The notes under the pieces are model-generated. The model was given only the letters and a program-made list of their open reading frames with translations, was not told where the DNA came from and did no database searches. Source: an uncultured bacterium (GTDB lineage Bacteria > Electryoneota > Electryoneia > Electryoneales > Electryoneaceae). From it: a DNA stretch of 51,429 bases. This document shows, piece by piece, positions 1 through 51,429 of this stretch. The DNA lies in NCBI GenBank assembly GCA_964648415.1, contig CAZYOC010000002.1:1-51429 (forward strand). The letters run 5' to 3'. Both the position numbers and the translations under genes were made by a program. Within the stretch, counting starts at the first letter, position 1; each line of letters starts with the position of its first letter.

Positions 1-144
1 TTCCAGCCTTCGCTGGAATGAGATCGGTTCCTATTGTGCAACAGCCTGTATAGTGGTTCTTGCAAAGAATCGTACATACAAAGATTCTTAAGTACTTGTT
101 TATTCTGGATTCCTGCTTTCGCAGGAATGACATCATGGGACATT
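1..144 (+). repeat. Family-1 hairpin repeat: a right-end unit truncated by the window start, plus a second hairpin unit
   Basis: 1-40 'ttccagccttcgctggaatgagatcggttcctattgtg' matches the right ends of the copies at 7193-7240 and 10491-10540. 105-130 'ctggattcctgctttcgcaggaatga' is the same hairpin with a compensatory stem change (cctgc/gcagg). The 20-mer 'gaatgacatcatgggacatt' at 125-144 recurs identically at 16674-16693. ORF 34..222 ('WIPAFAGMT') is only a translation of this repeat. Confidence 0.85.
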
Positions 145-268
145 TCATTCGAGAATTGCTATAGCTGCACATCATGCCTGGCGCCCCCCGAAAAGAGGGC
201 GACCCATACGGATCGCCCTTGAATTGCCATCTCTTCGCACAACGCTGTACGTACGTGTCCAATCCGCA

Positions 269-1546
269 TCACGCCTTTTCGATGATGATACCTTTTTGCA
301 GGTTGAACTGGTAGTTGATTTCCCCCATGTCGCCGTACCGGTTCTTCGCGATGGCGAGGCGCAGGGCGCGCGGGGTCAGCTTGGTGTCGATGCGGCGCAT
401 CCGTTCGGTGCCGTGGACGTTTTCCCGCAGCATCAACGCCGTATCCGCACTGAACTCCAGTTCGCCGGACTCCTTCAGATCCTTCAGGCTCGGCTCTTCG
501 TAGCCCTCACGCGTCAGCGACGACACCACCACCACCGGGCTTTCCAGACGGAACGCCATGTCACGCAGCTGCCCGACCAGACCGGACACGATGTGCTCGA
601 AGTTGATCTTGTCGTCCACGTTGGATGCCCAGCGCTGCAGGTAGTCCACGATCACCAGCGCCTGTTTGGACTTGGTGCGGTTCATGGTCTGGCGGCACAT
701 GGATTCGAGTTGGGGGACGTCCAGCGTGGCGGTGCCTTCCACGAAGTGCAGGAGCGCCAACTGGTCCTTGTACTCCTTGTACACTTCCTGCAGTTCTTCG
801 TAGTCGTCGTCGGTATAGCGGCCGTCGGCGTATTTCTTCATCACCAGGCCGCCCTTCTGGCAGAAGATCTTCAGGGTCAAGCGCCAGAGGACTTCGTCGA
901 AGCTGACGAACACCACCGGGGTGCCGTTCTCCACGACGTACGTTGCGACCTGGAGCATGAAAGTGGTTTTTCCGAGTCCCGGACGGCCGGCGATGATATG
1001 CAGCGCCGGCTGCAAACCACCCAGCATTTCGTCGAGCACCGGGAAGCCGGTAAGCACACCGCTGCCCCCGCCCCGTCGTTTTTCCAGGTCGGCGACAATC
1101 TGCGGGAACAGTGTGGCCACGGACAGCGACCGGTCGGTGCGAAAATCCTTCAGCAGCGCATTGGCCAGGTTGATCTGCTTGGTCATGTGCTCGATGATGG
1201 TTTCCGATTTGGTCTTGGAGTCCATCAGGTCGTCACGAATGATGGTGGGCAGCGCGGCCAGTTGCCGTTTCTGCCACAGGTCAACCAGCTTGCGGGCGAC
1301 CTCGAGGTGTTCCATCGCCGGGCTCCAGCCTTCCACGCTGGGCATCTCGGCGTTTTCCTCCATCGCCGCCTCGATCGCGTTGCACATCTGAGCATGTTCT
1401 GTAGAGTAGAACACGTCCGAAGAGATAATCCCGCGAACATCGAAGTAAGCCTTGGGTTTGACCGCCATGGCGGCCAGCAATGCCCGTTCGGCTTCCAGGT
1501 CCACGTGTTGCTTCTGGTCTTCGGTCATCGTCGCATGCTCTTGCAT
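269..1546 (-). CDS. DnaB-family hexameric DNA helicase (RecA-like core)
   Basis: 425-aa ORF. It has an N-terminal 'LEAERALLAAM' DnaB-N-like motif, Walker A 'GRPGLGKTTF', Walker B-like 'ALVIVDYLQ' and a C-terminal 'AIAKNRYG' motif. It is somewhat short for a canonical DnaB. Confidence 0.75.
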   Translation of the reverse strand: MQEHATMTEDQKQHVDLEAERALLAAMAVKPKAYFDVRGIISSDVFYSTEHAQMCNAIEAAMEENAEMPSVEGWSPAMEHLEVARKLVDLWQKRQLAALPTIIRDDLMDSKTKSETIIEHMTKQINLANALLKDFRTDRSLSVATLFPQIVADLEKRRGGGSGVLTGFPVLDEMLGGLQPALHIIAGRPGLGKTTFMLQVATYVVENGTPVVFVSFDEVLWRLTLKIFCQKGGLVMKKYADGRYTDDDYEELQEVYKEYKDQLALLHFVEGTATLDVPQLESMCRQTMNRTKSKQALVIVDYLQRWASNVDDKINFEHIVSGLVGQLRDMAFRLESPVVVVSSLTREGYEEPSLKDLKESGELEFSADTALMLRENVHGTERMRRIDTKLTPRALRLAIAKNRYGDMGEINYQFNLQKGIIIEKA

Positions 1547-1737
1547 CTCTCGTCTCCACGTTGGTCACCCTGAACCTGCTGCTGCGCCCCGTTTTCCATG
1601 AATCCGGCCCGGCGCCTCAGTTCCAATTTCCCTAACCAACTATGGTACGTTCTCACTTGCGCAAGGTCAAGACGAAAAACCGAAGCATCTCCCCTTTATC
1701 GCACAGACTACCATTCGAGCCTCCCTATGTAGTTACT

Positions 1738-1771
1738 GGTGGATCGTTCATAGCACGTGAAACGATCCACC
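1738..1771. other. Perfect 11-bp inverted repeat (12-nt spacer) in the divergent intergenic region
   Basis: 'ggtggatcgtt' (1738-1748) and 'aacgatccacc' (1761-1771) are exact reverse complements. The site lies between the helicase gene (-) and the sensor kinase gene (+). Function is unknown. Confidence 0.5.
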
Positions 1772-1911
1772 GGTGTACGCAGCCCTCATTCGAGGTAATC
1801 ACAGGTGTTTTCGGCTTGTCCCCACTGCAGGGAGCCGGTATTTTGCAATGAAGGCTTTTGCTGTTTCCTGCAGCACCTGCAAATTCCTGCTGCACTTACA
1901 AAGGTTGTTCC

Positions 1912-4548
1912 ATGGACGCATCACACTCCGGCCCCGCCGACCTGCACCAGCCCACAGAACTGATCCGCTTCTCCGTTGAGCAGGCCGGATTCGCCATCTT
2001 CTGGATCGATCCGGAAGGCCATTTTCTGTATGTGAACCGGAAAGCGTGTGAATCGCTTGGCTACTCACGAGACGAGCTGCTGGGGATGAGCGTCCATGAC
2101 TTGGATCCCAACTATCCCATCGGACGCCGGAAGCAACATTGGGAGGAATTCAAAACGCAGGGTGTGATGACGTTTGAAACACTGCACACTCGCAAGGATG
2201 GAACGTCCTTCCCGGTACTTGTCACCAACCAGTATTTGCGATTCCAGGACCAGGAGATCGAATTCGCCTTTGCGGTGGACATCACACAGCAGCATAAGGT
2301 TGAAAAAGCCCTGCGTGGGAGTGAGATGGAACTGCGGCAGGCGCAGCATGTGGCCAAAATCGGTTCCTGGCGCTTCGATCTGACAGAAGGCACGGTGACT
2401 GCTTCGGATGAATCAAAGCGGATCTATGGGTTGGGTGAAAAGGAGTTCACCATTCGCGCCGTTCAGGAAATCCCGTTGCCGGAATACCGGCAGGTGATGG
2501 ACAAAGCGCTGCATGATCTTGTCTATGAAGGCAAGCCCTATGACATCGAATTCAAGATCAAACGCCCCTCCGATGGAGAAATCCTCGATATCCATTCCAT
2601 GGCGCAATACCACAAGGACTCCAACGCGGTCATCGGCACCATTCAAGATATCACCGATCGGAAGCGGGCGGAGCAGGCGGTGATGGACAGCGAGGAAAAA
2701 CACGCCGCCCTCTCCCGCGCTACAATGGAAGCTGTCTTCATCATCGACAACGGTATCTGTATAGAAACCAATCAGGCGGCGTGCGAACTGTTCGGCTATG
2801 AGTACGAAGAAGTGATTGGACGTTTCGGTACGGACATCATCGCGGATAAGTCCAAAGAACTGGTTCGCCGCAATATGCTGTCGGGGGATAAAAAGCGCTA
2901 CGAAGCCCTGGCGCTGCGAAAGGATGGCAGCGAGTTCTGGGTGGAAATCAAGGGAAAATCGTACGAATACCGTGGTAAAATGGTACGCGCCACCGCTATC
3001 CGCGATATTTCCGACCGTAAACAGGCGGAACAGGCGCTCCGCGCCAGTGAAGAAAAATACCGCCGTGTGCTGGACAATTCGCTCGAAGGCATCTTTATCC
3101 ATCAGGACGATAAGGTCCGGTACTGCAACCTCCGGTTTGCGCAAATGCTGGGCTACGACACGGTTGATCCGGTCATTGGCATGGATCTGTACGACATTGT
3201 CAGCCCACGCGACAAGCAGCGAGTCTCGCGTGAAATCGCATCCCGGGATCTCGGTAAGAAGGAGACCTCCCATTACTCTTTCCGCATTCTCCGGCAAGAC
3301 GGCAGCGAGCTGGAGATCGAATCCCTGGTGACCACCATTGAATACGAAGGCCGGCGGGCGTACCAGGGCGTATTCCGGGATCAAAGTGAACAACGAAAAC
3401 TGGAGGAACAGCTTCGCCAGGCGATCAAAATGGAATCCATCGGCCGCCTGGCGGGCGGCATCGCCCATGACTTCAACAACCTGCTGACCGCAATCTCCGG
3501 CAATGCTGAGCTGGTCATGTTGACTCTCAGCGATAACGATCCCATCGCCAGCGACATCCAGGAGATCATCGACACCACCAGTCGCGCCGGCGATCTGACC
3601 CGTCAATTGCTCACCTTCAGCCGGAAGCAGATTACAAAACCACGCACCCTGAACCTGAACAGCGTTTTGGGGAACTTCGAGCGCCTGCTGCGACGCACCA
3701 TCGGTGAAGACATCAGCCTGACCCTGGACCGTGCTCCCGGGCTTTGGAACATCCATATCGATCCCTCCCAGACCGAGCAGGTGCTGATGAACCTCGTGGT
3801 AAACGCCCGCGACGCCATGCCCGACGGCGGCGAGCTGCATATTGTTACGGAGAACTGCACCTTGGAAGGCGACATCAGCCCCATCGAAGGAGCCGCTCTG
3901 TCCGGAAGATTTGTCAGCATCACGGTCGCGGACACCGGGATTGGTATGGACGTCGCTACTCTGGAACGCATATTCGAGCCGTTCTACACGACCAAGGAAA
4001 GCGGCAGGGGTACGGGACTGGGCCTGTCCACCGTCTATGGCATTATCAAACAAAACGAGGGCCATGTCGTGGTGGACAGCGATCCTGGCCGGGGAACCAC
4101 CTTCCGCATCTACTTCCCCATGATTGAAGCGGAAGTGACTGAATCGGTTGAGCAAAGGCTGGAGATCGAAAAACTACGCGGCCACGAAACCATCCTGGTG
4201 GTGGAGGATGACGTGAGGGTGCGTGACACCGCGGTTCGCGCGCTGCATCGTTTTGGCTATAATGTGCATACTGCGGTTTCCGGAGCGGACGCCCTGCTGA
4301 TGCTGGACCGGAAGACGGTCGAGCCACACCTGATCCTGACCGATATCATCATGCCCAACATGAACGGCGACGAGTTCGCTCAGCGAGCCGAACAGCAGGG
4401 CTATGCCGGACCGATTCTCTTCATGTCCGGGTACACGGAATCGGACCGGCGCTCCTACACCATCTCCCTCGGCGGACGTCCCTTCCTGCAAAAACCATTC
4501 AAACCTCTCGAGCTGGTCTCCCTGGTGCGCGATATTCTGGATGAATAG
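1912..4548 (+). CDS. Hybrid sensor histidine kinase: multiple PAS/PAC domains, HisKA, HATPase_c and a C-terminal receiver
   Basis: ORF 1858..4548; the first ATG is at 1912. It has repeated PAS/PAC ends ('[13 protein letters not shown]', '[14 protein letters not shown]'), H-box '[14 protein letters not shown]', G-box '[15 protein letters not shown]', and a receiver 'ILVVEDD...[11 protein letters not shown]...KPF'. Confidence 0.9.
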
Positions 4549-4630
4549 CCGCATTCGCTTTTACCTCGCCTCACCTGATCCACCTCTTTGATTCTGATTT
4601 GTGGCCCCGACGGCTCAAAGCAACCGAAAC

Positions 4631-4779
4631 TCCCGGGCCGTGTCGAATCGTTAGCCCGGATATTTCACGAATGAACCACGGCAGTGGTTCTCTGCCATAG
4701 CCCAAGGTACGCGCCGTCCGTTTGGCGCGCACCTTGGGAGACAGGTTTACCAGATCCTGCAACCCGGCAGCGGGTTGCA
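4631..4779 (-). ncRNA. Candidate structured RNA / cluster of four stem-loops (function unknown)
   Basis: There are four hairpins. They are 4631-4660 (imperfect), 4673-4690 (7 bp), 4701-4738 (15 bp with one A:C pair that becomes G:U only on the minus-strand transcript), and 4758-4779 (8 bp, perfect). The overlapping 80-aa ORF has no convincing coding signal. Confidence 0.25.
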
Positions 4780-5265
4780 TAAAACGAAAACAGACTGTCG
4801 TCATGTGATTCAAAGCCGAAAACCCATTAAGCCGATTCTATGTAAAGGGTTAAGTTGACGAAACATGAATACTCGTGAAATATCCGGGAGCGTCGTTTGC
4901 GGCGATCCGACACACCCTCCATGTCAACACTCTCACTGTCACGTCGCCAGCACACACAGACGTGCTTCACGACTCGACAGCCCCCAGATGGCGTCAGAAC
5001 ACAGGTTCAGGCTTCAAAAATCGAGTTCTTCCTCCCCCGAGAGACTAAACTACCTGATTACAATGATTTATAACGATACGCATTCTGTGTTTCGTACGCA
5101 ATTCGTATCGTTTCCATCCCTTTCCAATGCTCTCGAAGCGTTTCCATCCGCTTCGCTTGATGTGCGTATGGCAATTCCCCTTATTGATAAACAAGCGGAC
5201 GGCGGGAAGCTGGACAGTATTTCGCAGCCGTTCAGAGTGCTGACAAACAAGATGGTGACGACGCC

Positions 5266-6264
5266 ATGAAGAAACGGATCGCACTACAAGGCATGTCCCG
5301 GGTGAATCGGCTGGTGCTGAGCCGGCTGATGGAAGATCAGAACGCGGATATTGTTGCGATCAATTCAACCGCCGAATCGGATACTCTGGCTTACCTGCTG
5401 AAGCATGAGCGTCAGCCGTCAGATTTCTCGAAGATGTTTCATGGCAACAATGGTGTACTGGAATGCAATGGTACGAAAGTCATGATGGCGAACACCCCGA
5501 GAATCGAAAAGGCCCCGTGGGAGAGCCTTGGTATTGACGTCGTCATTAACGCATGGGAGGGTGACACGCCGGAAGAGGCGAGCCCGCGGGCGCATCTGGA
5601 CGCAGGCGCGGGTCAGGTGCTGAGCATTGGTGAAAGCCGCGAAGCAGACATCCTGATTGGTCCGGGGATCAACGATGAGGATTATGACCCGGACCATCAC
5701 CGTGTGATCGTCTTACCGGAAACCATAGCCCTGTCAGCGGCCACGGTGCTGTACGCCATCGAGACAGCCTTTGGGATTGAAACCGCTACATTTACCGGCG
5801 TACACGCCATCACCGAAAACGGTCATCCGACAGATATGCCGGCGTCACCGCGCCACGTGGGACGGTCGGCGATTGAAAACCTGATTCCGGCGGCGGAAGA
5901 CCCCCTGCAGGCCATTTCCAGCATGCTGCCTCATCTCGACGGCAAGGTCAGCGGAATGTACTTTTCAGCTCCAATTGCTTACGGGGGCATGCTTAACCTG
6001 ACCGTGCAAACCGAGCAGGCCACGACGGTCGAAAAGGTGCTTCAGCAGTTCGCCAGGCTTTCCGGCACAATGGAATACAACGAACAACTGCAGGTGTCCG
6101 AAGAATCCTTCGTGTCCTCGGATGTGGCGGACACGGGACGCTTTATCGTGATCGACAGAAACGCCGTCCAGATGAGGGGAAAATATTCGATCCAAATCCT
6201 GGCCTGGATCGATCCGGACTGGGGCTATGCGGGACAAGCGGTTAGTCTGTTGAACAGCCTTTAG
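5266..6264 (+). CDS. GAPDH-fold protein lacking catalytic Cys and the NAD-binding glycine motif (probable pseudoenzyme or repurposed paralog)
   Basis: It aligns by eye along its full length to GapA: 'IVAIN', 'GVHAIT' (TVHATT), 'NLIPAA' (NIIPSS), 'AWIDPDWGYA' (SWYDNETGYS). However 'GFGRIG' is replaced by 'GMSRVN', and 'SNASCTTN' by 'LPETIALS' (Ile codon 5725-5727 at the Cys position). Confidence 0.8.
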   Translation: MKKRIALQGMSRVNRLVLSRLMEDQNADIVAINSTAESDTLAYLLKHERQPSDFSKMFHGNNGVLECNGTKVMMANTPRIEKAPWESLGIDVVINAWEGDTPEEASPRAHLDAGAGQVLSIGESREADILIGPGINDEDYDPDHHRVIVLPETIALSAATVLYAIETAFGIETATFTGVHAITENGHPTDMPASPRHVGRSAIENLIPAAEDPLQAISSMLPHLDGKVSGMYFSAPIAYGGMLNLTVQTEQATTVEKVLQQFARLSGTMEYNEQLQVSEESFVSSDVADTGRFIVIDRNAVQMRGKYSIQILAWIDPDWGYAGQAVSLLNSL

Positions 6265-6331
6265 CAGAAGAAGTGTCAAGAACGATTCATACCGGAATCG
6301 TTTTCATATACCAGCACATGGGAGGAAGCAC

Positions 6332-6691
6332 ATGGAACAGCAGATGATTGAACAAAACGTGGTTGACAACTTTGAACTGCCGAACCGCGATACCATGCGA
6401 CGCGACCTGAGGCGCTGGCGCCGGTGGCTGGACGAGGTACAGGAACGTCTGCCCTGGTCCAATACGAAGAAACGTGACGATGTGATCAGCGCCGCCAAAT
6501 TGATCCGTAAAATGGTAGCGGAAACCTGGATTCACCTCCAGGCCAACCACGCCAACGGCGACGACCCGCATTGCCCTTACGCCATCCGGGCGTACCGGTC
6601 CTACAGGATGCTCAAGAAGTACGGGAAACCCCTGAGAAAAAAGCAGGAGAAGCGGTTAACGGATCTCAAACAGATACCTGAAGCAGCGTAA
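6332..6691 (+). CDS. Hypothetical basic protein (119 aa)
   Basis: ORF with the SD-like sequence 'gggagga' 8 nt upstream of the ATG. I recognise no family. Confidence 0.55.
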   Translation: MEQQMIEQNVVDNFELPNRDTMRRDLRRWRRWLDEVQERLPWSNTKKRDDVISAAKLIRKMVAETWIHLQANHANGDDPHCPYAIRAYRSYRMLKKYGKPLRKKQEKRLTDLKQIPEAA

Positions 6692-6735
6692 CCGCAACCA
6701 ATCTGCACCTGCATTGAAAAGGAGGCGATTGCAAC

Positions 6736-6966
6736 ATGTCACGCGATCTACTGGAAAAGAACTGGGAAATCGTCAGGAACCGGCTCAGGGAAAAATGGGA
6801 GAAACTCTCCGAGTCCGATGTCACCACGATCAACGGCGACTACAACCAACTGTCCGGTGTCCTGCAGGACAAGTACGGCGCCTACAAGGAGGATGTCAAC
6901 GCCGAGATCAACCAGTGGCTGAACGACATGCTCAGCGGTCCGCCGGGACAACGACAGACGGAATAA
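6736..6966 (+). CDS. CsbD-family general stress protein
   Basis: 76 aa. 'KNWEIVRNRLREKWEKLSESDVTTINGDYNQLSGVLQDKYGAYKEDVNAEINQW' matches the CsbD pattern (GxWxxxKGxxKExWGxLTDDD...G...L.G..Q..YG). SD 'aaggagg' lies upstream. Confidence 0.85.
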   Translation: MSRDLLEKNWEIVRNRLREKWEKLSESDVTTINGDYNQLSGVLQDKYGAYKEDVNAEINQWLNDMLSGPPGQRQTE

Positions 6967-7026
6967 GCCATACATACTATTCCCTCTCCCGGGCGTCTCC
7001 AGTTTAAGGTGGAGACGCTCGCCCTC

Positions 7027-7246
7027 TCTCATTCCCGCCTTCCAGACTGTCCCAGAATGCGAGAGGAATCTCATTCCAGCGAAGGCTGGAATCCAGTCAT
7101 GTTAATATACTACAACATGTTAACCATGAAAACCAAACGTTGAACACAACTTTGATGCTGAATTGCTAACATTATATTTTCTTGCACCTTGCCTGGATTC
7201 CAGCCTTCGCTGGAATGAGAGCGGTTTTTATTTTGATACAGACTGC
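7027..7246 (+). repeat. Family-1 dispersed element, full copy A (two inverted hairpin units flanking a ~100-bp core)
   Basis: The layout is the left flank 'cagactgtcccagaatg', the hairpin 'tcattccagcgaaggctggaatcca' (7071-7095), a core 'gtcatgttaatatactacaacatgttaacc...cttgcaccttgcc', and the inverse hairpin 'ctggattccagccttcgctggaatgaga' (7193-7220). It is about 85-90% identical by eye to 10341-10547. Confidence 0.9.
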
Positions 7247-7360
7247 TACGCGGGAATGAGAGCCATAGGACATTCTGATACAGTCTGTTCCGGGGGAATG
7301 TACTCCCCCGGCCATTTTGATACAGTCTTTTCCGCAGGAATGTCACTCGTGGTGTCATTC
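7232..7360 (+). repeat. Three tandem ~42-bp units derived from family-1 half-hairpins
   Basis: The units start 'ttgatacagactgc..gggaatgag', 'ctgatacagtctgttccgggggaatg' and 'ttgatacagtcttttccgcaggaatg'. The periodic 'LYQN' in ORF 7110..7358 (-) is their translation. Confidence 0.8.
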
Positions 7361-7494
7361 TGAGAGGTCCATTCGCTTACTACATTGCGATCCTCAAGTG
7401 ACTTTTTTTCTGCACCGCCCCCCTTGCCTTTCATCATCGCCGGAGCCCATTTTCCCCATGCGACTTTGCACAACATTTTTCCGGAGGGATACAC

Positions 7495-8814
7495 ATGAAG
7501 AGGCTTTTCAGCGTGATCGTGATCGCAATCGCCCTGCTCCTGCTGGGCTGTGGTGGCCAGGGAGATGTCTGGTTCGACGGCGGCTTCGACCAGGCCAAAT
7601 CACAGGCCATGGCCGATGGCAAGCTGATCGCGATTGATTTCTACTCGCCTACGTGAGGCCCGTGCAAACTGCTGGATCAGCAGTTCTTCAACAATCCCGA
7701 CTACAACGAGTTCCTCACCTCCAACTTTGTCCTGTTCCACACGGACAGCCATACCGAAGAAGGCAAGAAAGTCTTTGAAGCCTACAATGTACGCGGTACG
7801 CCGCAGGTGGTGGTCATCCAGGCCGACGGCGAAGAGGTCGACCGTTTCATCGGCTATGCCGGCGACCCCTCTGCACCCAAATCCGAGCTGGAGCGTATTC
7901 TGGCAGGCGAAAACACGCTACAAAGCCTGAAGCAGGCGTATGAGGAGAACCCGGACGACCCCACGGCCGCGGCGAGGCTCGCCAAGTGGTATCTCAGTAA
8001 ATACCAGTGGGATCAGGTGCCGGCGTACATCACCGTCATCCTGGAAAACGAGGAAGCTGCGAAAGAGGCGACTGGCGCCTTCGGTATGGAAGGGCAAGAA
8101 GTGTCTGCTTATGAGTTCGCCCGGGCGCTAGAGGGTTATCAATCTCCTGAAAGGGCGGCCGCCTTCTTCGAAGAGTTCCCGAAAAGTGAATTGGACGACG
8201 ATGTGCTTTCGCTGCTCGCCCGGCATCTGCGAGATATGAAGCAGCGCACCCAGACGCTGAAAATCTTCGAAGACATTCAGACCACTCATCCCAGCAACTA
8301 CAATGCGTTCGCGTATGTCGTGCGCCACTTCGGCGATCTGCGGACTGAAACAGACGCCTATGGACCAGCGGAAGGCCTGCGCTACGCGGAACCCATGTTC
8401 GAGCAGTTCGGCGCTGAGCTGGAGACCAATGACCGGCAAAGCCTGGCCACGATCTTCCTCGCGGCAAACAAGCCTGACAAGGCGCTGGAGGTCTTCGGTC
8501 CCGACTACGCTGCCGGGTTGATTGATGAGAAGGATGCCAATGGCCTGAATGGGTACGCCTGGTACTGGGCGCTGAAAGGCGAGAACCTGTCGAACGCGTT
8601 GCATGCGGCTCAGAAAGCGGTGGAGTTCGCGCCTGAAGACGCCAATATCTGGGACACGCTGTCCATGGTCTACTGGCGCATGGGCAACCATCAGGAAGCG
8701 ATCCAGGCGGAGATGCGGGCGCTGGAGTTGAACCCCGACGCAAGCGAGAACTTCCAGAAGCGGATCGACGACATCCGTGCGGACATGGAAACACAAGAGG
8801 GCGAAGCGGCGTAG
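7495..8814 (+). CDS. Selenocysteine-containing thioredoxin-like lipoprotein with a C-terminal TPR domain (UGA recoded at 7654-7656)
   Basis: ATG at 7495 with SD 'ggaggg'. The signal peptide and lipobox read 'MKRLFSVIVIAIALLLLGC'. 53 codons precede the in-frame TGA, and the same frame stays open through ORF 7807..8814. The context 'IAIDFYSPT-TGA-GPCKLLD' matches the thioredoxin motif 'DFxAxWCGPCK' with Sec in place of the first Cys. TPR repeats follow at the C-terminus ('NIWDTLSMVYWRMGNHQEAIQAEMRALELNP'). Confidence 0.8.
7667..7685 (+). promoter_or_regulatory. Candidate bacterial SECIS stem-loop
   Basis: 'aactgctg' (7667-7674) and 'cagcagtt' (7678-7685) form an 8-bp stem. The apical 'GGAUC' can open into a loop. 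The stem starts 10 nt after the UGA, which is the expected placement for SelB-dependent recoding. Confidence 0.55.
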
Positions 8815-8962
8815 CTGGACAAACCTGGCGAGGGCGACGGTCACCCGAGGACTTAGCCTGAACTGTGTTGAGTCAGATCCCCAGCACAAACAGACGCGTT
8901 TTACGACCTGACACGACCTCTACGCAAGACTGAAGCAGCACCATCGACGGGCAGAAAGAAGA

Positions 8963-10219
8963 TTATTCCGCAAGGGGCAACGTGATTGTAAACGTTGTCC
9001 CTTTTTCCATTTCGCTGTCCAGACGGATACTTCCGCCAACGTTATCAATCATCTGGCGACAAATCCACAACCCGAGTCCGGTGCCGCGCGGCGCTTCCGG
9101 ATCGTCGGTGCTTTCGTTTTGTGAAGGCTTGGTGGAATAGAACGGTTCGAAGATCTGCTCACGGTTTTCTTCGGGAATCCCGGGCCCGTTGTCCTCGATT
9201 TCCAGCACGGCATGGTTGTCGGCAACACGTGTCGTAATGCGTACCGAAGCTTCATTCTGGGCGTACATCGCATCAATGGCGTTGCGGAGCAGATTCTGGA
9301 CCACCTGGCTCATGTCGCCCGGAACCATCCGGATCCACAGTGGTTCAGGGTGCAGCTCAATGTCTTTTTCAATGCGATGCTTGAAGGTCAAGTCGGCCTG
9401 GAAGAAATCGAGTTCGCGACGGATCAGGTCATTCAGGTCGAAGCGCACAGCTTTGTCGCTGCTGTCCGCCCGGCTCTTCTCCAGCAGGGAGCTGATCATT
9501 TTGTCCAGTGTTTCATGCGACAGTTCGATGTACTCCACCGCCATTTCCAAGCGTTTTTCCATGCGGCTGAAAATGGTCAGTTTCTCCTCCTGGCTGAGGC
9601 CCTCCTGGTTGAGCCTGGTCAGGCTGTCGGTAATCATGCGTGCGCTCATTACAGCAGACGAGAGCGGGTTCTTCAGGTTGTGAACGATCCCCTGCACAAG
9701 CTGGCCGAACACCGCCTTACGTTCGCTGCGCACCAGGTCGCGGGTCCGTTCTTCCAGCATCTGCTCCAGCCGCTCGTTGTAGTGGCGGATGGTTTTCTGC
9801 TGTTCGATGATCTTGAGCTGGTTGCGGATGCGGGCCAGGACTTCCGGGGCCTGGAAGGGTTTGGTGATGTAGTCCACCGCGCCAAGACTGAAACCGCGCA
9901 CCTTGTCTTCCACTTCATTCTTCGCGGTGAGAAAAATGACCGGAATGTCGCGGGTGGCGGGGTTCTCCTTCAAACGGCGGCACACCTCGAACCCGTCCAT
10001 CTCCGGCATCATAATGTCCAGCAGGATGATATCCACCTGCCGCTCTTTGAGATGCTCCAGCACAGCATGCCCGCTGGTGGCGAAATGGATGTCGAATCCC
10101 TCATCCGCCAGGATGGAGAACAGAAGCTGGACATTCTTCATCACATCATCGACAATCAATACCGATGACGATGAAGGCTGGTCGTTGGCTGTGTTTAGAG
10201 ACAGGGTGTCGGACGCCAT
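8963..10219 (-). CDS. Response-regulator receiver fused to a histidine kinase (REC-HisKA-HATPase_c)
   Basis: ORF 8963..10300; the likely ATG is at 10219 ('MASDTLS'). The receiver reads 'VLIVDDV...ILLDIMMPEMDGFEV...KPF'. The H-box region is 'IVHNLKNPLSS'. The ATPase motifs are 'EDNGPGIP' and 'GTGLGLWICRQMI'. Confidence 0.9.
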   Translation of the reverse strand: MASDTLSLNTANDQPSSSSVLIVDDVMKNVQLLFSILADEGFDIHFATSGHAVLEHLKERQVDIILLDIMMPEMDGFEVCRRLKENPATRDIPVIFLTAKNEVEDKVRGFSLGAVDYITKPFQAPEVLARIRNQLKIIEQQKTIRHYNERLEQMLEERTRDLVRSERKAVFGQLVQGIVHNLKNPLSSAVMSARMITDSLTRLNQEGLSQEEKLTIFSRMEKRLEMAVEYIELSHETLDKMISSLLEKSRADSSDKAVRFDLNDLIRRELDFFQADLTFKHRIEKDIELHPEPLWIRMVPGDMSQVVQNLLRNAIDAMYAQNEASVRITTRVADNHAVLEIEDNGPGIPEENREQIFEPFYSTKPSQNESTDDPEAPRGTGLGLWICRQMIDNVGGSIRLDSEMEKGTTFTITLPLAE

Positions 10220-10340
10220 CGTCTTGTGCGCAATCGTGGTGTGTGCCGTCAGCTCAACGGAGATACATAGGTCGAAATATTTTGCTTGACCCAATGACAA
10301 AGATAAGGCGAGGAATACGCTGAAGAAAACGGCGCAGAGC

Positions 10341-10547
10341 AGACTGTCGCAGAATGTGAGAGGTATCTCATCCCAGCGAAGGCTGGGATCCAGTCATGTT
10401 TATATACTACAAGATGTTAACTATGAAAAGACCCTATTGAACACTACAGTGGTTCTGAATTGCTAACATGTTATATTCTTGCACCTTGCCTGGATTCCAG
10501 CCTTCGCTGGAATGAGAGCTGTTCCTATTGTGATACAGTCTGAGAGG
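10341..10547 (+). repeat. Family-1 dispersed element, full copy B
   Basis: 'cagactgtcgcagaatgtgagagg', then the hairpin 'tctcatcccagcgaaggctgggatcca' (10367-10393), the core, and 'ctggattccagccttcgctggaatgaga' (10491-10518), followed by 'gctgttcctattgtgatacagtctgagagg'. It is collinear with copy A. Confidence 0.9.
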
Positions 10548-10576
10548 CAGGTATCTGAGAATTCCTTTCAGAATCA

Positions 10577-10656
10577 TGTCATCCCAGCCCCACATGTCAT
10601 CCCAGGCCGCACGTCATCCCAGCCCACACATGTCATCCCCAGCGAAGGCGGGGATC
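10577..10656 (+). repeat. Four tandem ~17-bp half-hairpin units ('(a)tgtcatcccag')
   Basis: 'atgtcatcccagcccc / acatgtcatcccaggccgc / acgtcatcccagcccacac / atgtcatccccagcgaaggcggggatc'. These are translated as the repeated 'HVIP' in the spurious ORF 10479..10721. Confidence 0.8.
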
Positions 10657-10707
10657 TCCTCCGGTTCCAGGCGGATCTGCAAGCATCAGAATTGAGTCAT
10701 CATGTCA

Positions 10708-11313
10708 CTATTCAACGATGAATTGGACATTATCGATGTACCACTCAATTGCGCTGCCTTGCTCAAAATAAAACCACTCAAAGGCGATCCGAAAATCTCG
10801 CGCCACTCCGCAATACTCGCTGATATCAATCGAAATCTGGTTCCAGTCCGCCTGCTGGATGGGCGTTTCCCATACCGTTTCCGTATGCTCTTGATTTGCC
10901 TGCACGTAGACCCGAACAAAGTTGGTATCCGTAGTGGCGTCAGTTCCCATTTTCGAGAAGAAGTTCAGGGTTCCGGATGAATAGGGATACAGATCAAAGC
11001 CCTTCATGATGGTGGCGCTGCCGCGTCGATTACCGGCCGCATGATCGATGCTGGAATACTCCGCGCCGATGCAGTAATTGCTGACATACGCCACGCTGCT
11101 GTCAAACACCTCCCAGCTCAGCAGTTTCCAATCTGTCGGCTCGGTATCGAATTGATCGGCAAACAGCTCGCGCGGCGGGCCGTCATAGCCGCCGGGCTCC
11201 TCGCTGTCGCTGTTGTTTCCGACTAAGGCGCCGTCCTCTTCCCCCCCGCAGACAACCAGGAACAGCAGGCAGAGAAGCGGCGCCATCCAACAGGGGCGTT
11301 GATACTGTGACAT
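10708..11313 (-). CDS. Hypothetical secreted lipoprotein (beta-sandwich-like)
   Basis: 201 aa. Signal peptide and lipobox 'LLCLLFLVVCGG', followed by an acidic linker. The C-terminal 'WYIDNVQF' resembles the ends of choice-of-anchor/MAM-like domains, but that is a weak match. Confidence 0.6.
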   Translation of the reverse strand: MSQYQRPCWMAPLLCLLFLVVCGGEEDGALVGNNSDSEEPGGYDGPPRELFADQFDTEPTDWKLLSWEVFDSSVAYVSNYCIGAEYSSIDHAAGNRRGSATIMKGFDLYPYSSGTLNFFSKMGTDATTDTNFVRVYVQANQEHTETVWETPIQQADWNQISIDISEYCGVARDFRIAFEWFYFEQGSAIEWYIDNVQFIVE

Positions 11314-11365
11314 GTCACCCTTTACGCAGGTCAGGTTTATTAGCTATATAATGAAACTGCCGGGT

Positions 11366-11401
11366 GAATAAAAACGGCTCCTCGCTGCTTCAGGAGGAGC
11401 C
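11366..11401 (-). terminator. Rho-independent terminator downstream of the glutamate decarboxylase gene
   Basis: The minus strand reads 'ggctcctc-ctgaagcagc-gaggagcc' (8-bp stem, 11376-11401) followed by 'gtttttatt'. It begins 24 nt after the stop codon. Confidence 0.7.
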
Positions 11402-11424
11402 GAGTCGCTTCATGCGATTGTTAG

Positions 11425-12837
11425 TCAGCAAATGCCCCGGGTTCGTTCATCGGCGCGGTCCAGTAATCCTTCCGCCTTGGCCGGCTTGGTTTTATCCAGA
11501 TAGGCCAGCGTCCTTCGCAAATCATCCGCCAGCATCTCCGCCAGGTCATGGCTGAAGCCTTCACGCACCACCACCCGCAACACAGCCTCGTCGGTGACGT
11601 TGTCCGGCAGCGTATAGGCCGGGACAATCCAGCCCCGCTCGCGCAACTTCTCCGAGATGTGGAACACGTTGAAATCACTGGTGTCTTTCAGACGGAACAC
11701 GGACACAGGCAGAGAACGGTTGTCGCTGAGAAGCTCAAAACGGTCCAGCTCTCGAATGTGGTCGTCGAGCCAGTCGGTCACATTCATCAGGGTCTTCATG
11801 ATGCGCGTATAGCCGTCGCGCCCCAGCCGCAGGAAGTTGTAATACTGGGCGATGATATGGCTGCTGCCGCGTGAGAAGTTCAGGTTGAAGGTGGGCAGGT
11901 CGCCGCCAAGATAGTTCACATGAAAAACGAGATCCTCCGGCAGATCCTTCTCTTCTCGCCAGAGCACCCACCCGACGCCGGGATAGACCAGCCCGAACTT
12001 ATGGCCGGAGACATTGATGGATTTCACCCTTTCGTTGCGGAAATCCCAAGGCAGATCCGGCTGGGTGAAGGGGGCGACAAACCCTCCGCTGGCGGCGTCC
12101 ACATGCACCGGGATGTTCAGCCCGCGCTCCTTTTCCACGTCGTCGAGCGCTTCGCAGATCTCCTTGACCGGTTCAAATTCCCCGGTAAAGGTCGAGCCGA
12201 GGATCGCCACCACCGCGATGGTGTTCTCGTCGACATACTCCTTGACCTCATCGGGCGTGATGATGTATTTGCCGTGCTCCATGGGGATCAGCCGCGGCTC
12301 CACCTCGAAGTAGCGGGCGAACTTATCCCACACCACCTGCACATCGATGCCCATCACGATATTCGGCTTGTCGGTCGGTTTTCCTTCCGCCTGACGCCGC
12401 TGCTTCCAGTTCCACTTGGCGGCCAACCCGGCCAGCATGATCGCCTCCGACGAACCAATCGCGGCCGTACCCACCGATTTTGATGTCGTTGGCGAGTTGA
12501 ACAACCGCGCCAGCATACTCACACACCGGTCCTGGATCACCATCGTCTGAGGGTATTCTTCCTGATCGACGAAATTCTTGTTCAGGCTCTCCACGATGAG
12601 CTTCTCCGCCTCCGGCTCCATCCAGGTGGTCACAAAGCTGGCGAGGTTCAGCTTGGGATTGCCATCCAGGTTCAACTCGTCATGAATCAACTGGTAGGCG
12701 ACATTGGCGGGCATGGAAGAAGCCGGCAATTCAAACTTGGGGATCGGCTCATCAAAATACCGTGCGCCGTAGGTGGAATCGCTGTGAGTGGTTAACTTGT
12801 CGGGAATGTCGGTGTGCTTCGTCTCCCGTGAGATCAT
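11425..12837 (-). CDS. gad: Glutamate decarboxylase (PLP-dependent, GadA/GadB family)
   Basis: ORF 11425..13104; the likely start is 'MISRETK' at 12837, because the upstream part is low-complexity and overlaps the divergent gene. Motifs include 'NLASFVTTWMEPEA', 'QDRCVSMLARLFN', 'GSSEAIMLAG' and the PLP-lysine motif 'SGHKFGLVYPGVGWVLWR'. Confidence 0.9.
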   Translation of the reverse strand: MISRETKHTDIPDKLTTHSDSTYGARYFDEPIPKFELPASSMPANVAYQLIHDELNLDGNPKLNLASFVTTWMEPEAEKLIVESLNKNFVDQEEYPQTMVIQDRCVSMLARLFNSPTTSKSVGTAAIGSSEAIMLAGLAAKWNWKQRRQAEGKPTDKPNIVMGIDVQVVWDKFARYFEVEPRLIPMEHGKYIITPDEVKEYVDENTIAVVAILGSTFTGEFEPVKEICEALDDVEKERGLNIPVHVDAASGGFVAPFTQPDLPWDFRNERVKSINVSGHKFGLVYPGVGWVLWREEKDLPEDLVFHVNYLGGDLPTFNLNFSRGSSHIIAQYYNFLRLGRDGYTRIMKTLMNVTDWLDDHIRELDRFELLSDNRSLPVSVFRLKDTSDFNVFHISEKLRERGWIVPAYTLPDNVTDEAVLRVVVREGFSHDLAEMLADDLRRTLAYLDKTKPAKAEGLLDRADERTRGIC

Positions 12838-12973
12838 GAGTACGTCTCCCTGTGATGTTGAGGTTGACCGGAGTGTCCGAGAAGTGTACGATGATAGCTT
12901 CCGAGTATTCAATCGCAATGAAGACTTTTTCGCCTTATTTTGAGGTGACCCGAGCCCACAGACGGAGATCGAC

Positions 12974-13828
12974 ATGAAGGTGTTTCGGCTGCTTCCGCTA
13001 TTCCTGCTTCCTGGCTTGCTGTTTTCCGGCGGCTGCGACCTGTTCGGCGATGATGACGATGGCGGTGGTGAGGGCGACGGTGTCCTCCTCCCCTTCGAGG
13101 TCATCTTCCCCGACCGGCATATCAGTTACGGCCAGAGCGTCGGGCCGCGGCATGACGGCATCCACGCCAACACCTACGATCTCTTCTTTGACGAAACCTA
13201 TGACGCAACTTCCTTTATCGGCGGCGAATACGCCTACCTCGTCTCCGGACGCGGTGTGCTGCCCTTTGTGATCGAGGGAACCCTGGTACAGAACGGGTCC
13301 AGCGTGGTCGTGGGCATGTTCGGCTATCCGCAGGAGGGCGACGGCGCGGAACTCACCGGCACCATCATCTGGCGCGAAGAAGACGCCTGGCCCATGTTCT
13401 CACCGAACCAGGTCGGCGAACTGCCCGACGACCTCTACTCCCAACTGCAGCGCATCGGTACGGAGAATTGGGGAATCGATTCCACCGACACGCTTGAATT
13501 CGTGGTGCTGGGCCGTAACGAAAATGCCGCCCTGATCTGGCTCGCACAACAGGCGCCGGACAGTATCTCCAACGACAGCACGTTCAGCTTTGACGCGCCC
13601 AAGATCAAGATGGGACCTGTGCTGAACCTGGAGGACGAATACAGTCTCGAACGGACGTTCGAGGTGGAAGGCGGGATCGATTACGACGCCATCGACCGGG
13701 TGGATTTCAGCGGTGACCGTCTCCCGAACCTGGTCAGCATCAAGCTGCTCGGCGCCGGCGCGCCGGTCTACGCTTACGTGAGAGCGCCGGAAGACATGAA
13801 ATGGTACTGGGTCGGCCAGATTAACTAA
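12974..13828 (+). CDS. Hypothetical lipoprotein
   Basis: 284 aa. Signal and lipobox 'LLFSGGC', followed by an Asp/Gly-rich linker. I recognise no family. Confidence 0.6.
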   Translation: MKVFRLLPLFLLPGLLFSGGCDLFGDDDDGGGEGDGVLLPFEVIFPDRHISYGQSVGPRHDGIHANTYDLFFDETYDATSFIGGEYAYLVSGRGVLPFVIEGTLVQNGSSVVVGMFGYPQEGDGAELTGTIIWREEDAWPMFSPNQVGELPDDLYSQLQRIGTENWGIDSTDTLEFVVLGRNENAALIWLAQQAPDSISNDSTFSFDAPKIKMGPVLNLEDEYSLERTFEVEGGIDYDAIDRVDFSGDRLPNLVSIKLLGAGAPVYAYVRAPEDMKWYWVGQIN

Positions 13829-13853
13829 TTGTTCGTTTCATAGTCAAAGTGAT

Positions 13854-13960
13854 ATTTGCCCTGGGCAGCTTGATGCGAGACCCTTGGATAACAATTCACC
13901 CATTGCTATGAACGAATCGCCCACTTCTGTCACTCTTTACTGGTCGCTGCCCGGGTTTAT
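13854..13960 (-). repeat. Family-2 MITE-like element, copy 1 (inverted orientation)
   Basis: 107 bp. The termini are 'atttgccctgggcagcttga' and 'tcgctgcccgggtttat'. Its reverse complement aligns end-to-end with copies 2 and 3 ('ataaacccgggcagcga...tcaagctgcccagggcaaat'). Confidence 0.75.
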
Positions 13961-13990
13961 ACTGGAACTGTAATTGCTTACCGACTCTTA

Positions 13991-14098
13991 GTTTAGACCC
14001 GGGCAGCGATGAACGACTATGACTTCACGACTCGTTTGAGTTCATTGTTGGGGGTGATAGGTAGTCTTGCTGCAAGCGTCAAGCTGCCCGGGCCAAAT
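13991..14098 (+). repeat. Family-2 MITE-like element, copy 2
   Basis: 108 bp: 'gtttagacccgggcagcgatgaa...gagttcattgttggg...tcaagctgcccgggccaaat'. The terminal 10-11-nt inverted repeat is 'cccgggcagc'/'gctgcccggg'. Confidence 0.75.
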
Positions 14099-14150
14099 AC
14101 CATAGAATCCATCAAATCAGGTAAACGGCGCACTAACACGCGAGGCGCTC

Positions 14151-15005
14151 ATGTCCCTGAAGGGATGCATCGACCTGCATTGCCACACCACCGCTTCCGA
14201 TGGGAGCCTGTCCCCTCGCGAATTGGTGCGTAAGGCGGCGAGATTGGGACTGGAAGCCGTGGCCATCACCGACCATGACACCATCGCAGGTGTTGACGAA
14301 GGAATGCATGCGGGTCGTGACTACGGAATCGAGGTCGTGCCGGGCGTGGAGATCTCCACCGGGATCGACACGTTCACTCCCCACCTGCTGGGCTATTTCA
14401 TCGACCCCGCCTCCGCGCCGCTTCGGGAAGCGTTGGACCGGATGAAACAGTATCGCGATGAACGTAACCCCAGACTCATCGCCAGGCTGAACGAACTCGG
14501 CATTCCCATCACCCTTGAACAGGTGCGCAGGCAGGCCGGCGGCGAGTTGATCGGACGGCCGCATTTTGCGCGGGTGCTGGTCAACCTGGGCGCGGCCAAG
14601 ACCGTGCAGGACGCATTCGACCGTTACCTGGGCTCTGCGGGATCAGCATACATCCAAAAAAAGAGGATGCCGGCAGACGAAGCGGTGCGGGCCATCCTCG
14701 ACGGCCGGGGGGCGCCGGTGCTGGCGCATCCCTTCACTCTCACCCGTCACGGGGCTGACCTCGAGAACATCCTCAAACCCCTGCTGGATGCCGGCTTGAA
14801 AGGCCTCGAAGTCTACTACCCGGATCATACGGAGGAGGAGACTCACACCTTCCAGCGACTGGCGGACCGGCTGGGCCTGGTGAAAACCGGGGGCAGCGAC
14901 TTCCACGGCTCCGCAAAACCGGAGATCAAACTCGGGACCGGTTTGGGCGGTGATTGGTGTATCAAGGTCAACATACTTCCAGCACTGCGAAGTTTGGTAG
15001 TCTGA
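14151..15005 (+). CDS. PHP-domain phosphoesterase (TrpH/YciV family)
   Basis: Motifs 'IDLHCHTTASDG', 'AVAITDHDT', 'AHP' and 'GGSDFHG'. Length is 284 aa. Confidence 0.85.
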   Translation: MSLKGCIDLHCHTTASDGSLSPRELVRKAARLGLEAVAITDHDTIAGVDEGMHAGRDYGIEVVPGVEISTGIDTFTPHLLGYFIDPASAPLREALDRMKQYRDERNPRLIARLNELGIPITLEQVRRQAGGELIGRPHFARVLVNLGAAKTVQDAFDRYLGSAGSAYIQKKRMPADEAVRAILDGRGAPVLAHPFTLTRHGADLENILKPLLDAGLKGLEVYYPDHTEEETHTFQRLADRLGLVKTGGSDFHGSAKPEIKLGTGLGGDWCIKVNILPALRSLVV

Positions 15006-15066
15006 AATCGAAGCCGGTCGTGAAACTTTTCTTGCGGGAATTCAACGTGGCCTGATCAGCCGGCAA

Positions 15067-15228
15067 ATGCGCAACAAGTTTCCACAAAACAGTTGGGCGG
15101 TGACTGAGACAGGCTACCCGCTTGAATCACAACTTGAGAACGCCGAGAAGTGGACTTATCATGGCTATCCAATGCCTGAAAGCGATCCTTTTCGTGAGGT
15201 CGTCAAAGAAAAGTGGGACAGATCATGA
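15067..15228 (+). CDS. Possible 53-aa small ORF translationally coupled (ATGA overlap) to the AT-rich gene
   Basis: The frame is open from 15001 with an ATG at 15067. Its stop, TGA 15226-15228, overlaps the ATG at 15225-15227 of the next gene. It is below the ORF-track size cut-off, has no clear SD and matches no family I recognise. Confidence 0.25.
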   Translation: MRNKFPQNSWAVTETGYPLESQLENAEKWTYHGYPMPESDPFREVVKEKWDRS

Positions 15229-16520
15229 GTCATTTTAAGATAGATTTTGACTGGATATCCAAGTTTCATGGGCCAGAAGTGGGAAAAGCTACATTTGCAG
15301 AAATTACTATTACTATAGACGACGTTACGATTACAGAAGTTTACGATAAAAATGCAAAGACAGTCCGTTCAGGCATATATGTTTCGGCATACACGCTCGC
15401 GAAATGGCTTGCTTATAATTATTGGCGGCTTCGCTGGGAACCAAAACGTTATTCAAGTGACTGGAAAATGAGTCATAGAATTGGAGCTGCTGGTGATGGG
15501 TATCTCTGGCCCAATATTTCTATTTACAGTGATGGCGGATCCATTATTTTTGAGTCAGAAAACAACTCTGACTCCACGCAAGCGGTTCGGTATTTGCATC
15601 AGTTTACAAAATATATCGCAACAGATACTTTCGAATCAGAAATCGACGAGTTTATAACTAATGTGCTTCGCAGGATAGATAGTATGGGAATCAAAGAAGA
15701 TGAGCTGTACATGACCTGGAAAGATCTAATAGAGGAAAAAAATAACTATGATTTGAAGGAGTGGCGTAAACTAGAAGCAATTATGGGCTATGATCCGGAT
15801 GAAGCACCTTCCGAGTCTATTGTAAAATTGCTTCAGAAATCCGATGAATTTGGAAAAGATGCTATTTTTGAGCTGGCCGCTGAATATAATGTTCGTATTT
15901 ATGACGAACTAGATAATTTAGAAATTGATAAATTACACAACAAACCCATCATATATCTTAACGATTACAGAAACATGGCAGATTTAATAAATAATGATAC
16001 AAGTCGATATAAGATTCCATGGCTAAAAGGCGAAAAGGCTGCACAACTCCTAAGAGGATACTGGAAAATAGGTAATGATCCGATAGATAACACGCAAATA
16101 GTGAAACTTCTAAATATAGAGGAAAATATCTTGGACGAGCCACACCCCAATGATCGGGACAAATTCAATATAGGTTTGCGCAATGGCCATCCAGGCGGGT
16201 TTACTACATTTCTTAAAAGTCCATTTGCTGAAAACAGGAGGTTTGCGCTGATGCGAATTCTTGCCGATCATCTTGTCGCACCGGACGATGATCGACTTTT
16301 GCCGGCAGTCACTGCAAGTACGGAACGGCAAAAATTTCAACGTGCGTTTGCAAGAGAAATCCTTTGCCCGATCGAACAGCTTAAGAGTGATTTAGACCTG
16401 AATAGTAACAATAGTTTTCCCGATGATGACATGATTGACACCGTCGCCCGGAAATATGCCGTTTCACCGCGGCTTATTGAAACGGTGCTTGTCAACAAAG
16501 GATTCCGTCCCGGCAACTGA
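15225..16520 (+). CDS. AT-rich orphan protein with a degenerate ImmA/IrrE (M78, COG2856)-like C-terminal domain
   Basis: ORF 15213..16520; the ATG is at 15225 ('MSHFKIDF'). The C-terminus 'NRRFALMRILADHL...ERQKFQRAFAREILCPIEQL...IDTVARKYAVSPRLIETVL' follows the M78 layout (RFtlaHElgH...aN.FA.elLmP...ia..f.VS...v..Rl). The HExxH motif is replaced by 'RILAD'. The N-terminal ~330 aa are unrecognised. Three sampled 60-nt lines give 25-42% GC, against 65% for a line in the adjacent PHP gene. Confidence 0.75.
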   Translation: MSHFKIDFDWISKFHGPEVGKATFAEITITIDDVTITEVYDKNAKTVRSGIYVSAYTLAKWLAYNYWRLRWEPKRYSSDWKMSHRIGAAGDGYLWPNISIYSDGGSIIFESENNSDSTQAVRYLHQFTKYIATDTFESEIDEFITNVLRRIDSMGIKEDELYMTWKDLIEEKNNYDLKEWRKLEAIMGYDPDEAPSESIVKLLQKSDEFGKDAIFELAAEYNVRIYDELDNLEIDKLHNKPIIYLNDYRNMADLINNDTSRYKIPWLKGEKAAQLLRGYWKIGNDPIDNTQIVKLLNIEENILDEPHPNDRDKFNIGLRNGHPGGFTTFLKSPFAENRRFALMRILADHLVAPDDDRLLPAVTASTERQKFQRAFAREILCPIEQLKSDLDLNSNNSFPDDDMIDTVARKYAVSPRLIETVLVNKGFRPGN

Positions 16521-16669
16521 TTTGCAAGTTCCTTCTCTTCCTTCAACATGATACCAAGTATTCAGGTTACTCACTGTTCCGCAAGGATCATAGGTCTGTG
16601 TTCCGAACCGACTCCGCATCATGTCAATGGCTGATCTTTGGCGAGGTTGTCTGGCCCGGATATAGTAAT

Positions 16670-16703
16670 TCTCGAATGACATCATGGGACATTGTTTTCG
16701 AGA
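16670..16703. repeat. Hairpin unit sharing a 20-mer with the window-start repeat
   Basis: 'tctcgaa' (16670-16676) and 'ttcgaga' (16697-16703) are inverted repeats. 'gaatgacatcatgggacatt' at 16674-16693 is identical to 125-144. Confidence 0.7.
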
Positions 16704-16707
16704 GACC

Positions 16708-16816
16708 CTATAAACCCGGGCAGCGATCAAGCATCTGTACCAGCAGCATCAAGAGGGTTTCATTGGTATGGGTTACGTGAAGTCCGGCTGCTCACAACAA
16801 ACTGCCTGGGGCAAAT
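16708..16816 (+). repeat. Family-2 MITE-like element, copy 3
   Basis: 109 bp: 'ctataaacccgggcagcgatcaa...gtttcattggtatggg...aaactgcctggggcaaat'. It has the same termini and length as copies 1 and 2. Confidence 0.7.
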
Positions 16817-16856
16817 GCAAACCGGGCCATGCCACCTGTTTCGCGAACTATCCCGG

Positions 16857-19418
16857 TTAGAAACGATACCCAAGATTGACCGCGATTCGCTGGTGGGTTT
16901 CAGCCGAGCGTGAGGGCGGTGAATAAGCGTACCAGAACTCCAACGGCCCCAGGATGGTATCCAGCGCAAAACCGCCCGCCCAGGAATGCACCAGGTCTTC
17001 TTTGACCGGTTTCCAGGTCTCATCGTCGCTGAACGCCACGATATCGTACCGCGCCAGCAGGTAAGCATCGGCGACGTACCGGCTGATCAGGTCGAAACGC
17101 AGCTCGCCGGTGGCGTGGATGAAGCGAAGGCCGGTAAAGCGGTCCGGGGCGAACGCCGGGAACTCGGTCAGCCCGCCGATGCGGAACCGGTGGGTGAACG
17201 GCGTGGTCAGGTCCGCCACGCCGCTGTTCCAACCCAGGCGGAGCACATAGCGGGGAACCAGCGGCAGTACGGCTTCCGCATTAAAGCGAACCCGATTGAA
17301 TGACCGGTCGCCGCCCAGTTCTTGCAGGTAGCTATGATAGATGATGCCGATGGCGACACCTTCTGTCGGAAACGGTTGCCGGTCCTCGGTATCCAGACGG
17401 GCTTCCAGATGAACTCCTGAAAGGTAATCGTCCTGCAAAGCACCGGCGCCGTAGAGCTCCACGTATTCATAGAAGACACCGCCCTCCAGCTTACCCCAGG
17501 TTTGCAGGTTAAACAGGGCGTCAAAGTCGGCCGACGAGCTGCGCACATCCACTGTCCGCAACACCTCACCCTCGAAATCGTAGATGTCCTGCTCCCGGAG
17601 GTGATAATCACCGCCAAATTCCCAGCCGAGGTAGGTTTTCGCCAGGCGGTCCACCCGGAAATTCACGAGGTACTTCTGATCACGAGCGCCATATGCGGCT
17701 TTGAGCGACACCTCTTCCCCCTGCTTCAGCAGGTTCGGCGTGGCGACAAACTGGGCGAAGTAGCGGGCTTTGCGGTCCGTATCAAACCCCAATCCAATAC
17801 CCAGCTTGGGGAACTGCGCCGGCTCCAGCAGCAGGTGGACAACCACGCCTCCTTCCGGGACCGGCTCGAGGTAGGAATAGACGACTGAATAGCGACCGGT
17901 GGCGTGCAGCTGGGTCACGGTGGCCATCAGTTCGGACCGCCGCAACGGTTGCCCGTGACGAACGCCGACCTCCCGCATCACGACACCGAAACGGTTTTCC
18001 GGGACGCCTTGAATCTCGATGCCACGCACCTCGCCGGGATCGACCGCGATTTGCAGGGTGCCGTCCACCAGCAGCGTGGCGCGTACGCCCGCCGCGGCGT
18101 ACCCCATGCCGCGAAGGTACCGCAGGATGTGCTCCAGGCCACGGTTGATCTCACGGGTACTGCGCCAGCCGGGCTTGATGCCGGACACGGTGACCAGCTC
18201 GGCCCGTTTCTCCGGTGAAAGCGCACCGATCAGCACCGACCGGACATCGACCTCGAGCTCCGGCTCATCGCCGCCCGGAATCAGTCGCTGGAGGGCGTCA
18301 CGGTTAAGCCGCACCGCCGCTCTGCCCAAATCCATAATCGCCTGCGCCTGGTCGAAATCGGTCTGAGTGATCCCGGTCAGGTTCGGCGTGATGACAAGGG
18401 TGGCTTTTGAACGGGAGATGGAATCGTTATCCACCGTCATCAGCGTGGTCACCTGGTTGGCCACTTCCCAGGGATCGTTGGGGTCCACTCCCAACGTCTG
18501 CGGGCTGGCGCAATCCACGGCCACGACCTCGTCCAGCCCCATCTCCAGCGTGGCTCGAACGGGAATATTCTCCACCGCGCCGCCGTCAACCAACAGTTTA
18601 TCATCAAGTCGCATGGGCTGGAAGATGATCGGCACGGCGAGCGAGGCGCGAATGGCGACCGTAAGATCACCCTCTCGGAAGAACACACGGTCCGCGCTTG
18701 TCAGGTCCGTCGCAACCATCCCGACCGGAACCTTCAATTCATCGAAGTTCCGCACCGCGGCCCCATATGGCGAACTCAGGGTGAGGCTCAGCAGCTTCAG
18801 GAACAGCGATTCGCCGGTCAGCAACGCATTCGGGAGGTAAGGCTGGAACCCCTCGAATCGAAGAGTGAGCAGCTCCTGGTTGGCAACCTCCTTTTGCGCG
18901 AGGAAGAGATTGCGACGGCGGGGGGCGTCGCGAAACAGCAGATTCCAGTCTATGGACGTGAACATTCTGGCGAGTTCATCGGGACGGTAACCGGCGCCGT
19001 ACATGCCGGCGATGACCGCGCCCATGGATGTCCCCACCACGGCGTCAACCGGGACGCCCATCTCGGTCAATTCCTGGAGCACCCCGATCTCGGCCAGCCC
19101 CCTGGCGCCACCACCGGACAGGGCCAGCCCGATCGCAGGCCGCTGGTAACGCAACTCCGGCAGAAATCCACGCGGCACATGGGCTGATTGCACGGTGGCG
19201 GAAGGAAGTGCGCCATAAAGCGTGTCGCCGTCCACGATGATACGGTAGCGATCCGAGTGCAGTGATGTGGCGAACTCTTCCTGAAGCGATTGCGCGGAGA
19301 GAGCGGTTGGCAATACCGCAAACGCAAGCATCAGCACAGCAGCGACCAGCCGACGCCGCCCGATGCCGTGAGGTCGCGGCAAACGTATCCAGGATCCTTG
19401 TCTCAGGGTCCGCACCAA
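16857..19418 (-). CDS. Patatin-like phospholipase fused to POTRA and an Omp85-type beta-barrel (type Vd autotransporter, PlpD-like)
   Basis: Signal peptide. The patatin motifs are 'GLALSGGGARG', 'GTSMGAVIAG' (GxSxG) and 'LVDGGAVENIP' (catalytic Asp). The C-terminal ~450 aa are beta-barrel-like and end in 'NLGYRF' (terminal Phe). Confidence 0.85.
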   Translation of the reverse strand: MVRTLRQGSWIRLPRPHGIGRRRLVAAVLMLAFAVLPTALSAQSLQEEFATSLHSDRYRIIVDGDTLYGALPSATVQSAHVPRGFLPELRYQRPAIGLALSGGGARGLAEIGVLQELTEMGVPVDAVVGTSMGAVIAGMYGAGYRPDELARMFTSIDWNLLFRDAPRRRNLFLAQKEVANQELLTLRFEGFQPYLPNALLTGESLFLKLLSLTLSSPYGAAVRNFDELKVPVGMVATDLTSADRVFFREGDLTVAIRASLAVPIIFQPMRLDDKLLVDGGAVENIPVRATLEMGLDEVVAVDCASPQTLGVDPNDPWEVANQVTTLMTVDNDSISRSKATLVITPNLTGITQTDFDQAQAIMDLGRAAVRLNRDALQRLIPGGDEPELEVDVRSVLIGALSPEKRAELVTVSGIKPGWRSTREINRGLEHILRYLRGMGYAAAGVRATLLVDGTLQIAVDPGEVRGIEIQGVPENRFGVVMREVGVRHGQPLRRSELMATVTQLHATGRYSVVYSYLEPVPEGGVVVHLLLEPAQFPKLGIGLGFDTDRKARYFAQFVATPNLLKQGEEVSLKAAYGARDQKYLVNFRVDRLAKTYLGWEFGGDYHLREQDIYDFEGEVLRTVDVRSSSADFDALFNLQTWGKLEGGVFYEYVELYGAGALQDDYLSGVHLEARLDTEDRQPFPTEGVAIGIIYHSYLQELGGDRSFNRVRFNAEAVLPLVPRYVLRLGWNSGVADLTTPFTHRFRIGGLTEFPAFAPDRFTGLRFIHATGELRFDLISRYVADAYLLARYDIVAFSDDETWKPVKEDLVHSWAGGFALDTILGPLEFWYAYSPPSRSAETHQRIAVNLGYRF

Positions 19419-19510
19419 ACCTGCTCCTTGTCCTCCCCTGTCCGCCCGGGAGCGGACGACTCTCCGAATGTAAGCAAGGCAGCACGTAATCGAAAGATTA
19501 GGCGCGCCTT

Positions 19511-20884
19511 TCAGTCATTGTTGACCGGCTCAACGTCCGCCGCCGCCCACTTCTGGATAATGCGACAGGTAAAACGGATGCCCTCGGTCAAATTCGCCAG
19601 CTCCAGGTGTTCGTCCGGACCATGCACCCGGCCGCTTTGCTCCTCGGTCAAGGGAAACGGCATCAAGCCATAGGTCAGGATCCCGGCGCGCCGCAGTTTA
19701 GAGGCGTCGCTGGTCCCCGTCGACTGGTACGGAGCCACAACCGCCGTGGGCCACATCTCCAGCGCCGCCGCTTCGATGGTCTCAAAAAACGGTGTATCGA
19801 ACGGGTCAATGGTGGCGCCGTTTTTCACTCCGGGTTTATGGCGAATGGTAACCCGCTTATCCCCCACCGCTTCTTCCAGCATGCTCGTTACTTCGTCGAG
19901 ATTCTCGCCCGGCAGGATACGCAAGTTCAGGTTCGCTTCCGCAAACGCGGGAATGACGTTTGTTTTGACGCCGCCTTCGATCAGCGTGGCGGTGACCGTG
20001 TTGTGAGTCATGGCTTCGTAGCGCGGGAAACGGCGTTCGGCGCGAGAATCATGCGGCGTGATCCGGCGGAAGAACTCATCTGTGACGGTATTGGGTTTCT
20101 TCTCGAACGGGAAGGTGCTGACGATGTGCAGCGCGCGGTTGAGGATCATGATGGCGTTTTTATCGCTGGGTACCGACGCGTGGCCGGTTTCCCCCAGGGC
20201 GGTCACTGTCAGGTTGTGCGCCGACTTTTCCGCCGCCTGGATCTGTACGCTCCAGACCGAGTCGCCGCGCATCCACACCCGGCCGCCTTCCCCCAGCGCC
20301 ACTTCGATATCGTCGAACATCTCCGGATGCTCTTCCAGCAACCAGATCATTCCGGGCCCGCCGCCGGTCTCTTCGGCAGCCACCGCCATGAAGACCACAT
20401 CCCGGTCCAGCGCGACGTTATTTCGCTTCAACAGCAGCATGGTCGCCAGGTGCGCCACCAGCAGACCCTTGGCGTCGATTGCCCCGCGGCCATACAGCTT
20501 GCCGTCATCCACCACCCCCGAAAACGGCGGCACAGACCAGACACCCCATTCCGAAGTCGCGGGCACGACATCCGAGTGTGAATACAGCAGGATGGGCCTG
20601 CCCCGGCCGGAACCATGGTACCAGGCGATGATGTTGTCACGTTCCTTGTCGCGCGCCAGGCGCTGGTAACGAATCCCCTCACGGTCAAACACCTGGGCGA
20701 TGTAGTCCGCGACCAGGGTTTCGTTGCCGGGCGGATTGGTGGTATTGAGACGGATAATGTCAGCCAGCATGCGCGCGGCTTCGCGACCGATCTCGTCGAA
20801 TTCCGGTTCGTCCGCCGCTGACAAGGAAAAGGCCGCAGTCAGCAGAAAACCGGCGATCAGAATTCGGAATGCGGTGATGAACAT
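19511..20884 (-). CDS. Secreted M20-family metallopeptidase/dipeptidase
   Basis: Signal peptide, then 'LLYSHSDVVP', 'YGRGAIDAKG', 'AAEETGGGPG' and 'GHAS', which are typical of M20/M25/M40. Confidence 0.85.
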   Translation of the reverse strand: MFITAFRILIAGFLLTAAFSLSAADEPEFDEIGREAARMLADIIRLNTTNPPGNETLVADYIAQVFDREGIRYQRLARDKERDNIIAWYHGSGRGRPILLYSHSDVVPATSEWGVWSVPPFSGVVDDGKLYGRGAIDAKGLLVAHLATMLLLKRNNVALDRDVVFMAVAAEETGGGPGMIWLLEEHPEMFDDIEVALGEGGRVWMRGDSVWSVQIQAAEKSAHNLTVTALGETGHASVPSDKNAIMILNRALHIVSTFPFEKKPNTVTDEFFRRITPHDSRAERRFPRYEAMTHNTVTATLIEGGVKTNVIPAFAEANLNLRILPGENLDEVTSMLEEAVGDKRVTIRHKPGVKNGATIDPFDTPFFETIEAAALEMWPTAVVAPYQSTGTSDASKLRRAGILTYGLMPFPLTEEQSGRVHGPDEHLELANLTEGIRFTCRIIQKWAAADVEPVNND

Positions 20885-20892
20885 AGCGGGCG

Positions 20893-21762
20893 TTACTCGC
20901 TGAGAGTGGTTGTGTCGTTACTGGGCCACGCGACACGAAAGCCTACATCATCAAAACCCTCTTCCGGAATTGCCCAATAGCGGTACCAGGTAGCAAAAGC
21001 GGCGTAATCGGTTTCACGATACCCGCCGCCGCGAATCGTTTTCACAGCATATTCCACCGGGCCGTCCGGACCCATGGGGTCCGTATCCGGCGACAGGCTG
21101 TAATACCCCCGGTAAAACCAGTCGTAGGTCCATTCCCAGACAGAACCGGCCATATCGTAACAGCCGTACGGCGACACGCCTTCGGGGTAGCTCCCCACCT
21201 CGATGGTGCTCGACTCATTATTCCTGCCGATATCGGCCATGTTGGCCGCAAAATTGTTGCCCCAGGGATAGGTCTGGCCTTCGGTTCCTCGAGCCGCTTT
21301 CTCCCACTCGGCTTCGGTTGGCAGCCGGCCGCCGGCCCATTCCGCGTAGGCCATTGCGCCGGACCAGGTAACATAAACGACCGGGTGATCCTCGTAGTTT
21401 TGCATGGGAACATACTGCCCGTCATAGCTTTCGATCATCATCTCCGGTTCGACATACTCGTCGTTGCCATCGTTCAGGAATTCACAGAACTGGTTGTTGG
21501 TGACTTCTGTGGGTGAGATCTCGAACTCGCTGATATAGATGGTCCGCGCCGGGTAGCTGGCCGGATAGGACTCGCCATCGCTGTAGCCACGGATAAAATA
21601 GCCTTCAGGGATCAGGATGCGTGTGGAATCCGTTGTCCCAGATGTGTCGGTAGTATCTACATCATCCGGCCCGATACCGCCGCCTCCGCCGGAGTTGCAT
21701 CCCACCACCACCGCAAACAAAACAGCGAACGGAATCCAGGTCAACCGTTGCCAATTCTTCAT
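20893..21762 (-). CDS. Formylglycine-generating-enzyme-fold (SUMF1/EgtB/PvdO family) lipoprotein
   Basis: ORF 20893..21837; the likely start is 'MKNWQRL' at 21762, with lipobox 'VVVGC'. Motifs include 'TEVTNNQFCEFL', 'HPVVYVTWSGAMAYAEWAGGRLPTEAEWEKAARG', 'GSVWEWTYDW' and 'RGGGY'. Confidence 0.85.
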   Translation of the reverse strand: MKNWQRLTWIPFAVLFAVVVGCNSGGGGGIGPDDVDTTDTSGTTDSTRILIPEGYFIRGYSDGESYPASYPARTIYISEFEISPTEVTNNQFCEFLNDGNDEYVEPEMMIESYDGQYVPMQNYEDHPVVYVTWSGAMAYAEWAGGRLPTEAEWEKAARGTEGQTYPWGNNFAANMADIGRNNESSTIEVGSYPEGVSPYGCYDMAGSVWEWTYDWFYRGYYSLSPDTDPMGPDGPVEYAVKTIRGGGYRETDYAAFATWYRYWAIPEEGFDDVGFRVAWPSNDTTTLSE

Positions 21763-21782
21763 CTCTTCCCTACCTTTCTGCC

Positions 21783-23894
21783 GTGGATACCCAGTCATCA
21801 CAGTCACCCGCACCGGACCAACCATCGCGCACGGCACGCCGCAGACGGCGTCCGCGCATACCTTTTCGTATCCGTATCGGCCTGCCCGCTGCTGTCACTT
21901 TAGCCGCTCTTGTGATTCGAGGCCTCTACCTGTTGCTGGCCGGGGACCTGCCAACGTTTCTCAGCCCGGGCGTCGATGCTGAAATGTACCGCGCCTGGGC
22001 GGAACGCATTCTCTCGGGTGTCCCCCAGGGCGAACCCTTCTTCCGCGGACCGCTGTATCCCTACCTGATCGCAACACTGGGTCGTGTCTTCTTTGGAGAT
22101 ACGTTCTGGACCATACGTGTGTTCCAGATTCTCGTATCCGCTATAGCCGCCGGCGCGCTCGCATCGCTGGCCTTCCGGTGGTACAGTTACACCGCCGGCT
22201 GGATCGCGGGGCTGGGCTGGGCCTTCTACGGCCTGTCGATCTATTTTGACGCCGAAGGCCTGATCACCTCCCTGTTCACCAGCGGGCTGATATTACTGCT
22301 CCTCTGGATAGACCTCTACCAGCGTAAAGCGCGGATACACTGGATCATTCTCGCTGCGATCACACTGGGCTGCATGACCCTGCTGCGGGCCAATGCGTTG
22401 ATTCTATGGCCTGTGCTGCTGTGGGCGCTGGCGTCACGTCCCGGAGCGAAGCGACGCAAACGAACCCATCCCACCTGGGTCGCCCCTCTGCTGGCGGGGA
22501 CCATCCTGATCGCCATGGCCGTACCGATCACCAGTTACAACCACAGTCGAGGCGGCGGCTGGACCATCAGCACCCAGGGCGGGATCAATCTCTACCTTGG
22601 CAACAATCCCGCCGCAGATGGCGCCTATGCCGTCGATCCGGAGTTCGGCCCCGCATGGACCCGCGCCCAGATTGAATATAGAGCCGCCCAAGCCGTCGGA
22701 AAAACACGGATCGCAAAAACAGAGACCGACAGCTACTACACCAATCAGGCGATGCGGTATTGGCTCGACAACACATGGGACGCGATCAAGCTGACGCTGA
22801 AAAAGGCTTTGATTTTCTTCAACTTCCGCGAGCTGGGAAACAACCGGCCGCTGCAACCGTTCCTCATGGAAGTGTCGCCCCTGTTCGCGTTTCTGGCCTT
22901 GATCGGATTCCCATTGATCGCCATCTTCGGGTTGCCTTTCATCCCGAAATCCTGGCAATACGTGGCGAATTCACGGCCTGCTATTGTCATGTTCGGGCTG
23001 TATTTCCTCAGCCTGTTGGCCTTCTTCATCAACGCGCGCTATCGTTTCCCGATCACACCTATCCTGGTCCTGTTGGCGGCGGGCTCCCTGGCCGATTTCA
23101 GCAACTGGCTGAAACGGGTAAAAGAGGAAAAGCAAAAGGCTTGGTTCCAGATTGGCGTACGAGTCGCAGTCGCTTTGCTCGTCCTGCTGCCCAAACCCGT
23201 CTCTACCGCCGGAATGGATGAAAACTGGCGTTTCCATCAAGCCGCGGCACGCCTGCGTCTCACTGGTCTGATCGGCGAGAACCAACCGCCCAGCGAGGCT
23301 ATTGCTTACGAAAAAAGACGAACCTGGACAATGGAAGCGCAGGAGATCCTGCTTGAACTGACCGAAAAGGGATCCCAGCGGGAAAATGTACACCTGAACC
23401 TGGGCCTGACCTATATGGCGCAGAATAAACCCGCACGCGCCAAGCAGCAGTTTGAAATGGAAATCGCCGCCAATGCCAACCGAAGCGGCGCCACCAATAA
23501 CCTGGGGGTGATCGCGCAACGCCGGGGCCAACTGGACAAGGCTGAAGCCCTCTATCGACGGTCGCTGTCTCTGGACCCAACCAATCCCGACGCGATCCAT
23601 AACCTGGCGGCCCTGCTGAACGAGACCGCACGAGTCGGCTTTGATTCGGTTCAAGTGCAACAAACCTATGAGCGGCTTCAGGAAGCTGTACGGCTCGTTC
23701 CCAACAATCCCACCTACCTCATCAACCTGGCGATGGTGGAAGTCTATCTTGGCGAGCATCACAACGCGATCAATCACCTCTATCGCGTGTTGCAACTAAA
23801 CCCGAATTCCACAACCGCACGCCAGATGCTGAGGGATCTGGGAGTTGTTCTCGATTCATCTGAGCCATCTCGATCCAGTAACGCTGAAGAGTGA
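21783..23894 (+). CDS. Polytopic GT-C-type glycosyltransferase (GT39/ArnT-like) with a C-terminal TPR domain
   Basis: 703 aa. A basic N-terminus is followed by about 10 or more hydrophobic segments. The C-terminal TPRs read 'NLGLTYMAQNKPARAKQQFEMEI' and 'NNLGVIAQRRGQLDKAEALYRRSLSLDPTNPDAIHNLAAL'. The start codon (GTG at 21783) is uncertain. Confidence 0.7.
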   Translation: MDTQSSQSPAPDQPSRTARRRRRPRIPFRIRIGLPAAVTLAALVIRGLYLLLAGDLPTFLSPGVDAEMYRAWAERILSGVPQGEPFFRGPLYPYLIATLGRVFFGDTFWTIRVFQILVSAIAAGALASLAFRWYSYTAGWIAGLGWAFYGLSIYFDAEGLITSLFTSGLILLLLWIDLYQRKARIHWIILAAITLGCMTLLRANALILWPVLLWALASRPGAKRRKRTHPTWVAPLLAGTILIAMAVPITSYNHSRGGGWTISTQGGINLYLGNNPAADGAYAVDPEFGPAWTRAQIEYRAAQAVGKTRIAKTETDSYYTNQAMRYWLDNTWDAIKLTLKKALIFFNFRELGNNRPLQPFLMEVSPLFAFLALIGFPLIAIFGLPFIPKSWQYVANSRPAIVMFGLYFLSLLAFFINARYRFPITPILVLLAAGSLADFSNWLKRVKEEKQKAWFQIGVRVAVALLVLLPKPVSTAGMDENWRFHQAAARLRLTGLIGENQPPSEAIAYEKRRTWTMEAQEILLELTEKGSQRENVHLNLGLTYMAQNKPARAKQQFEMEIAANANRSGATNNLGVIAQRRGQLDKAEALYRRSLSLDPTNPDAIHNLAALLNETARVGFDSVQVQQTYERLQEAVRLVPNNPTYLINLAMVEVYLGEHHNAINHLYRVLQLNPNSTTARQMLRDLGVVLDSSEPSRSSNAEE

Positions 23895-25656
23895 ACCTCG
23901 CCCCCTGCACCGATTCATCAACCGGTTCGAGCCGTACGCGATGGAAAAGTGTGTCTGCGTCATCACCACTACGTTCCCCTCCCGGCAAAACAGGGAAAAA
24001 TGCTTCCAATTCATCAAAGGGTTGTGGAAGTCCACTCAAACAGGAAATGACCTCGCTCCCCTGTTGAGCAACCAGCCTGGATGTAGCAAAAAGATACAGT
24101 ATGTCCGATTCATTCGACTGGACAGGGATGCGGACAATGCTTCCGTACAAAAGTTCCGGTCCCAGATCTTCCGGGAAATAGTACCGCCATACGACGACAG
24201 GCGTGTCTTTGGCCACCCTCGCTACCTGGTTTCGCAGCGAAGCGTTTTCACTCCTCACCTCATACTGCTTCAGCAGGCCATTGACCTGCTGCGCCCCGCC
24301 CACGAGCAGTAAAACGATCAGTATCCCACGTACCCATCTCTTCTCTCGAAGCATCCATGCGACACCTCCAGTCATCGCAGCAAGGAGCGGAGCAAGCAGG
24401 AACCGCGGCCCGAAATGGATGCCCTGCTCGACCGGGTTTGTGGCAAGCGACAGCAAGATGATTCCGCCCAGAATCCATTTGATTTTCTTCTCTACGTCAT
24501 GGACCGACGGCGCCGCAAACCAGGCCGCCGCAAGAGGAGCCGTCGCAAGCCAGCCACTGGAGGCGGCCAACTCACTGAGCGGAACGGGTGTCGCGAACCG
24601 GTACACCGCAATTCCCAACAATCCAACCGCCGCCAGACCGCCACCGGCAACTCGAGCAACGCTCCTTCCCCGTGCCAGGAAAAACAGACCCACCAGCACC
24701 AGGCCGGAGTACAACCAGCTCAAGCCAGGCAACGCCCCCAGCCCAAGCTGGCTCGCCGCATTGGCAACCCTCGCCAGGAACGTAATCTCAAAAAACTGAA
24801 CATTTTGACTGATATGGGGAAAGAGAACCAAGCCTTCAGCACCAGCTCCATACATCGTGAAATTCACTATTAGAAGCGCCGATCCCGCTGTCAACAACCC
24901 CAGCAGATACCACCCCTTTCCCCGCACCATCACCAAAACACCGAGCGCCCAGATCAGCCCTTCCGTACGCAACCCGATCGCCACAGCAGCGAGCACCCCC
25001 GCAGCGAGCGCAAACCAGCGGGCTTGATGCACGGAGTACGCCTTGATGACCGGTGCAATCGCAAATCCCAGCGAAGCCAACGCCAGCGCGCCGTACAGAC
25101 CGTGCTCCCATATGGCGAACGTGTAGAAGAGCAAGGGCGTCGTGAACAGGACAGCCAGCGGAACCACTGTTTCAGCAAACGCTGCAAGTTGCTTCGCAGG
25201 AGCGACGGCGCCTCGCTGCTGCGGGCCGTAAAGCAGGCCATACAACCACGCAACAACAACCGCACATAACCAGCCGCCCAGAATGGACCACAGCCGGATC
25301 GCCTCCACACTCGCCCAGACCGCGTACATGACGCTGCCGAGCAGCAGAAACAGCGGGCTGTAAACCGCCACCGTCCGCTGTCCGATATGGAACGAGAACG
25401 GTTCGCTGTAGGGCGTGAAGAAGGCGTGTGTTCGCTGATCGACTGCAAACGGCGGGTTGAAGGGTAAACTGTAGTTGAAGCCCTGCTGCTCGATCGCGGC
25501 TGCGGCGAGGGTCTTCACGCCGGCGTCCACTCCCCACAACCCGCCACGTGGCCCCACCCCGTAAACCAGCGCACAGAGCACTGCCAACAAGCCCAGAAAA
25601 AAGGCAACCCGACGGATGCGGGTTGCCTTGAAAGATTGTCGCAGGGTCGTACTCAT
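23770..25656 (-). CDS. Polytopic integral membrane protein (possible GT-C-like), last gene of the surface-system operon
   Basis: 628 aa with many hydrophobic helices over ~450 aa, then a soluble C-terminal ~170 aa. It starts 6 nt after the upstream gene. I do not recognise the family with confidence. Confidence 0.65.
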   Translation of the reverse strand: MSTTLRQSFKATRIRRVAFFLGLLAVLCALVYGVGPRGGLWGVDAGVKTLAAAAIEQQGFNYSLPFNPPFAVDQRTHAFFTPYSEPFSFHIGQRTVAVYSPLFLLLGSVMYAVWASVEAIRLWSILGGWLCAVVVAWLYGLLYGPQQRGAVAPAKQLAAFAETVVPLAVLFTTPLLFYTFAIWEHGLYGALALASLGFAIAPVIKAYSVHQARWFALAAGVLAAVAIGLRTEGLIWALGVLVMVRGKGWYLLGLLTAGSALLIVNFTMYGAGAEGLVLFPHISQNVQFFEITFLARVANAASQLGLGALPGLSWLYSGLVLVGLFFLARGRSVARVAGGGLAAVGLLGIAVYRFATPVPLSELAASSGWLATAPLAAAWFAAPSVHDVEKKIKWILGGIILLSLATNPVEQGIHFGPRFLLAPLLAAMTGGVAWMLREKRWVRGILIVLLLVGGAQQVNGLLKQYEVRSENASLRNQVARVAKDTPVVVWRYYFPEDLGPELLYGSIVRIPVQSNESDILYLFATSRLVAQQGSEVISCLSGLPQPFDELEAFFPVLPGGERSGDDADTLFHRVRLEPVDESVQGARFTLQRYWIEMAQMNREQLPDPSASGVRLWNSGLVATRDRGD

Positions 25657-25662
25657 GGGACG

Positions 25663-27627
25663 CTATTGCGTCAGGATCCAGGTGATCATGTACGCATAGG
25701 CGTCGAGCACACTTTCGCGGTCCATGAAGAAGTACGAGAACGTGGACAGCGCTGAGCGGGAGCGAGGATTGCGAATCTCGCAAGGAGCCAGGTGGAACTC
25801 GGAAAGCGGATCAAACTTGTAGCTGACCGCGAGGGAATCGCCGGGCAACCATTCCTGCCCCTCTGAATGGGTGATGAAGATGTAGTTCCCCACCACACCG
25901 ACGACTTCGCCCTGCCAGTTCGAATACCCCTGCTCGGACAGGGTGATGTTTTCCACTTTGCTGACAGAGTCGGGATAGATGCTGTCATCGTAGAAGTCAT
26001 CTTCATCCGGATCAACTCGCACAAAGCAATCCACCGACCGTGGGGCCTGGAAGGGCAGATTGTCGGAGCGAACCACTTCGCCAGCTTCGTTTTCAACCTC
26101 TCCGACATAGGTTGCGGTGAAGGAATCGAAGTACTGGGTGGCGACTGCTTCATCCCGGCGCAGAATCCGCCCGGCTCCCGTTTCACCGTAATTCTGAGGA
26201 TTGTCGTAGTACCGAATCGAATCGGGATCATCCGGCGACGGTACGCCATAGTAGTTTTGCTTTTTCGTGCTGTCGACGAAACTCAAGGCCGGGAAGTAGC
26301 TGAGCGCATTCTCCGTCCCGATGAATTCCGCTCTGGCGAGTGTCGCCCCGCGCACCTGGGTATCCGAAATACCGTCGGAGCCGAAGAAATCAGTCATCAA
26401 AATGAGGTCAAGATTCTCCAGGCCGGGCACATCGGCGCCGTTCGGAATCTTGTAGCTCAAACAACGTCCCTGGTACCATATGTTACCGCCGACCTCCAGA
26501 TAGTCAACGAGGATCTTGTTACGGCGAATGGGGTACATACCGGTCAGAAGGTTGCTCCTTACTTGATCAGCGGCAATGAGCACCATCTTGTATTGATGGA
26601 TCAGGGAGTACGGAGGAACCATACTCTGCCAATCCGTCAGCTCGTCCACGACCCAGAAGTGAACTTCCAGATCCTGCAAGACACTTTCCATTCCCGCCTG
26701 CGGAGGAGCAGTCGTACGAAGATCCTCGACCAGATCGTGGTAGTATGTTACCAACGTGTCTGCTTTCGGGAACGCGGCAGGAACATTGCCGTTGGGGGCT
26801 TCAATGACAAACAGCACATCATGCAGGAAGGTCGGCCGGATCACATTGAACCGGATCCTGGCCGGCGCCGGTGACGGTTCAAATGCGTCATCACGACACC
26901 ACACCGAAAGGGTATAGAAACCGGTTTCAAGGTCCGCAAAGGTAGCGCTCTGTTCATCGACCCAGTCGCTCACCCCGATGGTGTCCTCGGCGCCCTTGAC
27001 GATCACCATCTTGTACTGCAACGGAATCTTGTGCAAGGCGCGATCGTCGGGATCGCTGGACTGCCACTGGAACTGATGCCCGGGCCAGTACTGCGAAGTA
27101 TACTCGGCGGAGAAGAGGGTGTCTTCAACAATAACCGATTGCCCCATTGCGTCATCGCTCGCGCCCGCCAGACCAATCTGCGGGATGTTCGGCGGCTGGT
27201 TTGAACGGTAAAATGTCCTGTAGACCACGGAATCGCTCACAGCGTCCTCGTTGTCAAAACAGCGGATATAGACAACGTGCTCGGTCTGCTCACCTTCTTC
27301 CGTCAGCAGGTAGATGGTCGCTTCGGTGGCAATCGTATCGGTCCAGGCTTCATCCGGAATCTGATCGTAAAAAGCGATCGGATTCTGAATGGCGGCAGAA
27401 TCGGTAACGTCCGCAAAGGAGTAGTACTCAACAAACCCGTCCGGATCACTACCGGCCCAGTACACCGTGGGCGCGTAATTAAACTCGCTGCTGTCGAGGG
27501 GCACGGTGACGAAGCGAACCGACGGCGGAATGTTCACATCCTGGTCGCCTTCCATGTTCCCGCACCCGGCCAGCATCAGGGCCAGCAGCAGCATTCCCGC
27601 TATGGGATAGAGGTTTCTCAATCGCAT
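25663..27627 (-). CDS. Large surface lipoprotein with two repeated modules
   Basis: 654 aa with lipobox 'LMLAGCG'. Two modules begin 'PPSV...YWAGSDPDG' and 'PPNI...FQWQSSDPDD'. I recognise no enzymatic motif. Confidence 0.7.
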   Translation of the reverse strand: MRLRNLYPIAGMLLLALMLAGCGNMEGDQDVNIPPSVRFVTVPLDSSEFNYAPTVYWAGSDPDGFVEYYSFADVTDSAAIQNPIAFYDQIPDEAWTDTIATEATIYLLTEEGEQTEHVVYIRCFDNEDAVSDSVVYRTFYRSNQPPNIPQIGLAGASDDAMGQSVIVEDTLFSAEYTSQYWPGHQFQWQSSDPDDRALHKIPLQYKMVIVKGAEDTIGVSDWVDEQSATFADLETGFYTLSVWCRDDAFEPSPAPARIRFNVIRPTFLHDVLFVIEAPNGNVPAAFPKADTLVTYYHDLVEDLRTTAPPQAGMESVLQDLEVHFWVVDELTDWQSMVPPYSLIHQYKMVLIAADQVRSNLLTGMYPIRRNKILVDYLEVGGNIWYQGRCLSYKIPNGADVPGLENLDLILMTDFFGSDGISDTQVRGATLARAEFIGTENALSYFPALSFVDSTKKQNYYGVPSPDDPDSIRYYDNPQNYGETGAGRILRRDEAVATQYFDSFTATYVGEVENEAGEVVRSDNLPFQAPRSVDCFVRVDPDEDDFYDDSIYPDSVSKVENITLSEQGYSNWQGEVVGVVGNYIFITHSEGQEWLPGDSLAVSYKFDPLSEFHLAPCEIRNPRSRSALSTFSYFFMDRESVLDAYAYMITWILTQ

Positions 27628-27642
27628 GAGCCTGTTCCTCTC

Positions 27643-28275
27643 TTATCCGCGAATGATCGGCATCAGCCGGTCAATTTCAGCAATCAGCGCATCGCGACCA
27701 GCCTGGGTCGTCAAATCCGCATCAAAGGTCGAATTCAATTCCTGAACCTGGACCAGCGCGGCGTCAAAATCACCTGTCAACAGGTAGGAAGAAGCCATCA
27801 TCCAGATCAGATCCAGTTCGTTCACACCTTCCATGTGATCGAACCGGTAGCCGGGATTGGTTGTCAGGACCTCATCAATCAGCGAGACGCAGGTGGTGAA
27901 ATGCTCACCGTCATAGGCGACAAAGGCCTGGCCCACTTTGATGTCCAGCCGGTCGCCGGGACGGTCTTCATCCAAACCGTCGTTCCAGTACTCTGTCGCC
28001 GCTTCCAGGTCGCCCAGCATATAGCTGGCCCACCCGGCGCCGGTGAAGGCGTCCGTGCTGGTCGCCCCCGCCGCAATCGACCGGTCAAACAGCTCCAGCG
28101 CGGCTTCCCAGTTCAGCAGCTCGAATTCGTCCCAGCCATCCCGCGCCAATTCCACAGGATTGCCGGACACCCCATCATCGTCTTCGTCGTCATCGCCGCA
28201 GCCGATCACGCCGATGCTGAGAACCAGCAACGCCGCAAGCAACCCACTCAGCCATGTCCACTTTTTCACTGTCAT
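27643..28275 (-). CDS. Small TPR-like lipoprotein
   Basis: 210 aa with lipobox 'IGVIGCG', followed by an Asp-rich linker and helical repeats ('GWASYMLGDLEAATEYWNDGL'). Confidence 0.65.
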   Translation of the reverse strand: MTVKKWTWLSGLLAALLVLSIGVIGCGDDDEDDDGVSGNPVELARDGWDEFELLNWEAALELFDRSIAAGATSTDAFTGAGWASYMLGDLEAATEYWNDGLDEDRPGDRLDIKVGQAFVAYDGEHFTTCVSLIDEVLTTNPGYRFDHMEGVNELDLIWMMASSYLLTGDFDAALVQVQELNSTFDADLTTQAGRDALIAEIDRLMPIIRG

Positions 28276-28285
28276 GTCCTCGCTC

Positions 28286-31200
28286 CTACCGCATCAGGAC
28301 CAATTTGCGAGTTTCAACCAGCCTGGCGCCGTTGGACGGCGTCACGATCAGCCGGTAGAAGTACACCCCACTGGCCAGTTCCGCACCGGCCTGGTTGCGT
28401 CCGTCCCACATCACGCTGTGGCGGCCGGACGCGTACCAGCTCCGCTCCACCGTGGCTACGAGCTGCCCAAGCAGATTGTACACCTGCAACTGCACATCGG
28501 CGGCGTTCGCCAACTCAAACGGGATCGTGGTCGTGGGGTTGAACGGGTTCGGATAGTTGGCGCCCAGACGGGTCCGGGTCGGCAACAACTGCGACTGCCG
28601 GCTGCCCAGCGAATTGATCACGGCGAACACGCCCGGGCCGTCCGTGCCGGCGTGCACGGTCTTGTTCGTCACGTCCACGTAGCTGTCGAGCTTACGCCAC
28701 TCTTTATCCGCCAGACGCCAGATCGCCAGGCCGTCTTCGCGACCGGGCAATACCGCGTATTCATCGTACGGCAGCACAATTTCGCCGTCCGCGGCCCACT
28801 GAGTCTTCACGCTTCGCACTTCCCAACGTGCGCCGGCAGAGGCTGACATGGGAACTTCGTCCGGCAGCGAACCACCCAGATCCGGTTCCGCCATCAGCAT
28901 CAATTCGGAGGTCGCCGCGTTCGGAGGAAGCTCCAGGCTTGCACCCGAAGGATCGGAAAGCAGACCGCCAACCCCCGGCTTGAACACCGTTACAGCCATC
29001 GTCGTCCGGTACATGTACTCGCCACTGGAGGCTTTCACTTCAATGAAGTTCGACTCGTCCGTCGTGTATTGCGCGCGGTACATGCCGCTGCCGGATGACA
29101 CCTCCGTCAAGGCAAGTTCATCTGTGCCTTGATACGACGTCACCTCCAGGGTCGGCATGCCCAGACCGCTTTCCAATGTGCTGACCACGATGTAGAGGGT
29201 ACGTGCGTTCACCAGGTTCGGCAGGAAGCGAATCCGAAGCGGGGCGGCGGAATCCCAGTAGCCTGCGCCGGGGCCGCCGTACAACCCGATGTCCCCAGTC
29301 TCAGTCCCCTTGCTCGGCGGGAAGCTGTAGTCTTCGTACTGCACCGCCGGATTACCGCCGTCGATCAGGGGATTGTCCCCGGCAGCAGTCCCGGTCAGGA
29401 CAAAGTCGACGGTATCCTGGAAAACCACAGCCGGGTCGGCGTCGAACACATGCTGCGCATCGTTCGTGGAATCCTCCAGCACCGAATAGAAGAACTCAGC
29501 ACCGCCGTTATCGCCGAAGGATACAGCATTGGCGCCATGACCATGAACCACGCTGTTGCGGACAATGGGATTTGAGCGGGCCACGGCGTACAGGGCATGA
29601 CCGATCCCGTCGGTGGAAACATTGCCGTACAGGATGCTGTTCAACATCACTGGCGAACAATGGTCCACCAGATTCATCCCGCCGCCATACGTGGCGGTGT
29701 TGCCCTGAATCAAGCTGTTTGAGATGGTCGGATCGGAGTAGTTCTTCATGTAGATGCCGCCACCCGGGCCGTCGACTACGCTGTTGTACCGGACAATGTT
29801 GTTGTGGAATTCCGGTTGGCTGCCCCAAATCGTAATCGCGCCACCGAAATTCTCCGCGGAGTTGTTTTCGAAAGTACAATTGACGATTGTAGGCGCCGCT
29901 TGATACATCCACATCGCGCCGCCGTCCAGGGAACTGTAGCAATCCCGGATCGTCACATCGTAGAAGGTCGGGCTGCTGTTATAGACCGACACGCCGCCGC
30001 CATGCAAGGTAAAGTCGGGTTGGGTCTCTTCTTCGTCCTCACCCAGCGGCCGGCTGTGTCCTTTTTCAATGACCACGTGTTCGAGGCGCGACCACTGGCT
30101 GGCCGCGAAGAAACGGACCCCGCCATGATACGGCGTTGATCCCTGAGTCGTGAACAACACCTTGTTATCGGCAGTGCCCAGCACCTCAAGCGTACCTTCG
30201 ACACGAATCCAGTCGTCGGTTTCTTCAAACTGGATGGTGACACCATCGAGAATCGTCAGTTTTTCGGTAGTTTCAATCACCGTCGGACCGGCGCAAATGT
30301 ATAAGGTGTCGTCACCCATTCCCCACACCTCCGGGATACCGAACGCCGGATTCGGGATGGAGCCGGAGAAATACCGGCCGCCGGTAATTCCGCGTCCGGT
30401 CAGGTACAGATGAATGCTTTCCAGATCGGTAGGAATGGTAATTTGATCCTCATACATCTGGACTGAATCCGGATCGAACAGGATGCTCAGCACCAGGCTG
30501 TCTTCCGCGGGAACAGTCAGCGGGAAACTGGAAGGATCTGTGGAAAAAGCTGTGCCGCTGAATCCCGGTTCGGATACCGTCATGGGGTGATTACCGGCAT
30601 TGTAGAGCACAACATCGTTACGTTGAATATCGCTGTTCACATCGGCGAACAGGAAATCCAAAGTGTCACCGTTGGTCACATCCGTTTCCAGGATCGGACC
30701 TTCCAGAAATGCGGACAGCCGAATGTACTTGTGTTCCGCGCTGTTGCGGACGAAAATGCTGTCCCGCAGTTCTCCAACGACTCTGCTGGGGTCGCAGATG
30801 GCGAGATAGGTATACGTCTGGCCCGGCGGAATCGACCAGGGGCCGGTCTGATCCGGGTGCGGCGCAGCGCTGAAGAAACGGGTCGCTGTTTCCAGGTGCG
30901 GTGTGGTAATCAGTAGCGGCGTGGTGCCTGTGCTGCTGATCTGGAACTCCACCGCAATCGAATCACCAAGCGCAACCGTACCGTAGTCTACCGCATTGGT
31001 GCTGATGGAAATCCCCGGGTTAACCGGTGTTCCGCGCAGTTTGTAGGGAATGTCGCCGCCTTCCGTTTCCAGCAGCAACCACACATCCACCCGCACTGTA
31101 TCATTCGCATCCGGGTGATAATGCACGTCGAACGCATCCGAACTGTCCGGCGCAATTTCAAACTGGCGTCCCGATGTCGGGATGGTAAAACGATGCTCGA

Positions 31201-32473
31201 TATAGGCCAAACGTTCTGCATCGCTATTCACGCCCGGTACGTCCAGCGAATCGGTAAGCCAGGACAAGGTGTTTTCGTTCAACTGAAAACGCAGCACATC
31301 ATGGCCGATGTTGCCGATGCCCGCTGCTGTCGAAGTTGTATCTTCCACTCGAGTCGTGGGGAAAATCAGGAAGTTGTTCCGGTCCCCGTTGGCGGCTTGC
31401 GGCACCGCCACCGGCACCGAGGTTGTCGCGAACTGAGTCCCGCCCCACGCTCCCATGTTGACGAACTGACCATGCGGCGCAGGCTCGTTATCGACACGAT
31501 CATCGGAAGGTTCACCCGTATCCACGCCAACCGAACTGTCGGTCAGTGTGTAGTACATCTCATCAGCGAAGTAGGCGCGGTCATGGTAAAGGAAATCCTC
31601 GACATTGTCATCGCCCAGGTCGCTCTGGATGCAATACCTCACGTTGATAAGGTCGTCATCGCCGCCGGAGACGAAATACGCCTGGTCCGACGTGGAAGTT
31701 TCGCCATTGTTCCAAAAGATCGTCGAACGAACATGCAGGTCTGCCTCCGGCCCCACATAGACACCGTTGCCAAAACCGGAGATGCTTCTGCCCGTGGAAT
31801 CTGTGCCACCCGAGTTATTGTGCACAATAGTGAGATTCCGCAATTGCAGCTCGCTGCGCTCCGCGTACATCCCGCCACCGTTTACCAGGGCATGGTTGTC
31901 CGCGATGATGTTATTGCGGAAAACAGAGGAAGACGACCAGAAATAGACGCCTCCGCCATTGTTGTAGGCACGGCAGTTTCGGATGATGGCGTTTTCAACA
32001 TGCGGCGACGAACCGTAGACATATAACCCGCCGCCGTTGTTCTCCGGCCACCGCCCGTGCGCATACCCGTGCTCGACCACGACCCATCGTAACACCGATC
32101 CCGGATCGCTGTTCACGAATCGGATTCCCTGCCACCGCAGCGAGTCGTCCAGGCCGGTAGTATCCTGTGTGAAGGTGACCCATTCAATATCGCCGATGGT
32201 CGCCCCGGCAGGCTGCCCCTGGGCGTTCAGAACGCCGTTGACAGTCATGCTGTAGGGCCCGTCGAACTCAACCGTCACGCCGGGCTCGATGGTCAGCACT
32301 TCACCGGCGGGAATGGTCACATCGTGAATAATCACGTAGGGGCTGTTGGCCGTGGTCCATGTCCGGGTCGTCAGCTCCGTATCAGTCACGTCTCCGGCCA
32401 TCGCCGGCGACATCAGCATCAGCAACGCCGCCGCGAGGCCTATCCATCGTGTGCTGGACTTCAGTTGCACCAT
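28286..32473 (-). CDS. Giant secreted beta-helix protein (two PbH1-type modules) with a T9SS type-A C-terminal sorting domain
   Basis: ORF 28286..32515; the ATG at 32473 has SD 'gaggtg'. It has a signal peptide and parallel beta-helix repeats rich in 'NN..GGG.Y'. The C-terminus 'NYPNPFNPTTTIPFEL...VQLQVYNLLGQLVATV...SGVYFYRLIV...KLVLMR' is a classic T9SS/FlgD-Ig-like CTD. Confidence 0.85.
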   Translation of the reverse strand: MVQLKSSTRWIGLAAALLMLMSPAMAGDVTDTELTTRTWTTANSPYVIIHDVTIPAGEVLTIEPGVTVEFDGPYSMTVNGVLNAQGQPAGATIGDIEWVTFTQDTTGLDDSLRWQGIRFVNSDPGSVLRWVVVEHGYAHGRWPENNGGGLYVYGSSPHVENAIIRNCRAYNNGGGVYFWSSSSVFRNNIIADNHALVNGGGMYAERSELQLRNLTIVHNNSGGTDSTGRSISGFGNGVYVGPEADLHVRSTIFWNNGETSTSDQAYFVSGGDDDLINVRYCIQSDLGDDNVEDFLYHDRAYFADEMYYTLTDSSVGVDTGEPSDDRVDNEPAPHGQFVNMGAWGGTQFATTSVPVAVPQAANGDRNNFLIFPTTRVEDTTSTAAGIGNIGHDVLRFQLNENTLSWLTDSLDVPGVNSDAERLAYIEHRFTIPTSGRQFEIAPDSSDAFDVHYHPDANDTVRVDVWLLLETEGGDIPYKLRGTPVNPGISISTNAVDYGTVALGDSIAVEFQISSTGTTPLLITTPHLETATRFFSAAPHPDQTGPWSIPPGQTYTYLAICDPSRVVGELRDSIFVRNSAEHKYIRLSAFLEGPILETDVTNGDTLDFLFADVNSDIQRNDVVLYNAGNHPMTVSEPGFSGTAFSTDPSSFPLTVPAEDSLVLSILFDPDSVQMYEDQITIPTDLESIHLYLTGRGITGGRYFSGSIPNPAFGIPEVWGMGDDTLYICAGPTVIETTEKLTILDGVTIQFEETDDWIRVEGTLEVLGTADNKVLFTTQGSTPYHGGVRFFAASQWSRLEHVVIEKGHSRPLGEDEEETQPDFTLHGGGVSVYNSSPTFYDVTIRDCYSSLDGGAMWMYQAAPTIVNCTFENNSAENFGGAITIWGSQPEFHNNIVRYNSVVDGPGGGIYMKNYSDPTISNSLIQGNTATYGGGMNLVDHCSPVMLNSILYGNVSTDGIGHALYAVARSNPIVRNSVVHGHGANAVSFGDNGGAEFFYSVLEDSTNDAQHVFDADPAVVFQDTVDFVLTGTAAGDNPLIDGGNPAVQYEDYSFPPSKGTETGDIGLYGGPGAGYWDSAAPLRIRFLPNLVNARTLYIVVSTLESGLGMPTLEVTSYQGTDELALTEVSSGSGMYRAQYTTDESNFIEVKASSGEYMYRTTMAVTVFKPGVGGLLSDPSGASLELPPNAATSELMLMAEPDLGGSLPDEVPMSASAGARWEVRSVKTQWAADGEIVLPYDEYAVLPGREDGLAIWRLADKEWRKLDSYVDVTNKTVHAGTDGPGVFAVINSLGSRQSQLLPTRTRLGANYPNPFNPTTTIPFELANAADVQLQVYNLLGQLVATVERSWYASGRHSVMWDGRNQAGAELASGVYFYRLIVTPSNGARLVETRKLVLMR

Positions 32474-32557
32474 GCCACCTCGTCCTTTCAAGTTGCGGTC
32501 ATCCGCCGCAATCATTCTAGCTTACCCTGCCAAACTGAATATCGATCACGTTACAGT

Positions 32558-33589
32558 CTACCTGTTGAAACGATACCCGAGACTGAAACGATGCATTCCG
32601 CCCAGGAAACCCAGTTGGGCGTAGGTATAGTCGACCATCAGGCCAATGTTGCGCAAATGCAACCCGCCACCGACACTGAATCCATGAAGCGACAGCATCC
32701 CGTCTTCGTCAATCACAGGATACTCCACGTATGGATTAAAGTTCTGTTTGTCGTTCGCTTGCTGATAGTCATCCCAGCTATCACGGGAGAACCCGTTTAC
32801 CTTTTTCCCAAGCCGGAAGAATGCAGTCTCGTTCCAGGCATACTCCCAGCCGAAATGCAGCTCTTCCACATTATCGTTCGGGTGGGTTCCCTCGACCGCC
32901 ATGGTCACCCGGTGCCGCTCCGTCTGATACAACTCGGCGGCCATCCCGAACTTGAAGTTGAGGGGTAGCGGGAAAGGCGAGGAGACAAGTTGCATGTCCG
33001 GGCCGAAGTTGCTGATCATCATGGCGATGCGCAAGGAATGCCACCCGGTGTCGTAATAGGTGCCAACGTCCGCGGCCCAACCCCGCGCAACTTCGTCCGC
33101 AAGGTTCTCCTGGATGTACTTGATCGTACCGCCCACGGAGAATTTATCCGTCAGCATCTGGGCGTAGCTGACCCCGCCGGCGAAATCAGATGCGGTAAAG
33201 GTCTGTCCGTTGCCGTGCGGACGTTCCGGTGTGGTCACATCCATCGCATCCGTGTACAGCGCCGTCATTGACACACCGATGGCACCGCCCAGCCCCGGCA
33301 TGGGCATGACATACCCGAGGAAATCGAAATTGATCCCGGCGGGCATGACAACATGGGTCAGAATGGCTTCCCGTTGTTTCAGGTTGACCATTCCGGCGGG
33401 GTTGTAGTAGAGAGTCGAAGCATCGTTGGCCACCGGAAGCAACGCATCCGCCATGGCCACCGCACGCGATGACACCCCGATCTTGAGAAAGTTGACCCCG
33501 GTCGTGCCGACCTTCGCCTGCCCGAGAGCCAATCCTGGAAGCAGCAACATGACCGCCAGGCTAAGCCCTATCCAGCGTCTCGTCGTCAT
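32558..33589 (-). CDS. porV: PorV/PorQ-family outer-membrane beta-barrel (T9SS cargo shuttle homolog)
   Basis: ORF 32558..33631; the likely start is 'MTTRRW' at 33589, with SD 'aaggaag'. After the signal peptide, 'GTTGVNFLKIGVSSRAVAMADALLPVANDASTLYYNPAGM' matches the PorV N-terminal signature. Confidence 0.75.
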   Translation of the reverse strand: MTTRRWIGLSLAVMLLLPGLALGQAKVGTTGVNFLKIGVSSRAVAMADALLPVANDASTLYYNPAGMVNLKQREAILTHVVMPAGINFDFLGYVMPMPGLGGAIGVSMTALYTDAMDVTTPERPHGNGQTFTASDFAGGVSYAQMLTDKFSVGGTIKYIQENLADEVARGWAADVGTYYDTGWHSLRIAMMISNFGPDMQLVSSPFPLPLNFKFGMAAELYQTERHRVTMAVEGTHPNDNVEELHFGWEYAWNETAFFRLGKKVNGFSRDSWDDYQQANDKQNFNPYVEYPVIDEDGMLSLHGFSVGGGLHLRNIGLMVDYTYAQLGFLGGMHRFSLGYRFNR

Positions 33590-33602
33590 GGCGTCTTCCT
33601 TT

Positions 33603-36377
33603 CTAACGAATGATGACAAATTTACCCACATCGATGTGCCCCTTGTTCTCAGGCGTCATGTCCTCGACGCTGAACAGGTACAGTCCCGAAACAACCTGCT
33701 GCCGGTTTCGACTGTTCAGGTCCCACACCGCGGCGAAATCGCTGCTCCACGTCGAAATGCGGTTCCCATGAACATTGTGATCGATGATCTGCACCAGGTC
33801 GCCCGAAACGGTAAAGATCCGGATCAGACACTGGCGGGGCAGGTTGTAGAAGTAGATCCGACGATCGGTCTGCGGGAAGAAATCGCTCGTCCCGTCATCC
33901 CGGTTCTCCCAGCTCACGAAGGTGGTATCGTTCTCAAACAACACCTGCATATGCTGAGCTGTATAATCCTGATCCGCTCGGTACGGATTGGGAACCACGC
34001 CCGGCTTCTTCTTCGGGCTGCCGGAAGGCGCCATATACAGCATGTTCGCCGTCTTCGCCGTCTCCAACGGTTCGGTGCCCGAGAACGGGTCGCCGAAGTC
34101 GACGGCTGTTACACAGTAATACCGCGGAATCAGGGGGTTGACCTTGCCCAGGTTGAACTTGTAGGTGGAATCGTCAAACGCGATCCCCTCCAGCCCGACA
34201 TTCGGACCAACCGGCTGCAGGTAGCCCACCGTACCCACACCGTCAATGATGGTCGGGTCCAATGTGTCCGGGTTGGTCGTCTTGATCGGCACTTCCATCA
34301 GCGAATCCCGCTCGCTGTAATAGCCGTAGTCCTCCACGTCAAACTCGGCCAGGAAGCTGAACGTGTTTTCCAGGCCTTCGTTGGAGACATACACACGATA
34401 GGCTTCAAAGTCCTGCAACCGGCTGAACGGGTCAACATAGTTCGGGTCTTCTGACGGGAACTTGTGCCAGACAAGCGTCAACTCGTCCTCAGTCACTTCG
34501 TAACTCAGTACAGGAGTTTCCGGAGGCGGCGGTCCCTGGAAATCAGCGATGCCGTCACCCTGGTCGAACAATTCGTTGTTGTAAGTGTAGTCAACAAAGG
34601 TCGGCCGGAAGCCGTTCTGATCCTCCTCCGATTGCAACAACCCATCGGTTTCACCTTCGTCCGGCCCCTCATATACATAAGACCGGGTCACACCCCACAC
34701 ATCGGTAAACTCGACCGTTTTACCGATGGTATCGGAATAAACGCTGTCAACGCCGACATCCTCACCGAACCAGCCGTCGCCGTTCGAGTCGATCATCGGG
34801 TTGTCGTATACTTTCGCCGCCCAGTCCGCGTTGTACTGGAAATCGCTGAAGTCATACTTCGCCGGATCCAAATTGGTGTCGGTATCCTGCGGATTGTTGC
34901 GATCATGGAAGTTCTGACCGCCTACATAGGCGATGGTCATGGTGAACTTTTCGCCCGGATTCAAGCGGTAGACACGGTTGCCGGCTTCATCAATGAAGTC
35001 GAAGATGCCAAGCGGCCCCCAGGAGATCAGGTAACGAGTATCGTAGCCGTCCGCCAGGTCAGCGGGAACCTCGGGCGGGGTGTTGTCATCTTCACCCGGA
35101 ATGTACCAGTCGTACGATTCCGCAGGCGGTGCGTCGGGCGCCGCAAACCGGCTGCGGAATTCCTGCGGATGCTGCGTGATATAGTCCGGATCGTCCACGT
35201 AGACCTGGTCGTAGTCGAATTCCCGGTTGGACAGGACGAAGTATTTCCTCGCATCGTCTTCCGGCGTCCCCAACGAAGCTGTCCATGCCCCCGGGGATCC
35301 GTCATCCCGCCAGGCCGGACCGAAGTCCAGAGTCTCGTCCTGGTTGGAAATCCACCAGTTGAAGGATGTCCGCAGTTTCGGGTTGGGCGCTCGCACCACA
35401 CGCGCGCCGGTAACCCCCGGGCAGGAAAACGCGCCGGAGCTGACGTTCGGCGGACGACCGTCATTATCTGCAATGTACGCGGTATTGATCGTCAGGTTGA
35501 TCGATTCGCTGCCGCCGTCCGGCGTATACTCGAAGGACTTTTTGAACCCGCAGATATCGTCGGTGTGACGTTCCGATTCGCCGACCATACCCACGTCCGC
35601 GTCCACGTACAACCCGATATACAGGTTCTTCAGGAAGTTGTTGGCGATGTTCTCGATCTCGTAGTCGATCAGCAGGAAATCCTGAGCGTAGTTGTAGGAC
35701 CACGCGTAGGACTTCTGCGTCACCTTGATCCCGAGGGGGATATGCGCCCCGTCCTTCGCCGTGGAAATCAACCTTCCCGTGGGATCCAGGCGGCTGGTGT
35801 CCGTATAGGTCGCGATGAAATCCTGCTCGGAAACGGCTGAATCGCTGGAGATGAAATCACCCAGACAGTTGAACGCCTGCTGCCGGGTGGAGCGTTCCTC
35901 GATTCCGTGATCCGGTTCATAACCGGGGAAGAATTCCTGCCCCAGAAAATCGTTGTTCGCGGACGCCACCCATCCTTCCAGGCCATGGGAAACACGGGGA
36001 TACTCGAAGCCCTCTTCCTTGATCATGGCGCCGATCCACAGACCGCCCTGGAAGAGATACTGCACTCCGCTACCGCCGGGGAACTCCGCCTGCGGCGCCC
36101 ACTCGTTCGTACATGGATCGGGCAAAGATCCCGCACGAGTTTCGCCATCATTACCGAAGTACCCATAGTTGGTCACGTTCAACCAAAGCTTGCCGACATC
36201 ATGCACACGGTTTTCAATGTCCATGGTGTTCAGCATGGTGCGATACCCCGGATCCACCGGGCCGGAAGCACTCGCCGGCCCTTTCGCCGCTTGCACCGTG
36301 ACCGCCCCCGTGACTGCCAGTAACACCGCAATCACGATTTTCAGGGATGTCTTTTTCGCCAATCCGTTCATCCGCAC
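33603..36377 (-). CDS. Large secreted protein of unknown function with a T9SS-type C-terminal domain
   Basis: 924 aa with a signal peptide. The C-terminus reads 'VVPNPYRA...CLIRIFTVSGDLVQII...SGLYLFSVED...GKFVIIR' (CTD-like). Confidence 0.75.
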   Translation of the reverse strand: MRMNGLAKKTSLKIVIAVLLAVTGAVTVQAAKGPASASGPVDPGYRTMLNTMDIENRVHDVGKLWLNVTNYGYFGNDGETRAGSLPDPCTNEWAPQAEFPGGSGVQYLFQGGLWIGAMIKEEGFEYPRVSHGLEGWVASANNDFLGQEFFPGYEPDHGIEERSTRQQAFNCLGDFISSDSAVSEQDFIATYTDTSRLDPTGRLISTAKDGAHIPLGIKVTQKSYAWSYNYAQDFLLIDYEIENIANNFLKNLYIGLYVDADVGMVGESERHTDDICGFKKSFEYTPDGGSESINLTINTAYIADNDGRPPNVSSGAFSCPGVTGARVVRAPNPKLRTSFNWWISNQDETLDFGPAWRDDGSPGAWTASLGTPEDDARKYFVLSNREFDYDQVYVDDPDYITQHPQEFRSRFAAPDAPPAESYDWYIPGEDDNTPPEVPADLADGYDTRYLISWGPLGIFDFIDEAGNRVYRLNPGEKFTMTIAYVGGQNFHDRNNPQDTDTNLDPAKYDFSDFQYNADWAAKVYDNPMIDSNGDGWFGEDVGVDSVYSDTIGKTVEFTDVWGVTRSYVYEGPDEGETDGLLQSEEDQNGFRPTFVDYTYNNELFDQGDGIADFQGPPPPETPVLSYEVTEDELTLVWHKFPSEDPNYVDPFSRLQDFEAYRVYVSNEGLENTFSFLAEFDVEDYGYYSERDSLMEVPIKTTNPDTLDPTIIDGVGTVGYLQPVGPNVGLEGIAFDDSTYKFNLGKVNPLIPRYYCVTAVDFGDPFSGTEPLETAKTANMLYMAPSGSPKKKPGVVPNPYRADQDYTAQHMQVLFENDTTFVSWENRDDGTSDFFPQTDRRIYFYNLPRQCLIRIFTVSGDLVQIIDHNVHGNRISTWSSDFAAVWDLNSRNRQQVVSGLYLFSVEDMTPENKGHIDVGKFVIIR

Positions 36378-36423
36378 ACCGTCCGTCTATGTTGCCTCGT
36401 CGCTACGAGTTCATGTCTGTTTC

Positions 36424-38439
36424 TTACCAGGAGAACGAGCCACCGAAAGCGCCCAGGTCTGTGCCGTCGCTGCCGGCGTTCTTGCAGGGGCTGCCCGCCT
36501 GCAGGGAGAAGTCGCCCGCGGCAGGATCGGCAAACTGAGGATCGCCATCAATTTCATTGGCGATGTTTACCTGGCCGTATGTGGGAGTACCGCTGCCCGA
36601 GTAGAGATTCACATAGCTCAGCGTTCCCACGGACGAGATTTCCGCACGGGCGCCGTAATCACCATACTCAGCAATGATGCTGTTGGTGATGGTCGGCAGG
36701 CAGTTTCCCTTGATCCTCAGCCCGTTGTTCGTCGGCTGGTACACCGTCACATTGGCAATGGACGGGCTGCATCCCTGTTCGAGAACGATTCCGGAGACAG
36801 TGACGTTGTAGATCAGCACATTGCTGATAGTCGGCCGGCAATTCCGCCAGGCGTAGATGCCGTAACCCTGCATGTTGTAGATCTTCGCTCCCGTCAAGGA
36901 AGCATTGGCGTTCTTCGAGAAGTAGATGCCGTACATCCCTGCGTCATGCACCGTGATGTTCTCAAGCGTTGGCTGCGCGCCGTCATCGCAGAAGATACCG
37001 GTGTGGTACACGTTCCGAATTTCGATATTCTTCAACGTCGGGCTGCACGCGATGATGGAAATGGCGCCGACGCTGTAGGGATCGGCGATGTTGTCCACCG
37101 ACGCCCATTCAGCGATCACGTGCTCCATCCTGCTGTTGTTCGACGCTCCCTCGAAACGGATGTTTTTCCAGTCCACACGCGTGGGCTCTTCACTGTAGGA
37201 AGAGAACAGAATCGGCGCCGACGCGGTCCCGACAGCCTGAATCTCGCCTTCGATCACAAATTCAAAGGGCTCGGCGAACAAGACGGTCACGCCGGGATCA
37301 ATGATCAAGGTGTCGCCTTCCGCCACCAGGACATCACAGGTCACCAGGTAATGCTCATAATCTGTGGTGAGGTGCAACCGGTCACCGATCAGGGTGTGCG
37401 CCAGTTCGTTTTCCGCCTGGAAATGCGGGAAAACGCCCACATCCGGCGTGGTGCCGTCCGGATCCTCATCATACCCGCCGAACCCCGCGCCCTTGTCGAT
37501 CGCACCGCTACAGGGATGCAACGTGTAGTCGCCGTTCTCGATGTCTACAAAACCCGGATCGAGATGTACGTCACCCGAGACCAGCTCACCCAGTTTCAGC
37601 GGCAGGTAGTTCGGCGACTTGTTGTTGTAGATGTTGTTGTGGAAGAAGTTGTCCGAAATCCACTGGTTGTCGACATAGGCGTCGTACAGGCTGGGGGCGC
37701 GAATGCCGGCGTCCTCGTTCTGCACGATGATGTTGTTGACAATCACCGGCTGACCGTACACCGACTCACCGATATTGTAGTCCGGCTCAATCCGCAACCC
37801 GTTGAAGGCGTTCAGCGCCATGGTGTTAAACACGACTGTCGGGCTGGCGTCACCCAGGATCTGGATGCCGTCATAACCGGCGTTATCCACAATGGTGCGC
37901 CGAATGGTCGGAGAACAATTGTAGATCGTAATCGCGCCACGATACAGGACCCGGTCAATGAAGGGATCACCGTTGTCATCGTACGCGCGAGTGGTGTCCT
38001 GTACGATGTCATACTTGTTGGCCCAGGAGACCCAGCAGTATTCCATGATGGAAGCGTCATCTGCTTCCTCAAGAATCACACCGCCCCAATCGCCTTTCCG
38101 CTTCGGCGACTGCGCCGAAGTGAAATGGATGAGCTGAGTTTCAGTCCCGCGAGCATCGAGTTTGCCGTTGACTGTAAACGTGTAGCCATCCATACCACGG
38201 ATCACCACGCCCGGATCAATGATCAGAGTCTGGCCATCCGGGACGGTCACATCGCCGGTGAGCAGATACGGACTCGAACTGAGACTCAGGCTGCCGCTGA
38301 CATCGCCGCTGAGGGGTGTTCCGGACGGACCACCTCCCCCACCGGTGTCGTCGTCTTCATCGCCGCACCCGGTTATCAACCCCAGGGAAACCAATACAAT
38401 GACTGCACTGACAGTCAGGGATAAGAAACGCTTCAGCAC
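36424..38439 (-). CDS. Beta-helix (PbH1 repeat) surface lipoprotein, paralogous in module structure to the 1395-aa protein
   Basis: 671 aa with lipobox 'LITGCG'. Two modules each start with a cap motif: 'YLLTGDVTVPDGQTLIIDPGVVIRG...VNGKLDARGT' and 'YLVTCDVLVAEGDTLIIDPGVTVLF...IEGEIQAVGT'. Confidence 0.8.
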   Translation of the reverse strand: MLKRFLSLTVSAVIVLVSLGLITGCGDEDDDTGGGGGPSGTPLSGDVSGSLSLSSSPYLLTGDVTVPDGQTLIIDPGVVIRGMDGYTFTVNGKLDARGTETQLIHFTSAQSPKRKGDWGGVILEEADDASIMEYCWVSWANKYDIVQDTTRAYDDNGDPFIDRVLYRGAITIYNCSPTIRRTIVDNAGYDGIQILGDASPTVVFNTMALNAFNGLRIEPDYNIGESVYGQPVIVNNIIVQNEDAGIRAPSLYDAYVDNQWISDNFFHNNIYNNKSPNYLPLKLGELVSGDVHLDPGFVDIENGDYTLHPCSGAIDKGAGFGGYDEDPDGTTPDVGVFPHFQAENELAHTLIGDRLHLTTDYEHYLVTCDVLVAEGDTLIIDPGVTVLFAEPFEFVIEGEIQAVGTASAPILFSSYSEEPTRVDWKNIRFEGASNNSRMEHVIAEWASVDNIADPYSVGAISIIACSPTLKNIEIRNVYHTGIFCDDGAQPTLENITVHDAGMYGIYFSKNANASLTGAKIYNMQGYGIYAWRNCRPTISNVLIYNVTVSGIVLEQGCSPSIANVTVYQPTNNGLRIKGNCLPTITNSIIAEYGDYGARAEISSVGTLSYVNLYSGSGTPTYGQVNIANEIDGDPQFADPAAGDFSLQAGSPCKNAGSDGTDLGAFGGSFSW

Positions 38440-38453
38440 GTCAACCCCCTGTC

Positions 38454-41400
38454 TTAAAACTCAAGACCAACTTTTAGCAGAATCTGACGCCCGGACCCGA
38501 ACATACGGGGATTCGCGTCATATTCGTAACGGTTCAGGAACGGGTTGTAGTCCGGATTCAACGGATGAACCGCGTACACCGGGCTACCGGTCTGGGTGTA
38601 AATGCTGTTCCAGTTCTTCTTGTCGAACAGGTTGTTCACCGAGATGCCCCAGATCGTCTTCACGGTACCGATATCGAAGTACTTCTCGAAGCGGATGGTC
38701 GTGGTTTCTGTCCACGGCAGCCGTTCCGAGTTGTCGAGGATCAGTTCCGGCTCGATCCCTGTGGTGTATTCCGACGGCGTATACGGTCTGCCTGAACCGA
38801 ACTGCCAGTTGAAGCTCATCAACCAGTAGTCGGGCAGCCGCATACCGAACAGGAACGGGTGATCATCCTTGGCGAACATCAACGCCGCGTTGCAGGTGAT
38901 CTTGTGAGTCTCGTCCCAGTTCAGCGGATGTTCATCGTAGTTTACCGGAGTATTCAGGCTGCGACGCTCGAACTCGTCGTTGGCCCCGGAGGATTTGCCG
39001 TAGGCGTACGAGAAGTCGTAGTTGAAACTGGCTTGCCAATGCTTCGAGAACTTCTTGTCGATCTTCAGCTCCAGCCCGCGCGCGCGGCCATAATCCAGGT
39101 TGATGTACTTGGTAGCCGTGATCGGCCCTTCCGATTCGGTACGGGTCGAGATCATGTTGTACATGTCACGGTAGTAGCCGGCGATCTGGAAAGACAGATC
39201 CGTCGTGACCTGCGTGTGTACACCCAGCTCGTAGGTTACGGTCTTCTGGTACTTCAGGTTCGGGTTGCCCACGGTGCCGGCGTCCAGGTTGGTCGTGCTG
39301 GACTTGTAGTAGTAGAAGAACGGCGGCGCCTGGTAGAAGTGACCGTAGTTGAAGTACAGCTTGGATTCCGCCGTGATCGGGTGACTGATCCCCAGGCGGG
39401 GCGAGATCTTGTACTGTACATTATCGGCTTCTTCCGCGAAGGGTTCGCCGGCTTCCACGCGGCTTTTCATGTTATCTACAAGTTTCTGGTCCTGAACCAG
39501 GAAGTCCCCTCGCACACCTGCCTGAACGATCAACCCTTCGAATTCCATCTTGTCCTGCACGTACGCCGCGAACCGCCAGGGACGATACTCCCAGAAGTCG
39601 CGCACAGCGCCTCTGGTCGGCCAGGGTTCATTCGACCCCACCTCCGCCTCGCCAGTGTACTCTTCGTCGGGCGAAGAAATAAACTGGTTGTTCATGATGA
39701 AGTGTTTGCCCTCGAAACCGGCCTTGAACTCGTGGAATTCGTGGATCTGGCTCTGCCAGGAAAGGTCGAAGCTGTATTCTTCAGTCCTACGCTTCGCCCA
39801 CACCGCCGACGCGTCCCACAGGCCCGGATTCAGGAAAAGGTCCGAGCCGTTCCAAACCCCGTTGCCGTTGTAGTCCAGGAATTTCTCCTGGCCTTCATCA
39901 TAACGGCCATTCGGCACGTTGAACACCGGGTTCTCAGTATCATGCAACGTCCGGTTGGTCCAGGTGCTGTAGTTGGGATCGTATTGCAGGTAATCCGTAT
40001 ACACCCACTCCGTACCATGATTCTCGAGGTCGTAGGTATACCCGATCGGGAACGATTTGTCACCACTGAAGAACGTGAACAGCTCGTACTCGTCGAAGTA
40101 GTTGTTCGGCGGATCGTAGCGTCCGTTCAAGGTCGGCGTCATGAATTGTTGTTCGCCACCAAGCGACTCGAGACCCAGCACTGAACCAAGCTGGAAGCCG
40201 GCATTGGAGGAAGGCAGATCCCAGAAGGGCTCGCCTTCGTCCCACTTGCCGTTGTACACGCCGGTTACCGGGTCCGGAAGGTCAATAAACGGCTCGCCGG
40301 TATCGAAATACAGGTCACCGTCCCAGAACGGTTCCGGGTCGTCGTCCGGTACGCCACTCTGGGTCTGAACCAGATCGAGCTTATCCATCTCGCCGTTCGC
40401 GTTCTGGTCGTCGTACCCTTCCCCGTCGTCCTGTACGCCGTTGCCGTTGTAGTCGGTAAAGGGTTCGCCCTGCTGCCAGACACCATCGCCGTTCAGATCT
40501 TCAAACGGTTCCCAACGATCAAACACGCCGTTGTTGTTGGCGTCCTGGAAACGTTCGCCGTCCCAACGCCCGTTGGAGTTGATATCCTGCTCGGCCAACT
40601 GCGGCTCCGCCGGATCCCACACGCCGTTGCCATTCAAATCCTGGAAAGGATCCCAGGGATCCCAAACACCTATGTTGTTGGCGCCGGTTACAGGGTCGGC
40701 GCGGTCGGTCCACGGTTCGGCGTAGTCATACACGCCGTTACCGTTGATGTCGATCCAGTCTTCACCCGGATCCCACTGGCCGTTCATGTTGAGGTCTTCG
40801 TACCCCTCGCCGCCGCCGTCGTAAATCCGGTTGTTGTTGGAATCAAACCAGCCGTCGACGAAGTTGTTGCCATTTTCGTCCGCCGCCAATTCGTCGTACA
40901 CTTCGCTGTGGACAACGCCGTCGTTGTCGGCGTCCTGGTCCCACACTCCGTTGCGGTTCAAGTCCAGCGCCGCCACAGTCTGCTGGTTCTCCACTTCGTC
41001 CGATAAGGTGAATTCACCCGGATCTTTCTGGCCCGGAGTCGCGCTGGAGTTCAGCACCTGGTGACCCACGGTCACCTTGAAGAGGGTCTTGCTGCTGATC
41101 TGGTGGGTGTACTCCAGGTTCACCGAGCTGCGGCGGTCCTGAGCGCGTGGACGGTTCTGCAAGTTATGCTTGTAGTTCCACGCGAAACTGCCAGAATACG
41201 TCCCGTCGCCAAACCCAACCGGGAACAGGTCCCAGACACGGGCGCGAGTCGAATAATACATCGATGCTTTTCGGCCATTGCCCAACTCCAGGGCGAACTT
41301 CATCGAGGTCGACCAGTCGTTGTACTGGCGTTGCGGAACATTGAAACCGAAGCCGGCGTAGTCGTTTGCTTCGTAATCGACGCCCAACGGTGTGTAGGTA

Positions 41401-42293
41401 TCCGACACGTTGGCGTTGGCGGTCAGATAAAACGTGACAGGCCGCCCAAAGACCTTATCACTGAAAGGCAGCGGGCCGCCCAGCGAGGCGTTGGCACGGT
41501 CCTGGTTAAACCCGTTGTCATCGAACAGATGATCCTGGCTCCACTCGACGCTGCCGTTGTAACGGTCCGACTGGCCTTCCGGGGTAGTGATTTCCACAAC
41601 ACCCGACATCGCCTGTCCATATTCCGCCGACATACCGCCGGTCAGAATCTGGATTTCCTGAATGTTGACGGCATTCAGGTTGATGGGCAGCACCTCGCCG
41701 GTGATGGGGTCACGGCTGTCGATGCCGTCCACCACAAAACGGGCTTCCGAGTTACGGCCGCCTCGAATGTGGATCTTCCCCTCTTCGTCCAGCTTGAATC
41801 CCGGCATGGACTGTAACACTTCGGTCACGTCCTCCACCGCGCTGGTCTGAAGCGACTCACCCGTAATCCGCTGTACACTCGAGGTGGTGCCCAACTCGAC
41901 GGTCGGCTTCTCGTAGGTGATGGTTACATCCGGAAGCGCCATGGTGCTCGGCGTCAGCTTGAACTCCAGAGTCGTGGTGCGATCAATGTTGATCACCACT
42001 TCCTCGTAGGTCATCTCATGATACCCGACCGCAGAAGCCACCACATTGTACTTGCCGGGCTGGACGCCAATAATGAAGAAGTTGCCGTCCAGGTCCGTCG
42101 CCGCACCCCGGGACGTTCCTTCGAGAACCACGTTGGCGCCGATAATCGGTTCTTCCTTCTCGGCGTCGATCACGGTTCCCTTGATTTTACCGGTTTGGGC
42201 TGAAGCGGTCAGCGGCAGGAGCACACTCAAGCCAACCACAGCAAGCAACACCATCCACTCACGTACGCGCCAGGATCGCATACGCACCTCCAT
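38454..42293 (-). CDS. TonB-dependent outer-membrane receptor with an N-terminal CarboxypepD_reg domain and a large internal Ca-binding-type repeat insertion
   Basis: 1279 aa. After the signal peptide, 'GKIKGTVIDAEKEEPIIGANVVLEGTSRGAATDLDGNFFI' is a CarboxypepD_reg-like motif. The plug region reads 'IHIRGGRNSEARFVVDGI' and the C-terminal barrel ends 'KVGLEF'. Confidence 0.85.
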   Translation of the reverse strand: MEVRMRSWRVREWMVLLAVVGLSVLLPLTASAQTGKIKGTVIDAEKEEPIIGANVVLEGTSRGAATDLDGNFFIIGVQPGKYNVVASAVGYHEMTYEEVVINIDRTTTLEFKLTPSTMALPDVTITYEKPTVELGTTSSVQRITGESLQTSAVEDVTEVLQSMPGFKLDEEGKIHIRGGRNSEARFVVDGIDSRDPITGEVLPINLNAVNIQEIQILTGGMSAEYGQAMSGVVEITTPEGQSDRYNGSVEWSQDHLFDDNGFNQDRANASLGGPLPFSDKVFGRPVTFYLTANANVSDTYTPLGVDYEANDYAGFGFNVPQRQYNDWSTSMKFALELGNGRKASMYYSTRARVWDLFPVGFGDGTYSGSFAWNYKHNLQNRPRAQDRRSSVNLEYTHQISSKTLFKVTVGHQVLNSSATPGQKDPGEFTLSDEVENQQTVAALDLNRNGVWDQDADNDGVVHSEVYDELAADENGNNFVDGWFDSNNNRIYDGGGEGYEDLNMNGQWDPGEDWIDINGNGVYDYAEPWTDRADPVTGANNIGVWDPWDPFQDLNGNGVWDPAEPQLAEQDINSNGRWDGERFQDANNNGVFDRWEPFEDLNGDGVWQQGEPFTDYNGNGVQDDGEGYDDQNANGEMDKLDLVQTQSGVPDDDPEPFWDGDLYFDTGEPFIDLPDPVTGVYNGKWDEGEPFWDLPSSNAGFQLGSVLGLESLGGEQQFMTPTLNGRYDPPNNYFDEYELFTFFSGDKSFPIGYTYDLENHGTEWVYTDYLQYDPNYSTWTNRTLHDTENPVFNVPNGRYDEGQEKFLDYNGNGVWNGSDLFLNPGLWDASAVWAKRRTEEYSFDLSWQSQIHEFHEFKAGFEGKHFIMNNQFISSPDEEYTGEAEVGSNEPWPTRGAVRDFWEYRPWRFAAYVQDKMEFEGLIVQAGVRGDFLVQDQKLVDNMKSRVEAGEPFAEEADNVQYKISPRLGISHPITAESKLYFNYGHFYQAPPFFYYYKSSTTNLDAGTVGNPNLKYQKTVTYELGVHTQVTTDLSFQIAGYYRDMYNMISTRTESEGPITATKYINLDYGRARGLELKIDKKFSKHWQASFNYDFSYAYGKSSGANDEFERRSLNTPVNYDEHPLNWDETHKITCNAALMFAKDDHPFLFGMRLPDYWLMSFNWQFGSGRPYTPSEYTTGIEPELILDNSERLPWTETTTIRFEKYFDIGTVKTIWGISVNNLFDKKNWNSIYTQTGSPVYAVHPLNPDYNPFLNRYEYDANPRMFGSGRQILLKVGLEF
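40194..40976 (-). other. About 261-aa array of D-x-N-G-(N/D)-G-x-W-D / E-P-(F/W)-x-D repeats inside the TonB-dependent receptor
   Basis: aa ~440-700: 'DLNRNGVWDQDADNDG', 'DLNMNGQWDPGEDWIDINGNGVYDYAEPWTD', 'DLNGNGVWDPAEP', 'DINSNGRWDGERFQDANNNGVFDRWEPFEDLNGDGVWQQGEPFTDYNGNGVQDDGEGYDDQNANGEMD'. These are EF-hand / thrombospondin-type-3-like Ca-binding loops. Confidence 0.75.
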
Positions 42294-42451
42294 CCAGGTT
42301 GGTCAAAAATCCGTGGCGACAAGGTAGGGACGTGCTCACACAACTCGCAAGCTATGCACACAAATCTCAAACATTCCCGCACGGACTGTGCAATCGGTGT
42401 CAATGATGACACTTAACAGGAGACTCTTCTTCCAACACCAACACCGACTCT

Positions 42452-42490
42452 GTGAAACAAATCGCGGCGGCGCGACCCCGCGCCGCCGCG
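42452..42490 (-). terminator. Rho-independent terminator after icd
   Basis: The minus strand reads 'cgcggcggcgcg-gggt-cgcgccgccgcg' (12-bp GC stem, 42463-42490) followed by 'atttgtttc'. It begins 14 nt after the icd stop codon. Confidence 0.75.
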
Positions 42491-42503
42491 CAAAACGAGT
42501 CAC

Positions 42504-43826
42504 TTAACCCATATTCTCAATGATGGCAGAGGCGTATTCCGACGTCTTCAGCTTCGTCGCGCCCTCCATCTGACGATGCAAATCGTAGGTCACCTGCTTT
42601 TTCAGGATGGTCTTCTGAATCGCATCCTGAATGGTGGCGCCGACTTCGTCCCAGCCCATGTAGTCGAACATCATCTTGCCCGACAGCATCACGGAACTCG
42701 GGTTGATGACATCCTTGTCGGCGTACTTCGGAGCCGTGCCGTGAGTGGCTTCAAACAGGCCGATGTAATCGCCGATGTTGGCTCCGGCCGCGAGGCCCAG
42801 GCCGCCCACCATCGCCGCGCCCGCGTCGCTGATGTAGTCCCCGTTGAGGTTCGGAGTACACACCACCGAATACTCGCCCGGACGGGTCTGAATCTGCTGG
42901 AACATGCTGTCCGCAATCCGATCCTTCACCACGATGCGGCCATTGGGATCGCCCGCCGGCTTGCCGCCGCGCAGCTCCGCAAACTTGCCCGGAGCCTGGA
43001 TCGGAGTTACACCATCGGCCGCCACGGTCTCGTCCCACAGCTCCGATTCCGTAATCACATGATCCCGGAACTCTTCCACCGCAACTTCATAACCCCAGTT
43101 CTTGAACATGCCTTCGGTGAACTTCATGATGTTACCCTTGTGCATCAGGGTCACACTCGGCAGGTTCTTGTCCACCGCCCACTGGAGGGCCTTCCGCACC
43201 AACTGCTTGGTGCCCGTGGGGCTGATCGGCTTGATGCCGATGCCGGCGTCGTCACGGATCTGGGTCTTGCCGTAATCTTCCTTGAGAATCTTGATCAGAC
43301 GCCTGGCTTCTTCCGATTCGCTCTCGAACTCCACGCCCGAATACACATCCTCCGTATTCTCACGGAAGATGATCATGTCCATCTCATGCGCACGCTTCGA
43401 AGGACTCGGCACACCTTCCACATACTTGCAGGGGCGCACACACGCATACAGGTTCAACACCTGCCGCAGCGTCACGTTCAAGCTGCGAAAACCACCGCCC
43501 ACCGGCGTGGTCAACGGACCCTTGATCGCCACAAGGTACTCGCGAATGGCGTCAAACGTCTCCTGAGGCATCCAGGTGTCGCCGCCATAAGTCTCCACCG
43601 CCTTCTCACCGGCGTACACTTCCATCCAGTGGACTTTTTTCTTGCCGCCATACGCCTTCTCAACCGCGGCGTCAAATACGCGCACCGAGGCTTTCCAGAT
43701 ATCTCGGCCAATCCCGTCGCCCTCAATAAAAGGAATAATCGGGTTGTCCGGTATCGCCAACTTGCCATCGGCAACGATAATCTTCTCGCCATCACTCGGC
43801 ACGACGATCTTGTCGAATCCGGCCAT
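42504..43826 (-). CDS. icd: NADP-dependent isocitrate dehydrogenase
   Basis: 440 aa. Motifs '[14 protein letters not shown]', '[12 protein letters not shown]' and '[10 protein letters not shown]'. It is collinear with E. coli Icd along its full length. Confidence 0.95.
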
Positions 43827-44340
43827 CGTTGTGTAGCCTCCCCTTGCTTACGCCCCTGTGGGGCTGGTTCCAACTTGCGCCGTCGCAATACGCGACGCTT
43901 TATGTATGATCGTTTGTTAACCTGTCACGGACGAAAGTAAGCACGAGAAACACAGAAAAACCGGATCTCAGAGAACTCCGCCTCTGACATCCGGCTGCCA
44001 GTCAGTCTGCCACTGATCACGTATCAGCTTGCTGTATTTTCTCATGAGGTGTCTGAATTCCTCACCCACCACGTTGCCCGCTCCTCGTCAATACCATTCA
44101 ACCCTGCTGTGGTGAGGCTCCCGATCGCTCCTTACCCCAACTCTGTGAAAAGGTTAACAAATATATTCAGATTGTGCTTCGCTCGCAACCCTGCCAACCG
44201 GTGCACATTCGATGCGACAGGAGTCTAACAGGTTGTTTTTAATAGCCTTAACCGCAAACCCTTGTCCGGCAACAAGATAACTCATCTCGCACTGTTATCC
44301 CTCCGGGGGGACAATAACCAATGTAATACACTCAGAGGAC

Positions 44341-45165
44341 TTACGCCAGTCCCCAGCCGGATAAGAATACGCGCATCCGCTCCGTGTGAGTCCCCTCCCA
44401 GTATAATTTGTCGCAGGTGCTGCAATAACGGTAGTTCGAGGGCTCCGGCCGCCGCGCCCGAACGCCATCGGGAGCTTGCTCATTCACCTGCTCCAGGTCG
44501 GCTGCTTCCAATGCCGTGTTACACTCCATGCAGCGTGAGAAAGGCTCGGCCCCCTCCCGGCCATAACGATCCAGCACCTCCCTTACCTGCTCGTCCGGGG
44601 CTCTGGAGAACAACAGCTTCCCCCACACCATCTCACGGTTCATGAGCAGTTTGTGGTCGGTGGTCAAGACAACTCGCTGTTGAGTTTTTGCGAGCCCGAC
44701 AATCTCGCCCTCCGGAGGTCGCAGCAGCAGGTATTCCACATCAAATCCACACAGGCGCAGATACTTCGCCAGTTGTCCCACAGGCTCATCCGCCAGGAAC
44801 CGGACGGGACTCGGCGACGCCGGTTGTAACAGCCGTGTTACGTTCTCGTCGAGGAAAGCGGCTCCAAACGGATAGGCCGCCACCCGCTCCCCACCTTTCA
44901 GGATCGTATCCCATCCTGTCGGCTCGCCATCAATGAGAAGCATGGCCACTTCGGTATGGGGAACGCCTCGCCCTTCGACCGCGTCCTTGACCGACGTCGG
45001 CGCGCTCAGCTCAAGGTGGATCTCCGCTTCCGGCTGCAAAGCCTTCTCCACCACGCCCGCGTCAAACCGGCAGCAGGTCGGCCCATCGGGTTGCGCTGCT
45101 CTTCCCCGCACCAGCTCGTTAAGTCCGCCGTAGAACCGCAAGGCAATCTGCATCTTCCACCTCAC
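44341..45165 (-). CDS. Mut7-C RNase domain protein (PIN-like, with Zn ribbon) and an N-terminal ubiquitin-like domain
   Basis: 'FLADEPVGQLAKYLRLCGFDVEY' and 'VVLTTDHKLL', followed by the Zn ribbon 'CMECN...CSTCDKLYWEGTH'. Confidence 0.75.
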   Translation of the reverse strand: MRWKMQIALRFYGGLNELVRGRAAQPDGPTCCRFDAGVVEKALQPEAEIHLELSAPTSVKDAVEGRGVPHTEVAMLLIDGEPTGWDTILKGGERVAAYPFGAAFLDENVTRLLQPASPSPVRFLADEPVGQLAKYLRLCGFDVEYLLLRPPEGEIVGLAKTQQRVVLTTDHKLLMNREMVWGKLLFSRAPDEQVREVLDRYGREGAEPFSRCMECNTALEAADLEQVNEQAPDGVRARRPEPSNYRYCSTCDKLYWEGTHTERMRVFLSGWGLA

Positions 45166-45310
45166 ATGCGCTGCTTATAACTGTTCTTTAAAGCCTGAGC
45201 GTTTCAGATCGGAGATGTCGAAAAACCAGTCGCTCCGTCCTGATAAAGCAAAGAACCCGCACTCTCGCGTGGGGCTGAACAATGCGCCACAACGAAGGTA
45301 AACGTTGACC

Positions 45311-45337
45311 AAGAAAAACGTCCCTGCAACAGGGACG
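45311..45337 (-). terminator. Rho-independent terminator in the trxB / Mut7-C intergenic region
   Basis: The minus strand reads 'cgtccctg-ttg-cagggacg' followed by 'tttttctt'. Confidence 0.65.
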
Positions 45338-45489
45338 AATAAAAAGTGCTCTGGAAAAAGAAGTTAGTGCCGGTTTCGATCCAGCTTGAGTGTTGAATCA
45401 CCGTTTATGGGGTGTTTGGCTCGACAGTTTACTGTCGGGTTTCAACACGAACGAGTCAACTGGATCTAAAGTGGCATTAGAGGCTGGGG

Positions 45490-46473
45490 TCACTGCCCCT
45501 CCATCCAGCGTTCACACTCGATCGCGGCCATGCAGCCGGTGCCGGCGGCGGTAATGGCCTGGCGGTAGACATTATCACGGACATCACCCGCAGCGAAAAC
45601 ACCTTCGATCTTCGTCTTCGAGGTACCTTTCTCCACTTCCAGGTAGCCGGTCTCATCCATGTCAAGCTGTCCGACAAACAGCTCGGTGTTCGGCTTGTGT
45701 CCGATGGCGATGAACAGCCCCTTCACCGGCAATTCGCTGATCTCTTCCGTCTTGAAATTCTTGATTTTCAGGCCCGTCAAACCGTCTTCACGAGAGCCCA
45801 GCACCTCCATCACGCCGCTATCCCAGATGAACTCGATCTTCTCATTGGCGAACGCCTTATCCTGCATGATTTTGGAGGCGCGGAGCTCGTCGCGGCGATG
45901 GATCACAAACACCTTTTTGGCGAAACGTGTCAGAAACGTGGCCTCTTCCATGGCGGTGTCGCCGCCGCCCACCACGGCGATCTCCATGTCCTTGAAGAAG
46001 GCGCCGTCACAGGTCGCACACGCGGACACGCCGAAGCCCTTGAAATCGGCTTCACCGGGCACTCCCAGCCATCTTGCGGTGGCGCCGGTGGCGATGATCA
46101 CCGCATCGGCGAGGATCTCTTCGTCCTCGACCCACAGCTTGTACGGACGTTCGTGCAGCAGGTCCACCCTCGTAACGTCTTCCTGCCTCAGTTCCGCGCC
46201 GAAACGGCCGGCCTGCTGACGCATCTGCTCCATCAAATCCGGACCGCTGATCCCCTCCGGAAAGCCGGGATAGTTCTCAACATCGGTTGTGATCATAAGC
46301 TGCCCGCCGGCGGCGAAACCTTCCATCACCAGCACCTTCAGATTGGCGCGGGAGGCGTAAATCGCCGAGGTCAATCCTGCAGGGCCACTTCCAATAATCA
46401 CAACCTGGTAATGCTTCGTCCCGCTGTCGTCTGTCTCCGGTTTGCCCGAATCCAAGGTGACACTCACGTCCAT
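45490..46473 (-). CDS. trxB: Thioredoxin-disulfide reductase
   Basis: ORF 45490..46524; the likely start is 'MDVSV' at 46473. Motifs 'VVIIGSGPAG', redox-active 'CATCDG' and 'VVGGGDTAMEEA'. Confidence 0.92.
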   Translation of the reverse strand: MDVSVTLDSGKPETDDSGTKHYQVVIIGSGPAGLTSAIYASRANLKVLVMEGFAAGGQLMITTDVENYPGFPEGISGPDLMEQMRQQAGRFGAELRQEDVTRVDLLHERPYKLWVEDEEILADAVIIATGATARWLGVPGEADFKGFGVSACATCDGAFFKDMEIAVVGGGDTAMEEATFLTRFAKKVFVIHRRDELRASKIMQDKAFANEKIEFIWDSGVMEVLGSREDGLTGLKIKNFKTEEISELPVKGLFIAIGHKPNTELFVGQLDMDETGYLEVEKGTSKTKIEGVFAAGDVRDNVYRQAITAAGTGCMAAIECERWMEGQ

Positions 46474-46486
46474 AAGAAACTCCTGT

Positions 46487-47224
46487 CTATGGTGTAGTCG
46501 TTGTTTTGTTTTCCACCGCCGCATGCAACAGGGTCAATGCGACCGGAACCGCCGTTTCGCTGCGCAATCTTCTTGGCCCCAGGGAAAGCCCGATCCAGCC
46601 CGCCTCTTTAAGGAACGCGATCTCGTCTTCATGCAGACCGCCCTCCGGCCCGATCAGGACCATGGCTTCGTCGCCGGAATGCAGTGTTCCGGGCGCTTCC
46701 CCTTCCGGGTCGCAATAATACCTGTGCTGCGTGTTGCCCTTTTCGATGCACCACGTTTGCAGGTGTTGCGCGTGGGAGATGCTCGGCGCGAGCCCTCGTC
46801 CCGTCTGCTTGGCGGCGTTGACTGCACGCTTTTCCGCTTTCGTCGCTCGCTGCGGTGACCATGAAGCGATCGAGTGCCTCATGGTCAACGGTGTGATCGA
46901 GTGTACGCCGGTCTGCACCGCCTGGTCGAGGGCGTCGAAAAAGCGGTCACCCTTCAGGATACCCAGGCCGAGGGCGATGCGGATTTGCGGCTCGCGCCAG
47001 TCGGGCGTTTTGTCGCCGAGACTGCAAATCGCCTCGTGTTTGGAGGCCTCCACAAACACAGCGTCCCAGGCGGACCCGCGCCCATCGATCAGAATAATCC
47101 TGTCGCCCGGATTGGCGCGACGCACCCTGGTCAGGTGATGCGCCTCCTCCGCGCGCAGCGTAGCACGGGCGCCTCCCTCGTCAACATCCCCCGGTTGCAC
47201 CCGGTATACTTCCACTTGCGCCAT
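46487..47224 (-). CDS. rsmE: 16S rRNA (uracil1498-N3)-methyltransferase
   Basis: ORF 46487..47272; the likely start is 'MAQVEVY' at 47224. Motifs 'EAHHLTRVRR', 'VLIGPEGG' and 'LGPRRLRSETA'. Confidence 0.85.
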   Translation of the reverse strand: MAQVEVYRVQPGDVDEGGARATLRAEEAHHLTRVRRANPGDRIILIDGRGSAWDAVFVEASKHEAICSLGDKTPDWREPQIRIALGLGILKGDRFFDALDQAVQTGVHSITPLTMRHSIASWSPQRATKAEKRAVNAAKQTGRGLAPSISHAQHLQTWCIEKGNTQHRYYCDPEGEAPGTLHSGDEAMVLIGPEGGLHEDEIAFLKEAGWIGLSLGPRRLRSETAVPVALTLLHAAVENKTTTTP

Positions 47225-47454
47225 GGGGAAAAGATAGAGACTCACAGATCGGTCCGCCACCATCCAATGCACCGAATCGCCTCCTCCGCGTTGTCTGGAT
47301 ACTTCGATGGGAGCTACCCGCCGTATTGCAATAATGGTCGTTTTCCCCTAGCTTGAAAAGTTTAGCGGGATGCAGGTGTTTGGCGGTTCAAACCCCGCCG
47401 CAATCCCTGATATAGCTAAACAAACCAGTCTTCCGCGCGATCAGGAGGAGTACC

Positions 47455-49071
47455 GTGATAGGGAACCAGGAAAGCGAAACCGCTCTTCGCACCATCCTCG
47501 AGGAGTGGGAAAAAGGAATCAATCCTCTGCGTGTCAAGGTCAAGAAAGCCGAATGGCAAGCTTTGGTCAGCGGCAAAGAGAAGGCCTTTGACGCCTTTGC
47601 GGAAGCTGAGCAGGTGCTGAAGTTCAAGTTGGGCAACCGGGAGTTGGTGGAAGACATCAGCAAACGATTGGCTGATACGGGTGTTCAGGATCTTACCATT
47701 CGTCGCTGGGCGCATCTCGCACGGTTGGAGATCGTCCCCAATTGCATTGAACAGGAAGTGCTCGGCGACCTGATCACGCGCCAGAAGAAAATCGACGCGA
47801 AGATCAACATCTTCCGGCCGGAGATCTCCGGTGAGACCGTGACCATGAACAAGGTCAACGACATCCTGCGTACCAGCAAGGACCTGGCGTTGCGGCAGGA
47901 GGCCTGGGAAGCCAGCAAACAGATCGGCCCCATGATCAACGAGGAACTGATCGAGTTGATCAAGGCGCGCAACCTGGCGGCGCGGTCCATCGGTTTTCCG
48001 GATCACTATCGGATGAGCCTGGAGCTTCAGGAAATCGACGAAGCCCGCCTGTTCAGCGCCCTGGGCCGGTTCGCTACGCTGAGCGAAGATGAGTATCGCC
48101 GGATGAAAGCCCGGCTGGACCGTCAACTGGCTGACCATTTCGACATTGATGTGACCGATCTGGAGCCTTGGCACTATTCCGACACGTTTTTCCAGGAAGC
48201 CCCCGGTTTCATCGCTGAAGAGAGCGACGCGGTCTACGCCAAGCAGGATACCCTGCGCTGGGTCAAGCGCTACTTCAAAAACATCGGTCTGCCCATCGAC
48301 GCCGTTTCCAACAATGGCGACTATGAAGAGCGCGCCGGGAAGTTCCCTCTCGCTCTGTGCAGCAACATCGACCGCAAGCACGACGTACGGGTGTTAATGA
48401 ACATTAAGAACAACACCTACTGGGCGGAAACTGCGCTGCATGAGTTCGGCCACGCGGTCTATGAGCTGCACTACGATCCCAGCCTGCCCTTCACCTTGCG
48501 CCAGCCGGCGCATGACTGTGTGACCGAGGGGGTGGCTATGTTCTTTGGTCGGCTCGCACGAGAGCCCGAATGGATGGCCATGATGTTTCGCCTGAAAGGC
48601 GACACGCTACGTAAGCTTTATGAACCCATGAAGGAGTGGCAGCGTTTGTCGCAAGCCATCCAGGCGCGTTGGACCCTGGTGATGTCCCACTTTGAACGAG
48701 GTTTGTACCGTGATCCCGATCAGGATCAGCAGGCGCGCTGGTGGGACCTGGTGGAACGGTTCCAGTTGCTGCGCGCGCCAAAGGGGCGCAGCGAACAGGC
48801 CGACTGGGCCGCCAAGATCCATATCGCCGGAGCACCGGTCTACTACCACAACTACATCCTGGGCGACTGGATCGCCAGCCAGCTCCATTTTGCCTTAATA
48901 CGCGACCTGAAACCGGAAGATCCCATCTGGGTCAACATGCCGCAATTGGGCGACTGGTTCAAGGAAAAGATCTTCAAGGAGGGCGGCATGTGGCACTTCA
49001 ACGAGTTGGTGCGCAACGCCACAGGGCACTCCGCGCGGCCCGACGAATTCACCGCCCAATTCCTGCGCTGA
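47455..49071 (+). CDS. Gluzincin metallopeptidase (HExxH; M2/M3-like)
   Basis: 538 aa with a GTG start. 'ALHEFGHAVYE' is the zinc motif. The downstream 'APVYYHNYILGDWIASQLHFAL' resembles ACE-like and M3 peptidases. The family assignment is approximate. Confidence 0.75.
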   Translation: MIGNQESETALRTILEEWEKGINPLRVKVKKAEWQALVSGKEKAFDAFAEAEQVLKFKLGNRELVEDISKRLADTGVQDLTIRRWAHLARLEIVPNCIEQEVLGDLITRQKKIDAKINIFRPEISGETVTMNKVNDILRTSKDLALRQEAWEASKQIGPMINEELIELIKARNLAARSIGFPDHYRMSLELQEIDEARLFSALGRFATLSEDEYRRMKARLDRQLADHFDIDVTDLEPWHYSDTFFQEAPGFIAEESDAVYAKQDTLRWVKRYFKNIGLPIDAVSNNGDYEERAGKFPLALCSNIDRKHDVRVLMNIKNNTYWAETALHEFGHAVYELHYDPSLPFTLRQPAHDCVTEGVAMFFGRLAREPEWMAMMFRLKGDTLRKLYEPMKEWQRLSQAIQARWTLVMSHFERGLYRDPDQDQQARWWDLVERFQLLRAPKGRSEQADWAAKIHIAGAPVYYHNYILGDWIASQLHFALIRDLKPEDPIWVNMPQLGDWFKEKIFKEGGMWHFNELVRNATGHSARPDEFTAQFLR

Positions 49072-49072
49072 T

Positions 49073-49720
49073 ATGACGATTGAATCCCTGACAGTAGGCA
49101 ACCTGGCGACCAACGCCCTGGTCGTGCATGACGGCGCGGTGGCGGTGATTATCGATCCCGGCGCGGAAGCCAACCGATTTGTACGCATTCTGGACCAGAA
49201 CCACCTTACCCTGTCCGCCATCCTCCTCACCCACGGCCACGCGGACCATATCAGCGCTGTAGGTACATTGCGCGAAGCTTATCCGGACGCGGTGGTGGTA
49301 TGCCATCCCGAAGATGCGCCCATGCTCCGTGACGGGCGCAAGAACCTGGCCATGTTTATGGGCGAGGAGCTGGATGTGGGCGCACCGGACAAGACGGTCG
49401 AGGATGGCGACTCGCTCACGTTCGGCGAAATGCACTTCAAGGTGCTCCACGTCCCCGGACACACACCCGGCCAGATCGCGTTCCTGTCCGAGGGCAACCT
49501 CTTCGCCGGCGACACCCTGTTCGCGGGCGGCGTGGGTCGCTGGGATCTGCCCGGCGGCGACGGCAAGCTGCTCTTCAAGAAGCTGCACGAGAAAATCATG
49601 AGCCTGCCCGATGATATCGTCGTCTGGCCCGGACACGGCCCCTCCACAACGGTAGGCCACGAACGCAAGCACAACCCCTATATGGACCCCTCGTTCGATC
49701 CGGATGCGGTCGGGCTGTAA
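49073..49720 (+). CDS. MBL-fold metallo-hydrolase (glyoxalase II-like)
   Basis: 'LLTHGHADHISA' (HxHxDH) and 'VPGHTPG'. Length is 215 aa. Its start follows the upstream stop by 1 nt. Confidence 0.85.
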   Translation: MTIESLTVGNLATNALVVHDGAVAVIIDPGAEANRFVRILDQNHLTLSAILLTHGHADHISAVGTLREAYPDAVVVCHPEDAPMLRDGRKNLAMFMGEELDVGAPDKTVEDGDSLTFGEMHFKVLHVPGHTPGQIAFLSEGNLFAGDTLFAGGVGRWDLPGGDGKLLFKKLHEKIMSLPDDIVVWPGHGPSTTVGHERKHNPYMDPSFDPDAVGL

Positions 49721-49737
49721 CCGGCTTGTTGCTGCTG

Positions 49738-50940
49738 CTACGCGCCGTACTTGGTCAGCTTATCCGCATGCGCCAGCGCCAGGGGCATCATGTGCATCAT
49801 CGGCATACGTCCCAGCCCGCCATACAATGCAGCGGTTTCACCGAATTCCGTCACCGCGTCGGTGCGAAGGTTGTTCCCCCACATCAGCATCGGCACCGGA
49901 TGCCAGGAGTGGCCCACCATCACAGCCGGGGTGGAATGGTCGCCGGTGATGATCAACACGTCGGGCCTGGCTTCCAGGATGGACGGGATCGCTTTGTCGA
50001 ATTCTTCAACCGCCTCCACCTTCGCGTCAAAATTGCCGTCCTCGCCGCGCGCATCGGTGTACTTGTAATGCACGTAGAAGAAATCGTAGCTGTCGCGGTA
50101 ATCCCCTACGGCCAGACAGCGGTTGACCAGGCTGGGGTCATCGTTGATGACGCTCATCCCTACCAGCTTCGCCAGGCCCCGGTACATGGGATAGTCCGCC
50201 AGCGCCGCCGCCTGCAGGCCAAACCGGTCGGCCATCGAAGGGATCGGAGTTTTCGCTGCGAAGCCGCGCAACAAGGCGCCGTTGGCTTTCTCCTCCTCAT
50301 CGAGGATACGCCTGGCCTGCTGGCCGAACTCGTCCATTAGACGTGCCGTGCGGGCCGCGTTTTCAGCCAAAGGCTTGCACTTCAACGGCGGAACGCCGGT
50401 GCGCTGAGGGTCGGTATCCATCAACTTGGCGTTCAGTTTCTCGCCTCGCAACACCAACAGGAAACGGTGATCCTTAACCGAGCGCACGAACACCTGGACA
50501 CCGCCGAGGTCGATCTCCTCTTCCAGCTTCTTACAGAGCGGTTCGGATTCCGAAGTTGGAATGCGTCCCGCGCGCCGGTCGGTGACATTGCCGTCATCGT
50601 CGAGGGTGCAGAAATTCCCGCGAGCGGCGACATCGCCCTCCTGGATGTCGAAACCGGTGCCGAGCGCCGCCAGCAGGCCGCGTCCGACATTGTTTTCGAT
50701 TGGGTCGTACCCGAACAGGGCCAGGTGCGCCGGGCCGGAGCCGGGCGTGATGCCGGGACCGATGGGATCCAGCAGGCCGGAAGCGCCCTCACGCGCCAGT
50801 TGGTCCATGTTGGGAGTGTCGGCGGTCTCCAGTTCCGTTTTTCCGCCCGGCGCCTGCGGCAGACCGCCCAGGCCGTCGGCCACCAGCAGAACGATGCGCT
50901 TGTCGCTGCTGACTACCTGGTTTTCCGTTATGAGACGCAT
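49738..50940 (-). CDS. apgM: Cofactor-independent phosphoglycerate mutase, archaeal/ApgM type
   Basis: ORF 49738..51192; the likely start is 'MRLITEN' at 50940. Motifs 'LLVADGLGG', 'IITGDHSTP' and 'HS' metal ligands. About 400 aa, typical for ApgM. Confidence 0.8.
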   Translation of the reverse strand: MRLITENQVVSSDKRIVLLVADGLGGLPQAPGGKTELETADTPNMDQLAREGASGLLDPIGPGITPGSGPAHLALFGYDPIENNVGRGLLAALGTGFDIQEGDVAARGNFCTLDDDGNVTDRRAGRIPTSESEPLCKKLEEEIDLGGVQVFVRSVKDHRFLLVLRGEKLNAKLMDTDPQRTGVPPLKCKPLAENAARTARLMDEFGQQARRILDEEEKANGALLRGFAAKTPIPSMADRFGLQAAALADYPMYRGLAKLVGMSVINDDPSLVNRCLAVGDYRDSYDFFYVHYKYTDARGEDGNFDAKVEAVEEFDKAIPSILEARPDVLIITGDHSTPAVMVGHSWHPVPMLMWGNNLRTDAVTEFGETAALYGGLGRMPMMHMMPLALAHADKLTKYGA

Positions 50941-51220
50941 GGTGTAGCTCCTTTCCTGCAAAGCGAAACTGCCAGGGCCGCGCAACAGGGCGAGACGTCT
51001 GACAGGGATGTAGCTTGTTGTAAACCCTTCCGGGTTGATAAGGGAATAAACGGCAATCGTAAAACCAGGGTGCGCGCAAGAAAACAACGCGTTCAGTTTG
51101 TACGCATGCCCTCCGCGATGCCTTTCCATCGCTGATTGTGATGTCAGACCACCCCAAAGCGCACAGCATACGGGCCTTGCCGCCAGCACCAAAATTGTGT
51201 TGAGCGCACGGTTTTCGTGG

Positions 51221-51429
51221 TTAACATTCTGTAGTATATGAACTTATCTGGATTCCTGCCTTCCAGACTGTCGCAGAATCAAACCCACTCTCATTCCCGC
51301 GAAGGCGGGAATCCAGGCAAGATGCAAGAATACAATAAGTTAGCAATTCAGAACCAGAGTAGTGTTCAATAGGGAGTTTTTATGGTTAACATGTTGTAGT
51401 ATATAGACATGACTGGATTCCCGCCTTCG
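51221..51429 (-). repeat. Family-1 element: a partial copy plus copy C with its core inverted, truncated by the window end
   Basis: 51221-51262 is the tail of one copy. It is followed by 'ttccagactgtcgcagaat' and the hairpin 'tctcattcccgcgaaggcgggaatcca' (51290-51316). Then comes a core equal to the reverse complement of the copy A/B core (~88% identical to the reverse complement of copy B by eye), and finally 'ctggattcccgccttcg' cut by the window end. Confidence 0.9.

Follow-up and report, generated by a model that had tools for sequence, protein, structure and literature searches.

The window, by which we mean the whole 51,429-nt stretch of DNA analyzed here, carries on its forward strand a reading frame that runs from ATG 7495 to TAG 8812–8814 and comprises 439 sense positions, its sole interruption being a TGA at 7654–7656 (codon 54) in the context LIAIDFYSPT-TGA-GPCKLL. 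The sequence-only reading had described this frame in exactly these terms, placing the TGA where a thioredoxin motif has its first Cys and a good Shine-Dalgarno sequence ahead of the start codon, and both placements hold. The open reading frame list shows only two fragments of the frame, at 7495–7656 (53 aa) and 7807–8814 (335 aa, GTG start); as had been anticipated for standard gene callers, the second call misses the signal peptide along with most of the catalytic domain. A scan for promoters and terminators found none above background. The features of the locus, in order of their first position, are:

7483..7487, forward strand: Shine-Dalgarno-like GGAGG, 7 nt 5′ of ATG 7495, read from the sequence.
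7495..8814, forward strand: predicted full coding sequence of a 439-residue selenoprotein, position 54 being Sec; a single open frame with one TGA.
7495..7551, forward strand: predicted signal peptide with the lipobox L-L-G-C at its end, from sequence inspection and from the lipoboxes or plain signal peptides of homologs.
7582..7860, forward strand: thioredoxin-fold domain, residues 30–122, Thioredoxin_7 and Thioredoxin_2 in Pfam, above the gathering cut-off.
7654..7656, forward strand: TGA, predicted to encode the selenocysteine (U54) with which the U-G-P-C redox motif opens; the same column is TGA in relatives and begins CxxC in Cys homologs.
7663..7665, forward strand: TGC, predicted resolving cysteine C57 of U-x-x-C; Cys in all family sequences examined except L039.
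7667..7685, forward strand: candidate bacterial SECIS-type hairpin, AACUGCUG-GAU-CAGCAGUU, from folding energy, RNAalifold and family conservation.
7807..8814, forward strand: default (and, in our reading, wrong) gene call, the GTG-started 335-aa fragment of the ORF list, which is also the contig's recorded protein, P0001.
7918..8808, forward strand: TPR-type helical-repeat superhelix, residues 142–438, from Pfam TPR_14, TPR_19, TPR_1, TPR_2 and TPR_8, AF2 and Foldseek.

The N-terminus, MKRLFSVIVIAIALLLLGC, combines a charged start (MKR) with a hydrophobic core and the L-L-G-C lipobox, in which Cys19 (7549–7551) is by inspection the predicted lipidated residue. Position −2 of this lipobox is Leu, outside the strict consensus [LVI][ASTVI][GAS]C; close relatives of the window protein have canonical LAGC or LTGC lipoboxes. 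Homolog lipoboxes overall comprise LAGC, LTGC, AAAC, AAGC and ILGC, and in other homologs a conserved WFEG motif comes after a plain signal peptide. Lipid anchoring, which had been claimed from the first inspection, is predicted for the window protein and for about half of its relatives, but not for the rest, in which the signal peptides are ordinary. Judging from its sequence, the window protein is probably exported and lipid-anchored via Cys19.

Two Pfam thioredoxin models match the translated frame and span the TGA: Thioredoxin_2 (PF13098; residues 39–122, E 4.6e-13, 49.9 bits vs. a cut-off of 27) and Thioredoxin_7 (residues 30–109, E 1.5e-9, 38.3 bits vs. a cut-off of 27). The domain includes a cis-Pro motif, T102-P103 (P103 at 7801–7803), and its best NCBIfam and PDB matches are reductases or isomerases, namely the DsbD C-terminal domain, DsbH, thioredoxins and 2kuc, a putative disulphide isomerase. 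A word-based homolog search with the window thioredoxin domain alone found nothing. Beyond this domain lies the TPR superhelix of ∼300 residues and about eight repeats, with the family-invariant motifs LNGYAW(F/Y)WA and (A/D)NxWDT(L/M)SMV(Y)W near the C-terminus. The AF2 model of window residues 55–439 (pLDDT 95.4, pTM 0.89) is all-helical from residue 142, and the model of P0038, the closest Cys homolog, has a pLDDT of 94.9; thioredoxin elements reached pLDDT 93–97 or better in both models, save for the first ten modelled window residues (81). Foldseek neighbors were TPR superhelices (CTPR designs, OGT, SPINDLY and LbcA), and both fold searches returned generic TPR superhelices only, with no analogue of the combined thioredoxin and TPR architecture.

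Read at the DNA level, all 36 related loci have TGA at the same alignment column. These loci, which amount to about 26 distinct sequences with 23–54% protein identity, include L001–L007, L008–L015, L017 and 19 metagenome loci (translation plus codon checks), and they share the order signal peptide, WFEG, beta-strand, TGA, x-x-C, with L039 (UGGT) as the one exception to the second Cys. The residue pair between U and C varies (GP, TP, GG, GE, SE, GS, GT, GA, PG, SS, ST). At the TGA column, seven full-length Cys representatives have CGPC, CGWC, CSWC or CQGC, so that homologs carry either TGA or Cys at this position, as the sequence-only reading had expected. Two hallmarks by which selenoproteins are recognized are thus both present: an in-frame UGA at a catalytic Cys position inside a conserved domain (Thioredoxin_2/7), and a UGA conserved in orthologs with Cys homologs aligned at the same column. 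Because both Pfam domains span the TGA and every related locus examined keeps the TGA column, the interrupted frame is not a product of chance. From these sequence comparisons we predict, with a probability of roughly 0.88, that 7495–8814 is a selenoprotein gene in which the TGA is read as Sec.

The same comparison bears on the reading of the TGA as a pseudogene mutation or as an assembly or sequencing error for TGC or TGT. A single base change does convert either codon to TGA, but this very TGA recurs in 36 loci that were assembled independently and stem from different samples and lineages, in frames that are otherwise intact and conserved, and its conservation effectively refutes such an explanation.

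We also consider it very improbable that the TGA is a real stop separating a 53-residue lipopeptide from a TPR protein translated from an internal codon (GTG 7807 or CTG 7669). This is how gene callers render the window and about 60 homolog clusters, and the CTG 7669 start is the kind found in public calls: P0002, P0003, P0004 and P0006 all start at “(M/L)L(D/V)QQ(F/Y)F”, five residues past the TGA, each with an upstream ORF of 49–56 aa that ends 12 nt before. A real stop would, however, split the thioredoxin fold between strand beta1 and the active-site helix, at a point across which the Cys-form homologs run as single polypeptides. No Shine-Dalgarno sequence or conserved ATG is present 3′ of the TGA, the “starts” being the first CTG, TTG or ATG after the stop, and there is no rationale for a stop at the first CxxC position in ∼26 diverged sequences of which only L039 lacks the partner Cys. 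No homolog was found in which a genuine stop precedes a separate gene, the case named in advance as evidence against a selenoprotein; the “separate genes” in the catalogs are gene-caller artefacts.

Elsewhere in the window TGA is an ordinary stop and the genetic code is standard: TGA ends five of the 19 Pfam-supported genes, whose 10,596 codons include no in-frame TGA. These counts speak against decoding of codon 54 as a standard amino acid without selenium, whether through a reassigned code (Trp or Gly) or through Sec-independent read-through. Some public pipelines did place Trp here (P0145 and P0157), but the TGA occupies the nucleophilic Cys position and not a Trp or Gly position, it is in frame in no other gene, and a conserved SECIS-type hairpin follows it, all of which leaves this option with little credibility. 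No tRNA-Sec was detected in the 51-kb window or in 13 related loci with short flanks, and motif scans of the window and of ∼249 kb of related DNA gave no selA, selB or selD, again with flanks so short that these negatives are uninformative. Among all ORF pairs in the window split by a single TGA there was no convincing second selenoprotein; 4655–5269 was rejected as a candidate because its upstream part is not coding-like, and a CobW-like gene beside the L001 homolog was rejected because it is intact.

[quoted passage not shown] The window hairpin, which begins 10 nt 3′ of the TGA, has an 8-bp stem, a 3-nt GAU loop with G first, a UGA-to-loop spacing of 18 nt and an MFE of −9.7 kcal/mol when folded alone, and so conforms to all four (PMC13188914). 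A SECIS search had been part of the original proposal, and a hairpin of this type is present and conserved with compensatory changes. Folding of the region 3′ of the TGA was not significant relative to shuffled sequence (z = −1.1), so the case for a SECIS rests on comparative data. RNAalifold independently recovered the 7667–7685 hairpin, and 92.4% of cells in 23 distinct sequences are compatible with its pairing, vs. 18–66% in slid controls. Pair 34–48 is UA in 14 sequences, CG in seven and UG in one. Of the first 14 loci, 12 keep the hairpin in place; it is weak in L007 and replaced by a shifted alternative in L012. The codons for the first Leu and second Gln covary synonymously (CTG/CAG in three loci, TTG/CAA in nine, mixed in none), in GC-rich genes where TTG makes up 2–7% of Leu codons and CAA 6–19% of Gln codons. 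Since the Cys forms do not keep LLDQQ, conservation of this segment appears to act at the RNA and not the protein level. Both-side changes are seen in only two of the eight pairs, and the hairpin shares sequence with the codons for a conserved helix. Rfam gave no match at the gathering threshold and no relevant match at E ≤ 1.

A profile search of 1.84 billion representatives (50% identity clusters) returned 180 matches at E < 1e-30. Among the best 150 of these, 56 begin right after UxxC[KR], seven are full-length Cys forms, and two are Sec forms decoded as Trp (P0145 and P0157), one of them verified as TGA; by cluster, Sec forms outnumber Cys forms ∼8 to 1. Complete or near-complete genomes with a family member are OY769902.1 (5.45 Mb), whose ICDH shares 90% identity with that of the window, Ga0209692_10000001 (3.52 Mb) and CAWIIB010000009.1 (3.52 Mb), and the habitats of origin comprise sediment, hypersaline mat and lake samples such as JGI 3300005589 and 3300017992. 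Public labels for members go no further than “TPR repeat protein”. No NCBIfam model (release 20) covers the family or reached its cut-off on the window protein, and the family is absent from the 119 selenoprotein families listed in a 2026 review. We found no mention in the literature of a bacterial thioredoxin-TPR selenoprotein or of a UGPC motif, and the paper describing Ca. Electryoneota contains nothing on Sec. Synteny around the gene is clade-specific only, and no redox partner (DsbD/CcdA) is conserved beside it in the neighborhood comparison. In one clade the gene sits after a PMT_2 glycosyltransferase and a TPR protein.

Several known systems share parts of this architecture. The “thiol:disulfide interchange protein” selenoproteins reportedly go back to Kryukov and Gladyshev in 2004. 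They are Trx-like 2 proteins (PF13098/cd02953, DsbD-gamma-like) with UxxC, found in Geobacter and Syntrophus (PMC13188914, PMC1794560, PMC2398784). Their PF13098 is also the best Pfam match of the window protein, which shares the DsbD-gamma-like branch and, as U-G-P-C within Thioredoxin_2, the feature that defines the class, Sec as the first residue of UxxC. The two nevertheless differ in that the literature describes no TPR for the known proteins, whose catalogued representative is WP_011366075.1, and in that the window family comes from MAGs that belong to the FCB group or bear an Acidobacteriota label, and not from Desulfobacterota. The Trx7/PDZ (seleno)protein NF041199 likewise joins a Thioredoxin_7-type selenoprotein domain to a peptide-binding module, but its motif is CxxU and its module PDZ, vs. 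UxxC and TPR here, and the window protein scores 13.7 bits against its cut-off of 300. The best NCBIfam matches are periplasmic reductant-type thioredoxin folds, those of DsbD gamma, DsbH and the C-terminal region of TsoB (NF045694), at 29.5 bits vs. 330, 24.7 vs. 190 and 42.9 vs. 805, respectively; DsbD gamma domains in the PDB match the window thioredoxin domain at about 1e-5. Unlike these proteins, the window protein has no membrane or rhodanese domain and has a TPR extension.

The resemblance to CnoX/YbbN of E. coli that was noted at the outset extends to domain order, with the thioredoxin fold at the N-terminus and the TPR domain, which may hold clients for the redox domain, at the C-terminus, but not to family membership. 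CnoX resides in the cytoplasm and its SxxC motif is non-catalytic, whereas the window protein combines a predicted signal peptide and lipobox with a catalytic-type U-G-P-C; with its predicted export and its U-x-x-C motif, it is not a CnoX family member. YbbN was neither among the best 60 of 131 PDB sequence matches (E ≤ 0.01) nor among the top 50 structural neighbors. LbcA of P. aeruginosa (7rqf, 8sxf), the partner of the CtpA protease, is an envelope lipoprotein whose TPR superhelix recruits partners and substrates, and it is among the best structural neighbors by query-normalized TM-score (0.45–0.47); it differs in lacking a redox domain, and the likeness is that of a generic TPR fold at 14–16% identity.

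As we infer them, Sec insertion, export, lipidation, redox direction and the role of the TPR domain would fit together as follows. Translation would start at ATG 7495, and the 7667–7685 hairpin, acting as a bacterial SECIS at UGA 7654–7656, would recruit SelB with Sec-tRNA(Sec), leading to insertion of selenocysteine instead of termination. The signal peptide would direct transfer across the inner membrane, with Cys19 the likely lipidation site. The mature protein would consist of a thioredoxin fold of the DsbD-gamma or Thioredoxin_2/7 type, with U54-G-P-C57 at the N-terminus of helix alpha1, and of the TPR superhelix with its roughly eight repeats. Most likely the enzyme would carry out thiol/selenol-disulfide exchange with proteins of the envelope: the Sec54 selenolate would attack a substrate disulfide or oxidized cysteine, Cys57 would resolve the mixed selenenylsulfide, an electron donor would re-reduce the Se–S bond, and the TPR groove may bind either the polypeptide substrate or a partner. 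We somewhat favor a role as a protein-disulfide reductase or isomerase; as no redox partner is conserved next to the gene, reaction direction and substrate are guesses.

A selenoprotein might instead use its U-x-x-C otherwise, to scavenge in the manner of a peroxidase, to handle polysulfide, selenium or metal(loid)s, or to oxidize as DsbA does, with the TPR domain only a scaffold or anchor. The great variability of the dipeptide between U and C, the UGGT of L039 without a resolving Cys, the lack of a conserved DsbD/CcdA nearby and the PMT_2 glycosyltransferase and TPR protein preceding the gene in one clade are all compatible with such a function. Against it, the dipeptide of the window U-G-P-C is that of reducing thioredoxins, the best matches of the thioredoxin domain are the reductases or isomerases given above, and known TPR superhelices bind polypeptides. 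On balance we regard these other roles as unlikely.

Returning to the selenoprotein reading with thiol/selenol-disulfide exchange, its principle is not new, thioredoxin-fold UxxC proteins being the commonest kind of bacterial selenoprotein. A sizeable family (180 clusters) is nevertheless systematically split or mistranslated in public protein catalogs, and annotation pipelines will keep missing it because it is absent from NCBIfam release 20 and from the 119-family list; the conserved hairpin and the alignment are sufficient for an annotation family model. The unusual dominance of Sec over Cys forms suggests that selenium is functionally required here. The predicted arrangement would put a selenolate active site beyond the cytoplasm and join it to a large domain for protein binding, which makes the family a concrete candidate for envelope redox biology that depends on selenium, both in uncultured lineages of the FCB group and in Acidobacteriota-labelled MAGs. 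More tentatively, and as a possibility that we would not call probable, this may be a selenoprotein family, so far uncatalogued, that has Sec as the rule (∼8 Sec clusters per Cys cluster) and whose members act as extracytoplasmic “seleno-chaperedoxins”, the TPR cradle presenting envelope or secreted proteins to the selenolate site. If so, envelope folding or repair would depend on selenium in Ca. Electryoneota, in other FCB-group bacteria and in the bacteria behind the Acidobacteriota-labelled MAGs, and in the PMT_2-adjacent clade it may be coupled to protein O-glycosylation.

The sequence-only reading had proposed an unannotated lipoprotein selenoprotein in which a thioredoxin (Trx) fold with a U-G-P-C motif is fused to TPR repeats, and its description of the frame, the TGA and their context proved correct in every detail when we checked the frame, the ORF list and the sequence. 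On the + strand the frame runs from an ATG at 7495 to a TAG at 8812–8814, and the TGA at 7654–7656, flanked by LIAIDFYSPT-[TGA]-GPCKLLDQQFF, is its sole interruption. The N-terminus, MKRLFSVIVIAIALLLLGC, has a charged start followed by a hydrophobic core and an L-L-G-C lipobox. In a mechanical ORF list the gene appears as just two fragments, 7495–7656 (53 aa) and 7807–8814 (335 aa, GTG start), the second of which is the protein recorded for the contig (P0001). The gene appears to be monocistronic. Pfam was run on the joined product with Cys substituted at position 54, and the features of the gene and its product are as follows.

7483–7487, + strand: GGAGG (Shine-Dalgarno-like), 7 nt upstream of the ATG at 7495
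7667–7685, + strand: SECIS-type hairpin, AACUGCUG-GAU-CAGCAGUU, starting ten nt after the TGA
Residues 30–109: Thioredoxin_7 (Pfam, E 1.5e-9), above the gathering cut-off and spanning codon 54
Residues 39–122: Thioredoxin_2 (Pfam, E 4.6e-13), above the gathering cut-off and spanning codon 54
Residues 142–174 and 345–425: several TPR families (Pfam)

Structure was modeled through two proxies, P0038, the closest full-length Cys homolog (pLDDT 94.9, pTM 0.84), and window residues 55–439 (pLDDT 95.4, pTM 0.89). In the P0038 model CxxC sits at the N-terminus of helix alpha1 within a standard Trx fold, and an unbroken solenoid of helical repeats comes after that fold; in the model of the window protein the solenoid covers residues 142–438. 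Reading the locus as two separate genes would split the Trx fold between beta1 and the active-site helix, and is contradicted by these models and by contiguous Cys forms. By sequence, the best solved relatives of the Trx domain are a putative disulphide isomerase (2kuc), thioredoxins and DsbD gamma domains. Structural neighbors in the PDB were generic TPR superhelices (consensus TPR designs, OGT, SPINDLY and the lipoprotein LbcA), and no Trx+TPR protein was found near the top of the PDB fold matches.

Only a handful of close relatives were found among 5.8 billion clustered proteins, and four of them (P0002, P0003, P0004 and P0006) start at “(M/L)L(D/V)QQ(F/Y)F,” five residues past the position of the window TGA. 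Upstream of each of these called genes, the source contig holds an ORF of 49–56 aa that ends exactly 12 nt before it, and reading through from the one into the other yields a signal peptide, then WFEG and a beta-strand (LVLIDFY), and, past a stop that is TGA in every case, GPCR, GGCR or GECQ. Eight further testable loci, all from uncultured MAGs, came from a scan with one genome for each GTDB species, and JGI metagenomes contributed another 19 in which the N-terminal region is covered; all 8 and all 19 carry TGA at the Sec column. Together with locus L017, 36 of 36 loci (∼26 distinct sequences, 23–54% protein identity to the window) have TGA, a conservation that excludes sequencing error or a pseudogene. 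A reassigned genetic code is likewise excluded, as TGA terminates 5 of the 19 Pfam-supported window genes and lies in frame in none. A Cys follows three residues after Sec in all sequences except one, with a freely variable dipeptide between them (GP, TP, GG, GE, SE, GS, GT, GA, PG, SS or ST). The exception is a distant member (L039, 652–670) that reads U-G-G-T-G, with a one-residue insertion and without the resolving Cys, i.e., a UxxT-type active site.

Searching 1.84 billion representative proteins exhaustively with a profile gave 180 matches at E < 1e-30. Among the best 150 of these we counted 56 that begin directly after U-x-x-C-[KR], 76 shorter fragments, 11 large, unrelated TPR proteins and nine full-length proteins. 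Seven of the nine have CGPC, CGWC, CSWC or CQGC at the exact position of the window U-G-P-C and keep its signal peptide, Trx and TPR layout, so that the column proposed for Sec holds either TGA or the first Cys of CxxC. This pattern is the signature classically expected of Sec/Cys replacement, and there are ∼8 Sec forms for every Cys form. The remaining two full-length proteins (P0145 and P0157) show “W” at the Sec column. For P0145 (“SDGWGGCR”) the underlying DNA (L017, 535–537) is TGA, and the “W” thus stems from a gene caller using a TGA=Trp code; P0157 is probably a similar case. Such mistranslation is a second route, besides truncation, by which the family is mis-annotated in public catalogues, where members, if named at all, are called only “TPR repeat protein.” One Cys-form relative (P0098, 632 aa, JGI metagenome) has three tandem Trx domains, each with DFYT(E/D)WCGWCK, before its TPR domain.

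Published criteria for bacterial SECIS elements are a loop of 3–9 nt, a stem of 4–16 bp, a G within the first two loop positions, 16–37 nt from UGA to loop, and an MFE of ≤ −7.5 kcal/mol (PMC13188914, 2026 review). The window hairpin agrees with all of these (3-nt loop with G first, 8-bp stem, 18 nt spacing, −9.7 kcal/mol). Folded as a single sequence it was no better than shuffles (z −1.1), which places the weight of the SECIS case on comparison. The hairpin was found at the same position in 12 of the first 14 loci, and RNAalifold recovered the same helix. Among 23 distinct sequences, 92.4% of cells were paired vs. 18–66% with slid partners; the central five pairs are invariant, and pair 34–48 is U-A in 14, C-G in seven and U-G in one. 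In the first 15 loci, the first Leu and second Gln codons are CTG/CAG in three, TTG/CAA in nine and mixed in none, while a later locus (L026) combines TTG with CAG as a U-G wobble; in the GC-rich genes TTG makes up just 2–7% of Leu codons and CAA 6–19% of Gln codons. The LLDQQ peptide is strict in Sec forms and absent as a conserved feature in Cys forms, indicating that its strictness reflects RNA, not protein. In locus L012 (3998–4052) the usual hairpin is reduced to a 4-bp remnant, and a well-formed alternative, AUUCUUC-GGU-GAAGAAU, lies 33 nt from the UGA, suggesting that the SECIS has moved within the family. Conserved TGA, Cys homologs and a recurrent SECIS-type hairpin together support the selenoprotein interpretation.

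No sel genes or tRNA were found within the 51-kb window, which contains PAS and hybrid kinases and housekeeping genes along with the following cluster of large secreted or outer-membrane proteins, which looks like a type IX secretion/polymer-utilisation neighborhood typical of FCB-group bacteria.

28286–42293, − strand: the cluster as a whole, within which lie the four entries below
Two beta-helix proteins, one with a FlgD_ig C-terminal domain
32558–33631, − strand: PorV-like protein
924-aa ORF with no Pfam match
TonB-dependent receptor of 1279 aa with a CarboxypepD_reg domain

The window isocitrate dehydrogenase (ICDH; 42504–43826, − strand) is 90% identical to a protein on another contig and 85% identical to one from Candidatus Electryonea clarkiae (Ca. 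Electryoneota/AABM5-125-24), with Calditrichota next, placing the organism in an FCB-group candidate lineage. The paper describing phylum Ca. Electryoneota does not mention Sec use. Some genomes of related loci are labeled Acidobacteriota. At 45490–46524 (− strand), 37 kb from the selenoprotein gene, lies the gene for a thioredoxin-reductase-like flavoprotein (Pyr_redox_2, 344 aa), with no evidence for a functional link between the two.

Synteny around the family gene is confined to individual clades. The window and L008, a locus on a MAG chromosome, share a downstream response-regulator/kinase gene. In another clade, whose MAGs are partly labeled Acidobacteriota, a PMT_2 glycosyltransferase gene (562 aa) lies directly upstream on the same strand (L002, at 6060–9622, L009, L010, L011, L020 and L024), and in the three of these loci that extend far enough upstream (L002, L009 and L010) the glycosyltransferase is preceded by a TPR protein of ∼620 aa. 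The window itself has a PMT_2+TPR fusion gene at 21783–23894, 13 kb from the selenoprotein gene. Neighborhood comparison found no conserved DsbD/CcdA near the family gene.

Two copies of a dispersed palindromic intergenic repeat (7026–7345 and 10340–10560; ∼220–320 nt, 84–91% identical) bracket the selenoprotein gene and the neighboring kinase gene, and both contain inverted arms of 59 nt as well as sub-repeats of 42 nt. Their 25-nt core, CATTCCAGCGAAGGCTGGAATCCAG, is present six times (none expected by chance), including at 105–129 and 51292–51316, and is itself a hairpin, maintained by compensatory changes between copies (CCAGC/GCTGG, CCTGC/GCAGG and CCCGC/GCGGG). The repeat gave a sub-threshold match to Rfam RF02625 WsnRNA46 on both strands (45.7 vs. 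65.3 bits).

The locus is one gene, from a family in which either Sec or Cys occupies the nucleophilic position of a Trx active site; it has a SECIS-type hairpin after the TGA and encodes an export signal and a TPR superhelix. Insertion of Sec at the UGA would be SelB-dependent, and the product would be lipidated at Cys19. The Sec54 selenolate may attack substrate disulfides or oxidised cysteines, with Cys57 resolving the intermediate before re-reduction by a donor, and the TPR groove may hold a client or partner. A reducing or isomerising role is favored because of the G-P dipeptide and the reductase-type relatives; the variable dipeptide and the single UxxT member could also fit other chemistries.

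The likeness to CnoX/YbbN raised by the sequence-only reading holds for domain order only and does not amount to membership, CnoX/YbbN being cytoplasmic with an SxxC motif. No NCBIfam model reached its cut-off for the window protein; the nearest was the TsoB selenoprotein (DsbD-like C-terminal part; 42.9 vs. 805 bits), and DsbD (29.5 vs. 330 bits), DsbH and a Trx7/PDZ (seleno)protein (13.7 vs. 300) also matched below cut-off. No matching family was found in the 119-family table of the 2026 review (PMC13188914), the text of the BSepDB paper or NCBIfam release 20. Among catalogued families, the “thiol:disulfide interchange protein” selenoprotein (PF13098/cd02953, UxxC; Geobacter and Syntrophus) comes closest; it has the Pfam family and the Sec position in common with ours, and a TPR fusion is not described for it. 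The finding is real and its interpretation as a selenoprotein is supported, the window protein apparently representing an uncatalogued domain architecture within the very familiar class of Trx-fold UxxC selenoproteins.

Follow-up and report, generated by a model that had tools for sequence, protein, structure and literature searches.

A conserved gene cluster of non-Bacteroidota FCB bacteria pairs an Oar-type TonB-dependent transporter with a PorV/PorQ-family barrel and putative type IX secretion cargo

To our knowledge, nearly everything established about the biology of type IX secretion systems (T9SS), and about TonB-dependent uptake, comes from Bacteroidota. Polysaccharide utilisation loci are normally variable and accessory, and the gene order of porU-porV, cargo then barrel, is found in many Bacteroidota. 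Several cognate barrel-cargo pairs are known, namely PorQ-PorZ, PorV-PorU and, for type B cargo, PorP/SprF (PMC10202324, PMC12618676). The Oar-type architecture of TonB-dependent transporters has also been defined, and one such transporter, Oar, is needed for protein secretion or export (PMC6434023). Here we analyse a locus in which candidates for both kinds of component lie together, and of which no description was found in the literature searched. We read it, with a probability of roughly 45%, as a TonB-dependent surface capture and uptake complex in which one secreted protein, g3, is held on a cognate barrel as PorZ is on PorQ.

The window, a 51,429-nt stretch of DNA from an uncultured bacterium, contains eight ORFs that all lie on the minus strand (Table 1) and, from g1 to g8, are separated by 14, 46, 10, 84, 10, 15 and 6 nt when the Met starts of g4 and g5 are used (their full ORFs, 32558-33631 and 28286-32515, encode 357 and 1409 aa). 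These lengths and gaps of 6-84 nt match the original prediction, which had read the region as an eight-gene operon for a self-contained outer-membrane surface system. Every product has a Sec signal, lipobox or TM segments, with signal peptides visible in g1, g3, g4 and g5 and lipoboxes in g2, g6 and g7. Domain calls upheld seven of the eight entries in the predicted parts list; g8, entered as a polytopic membrane protein, reads more specifically as a relative of GT-C-type glycosyltransferases. The proposed terminator upstream of the genes is real: its stem-loop (42490-42463), followed by a T-rich tail, lies directly 3' of the isocitrate dehydrogenase (IDH) stop codon and marks the 5' limit of the gene unit, whose discreteness is likewise supported. 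As predicted, a Pfam and NCBIfam profile search of the eight proteins gave no SusD, glycoside hydrolase, lyase or peptidase family at E<=0.01. The description as self-contained did not hold, as no ORF scanned in the window matched a T9SS core family (translocon or motor) and TonB-ExbBD was found in neither the locus nor the window.

Table 1. Coordinates of the cluster genes, hairpins and neighbouring genes within the window.
Feature	Coordinates	Strand	Length	Basis
g1, Oar-type TonB-dependent transporter	38454..42293	-	1279 aa	PF13620/PF13715, PF07715, PF00593
g2, lipoprotein, two right-handed beta-helix modules and DUF5123-like tail	36424..38439	-	671 aa	PF13229, PF05048, PF17161
g3, secreted protein of large unnamed family	33603..36377	-	924 aa	homologues, AF2 model, Foldseek, hhalign
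g4, PorV/PorQ-family outer-membrane beta-barrel	32558..33592	-	344 aa from Met at 33592	NF033709
g5, T9SS cargo	28286..32473	-	1395 aa from Met at 32473	PF13229 x2, PF22544, PF13860; TIGR04183
g6, TPR lipoprotein	27643..28275	-	210 aa	lipobox VIGCGDDDEDDD; sub-threshold TPR matches
g7, lipoprotein, core member	25663..27627	-	654 aa	lipobox LAGC
g8, polytopic membrane protein, putative GT-C-type glycosyltransferase relative	23770..25656	-	628 aa	NF047440, hhalign, TM segments
Terminator-like hairpin and T-run, 27 nt inside g8 ORF	25593..25629	-		11-bp stem with 7 GC pairs, then TTTTCT
Convergent PMT_2 (GT-C) and TPR membrane protein	21783..23894	+	703 aa	PF13231, many TPR families
IDH terminator, intrinsic-terminator-like hairpin closing the IDH gene	42453..42490	-		12-bp all-GC stem, 4-nt loop, tail ATTTGTTTCA
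IDH, upstream neighbour	42504-43826			

Among 80 loci retrieved via g3 from genomes of other organisms, 45 show the same gene order, which puts the arrangement far beyond chance; locus L086 has the core order too. The hosts of the cluster are Electryoneota, Calditrichota, KSB1, LCP-89 and Zixibacteria-type MAGs, and Caldithrix abyssi (DSM 13497; loci L036 and L041) appears to carry it too. Synteny outside the source genome, on which the original prediction had made itself depend, thus extends across several candidate phyla, and the cluster is inherited vertically across several little-known FCB phyla, with one cluster per genome recovered by the g3-based retrieval. The syntenic core is g1-g2-g3-g4-g7, usually with IDH upstream and the convergent PMT_2-TPR glycosyltransferase gene downstream. 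The cluster adjoins IDH in 22 of the 33 complete loci. Median identities for g1, g3 and g4 are 47-53% (47.5% for g1 across 38 loci, 53% for g3, and 53% for g4 across 40 loci) against 68% for IDH, and because g3 evolves almost as slowly as IDH, it looks like a conserved core component and not ordinary cargo.

The terminator-like hairpin between g7 and g8 recurs in relatives, where the structure is the same and the sequence different. Such a hairpin follows g7 in 17 of 26 loci (65%), whereas the figure for the remaining junctions is 0-8%; the principal transcript is therefore probably g1-g7, with the hairpin as a probable attenuator at its end. The predicted eight-gene operon is thus probably a seven-gene one, with g8 apart. 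Terminators that frame g1-g7 speak for the capture and uptake reading.

By domains and sequence, g1 shows the marks of a complete TonB-dependent transporter. A signal peptide and a CarboxypepD_reg N-terminal extension (residues 37-124) are followed by the motif DVTITY (residues 122-127), TonB-box-like by sequence and ahead of the plug, then by the plug itself (PF07715, 47.5 bits), a match to the 22-strand TonB_dep_Rec barrel family (PF00593, 90.5 bits; both above cutoffs) and a terminal Phe. This succession of extension, TonB box, plug and barrel corresponds, as far as its sequence tells, to the Oar type. Assignment to SusC/RagA (TIGR04056) was rejected at 104 bits against a cutoff of 368, with residues 36-245 alone matched and no SusD/RagB neighbour. 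As the Oar-type precedent acts in protein export (PMC6434023), g1 may transport in either direction, a point against the capture and uptake reading.

The protein g3 belongs to a large family whose 996 homologues, where named, are all 'hypothetical', and its N-terminal domain is shared by 4154 clusters at 50% identity. It has no Pfam or NCBIfam match and appears to consist of an N-terminal beta-supersandwich of ~470 aa, a Ca-motif/poly-Pro linker, a middle beta-sandwich and a diverged T9SS type-A-like C-terminal domain. Foldseek comparison of its AF2 model (pLDDT 68) pointed to mutarotase-like domains of GH116/GH94 enzymes and to aldose epimerases (E 1e-5, low TM of ~0.2-0.4); the N-domain may therefore resemble carbohydrate-binding supersandwiches, and the weakness of this fold match counts against the capture and uptake reading. 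The original assignment of g3 to proteins with a T9SS C-terminal domain stands in part. No T9SS tail model matched its C-terminus even at E<=10, whereas profile-profile comparison with type A tails gave an hhalign probability of 90% (E 1.5e-6). The g3 tail also matched that of g5 (BLASTP E 3e-5), and five of eight tested distant relatives sharing the N-terminal domain end in Por_Secre_tail/FlgD_ig. These matches suggest that the g3 tail is a diverged T9SS type A tail. Neither the PorZ nor the PorU model (NF052228, NF033707) matched g3, and PorZ 5m11 reached only a probability of 0.30 and a TM of 0.10 in Foldseek.

Directly after g3 in most loci lies g4, which matched the NF033709 profile over positions 1-326 of 326 with 193.8 bits (cutoff 90), placing it in the PorV/PorQ family, and Pfam PorV with 34.8 bits. 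It is below the equivalog cutoffs for PorQ (78.7 vs 220), PorV2 (70.9 vs 325) and PorV proper (68.4 vs 250), and matches F. johnsoniae PorV 6h3i_F only at E 0.018. By analogy with the known pairs, g4 is the proposed cognate anchor of g3, and for the original idea that a PorV-family barrel is dedicated to the cargo gene next to it, PorQ-PorZ, PorV-PorU and PorP/SprF are precedents (PMC10202324, PMC12618676). That this barrel sits between two cargo genes is true of the present lineage and not of the system, because the g5/g6 insert is lineage-specific and the conserved pairing is g3-g4.

The second cargo, g5, combines a pair of beta-helix modules like those of g2 with Ig-like domains and ends in a T9SS type A tail of the canonical kind (TIGR04183, 30.4 bits vs cutoff 23; the alternative defining model is PF18962). 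It was rejected as PorZ or PorU, since NF052228 and NF033707 matched in its C-terminal tail part only. It is missing from ten loci that hold the full core, and g6 is present only in loci with g5; the two form an accessory, lineage-specific insert. The beta-helix modules of g5 and g2 are paralogous. In g2 the lipobox LITGC is followed by GDEDDD, and the tail matched the alginate lyase BcAlyPL6 weakly (E 8.6e-4) and outside any catalytic region. Besides this match, g2 and g5 gave only generic Beta_helix, NosD and DUF5123 matches in the Pfam and NCBIfam search, along with faint Pel9A-like signals in the beta-helix modules. If g2 and g5 were unrecognised beta-helix lyases or hydrolases feeding the transporter, nothing more than a common polysaccharide utilisation locus, of a type from outside Bacteroidota, would be at hand, and these signals and the succession of TonB-dependent transporter and surface lipoproteins would suit it. 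We consider this quite improbable, given that there is no SusD and no family-level enzyme match, that the SusC model covers the g1 N-terminus only, that the g3-based retrieval gave a single cluster per genome, vertically conserved across phyla, and that the most conserved genes are g3 and g4 and not the putative enzymes.

Large beta-helix and Ig-like T9SS cargo could also belong to an adhesion or gliding apparatus, in which the beta-helix proteins would be T9SS-displayed adhesins and the barrels their anchors; gliding adhesins are known to have shuttle barrels dedicated to them (PMC10202324). Many lineages nevertheless dispense with the giant cargo g5, no motor or Gld/Spr-type genes are nearby, and a TonB-dependent transporter with plug and TonB box is more than adhesion by itself would account for, all of which makes such an apparatus very improbable.

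Two further products complete the cluster. The lipoprotein g7 is present in every cluster locus with enough DNA and consists of a pair of Fn3-like domains, one alpha/beta domain and a C-terminal part rich in beta structure; it had no Pfam match in the profile search, and its AF2 model (pLDDT 87) matched Fn3 pairs only in Foldseek. The protein g8 has at least 10 TM segments and a conserved Asp in the first outer loop. It matched NF047440 (LA_3751/LA_3752 putative glycosyltransferase) over positions 3-443 of the 460 in the profile (E 5.7e-26; 91 bits against a cutoff of 200) and PMT_2 neighbours by hhalign (probability 92%, E 7e-7) with the loop Asp aligned, which points to a GT-C glycosyltransferase relative. 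A jackhmmer search found g8 homologues in 31 loci, or ~29 after merging the two duplicate pairs (L001=L006, L005=L085), and g8 is missing from one clade. The PMT_2-TPR gene shares 125 nt with the 3' end of g8 and has convergent homologues in 17 of the 33 complete-core loci, including the loci without g8.

The presence of two GT-C genes conserved at the 3' end brings up a housekeeping role in envelope or surface-coat biogenesis. Here g3 and g4 would be a PorZ-PorQ-like pair handling a glycoconjugate whose glycan the GT-C enzymes would assemble or transfer, the beta-helix proteins would form an anchored coat, and g1 would be a hub or exporter, not a nutrient importer, as the precedent of Oar in protein secretion would allow (PMC6434023). 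The fixed place beside IDH and the high conservation of g1, g3 and g4 look more like such machinery than like a nutrient-specific system, which counts against capture and uptake. The locus also has no regulator, inner-membrane transporter or catabolic enzyme, which is unlike typical polysaccharide utilisation loci and, with the lack of any detected CAZy-type, peptidase or SusD family, weighs against capture and uptake as well. The best-conserved segment of g3 is its tail core, which would be in line with the envelope role; this does not discriminate, however, because the g5 tail is also more conserved than the g5 body. Set against the envelope role are the failure of g3 to match the PorZ or PorU model, its no more than faint Foldseek match to PorZ, the lack of a sortase-like gene in the cluster, and the separation of g8, dispensed with in one clade, from g7 by the hairpin. 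On balance we regard it as unlikely.

In the capture and uptake reading, the cluster would encode an outer-membrane surface module with g1 at its centre, passed on vertically in FCB bacteria of the Electryoneota/Calditrichota type. Transcription would start after the IDH terminator and mostly end at the hairpin after g7. The lipoproteins g2, g6 and g7 would reach the surface via a lipoprotein route, while g3 and g5 would be exported by a T9SS encoded elsewhere in the genome. The barrel g4 would keep g3 on the cell via the uncleaved, diverged C-terminal domain of g3, as PorQ does with PorZ. The beta-helix modules of g2 and g5 and the mutarotase-like supersandwich of g3 would bind a polymer outside the cell, most likely a glycan, and might also cleave it, and g1 would import the products with TonB energy. 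On the periplasmic side, g8 and its PMT_2-TPR neighbour could glycosylate the components or their anchor. The hairpins, the synteny and the domains, export signals and gene content of the cluster are observed here, whereas T9SS dependence, the binding of g3 to g4, surface exposure, a glycan as substrate, import as the direction and the targets of glycosylation are what we infer, and the original suggestion of polymer capture and uptake or adhesion is likewise an inference.

The cluster puts T9SS and TonB-dependent uptake in physical linkage on the genomes of no fewer than five little-studied FCB lineages, which occur commonly in anoxic waters and sediments. A large family of secreted proteins that has had no name is defined by it, and g3-g4 suggests that cognate barrel-cargo pairs come in a third kind. 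Because Caldithrix abyssi is in culture and appears to carry the cluster, surface proteome, complex composition and glycosylation are directly testable. If its role turns out to be housekeeping in the envelope, the module would also reveal what use is made of the T9SS beyond Bacteroidota. We would venture, as a rather doubtful proposal, that non-Bacteroidota FCB phyla have a conserved core-genome machine in which a g3-family protein, as a fixed partner, is fitted onto a TonB-dependent transporter by the T9SS together with a dedicated barrel of the PorV/PorQ family. The product would be a T9SS-built complex for transport or for a surface coat, with a glycosylation step of its own, an assembly type described for neither system.

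Comparison with known systems places the cluster between several of them. The g3-g4 pair is like PorQ-PorZ and PorV-PorU of the P. gingivalis T9SS attachment complex in joining a PorV/PorQ-family barrel to a large secreted protein whose C-terminal beta-sandwich would be a retained anchor, and in an order similar to porU-porV. It differs in that the predicted g3 fold is a supersandwich where PorZ and PorU have propellers or a peptidase, g4 is below every equivalog cutoff, both genes are part of an operon with a TonB receptor, and their host does not belong to Bacteroidota. PorP/SprF-like shuttles of Flavobacterium johnsoniae are likewise private barrels encoded beside cargo, and since one shuttle can serve several orphan cargos, g4 might do so for orphan g3 paralogues; their cargo tails are type B, however, whereas the g3 tail appears type-A-like and g4 has no PorP/SprF match. 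The domain architecture of g1 is identical to that of Myxococcus xanthus Oar (CarboxypepD_reg extension, plug with TonB box, barrel), a likeness of architecture alone. Like the GT-C glycosyltransferases (PMT_2/ArnT-like; LA_3751/LA_3752), g8 and its PMT_2-TPR neighbour are polytopic with a conserved Asp after the first TM segment, although g8 is below the LA_3751/LA_3752 family cutoff. Finally, the SusC/SusD utilisomes of Bacteroidota also combine a TonB-dependent transporter bearing a CarboxypepD_reg extension with surface lipoproteins that include beta-helix/DUF5123 proteins. The cluster differs from them in having no SusD, recognisable enzymes or regulator and a g1 barrel that is not SusC-type; some of its partners would arrive via the T9SS, and it belongs to the core genome, whereas utilisomes are accessory.

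The original prediction described an eight-gene operon for a self-contained outer-membrane surface system with a private PorV, and eight consecutive ORFs of the predicted lengths (g1 to g8, g1 being 5'-most) are all present at 23770-42293 on the minus strand. The intergenic gaps are 14, 46, 10, 84, 10, 15 and 6 nt from g1 to g8, counted for g4 and g5 from internal Met starts (33592 and 32473). The terminator expected ahead of the unit was also located; it follows the isocitrate dehydrogenase (IDH) stop codon, upstream of g1. A single eight-gene transcript did not hold up as well as the adjacency of the genes, because all but the start of g8 lies behind a second terminator-like hairpin. With one fixed, pattern-based criterion applied to all junctions, a hairpin with a T-run was called after g7 in 17 of 26 loci, and elsewhere at 0-8% (after g1, 1/38; g2, 0/38; g3, 3/42; g4, 2/39; g5, 0/26; g6, 0/12). 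This hairpin falls within approximately the first 30 codons of g8, and its structure, not its sequence, is conserved among relative loci (L001, 20745-20784; L007, 20684-20723; L013, 20678-20717; L073, 6229-6272). Such enrichment suggests that the main transcript probably comprises g1-g7, with g8 expressed by read-through.

Features of the cluster and its flanks in the window, with median protein identity to the window protein across cluster loci
Feature	Position	Strand	Description	Median identity (%)
Mut7-C RNase gene	44341-45165	-	N-terminal Ub-Mut7C domain	
IDH gene	42504-43826	-	adjoins g1 across terminator	68
Terminator hairpin	42490-42453	-	12-bp all-GC stem, T-rich tail; 3' of IDH stop codon	
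g1	38454-42293	-	TonB-dependent transporter	47.5
g2	36424-38439	-	beta-helix lipoprotein	29
g3		-	924-aa secreted protein	53
g4		-	PorV/PorQ-family barrel	53
g5		-	1395-aa beta-helix cargo	27
g6	27643-28275	-	small TPR lipoprotein	
g7	25663-27627	-	lipoprotein, no family match	33
Strong terminator-like hairpin, T-run	25593-25629	-	27 nt into g8 ORF, 3' of g7	
g8	23770-25656	-	polytopic membrane protein	
PMT_2-TPR gene	21783-23894	+	703-aa PMT_2 (GT-C) and TPR membrane protein; convergent with g8	
FGE-sulfatase-type protein and M20 peptidase genes	19511-21837	-	adjoin PMT_2 gene	
Patatin-like phospholipase gene	16857-19418	-	853 aa, fused to Omp85-type barrel; PlpD-like architecture	

Scans of the whole window for tRNAs and against Rfam returned no match, and a defence system was ruled out, as a PADLOC scan of all eight proteins was without a match. 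Among the flanking genes, the Mut7-C RNase gene also neighbours IDH in the closest relative (L001, 1196-2020), and neither the FGE-sulfatase-type nor the M20 peptidase gene is kept beside the cluster in other loci. In L074, a small stand-alone CarboxypepD_reg protein (2734-3408) is encoded between IDH and g1.

Scanning genomes with an alignment of g3 yielded 80 loci, whose gene content was assessed by tblastn with the window's proteins. When synteny was checked in this way across other genomes, as the original prediction had proposed, the cluster was present in 45 of the 80 loci, 33 of which carry all of g1, g2, g3, g4 and g7; a further 16 clearly represent orphan g3 paralogues, and 19 were too short to judge. 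Chance co-location of the genes was thereby ruled out. The sources include Ca. Electryonea and Ca. Hatepunaea (Ca. Electryoneota), Calditrichaeota including Caldithrix, KSB1, LCP-89 and Zixibacteria, many MAG taxon labels being vague. MAGs titled Alphaproteobacteria, Candidatus Puniceispirillum or Bacteroidia also carry g3 (L056, L057, L061, L062, L064, L067, L068, L071 and L075), several of them with the whole cluster and FCB-type content, and we suspect these taxon labels to be incorrect. The identical gene order was seen in gene calls from metagenome contigs, and a more distant contig (L086) again showed g1-g2-g3-g4-g7. The g5-g6 pair is accessory, being absent from ten complete loci, and in the Zixibacteria/LCP-89 type g4 is placed after g5-g6.

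Of the 33 complete loci, 22 have the IDH gene upstream (L001, L002 and 20 more), across distant lineages at 59-90% identity and with a terminator between it and the cluster. This constancy argues against a mobile locus and suggests that the chromosomal position is ancient and fixed. From the ranking of median identities (table), g1, g3 and g4 evolve slowly and make up the core, and g2, g5 and g7 form a periphery that evolves faster. Both the core-genome position and this conservation pattern favor the main rival to a surface complex centred on g1, namely that the cluster serves housekeeping functions as an envelope or coat-assembly module.

The g1 protein is an Oar-type TonB-dependent transporter: it combines a CarboxypepD_reg extension, a plug and a barrel, the architecture by which the Oar subclass was defined (PMC6434023), and it also has a TonB-box-like DVTITY and a terminal Phe. 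Only its N-terminus matched the SusC/RagA model (104 bits; cutoff, 368), and a conventional polysaccharide utilisation locus is a less likely reading. The lipoprotein g2 contains two beta-helix modules and a DUF5123-like tail with a weak match to an alginate lyase tail, and the two beta-helix modules of g5 are paralogues of those in g2. Ig-like domains also occur in g5, which ends in a T9SS type A tail of canonical form (TIGR04183 score above cutoff). The window copies of the lipoproteins g2, g6 and g7 carry an acidic run after the lipobox Cys (CGDEDDD, CGDDDEDDD and CGNMEGDQD, respectively), which we take to be reminiscent of the Bacteroidota lipoprotein surface-export signal. The run is weaker and partly kept in g2 homologues (TEDD, TDTD), and in g7 homologues it is largely absent and not evident in the family consensus. 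A confident structure model of g7 (pLDDT 87) contains a pair of Fn3-like domains, one alpha/beta domain and a C-terminal part rich in beta structure; Foldseek returned generic Fn3 pairs alone, with no match for the alpha/beta domain. PDB sequences yielded no informative match to g3, g5, g7 or g8 queried individually, nor to the family profiles of g3 and g7.

The g3 protein has no match in Pfam or NCBIfam and no relative among PDB sequences. Every named member of its 996 close homologues, mostly above 50% identity, is called "hypothetical", and distant relatives are likewise named "hypothetical protein" alone, one of them from Candidatus Delongbacteria. Against 1.84 billion representatives, the g3 profile found 4154 clusters at E<=1e-3, most sharing the N-terminal ~500 residues only. 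Since Por_Secre_tail or FlgD_ig domains terminate five of the eight long distant members tested, this sequence evidence indicates that the N-terminal domain is a putative, widespread and unnamed module of T9SS cargo. A Pfam scan of the g3 C-terminus at E<=10 found no tail model; the segment nevertheless resembles the g5 tail (BLASTP, E 3e-5) and the type A tail alignment (hhalign, 90% probability, E 1.5e-6). Strong conservation of the g3 tail was assessed as a possible mark of a retained anchor and proved uninformative, because the g5 tail is likewise more conserved than the g5 body. Foldseek searches with an AF2 model of moderate quality (pLDDT 68) matched the N-terminal domain to the galactose-mutarotase-like supersandwich found in GH116/GH94 enzymes and aldose epimerases; the E-values were significant and the TM scores low, which is at most a hint that the domain may bind carbohydrate. 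An NCBIfam model scan and Foldseek ruled out PorZ or PorU homology for g3.

The adjacent g4 matches the PorV/PorQ barrel family over its full length (194 bits; cutoff, 90), scores under the PorV, PorQ and PorV2 equivalog cutoffs and bears only a remote likeness to F. johnsoniae PorV. Beyond the cluster copy, most genomes encode one or two further g3 paralogues elsewhere (L003, L004, L014, L017, L018, L025 and others), L004 having the sole tandem pair (7016-12739). These orphans keep the conserved tail and have no PorV-like gene nearby.

The description of g8 as a polytopic membrane protein stands, with at least ten TM segments, and can be taken further. It matched the LA_3751/LA_3752 putative glycosyltransferase model (E 5.7e-26), although under its cutoff. 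Its family aligned with the PMT_2 neighbours (92% probability), and the Asp in the first outer loop was among the aligned residues; we therefore read g8 as a putative GT-C-type enzyme. An iterative search located it in 31 loci, approximately 29 of them distinct, as L001 and L006, and L005 and L085, are the same places fetched twice. The convergent PMT_2-TPR gene, whose 3' end overlaps that of g8 by 125 nt, lies downstream in 17 of the 33 complete loci, not all of which have flanks that extend to this point. Its homologue holds this place in most lineages, g8-less ones included, and one clade has the PMT_2 gene without g8. Distant loci that lack g5 and g6 have, after the PMT_2 gene, an S8 subtilase with a CarboxypepD_reg domain (L064, 20414-22930 (+); L074, 19978-22908 (+)). 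The GT-C genes, together with the absence of catabolic, regulatory and inner-membrane transport genes, further favor a housekeeping module.

A surface complex centred on g1 is the best-supported reading, in which lipoproteins and proteins delivered by T9SS would be arranged around the transporter. The g4 barrel may hold g3 via its uncleaved tail, as in the established cognate pairs PorQ-PorZ and PorV-PorU and in PorP/SprF (PMC10202324; PMC12618676). The orphan g3 paralogues, having the same tail and no nearby barrel, may share g4, much as one shuttle is common to three orphan type B cargos in F. johnsoniae (PMC12618676). The beta-helix and supersandwich folds would point to a glycan ligand, and the TonB box to energised transport by g1, presumably import; an adhesion apparatus is less likely. 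The GT-C enzymes could modify components or an anchor.

The original prediction considered such a system uncharacterised, and the papers we searched on these phyla and on T9SS do not describe the cluster: those on the Caldithrix abyssi genome, Electryoneota and FCB phyla make no mention of it, of a T9SS or of the receptor, and a T9SS phylogeny paper includes no relevant taxa. The cluster brings T9SS and a TonB-dependent transporter together in one unit conserved across several phyla, and through g3 it reveals a large protein family that has no name. Every part is from a known superfamily, and the combination matches no described system: the cluster does not pass as a SusC/SusD system, g4 is neither PorV nor PorQ nor PorV2 proper, and g3 is neither PorZ nor PorU.
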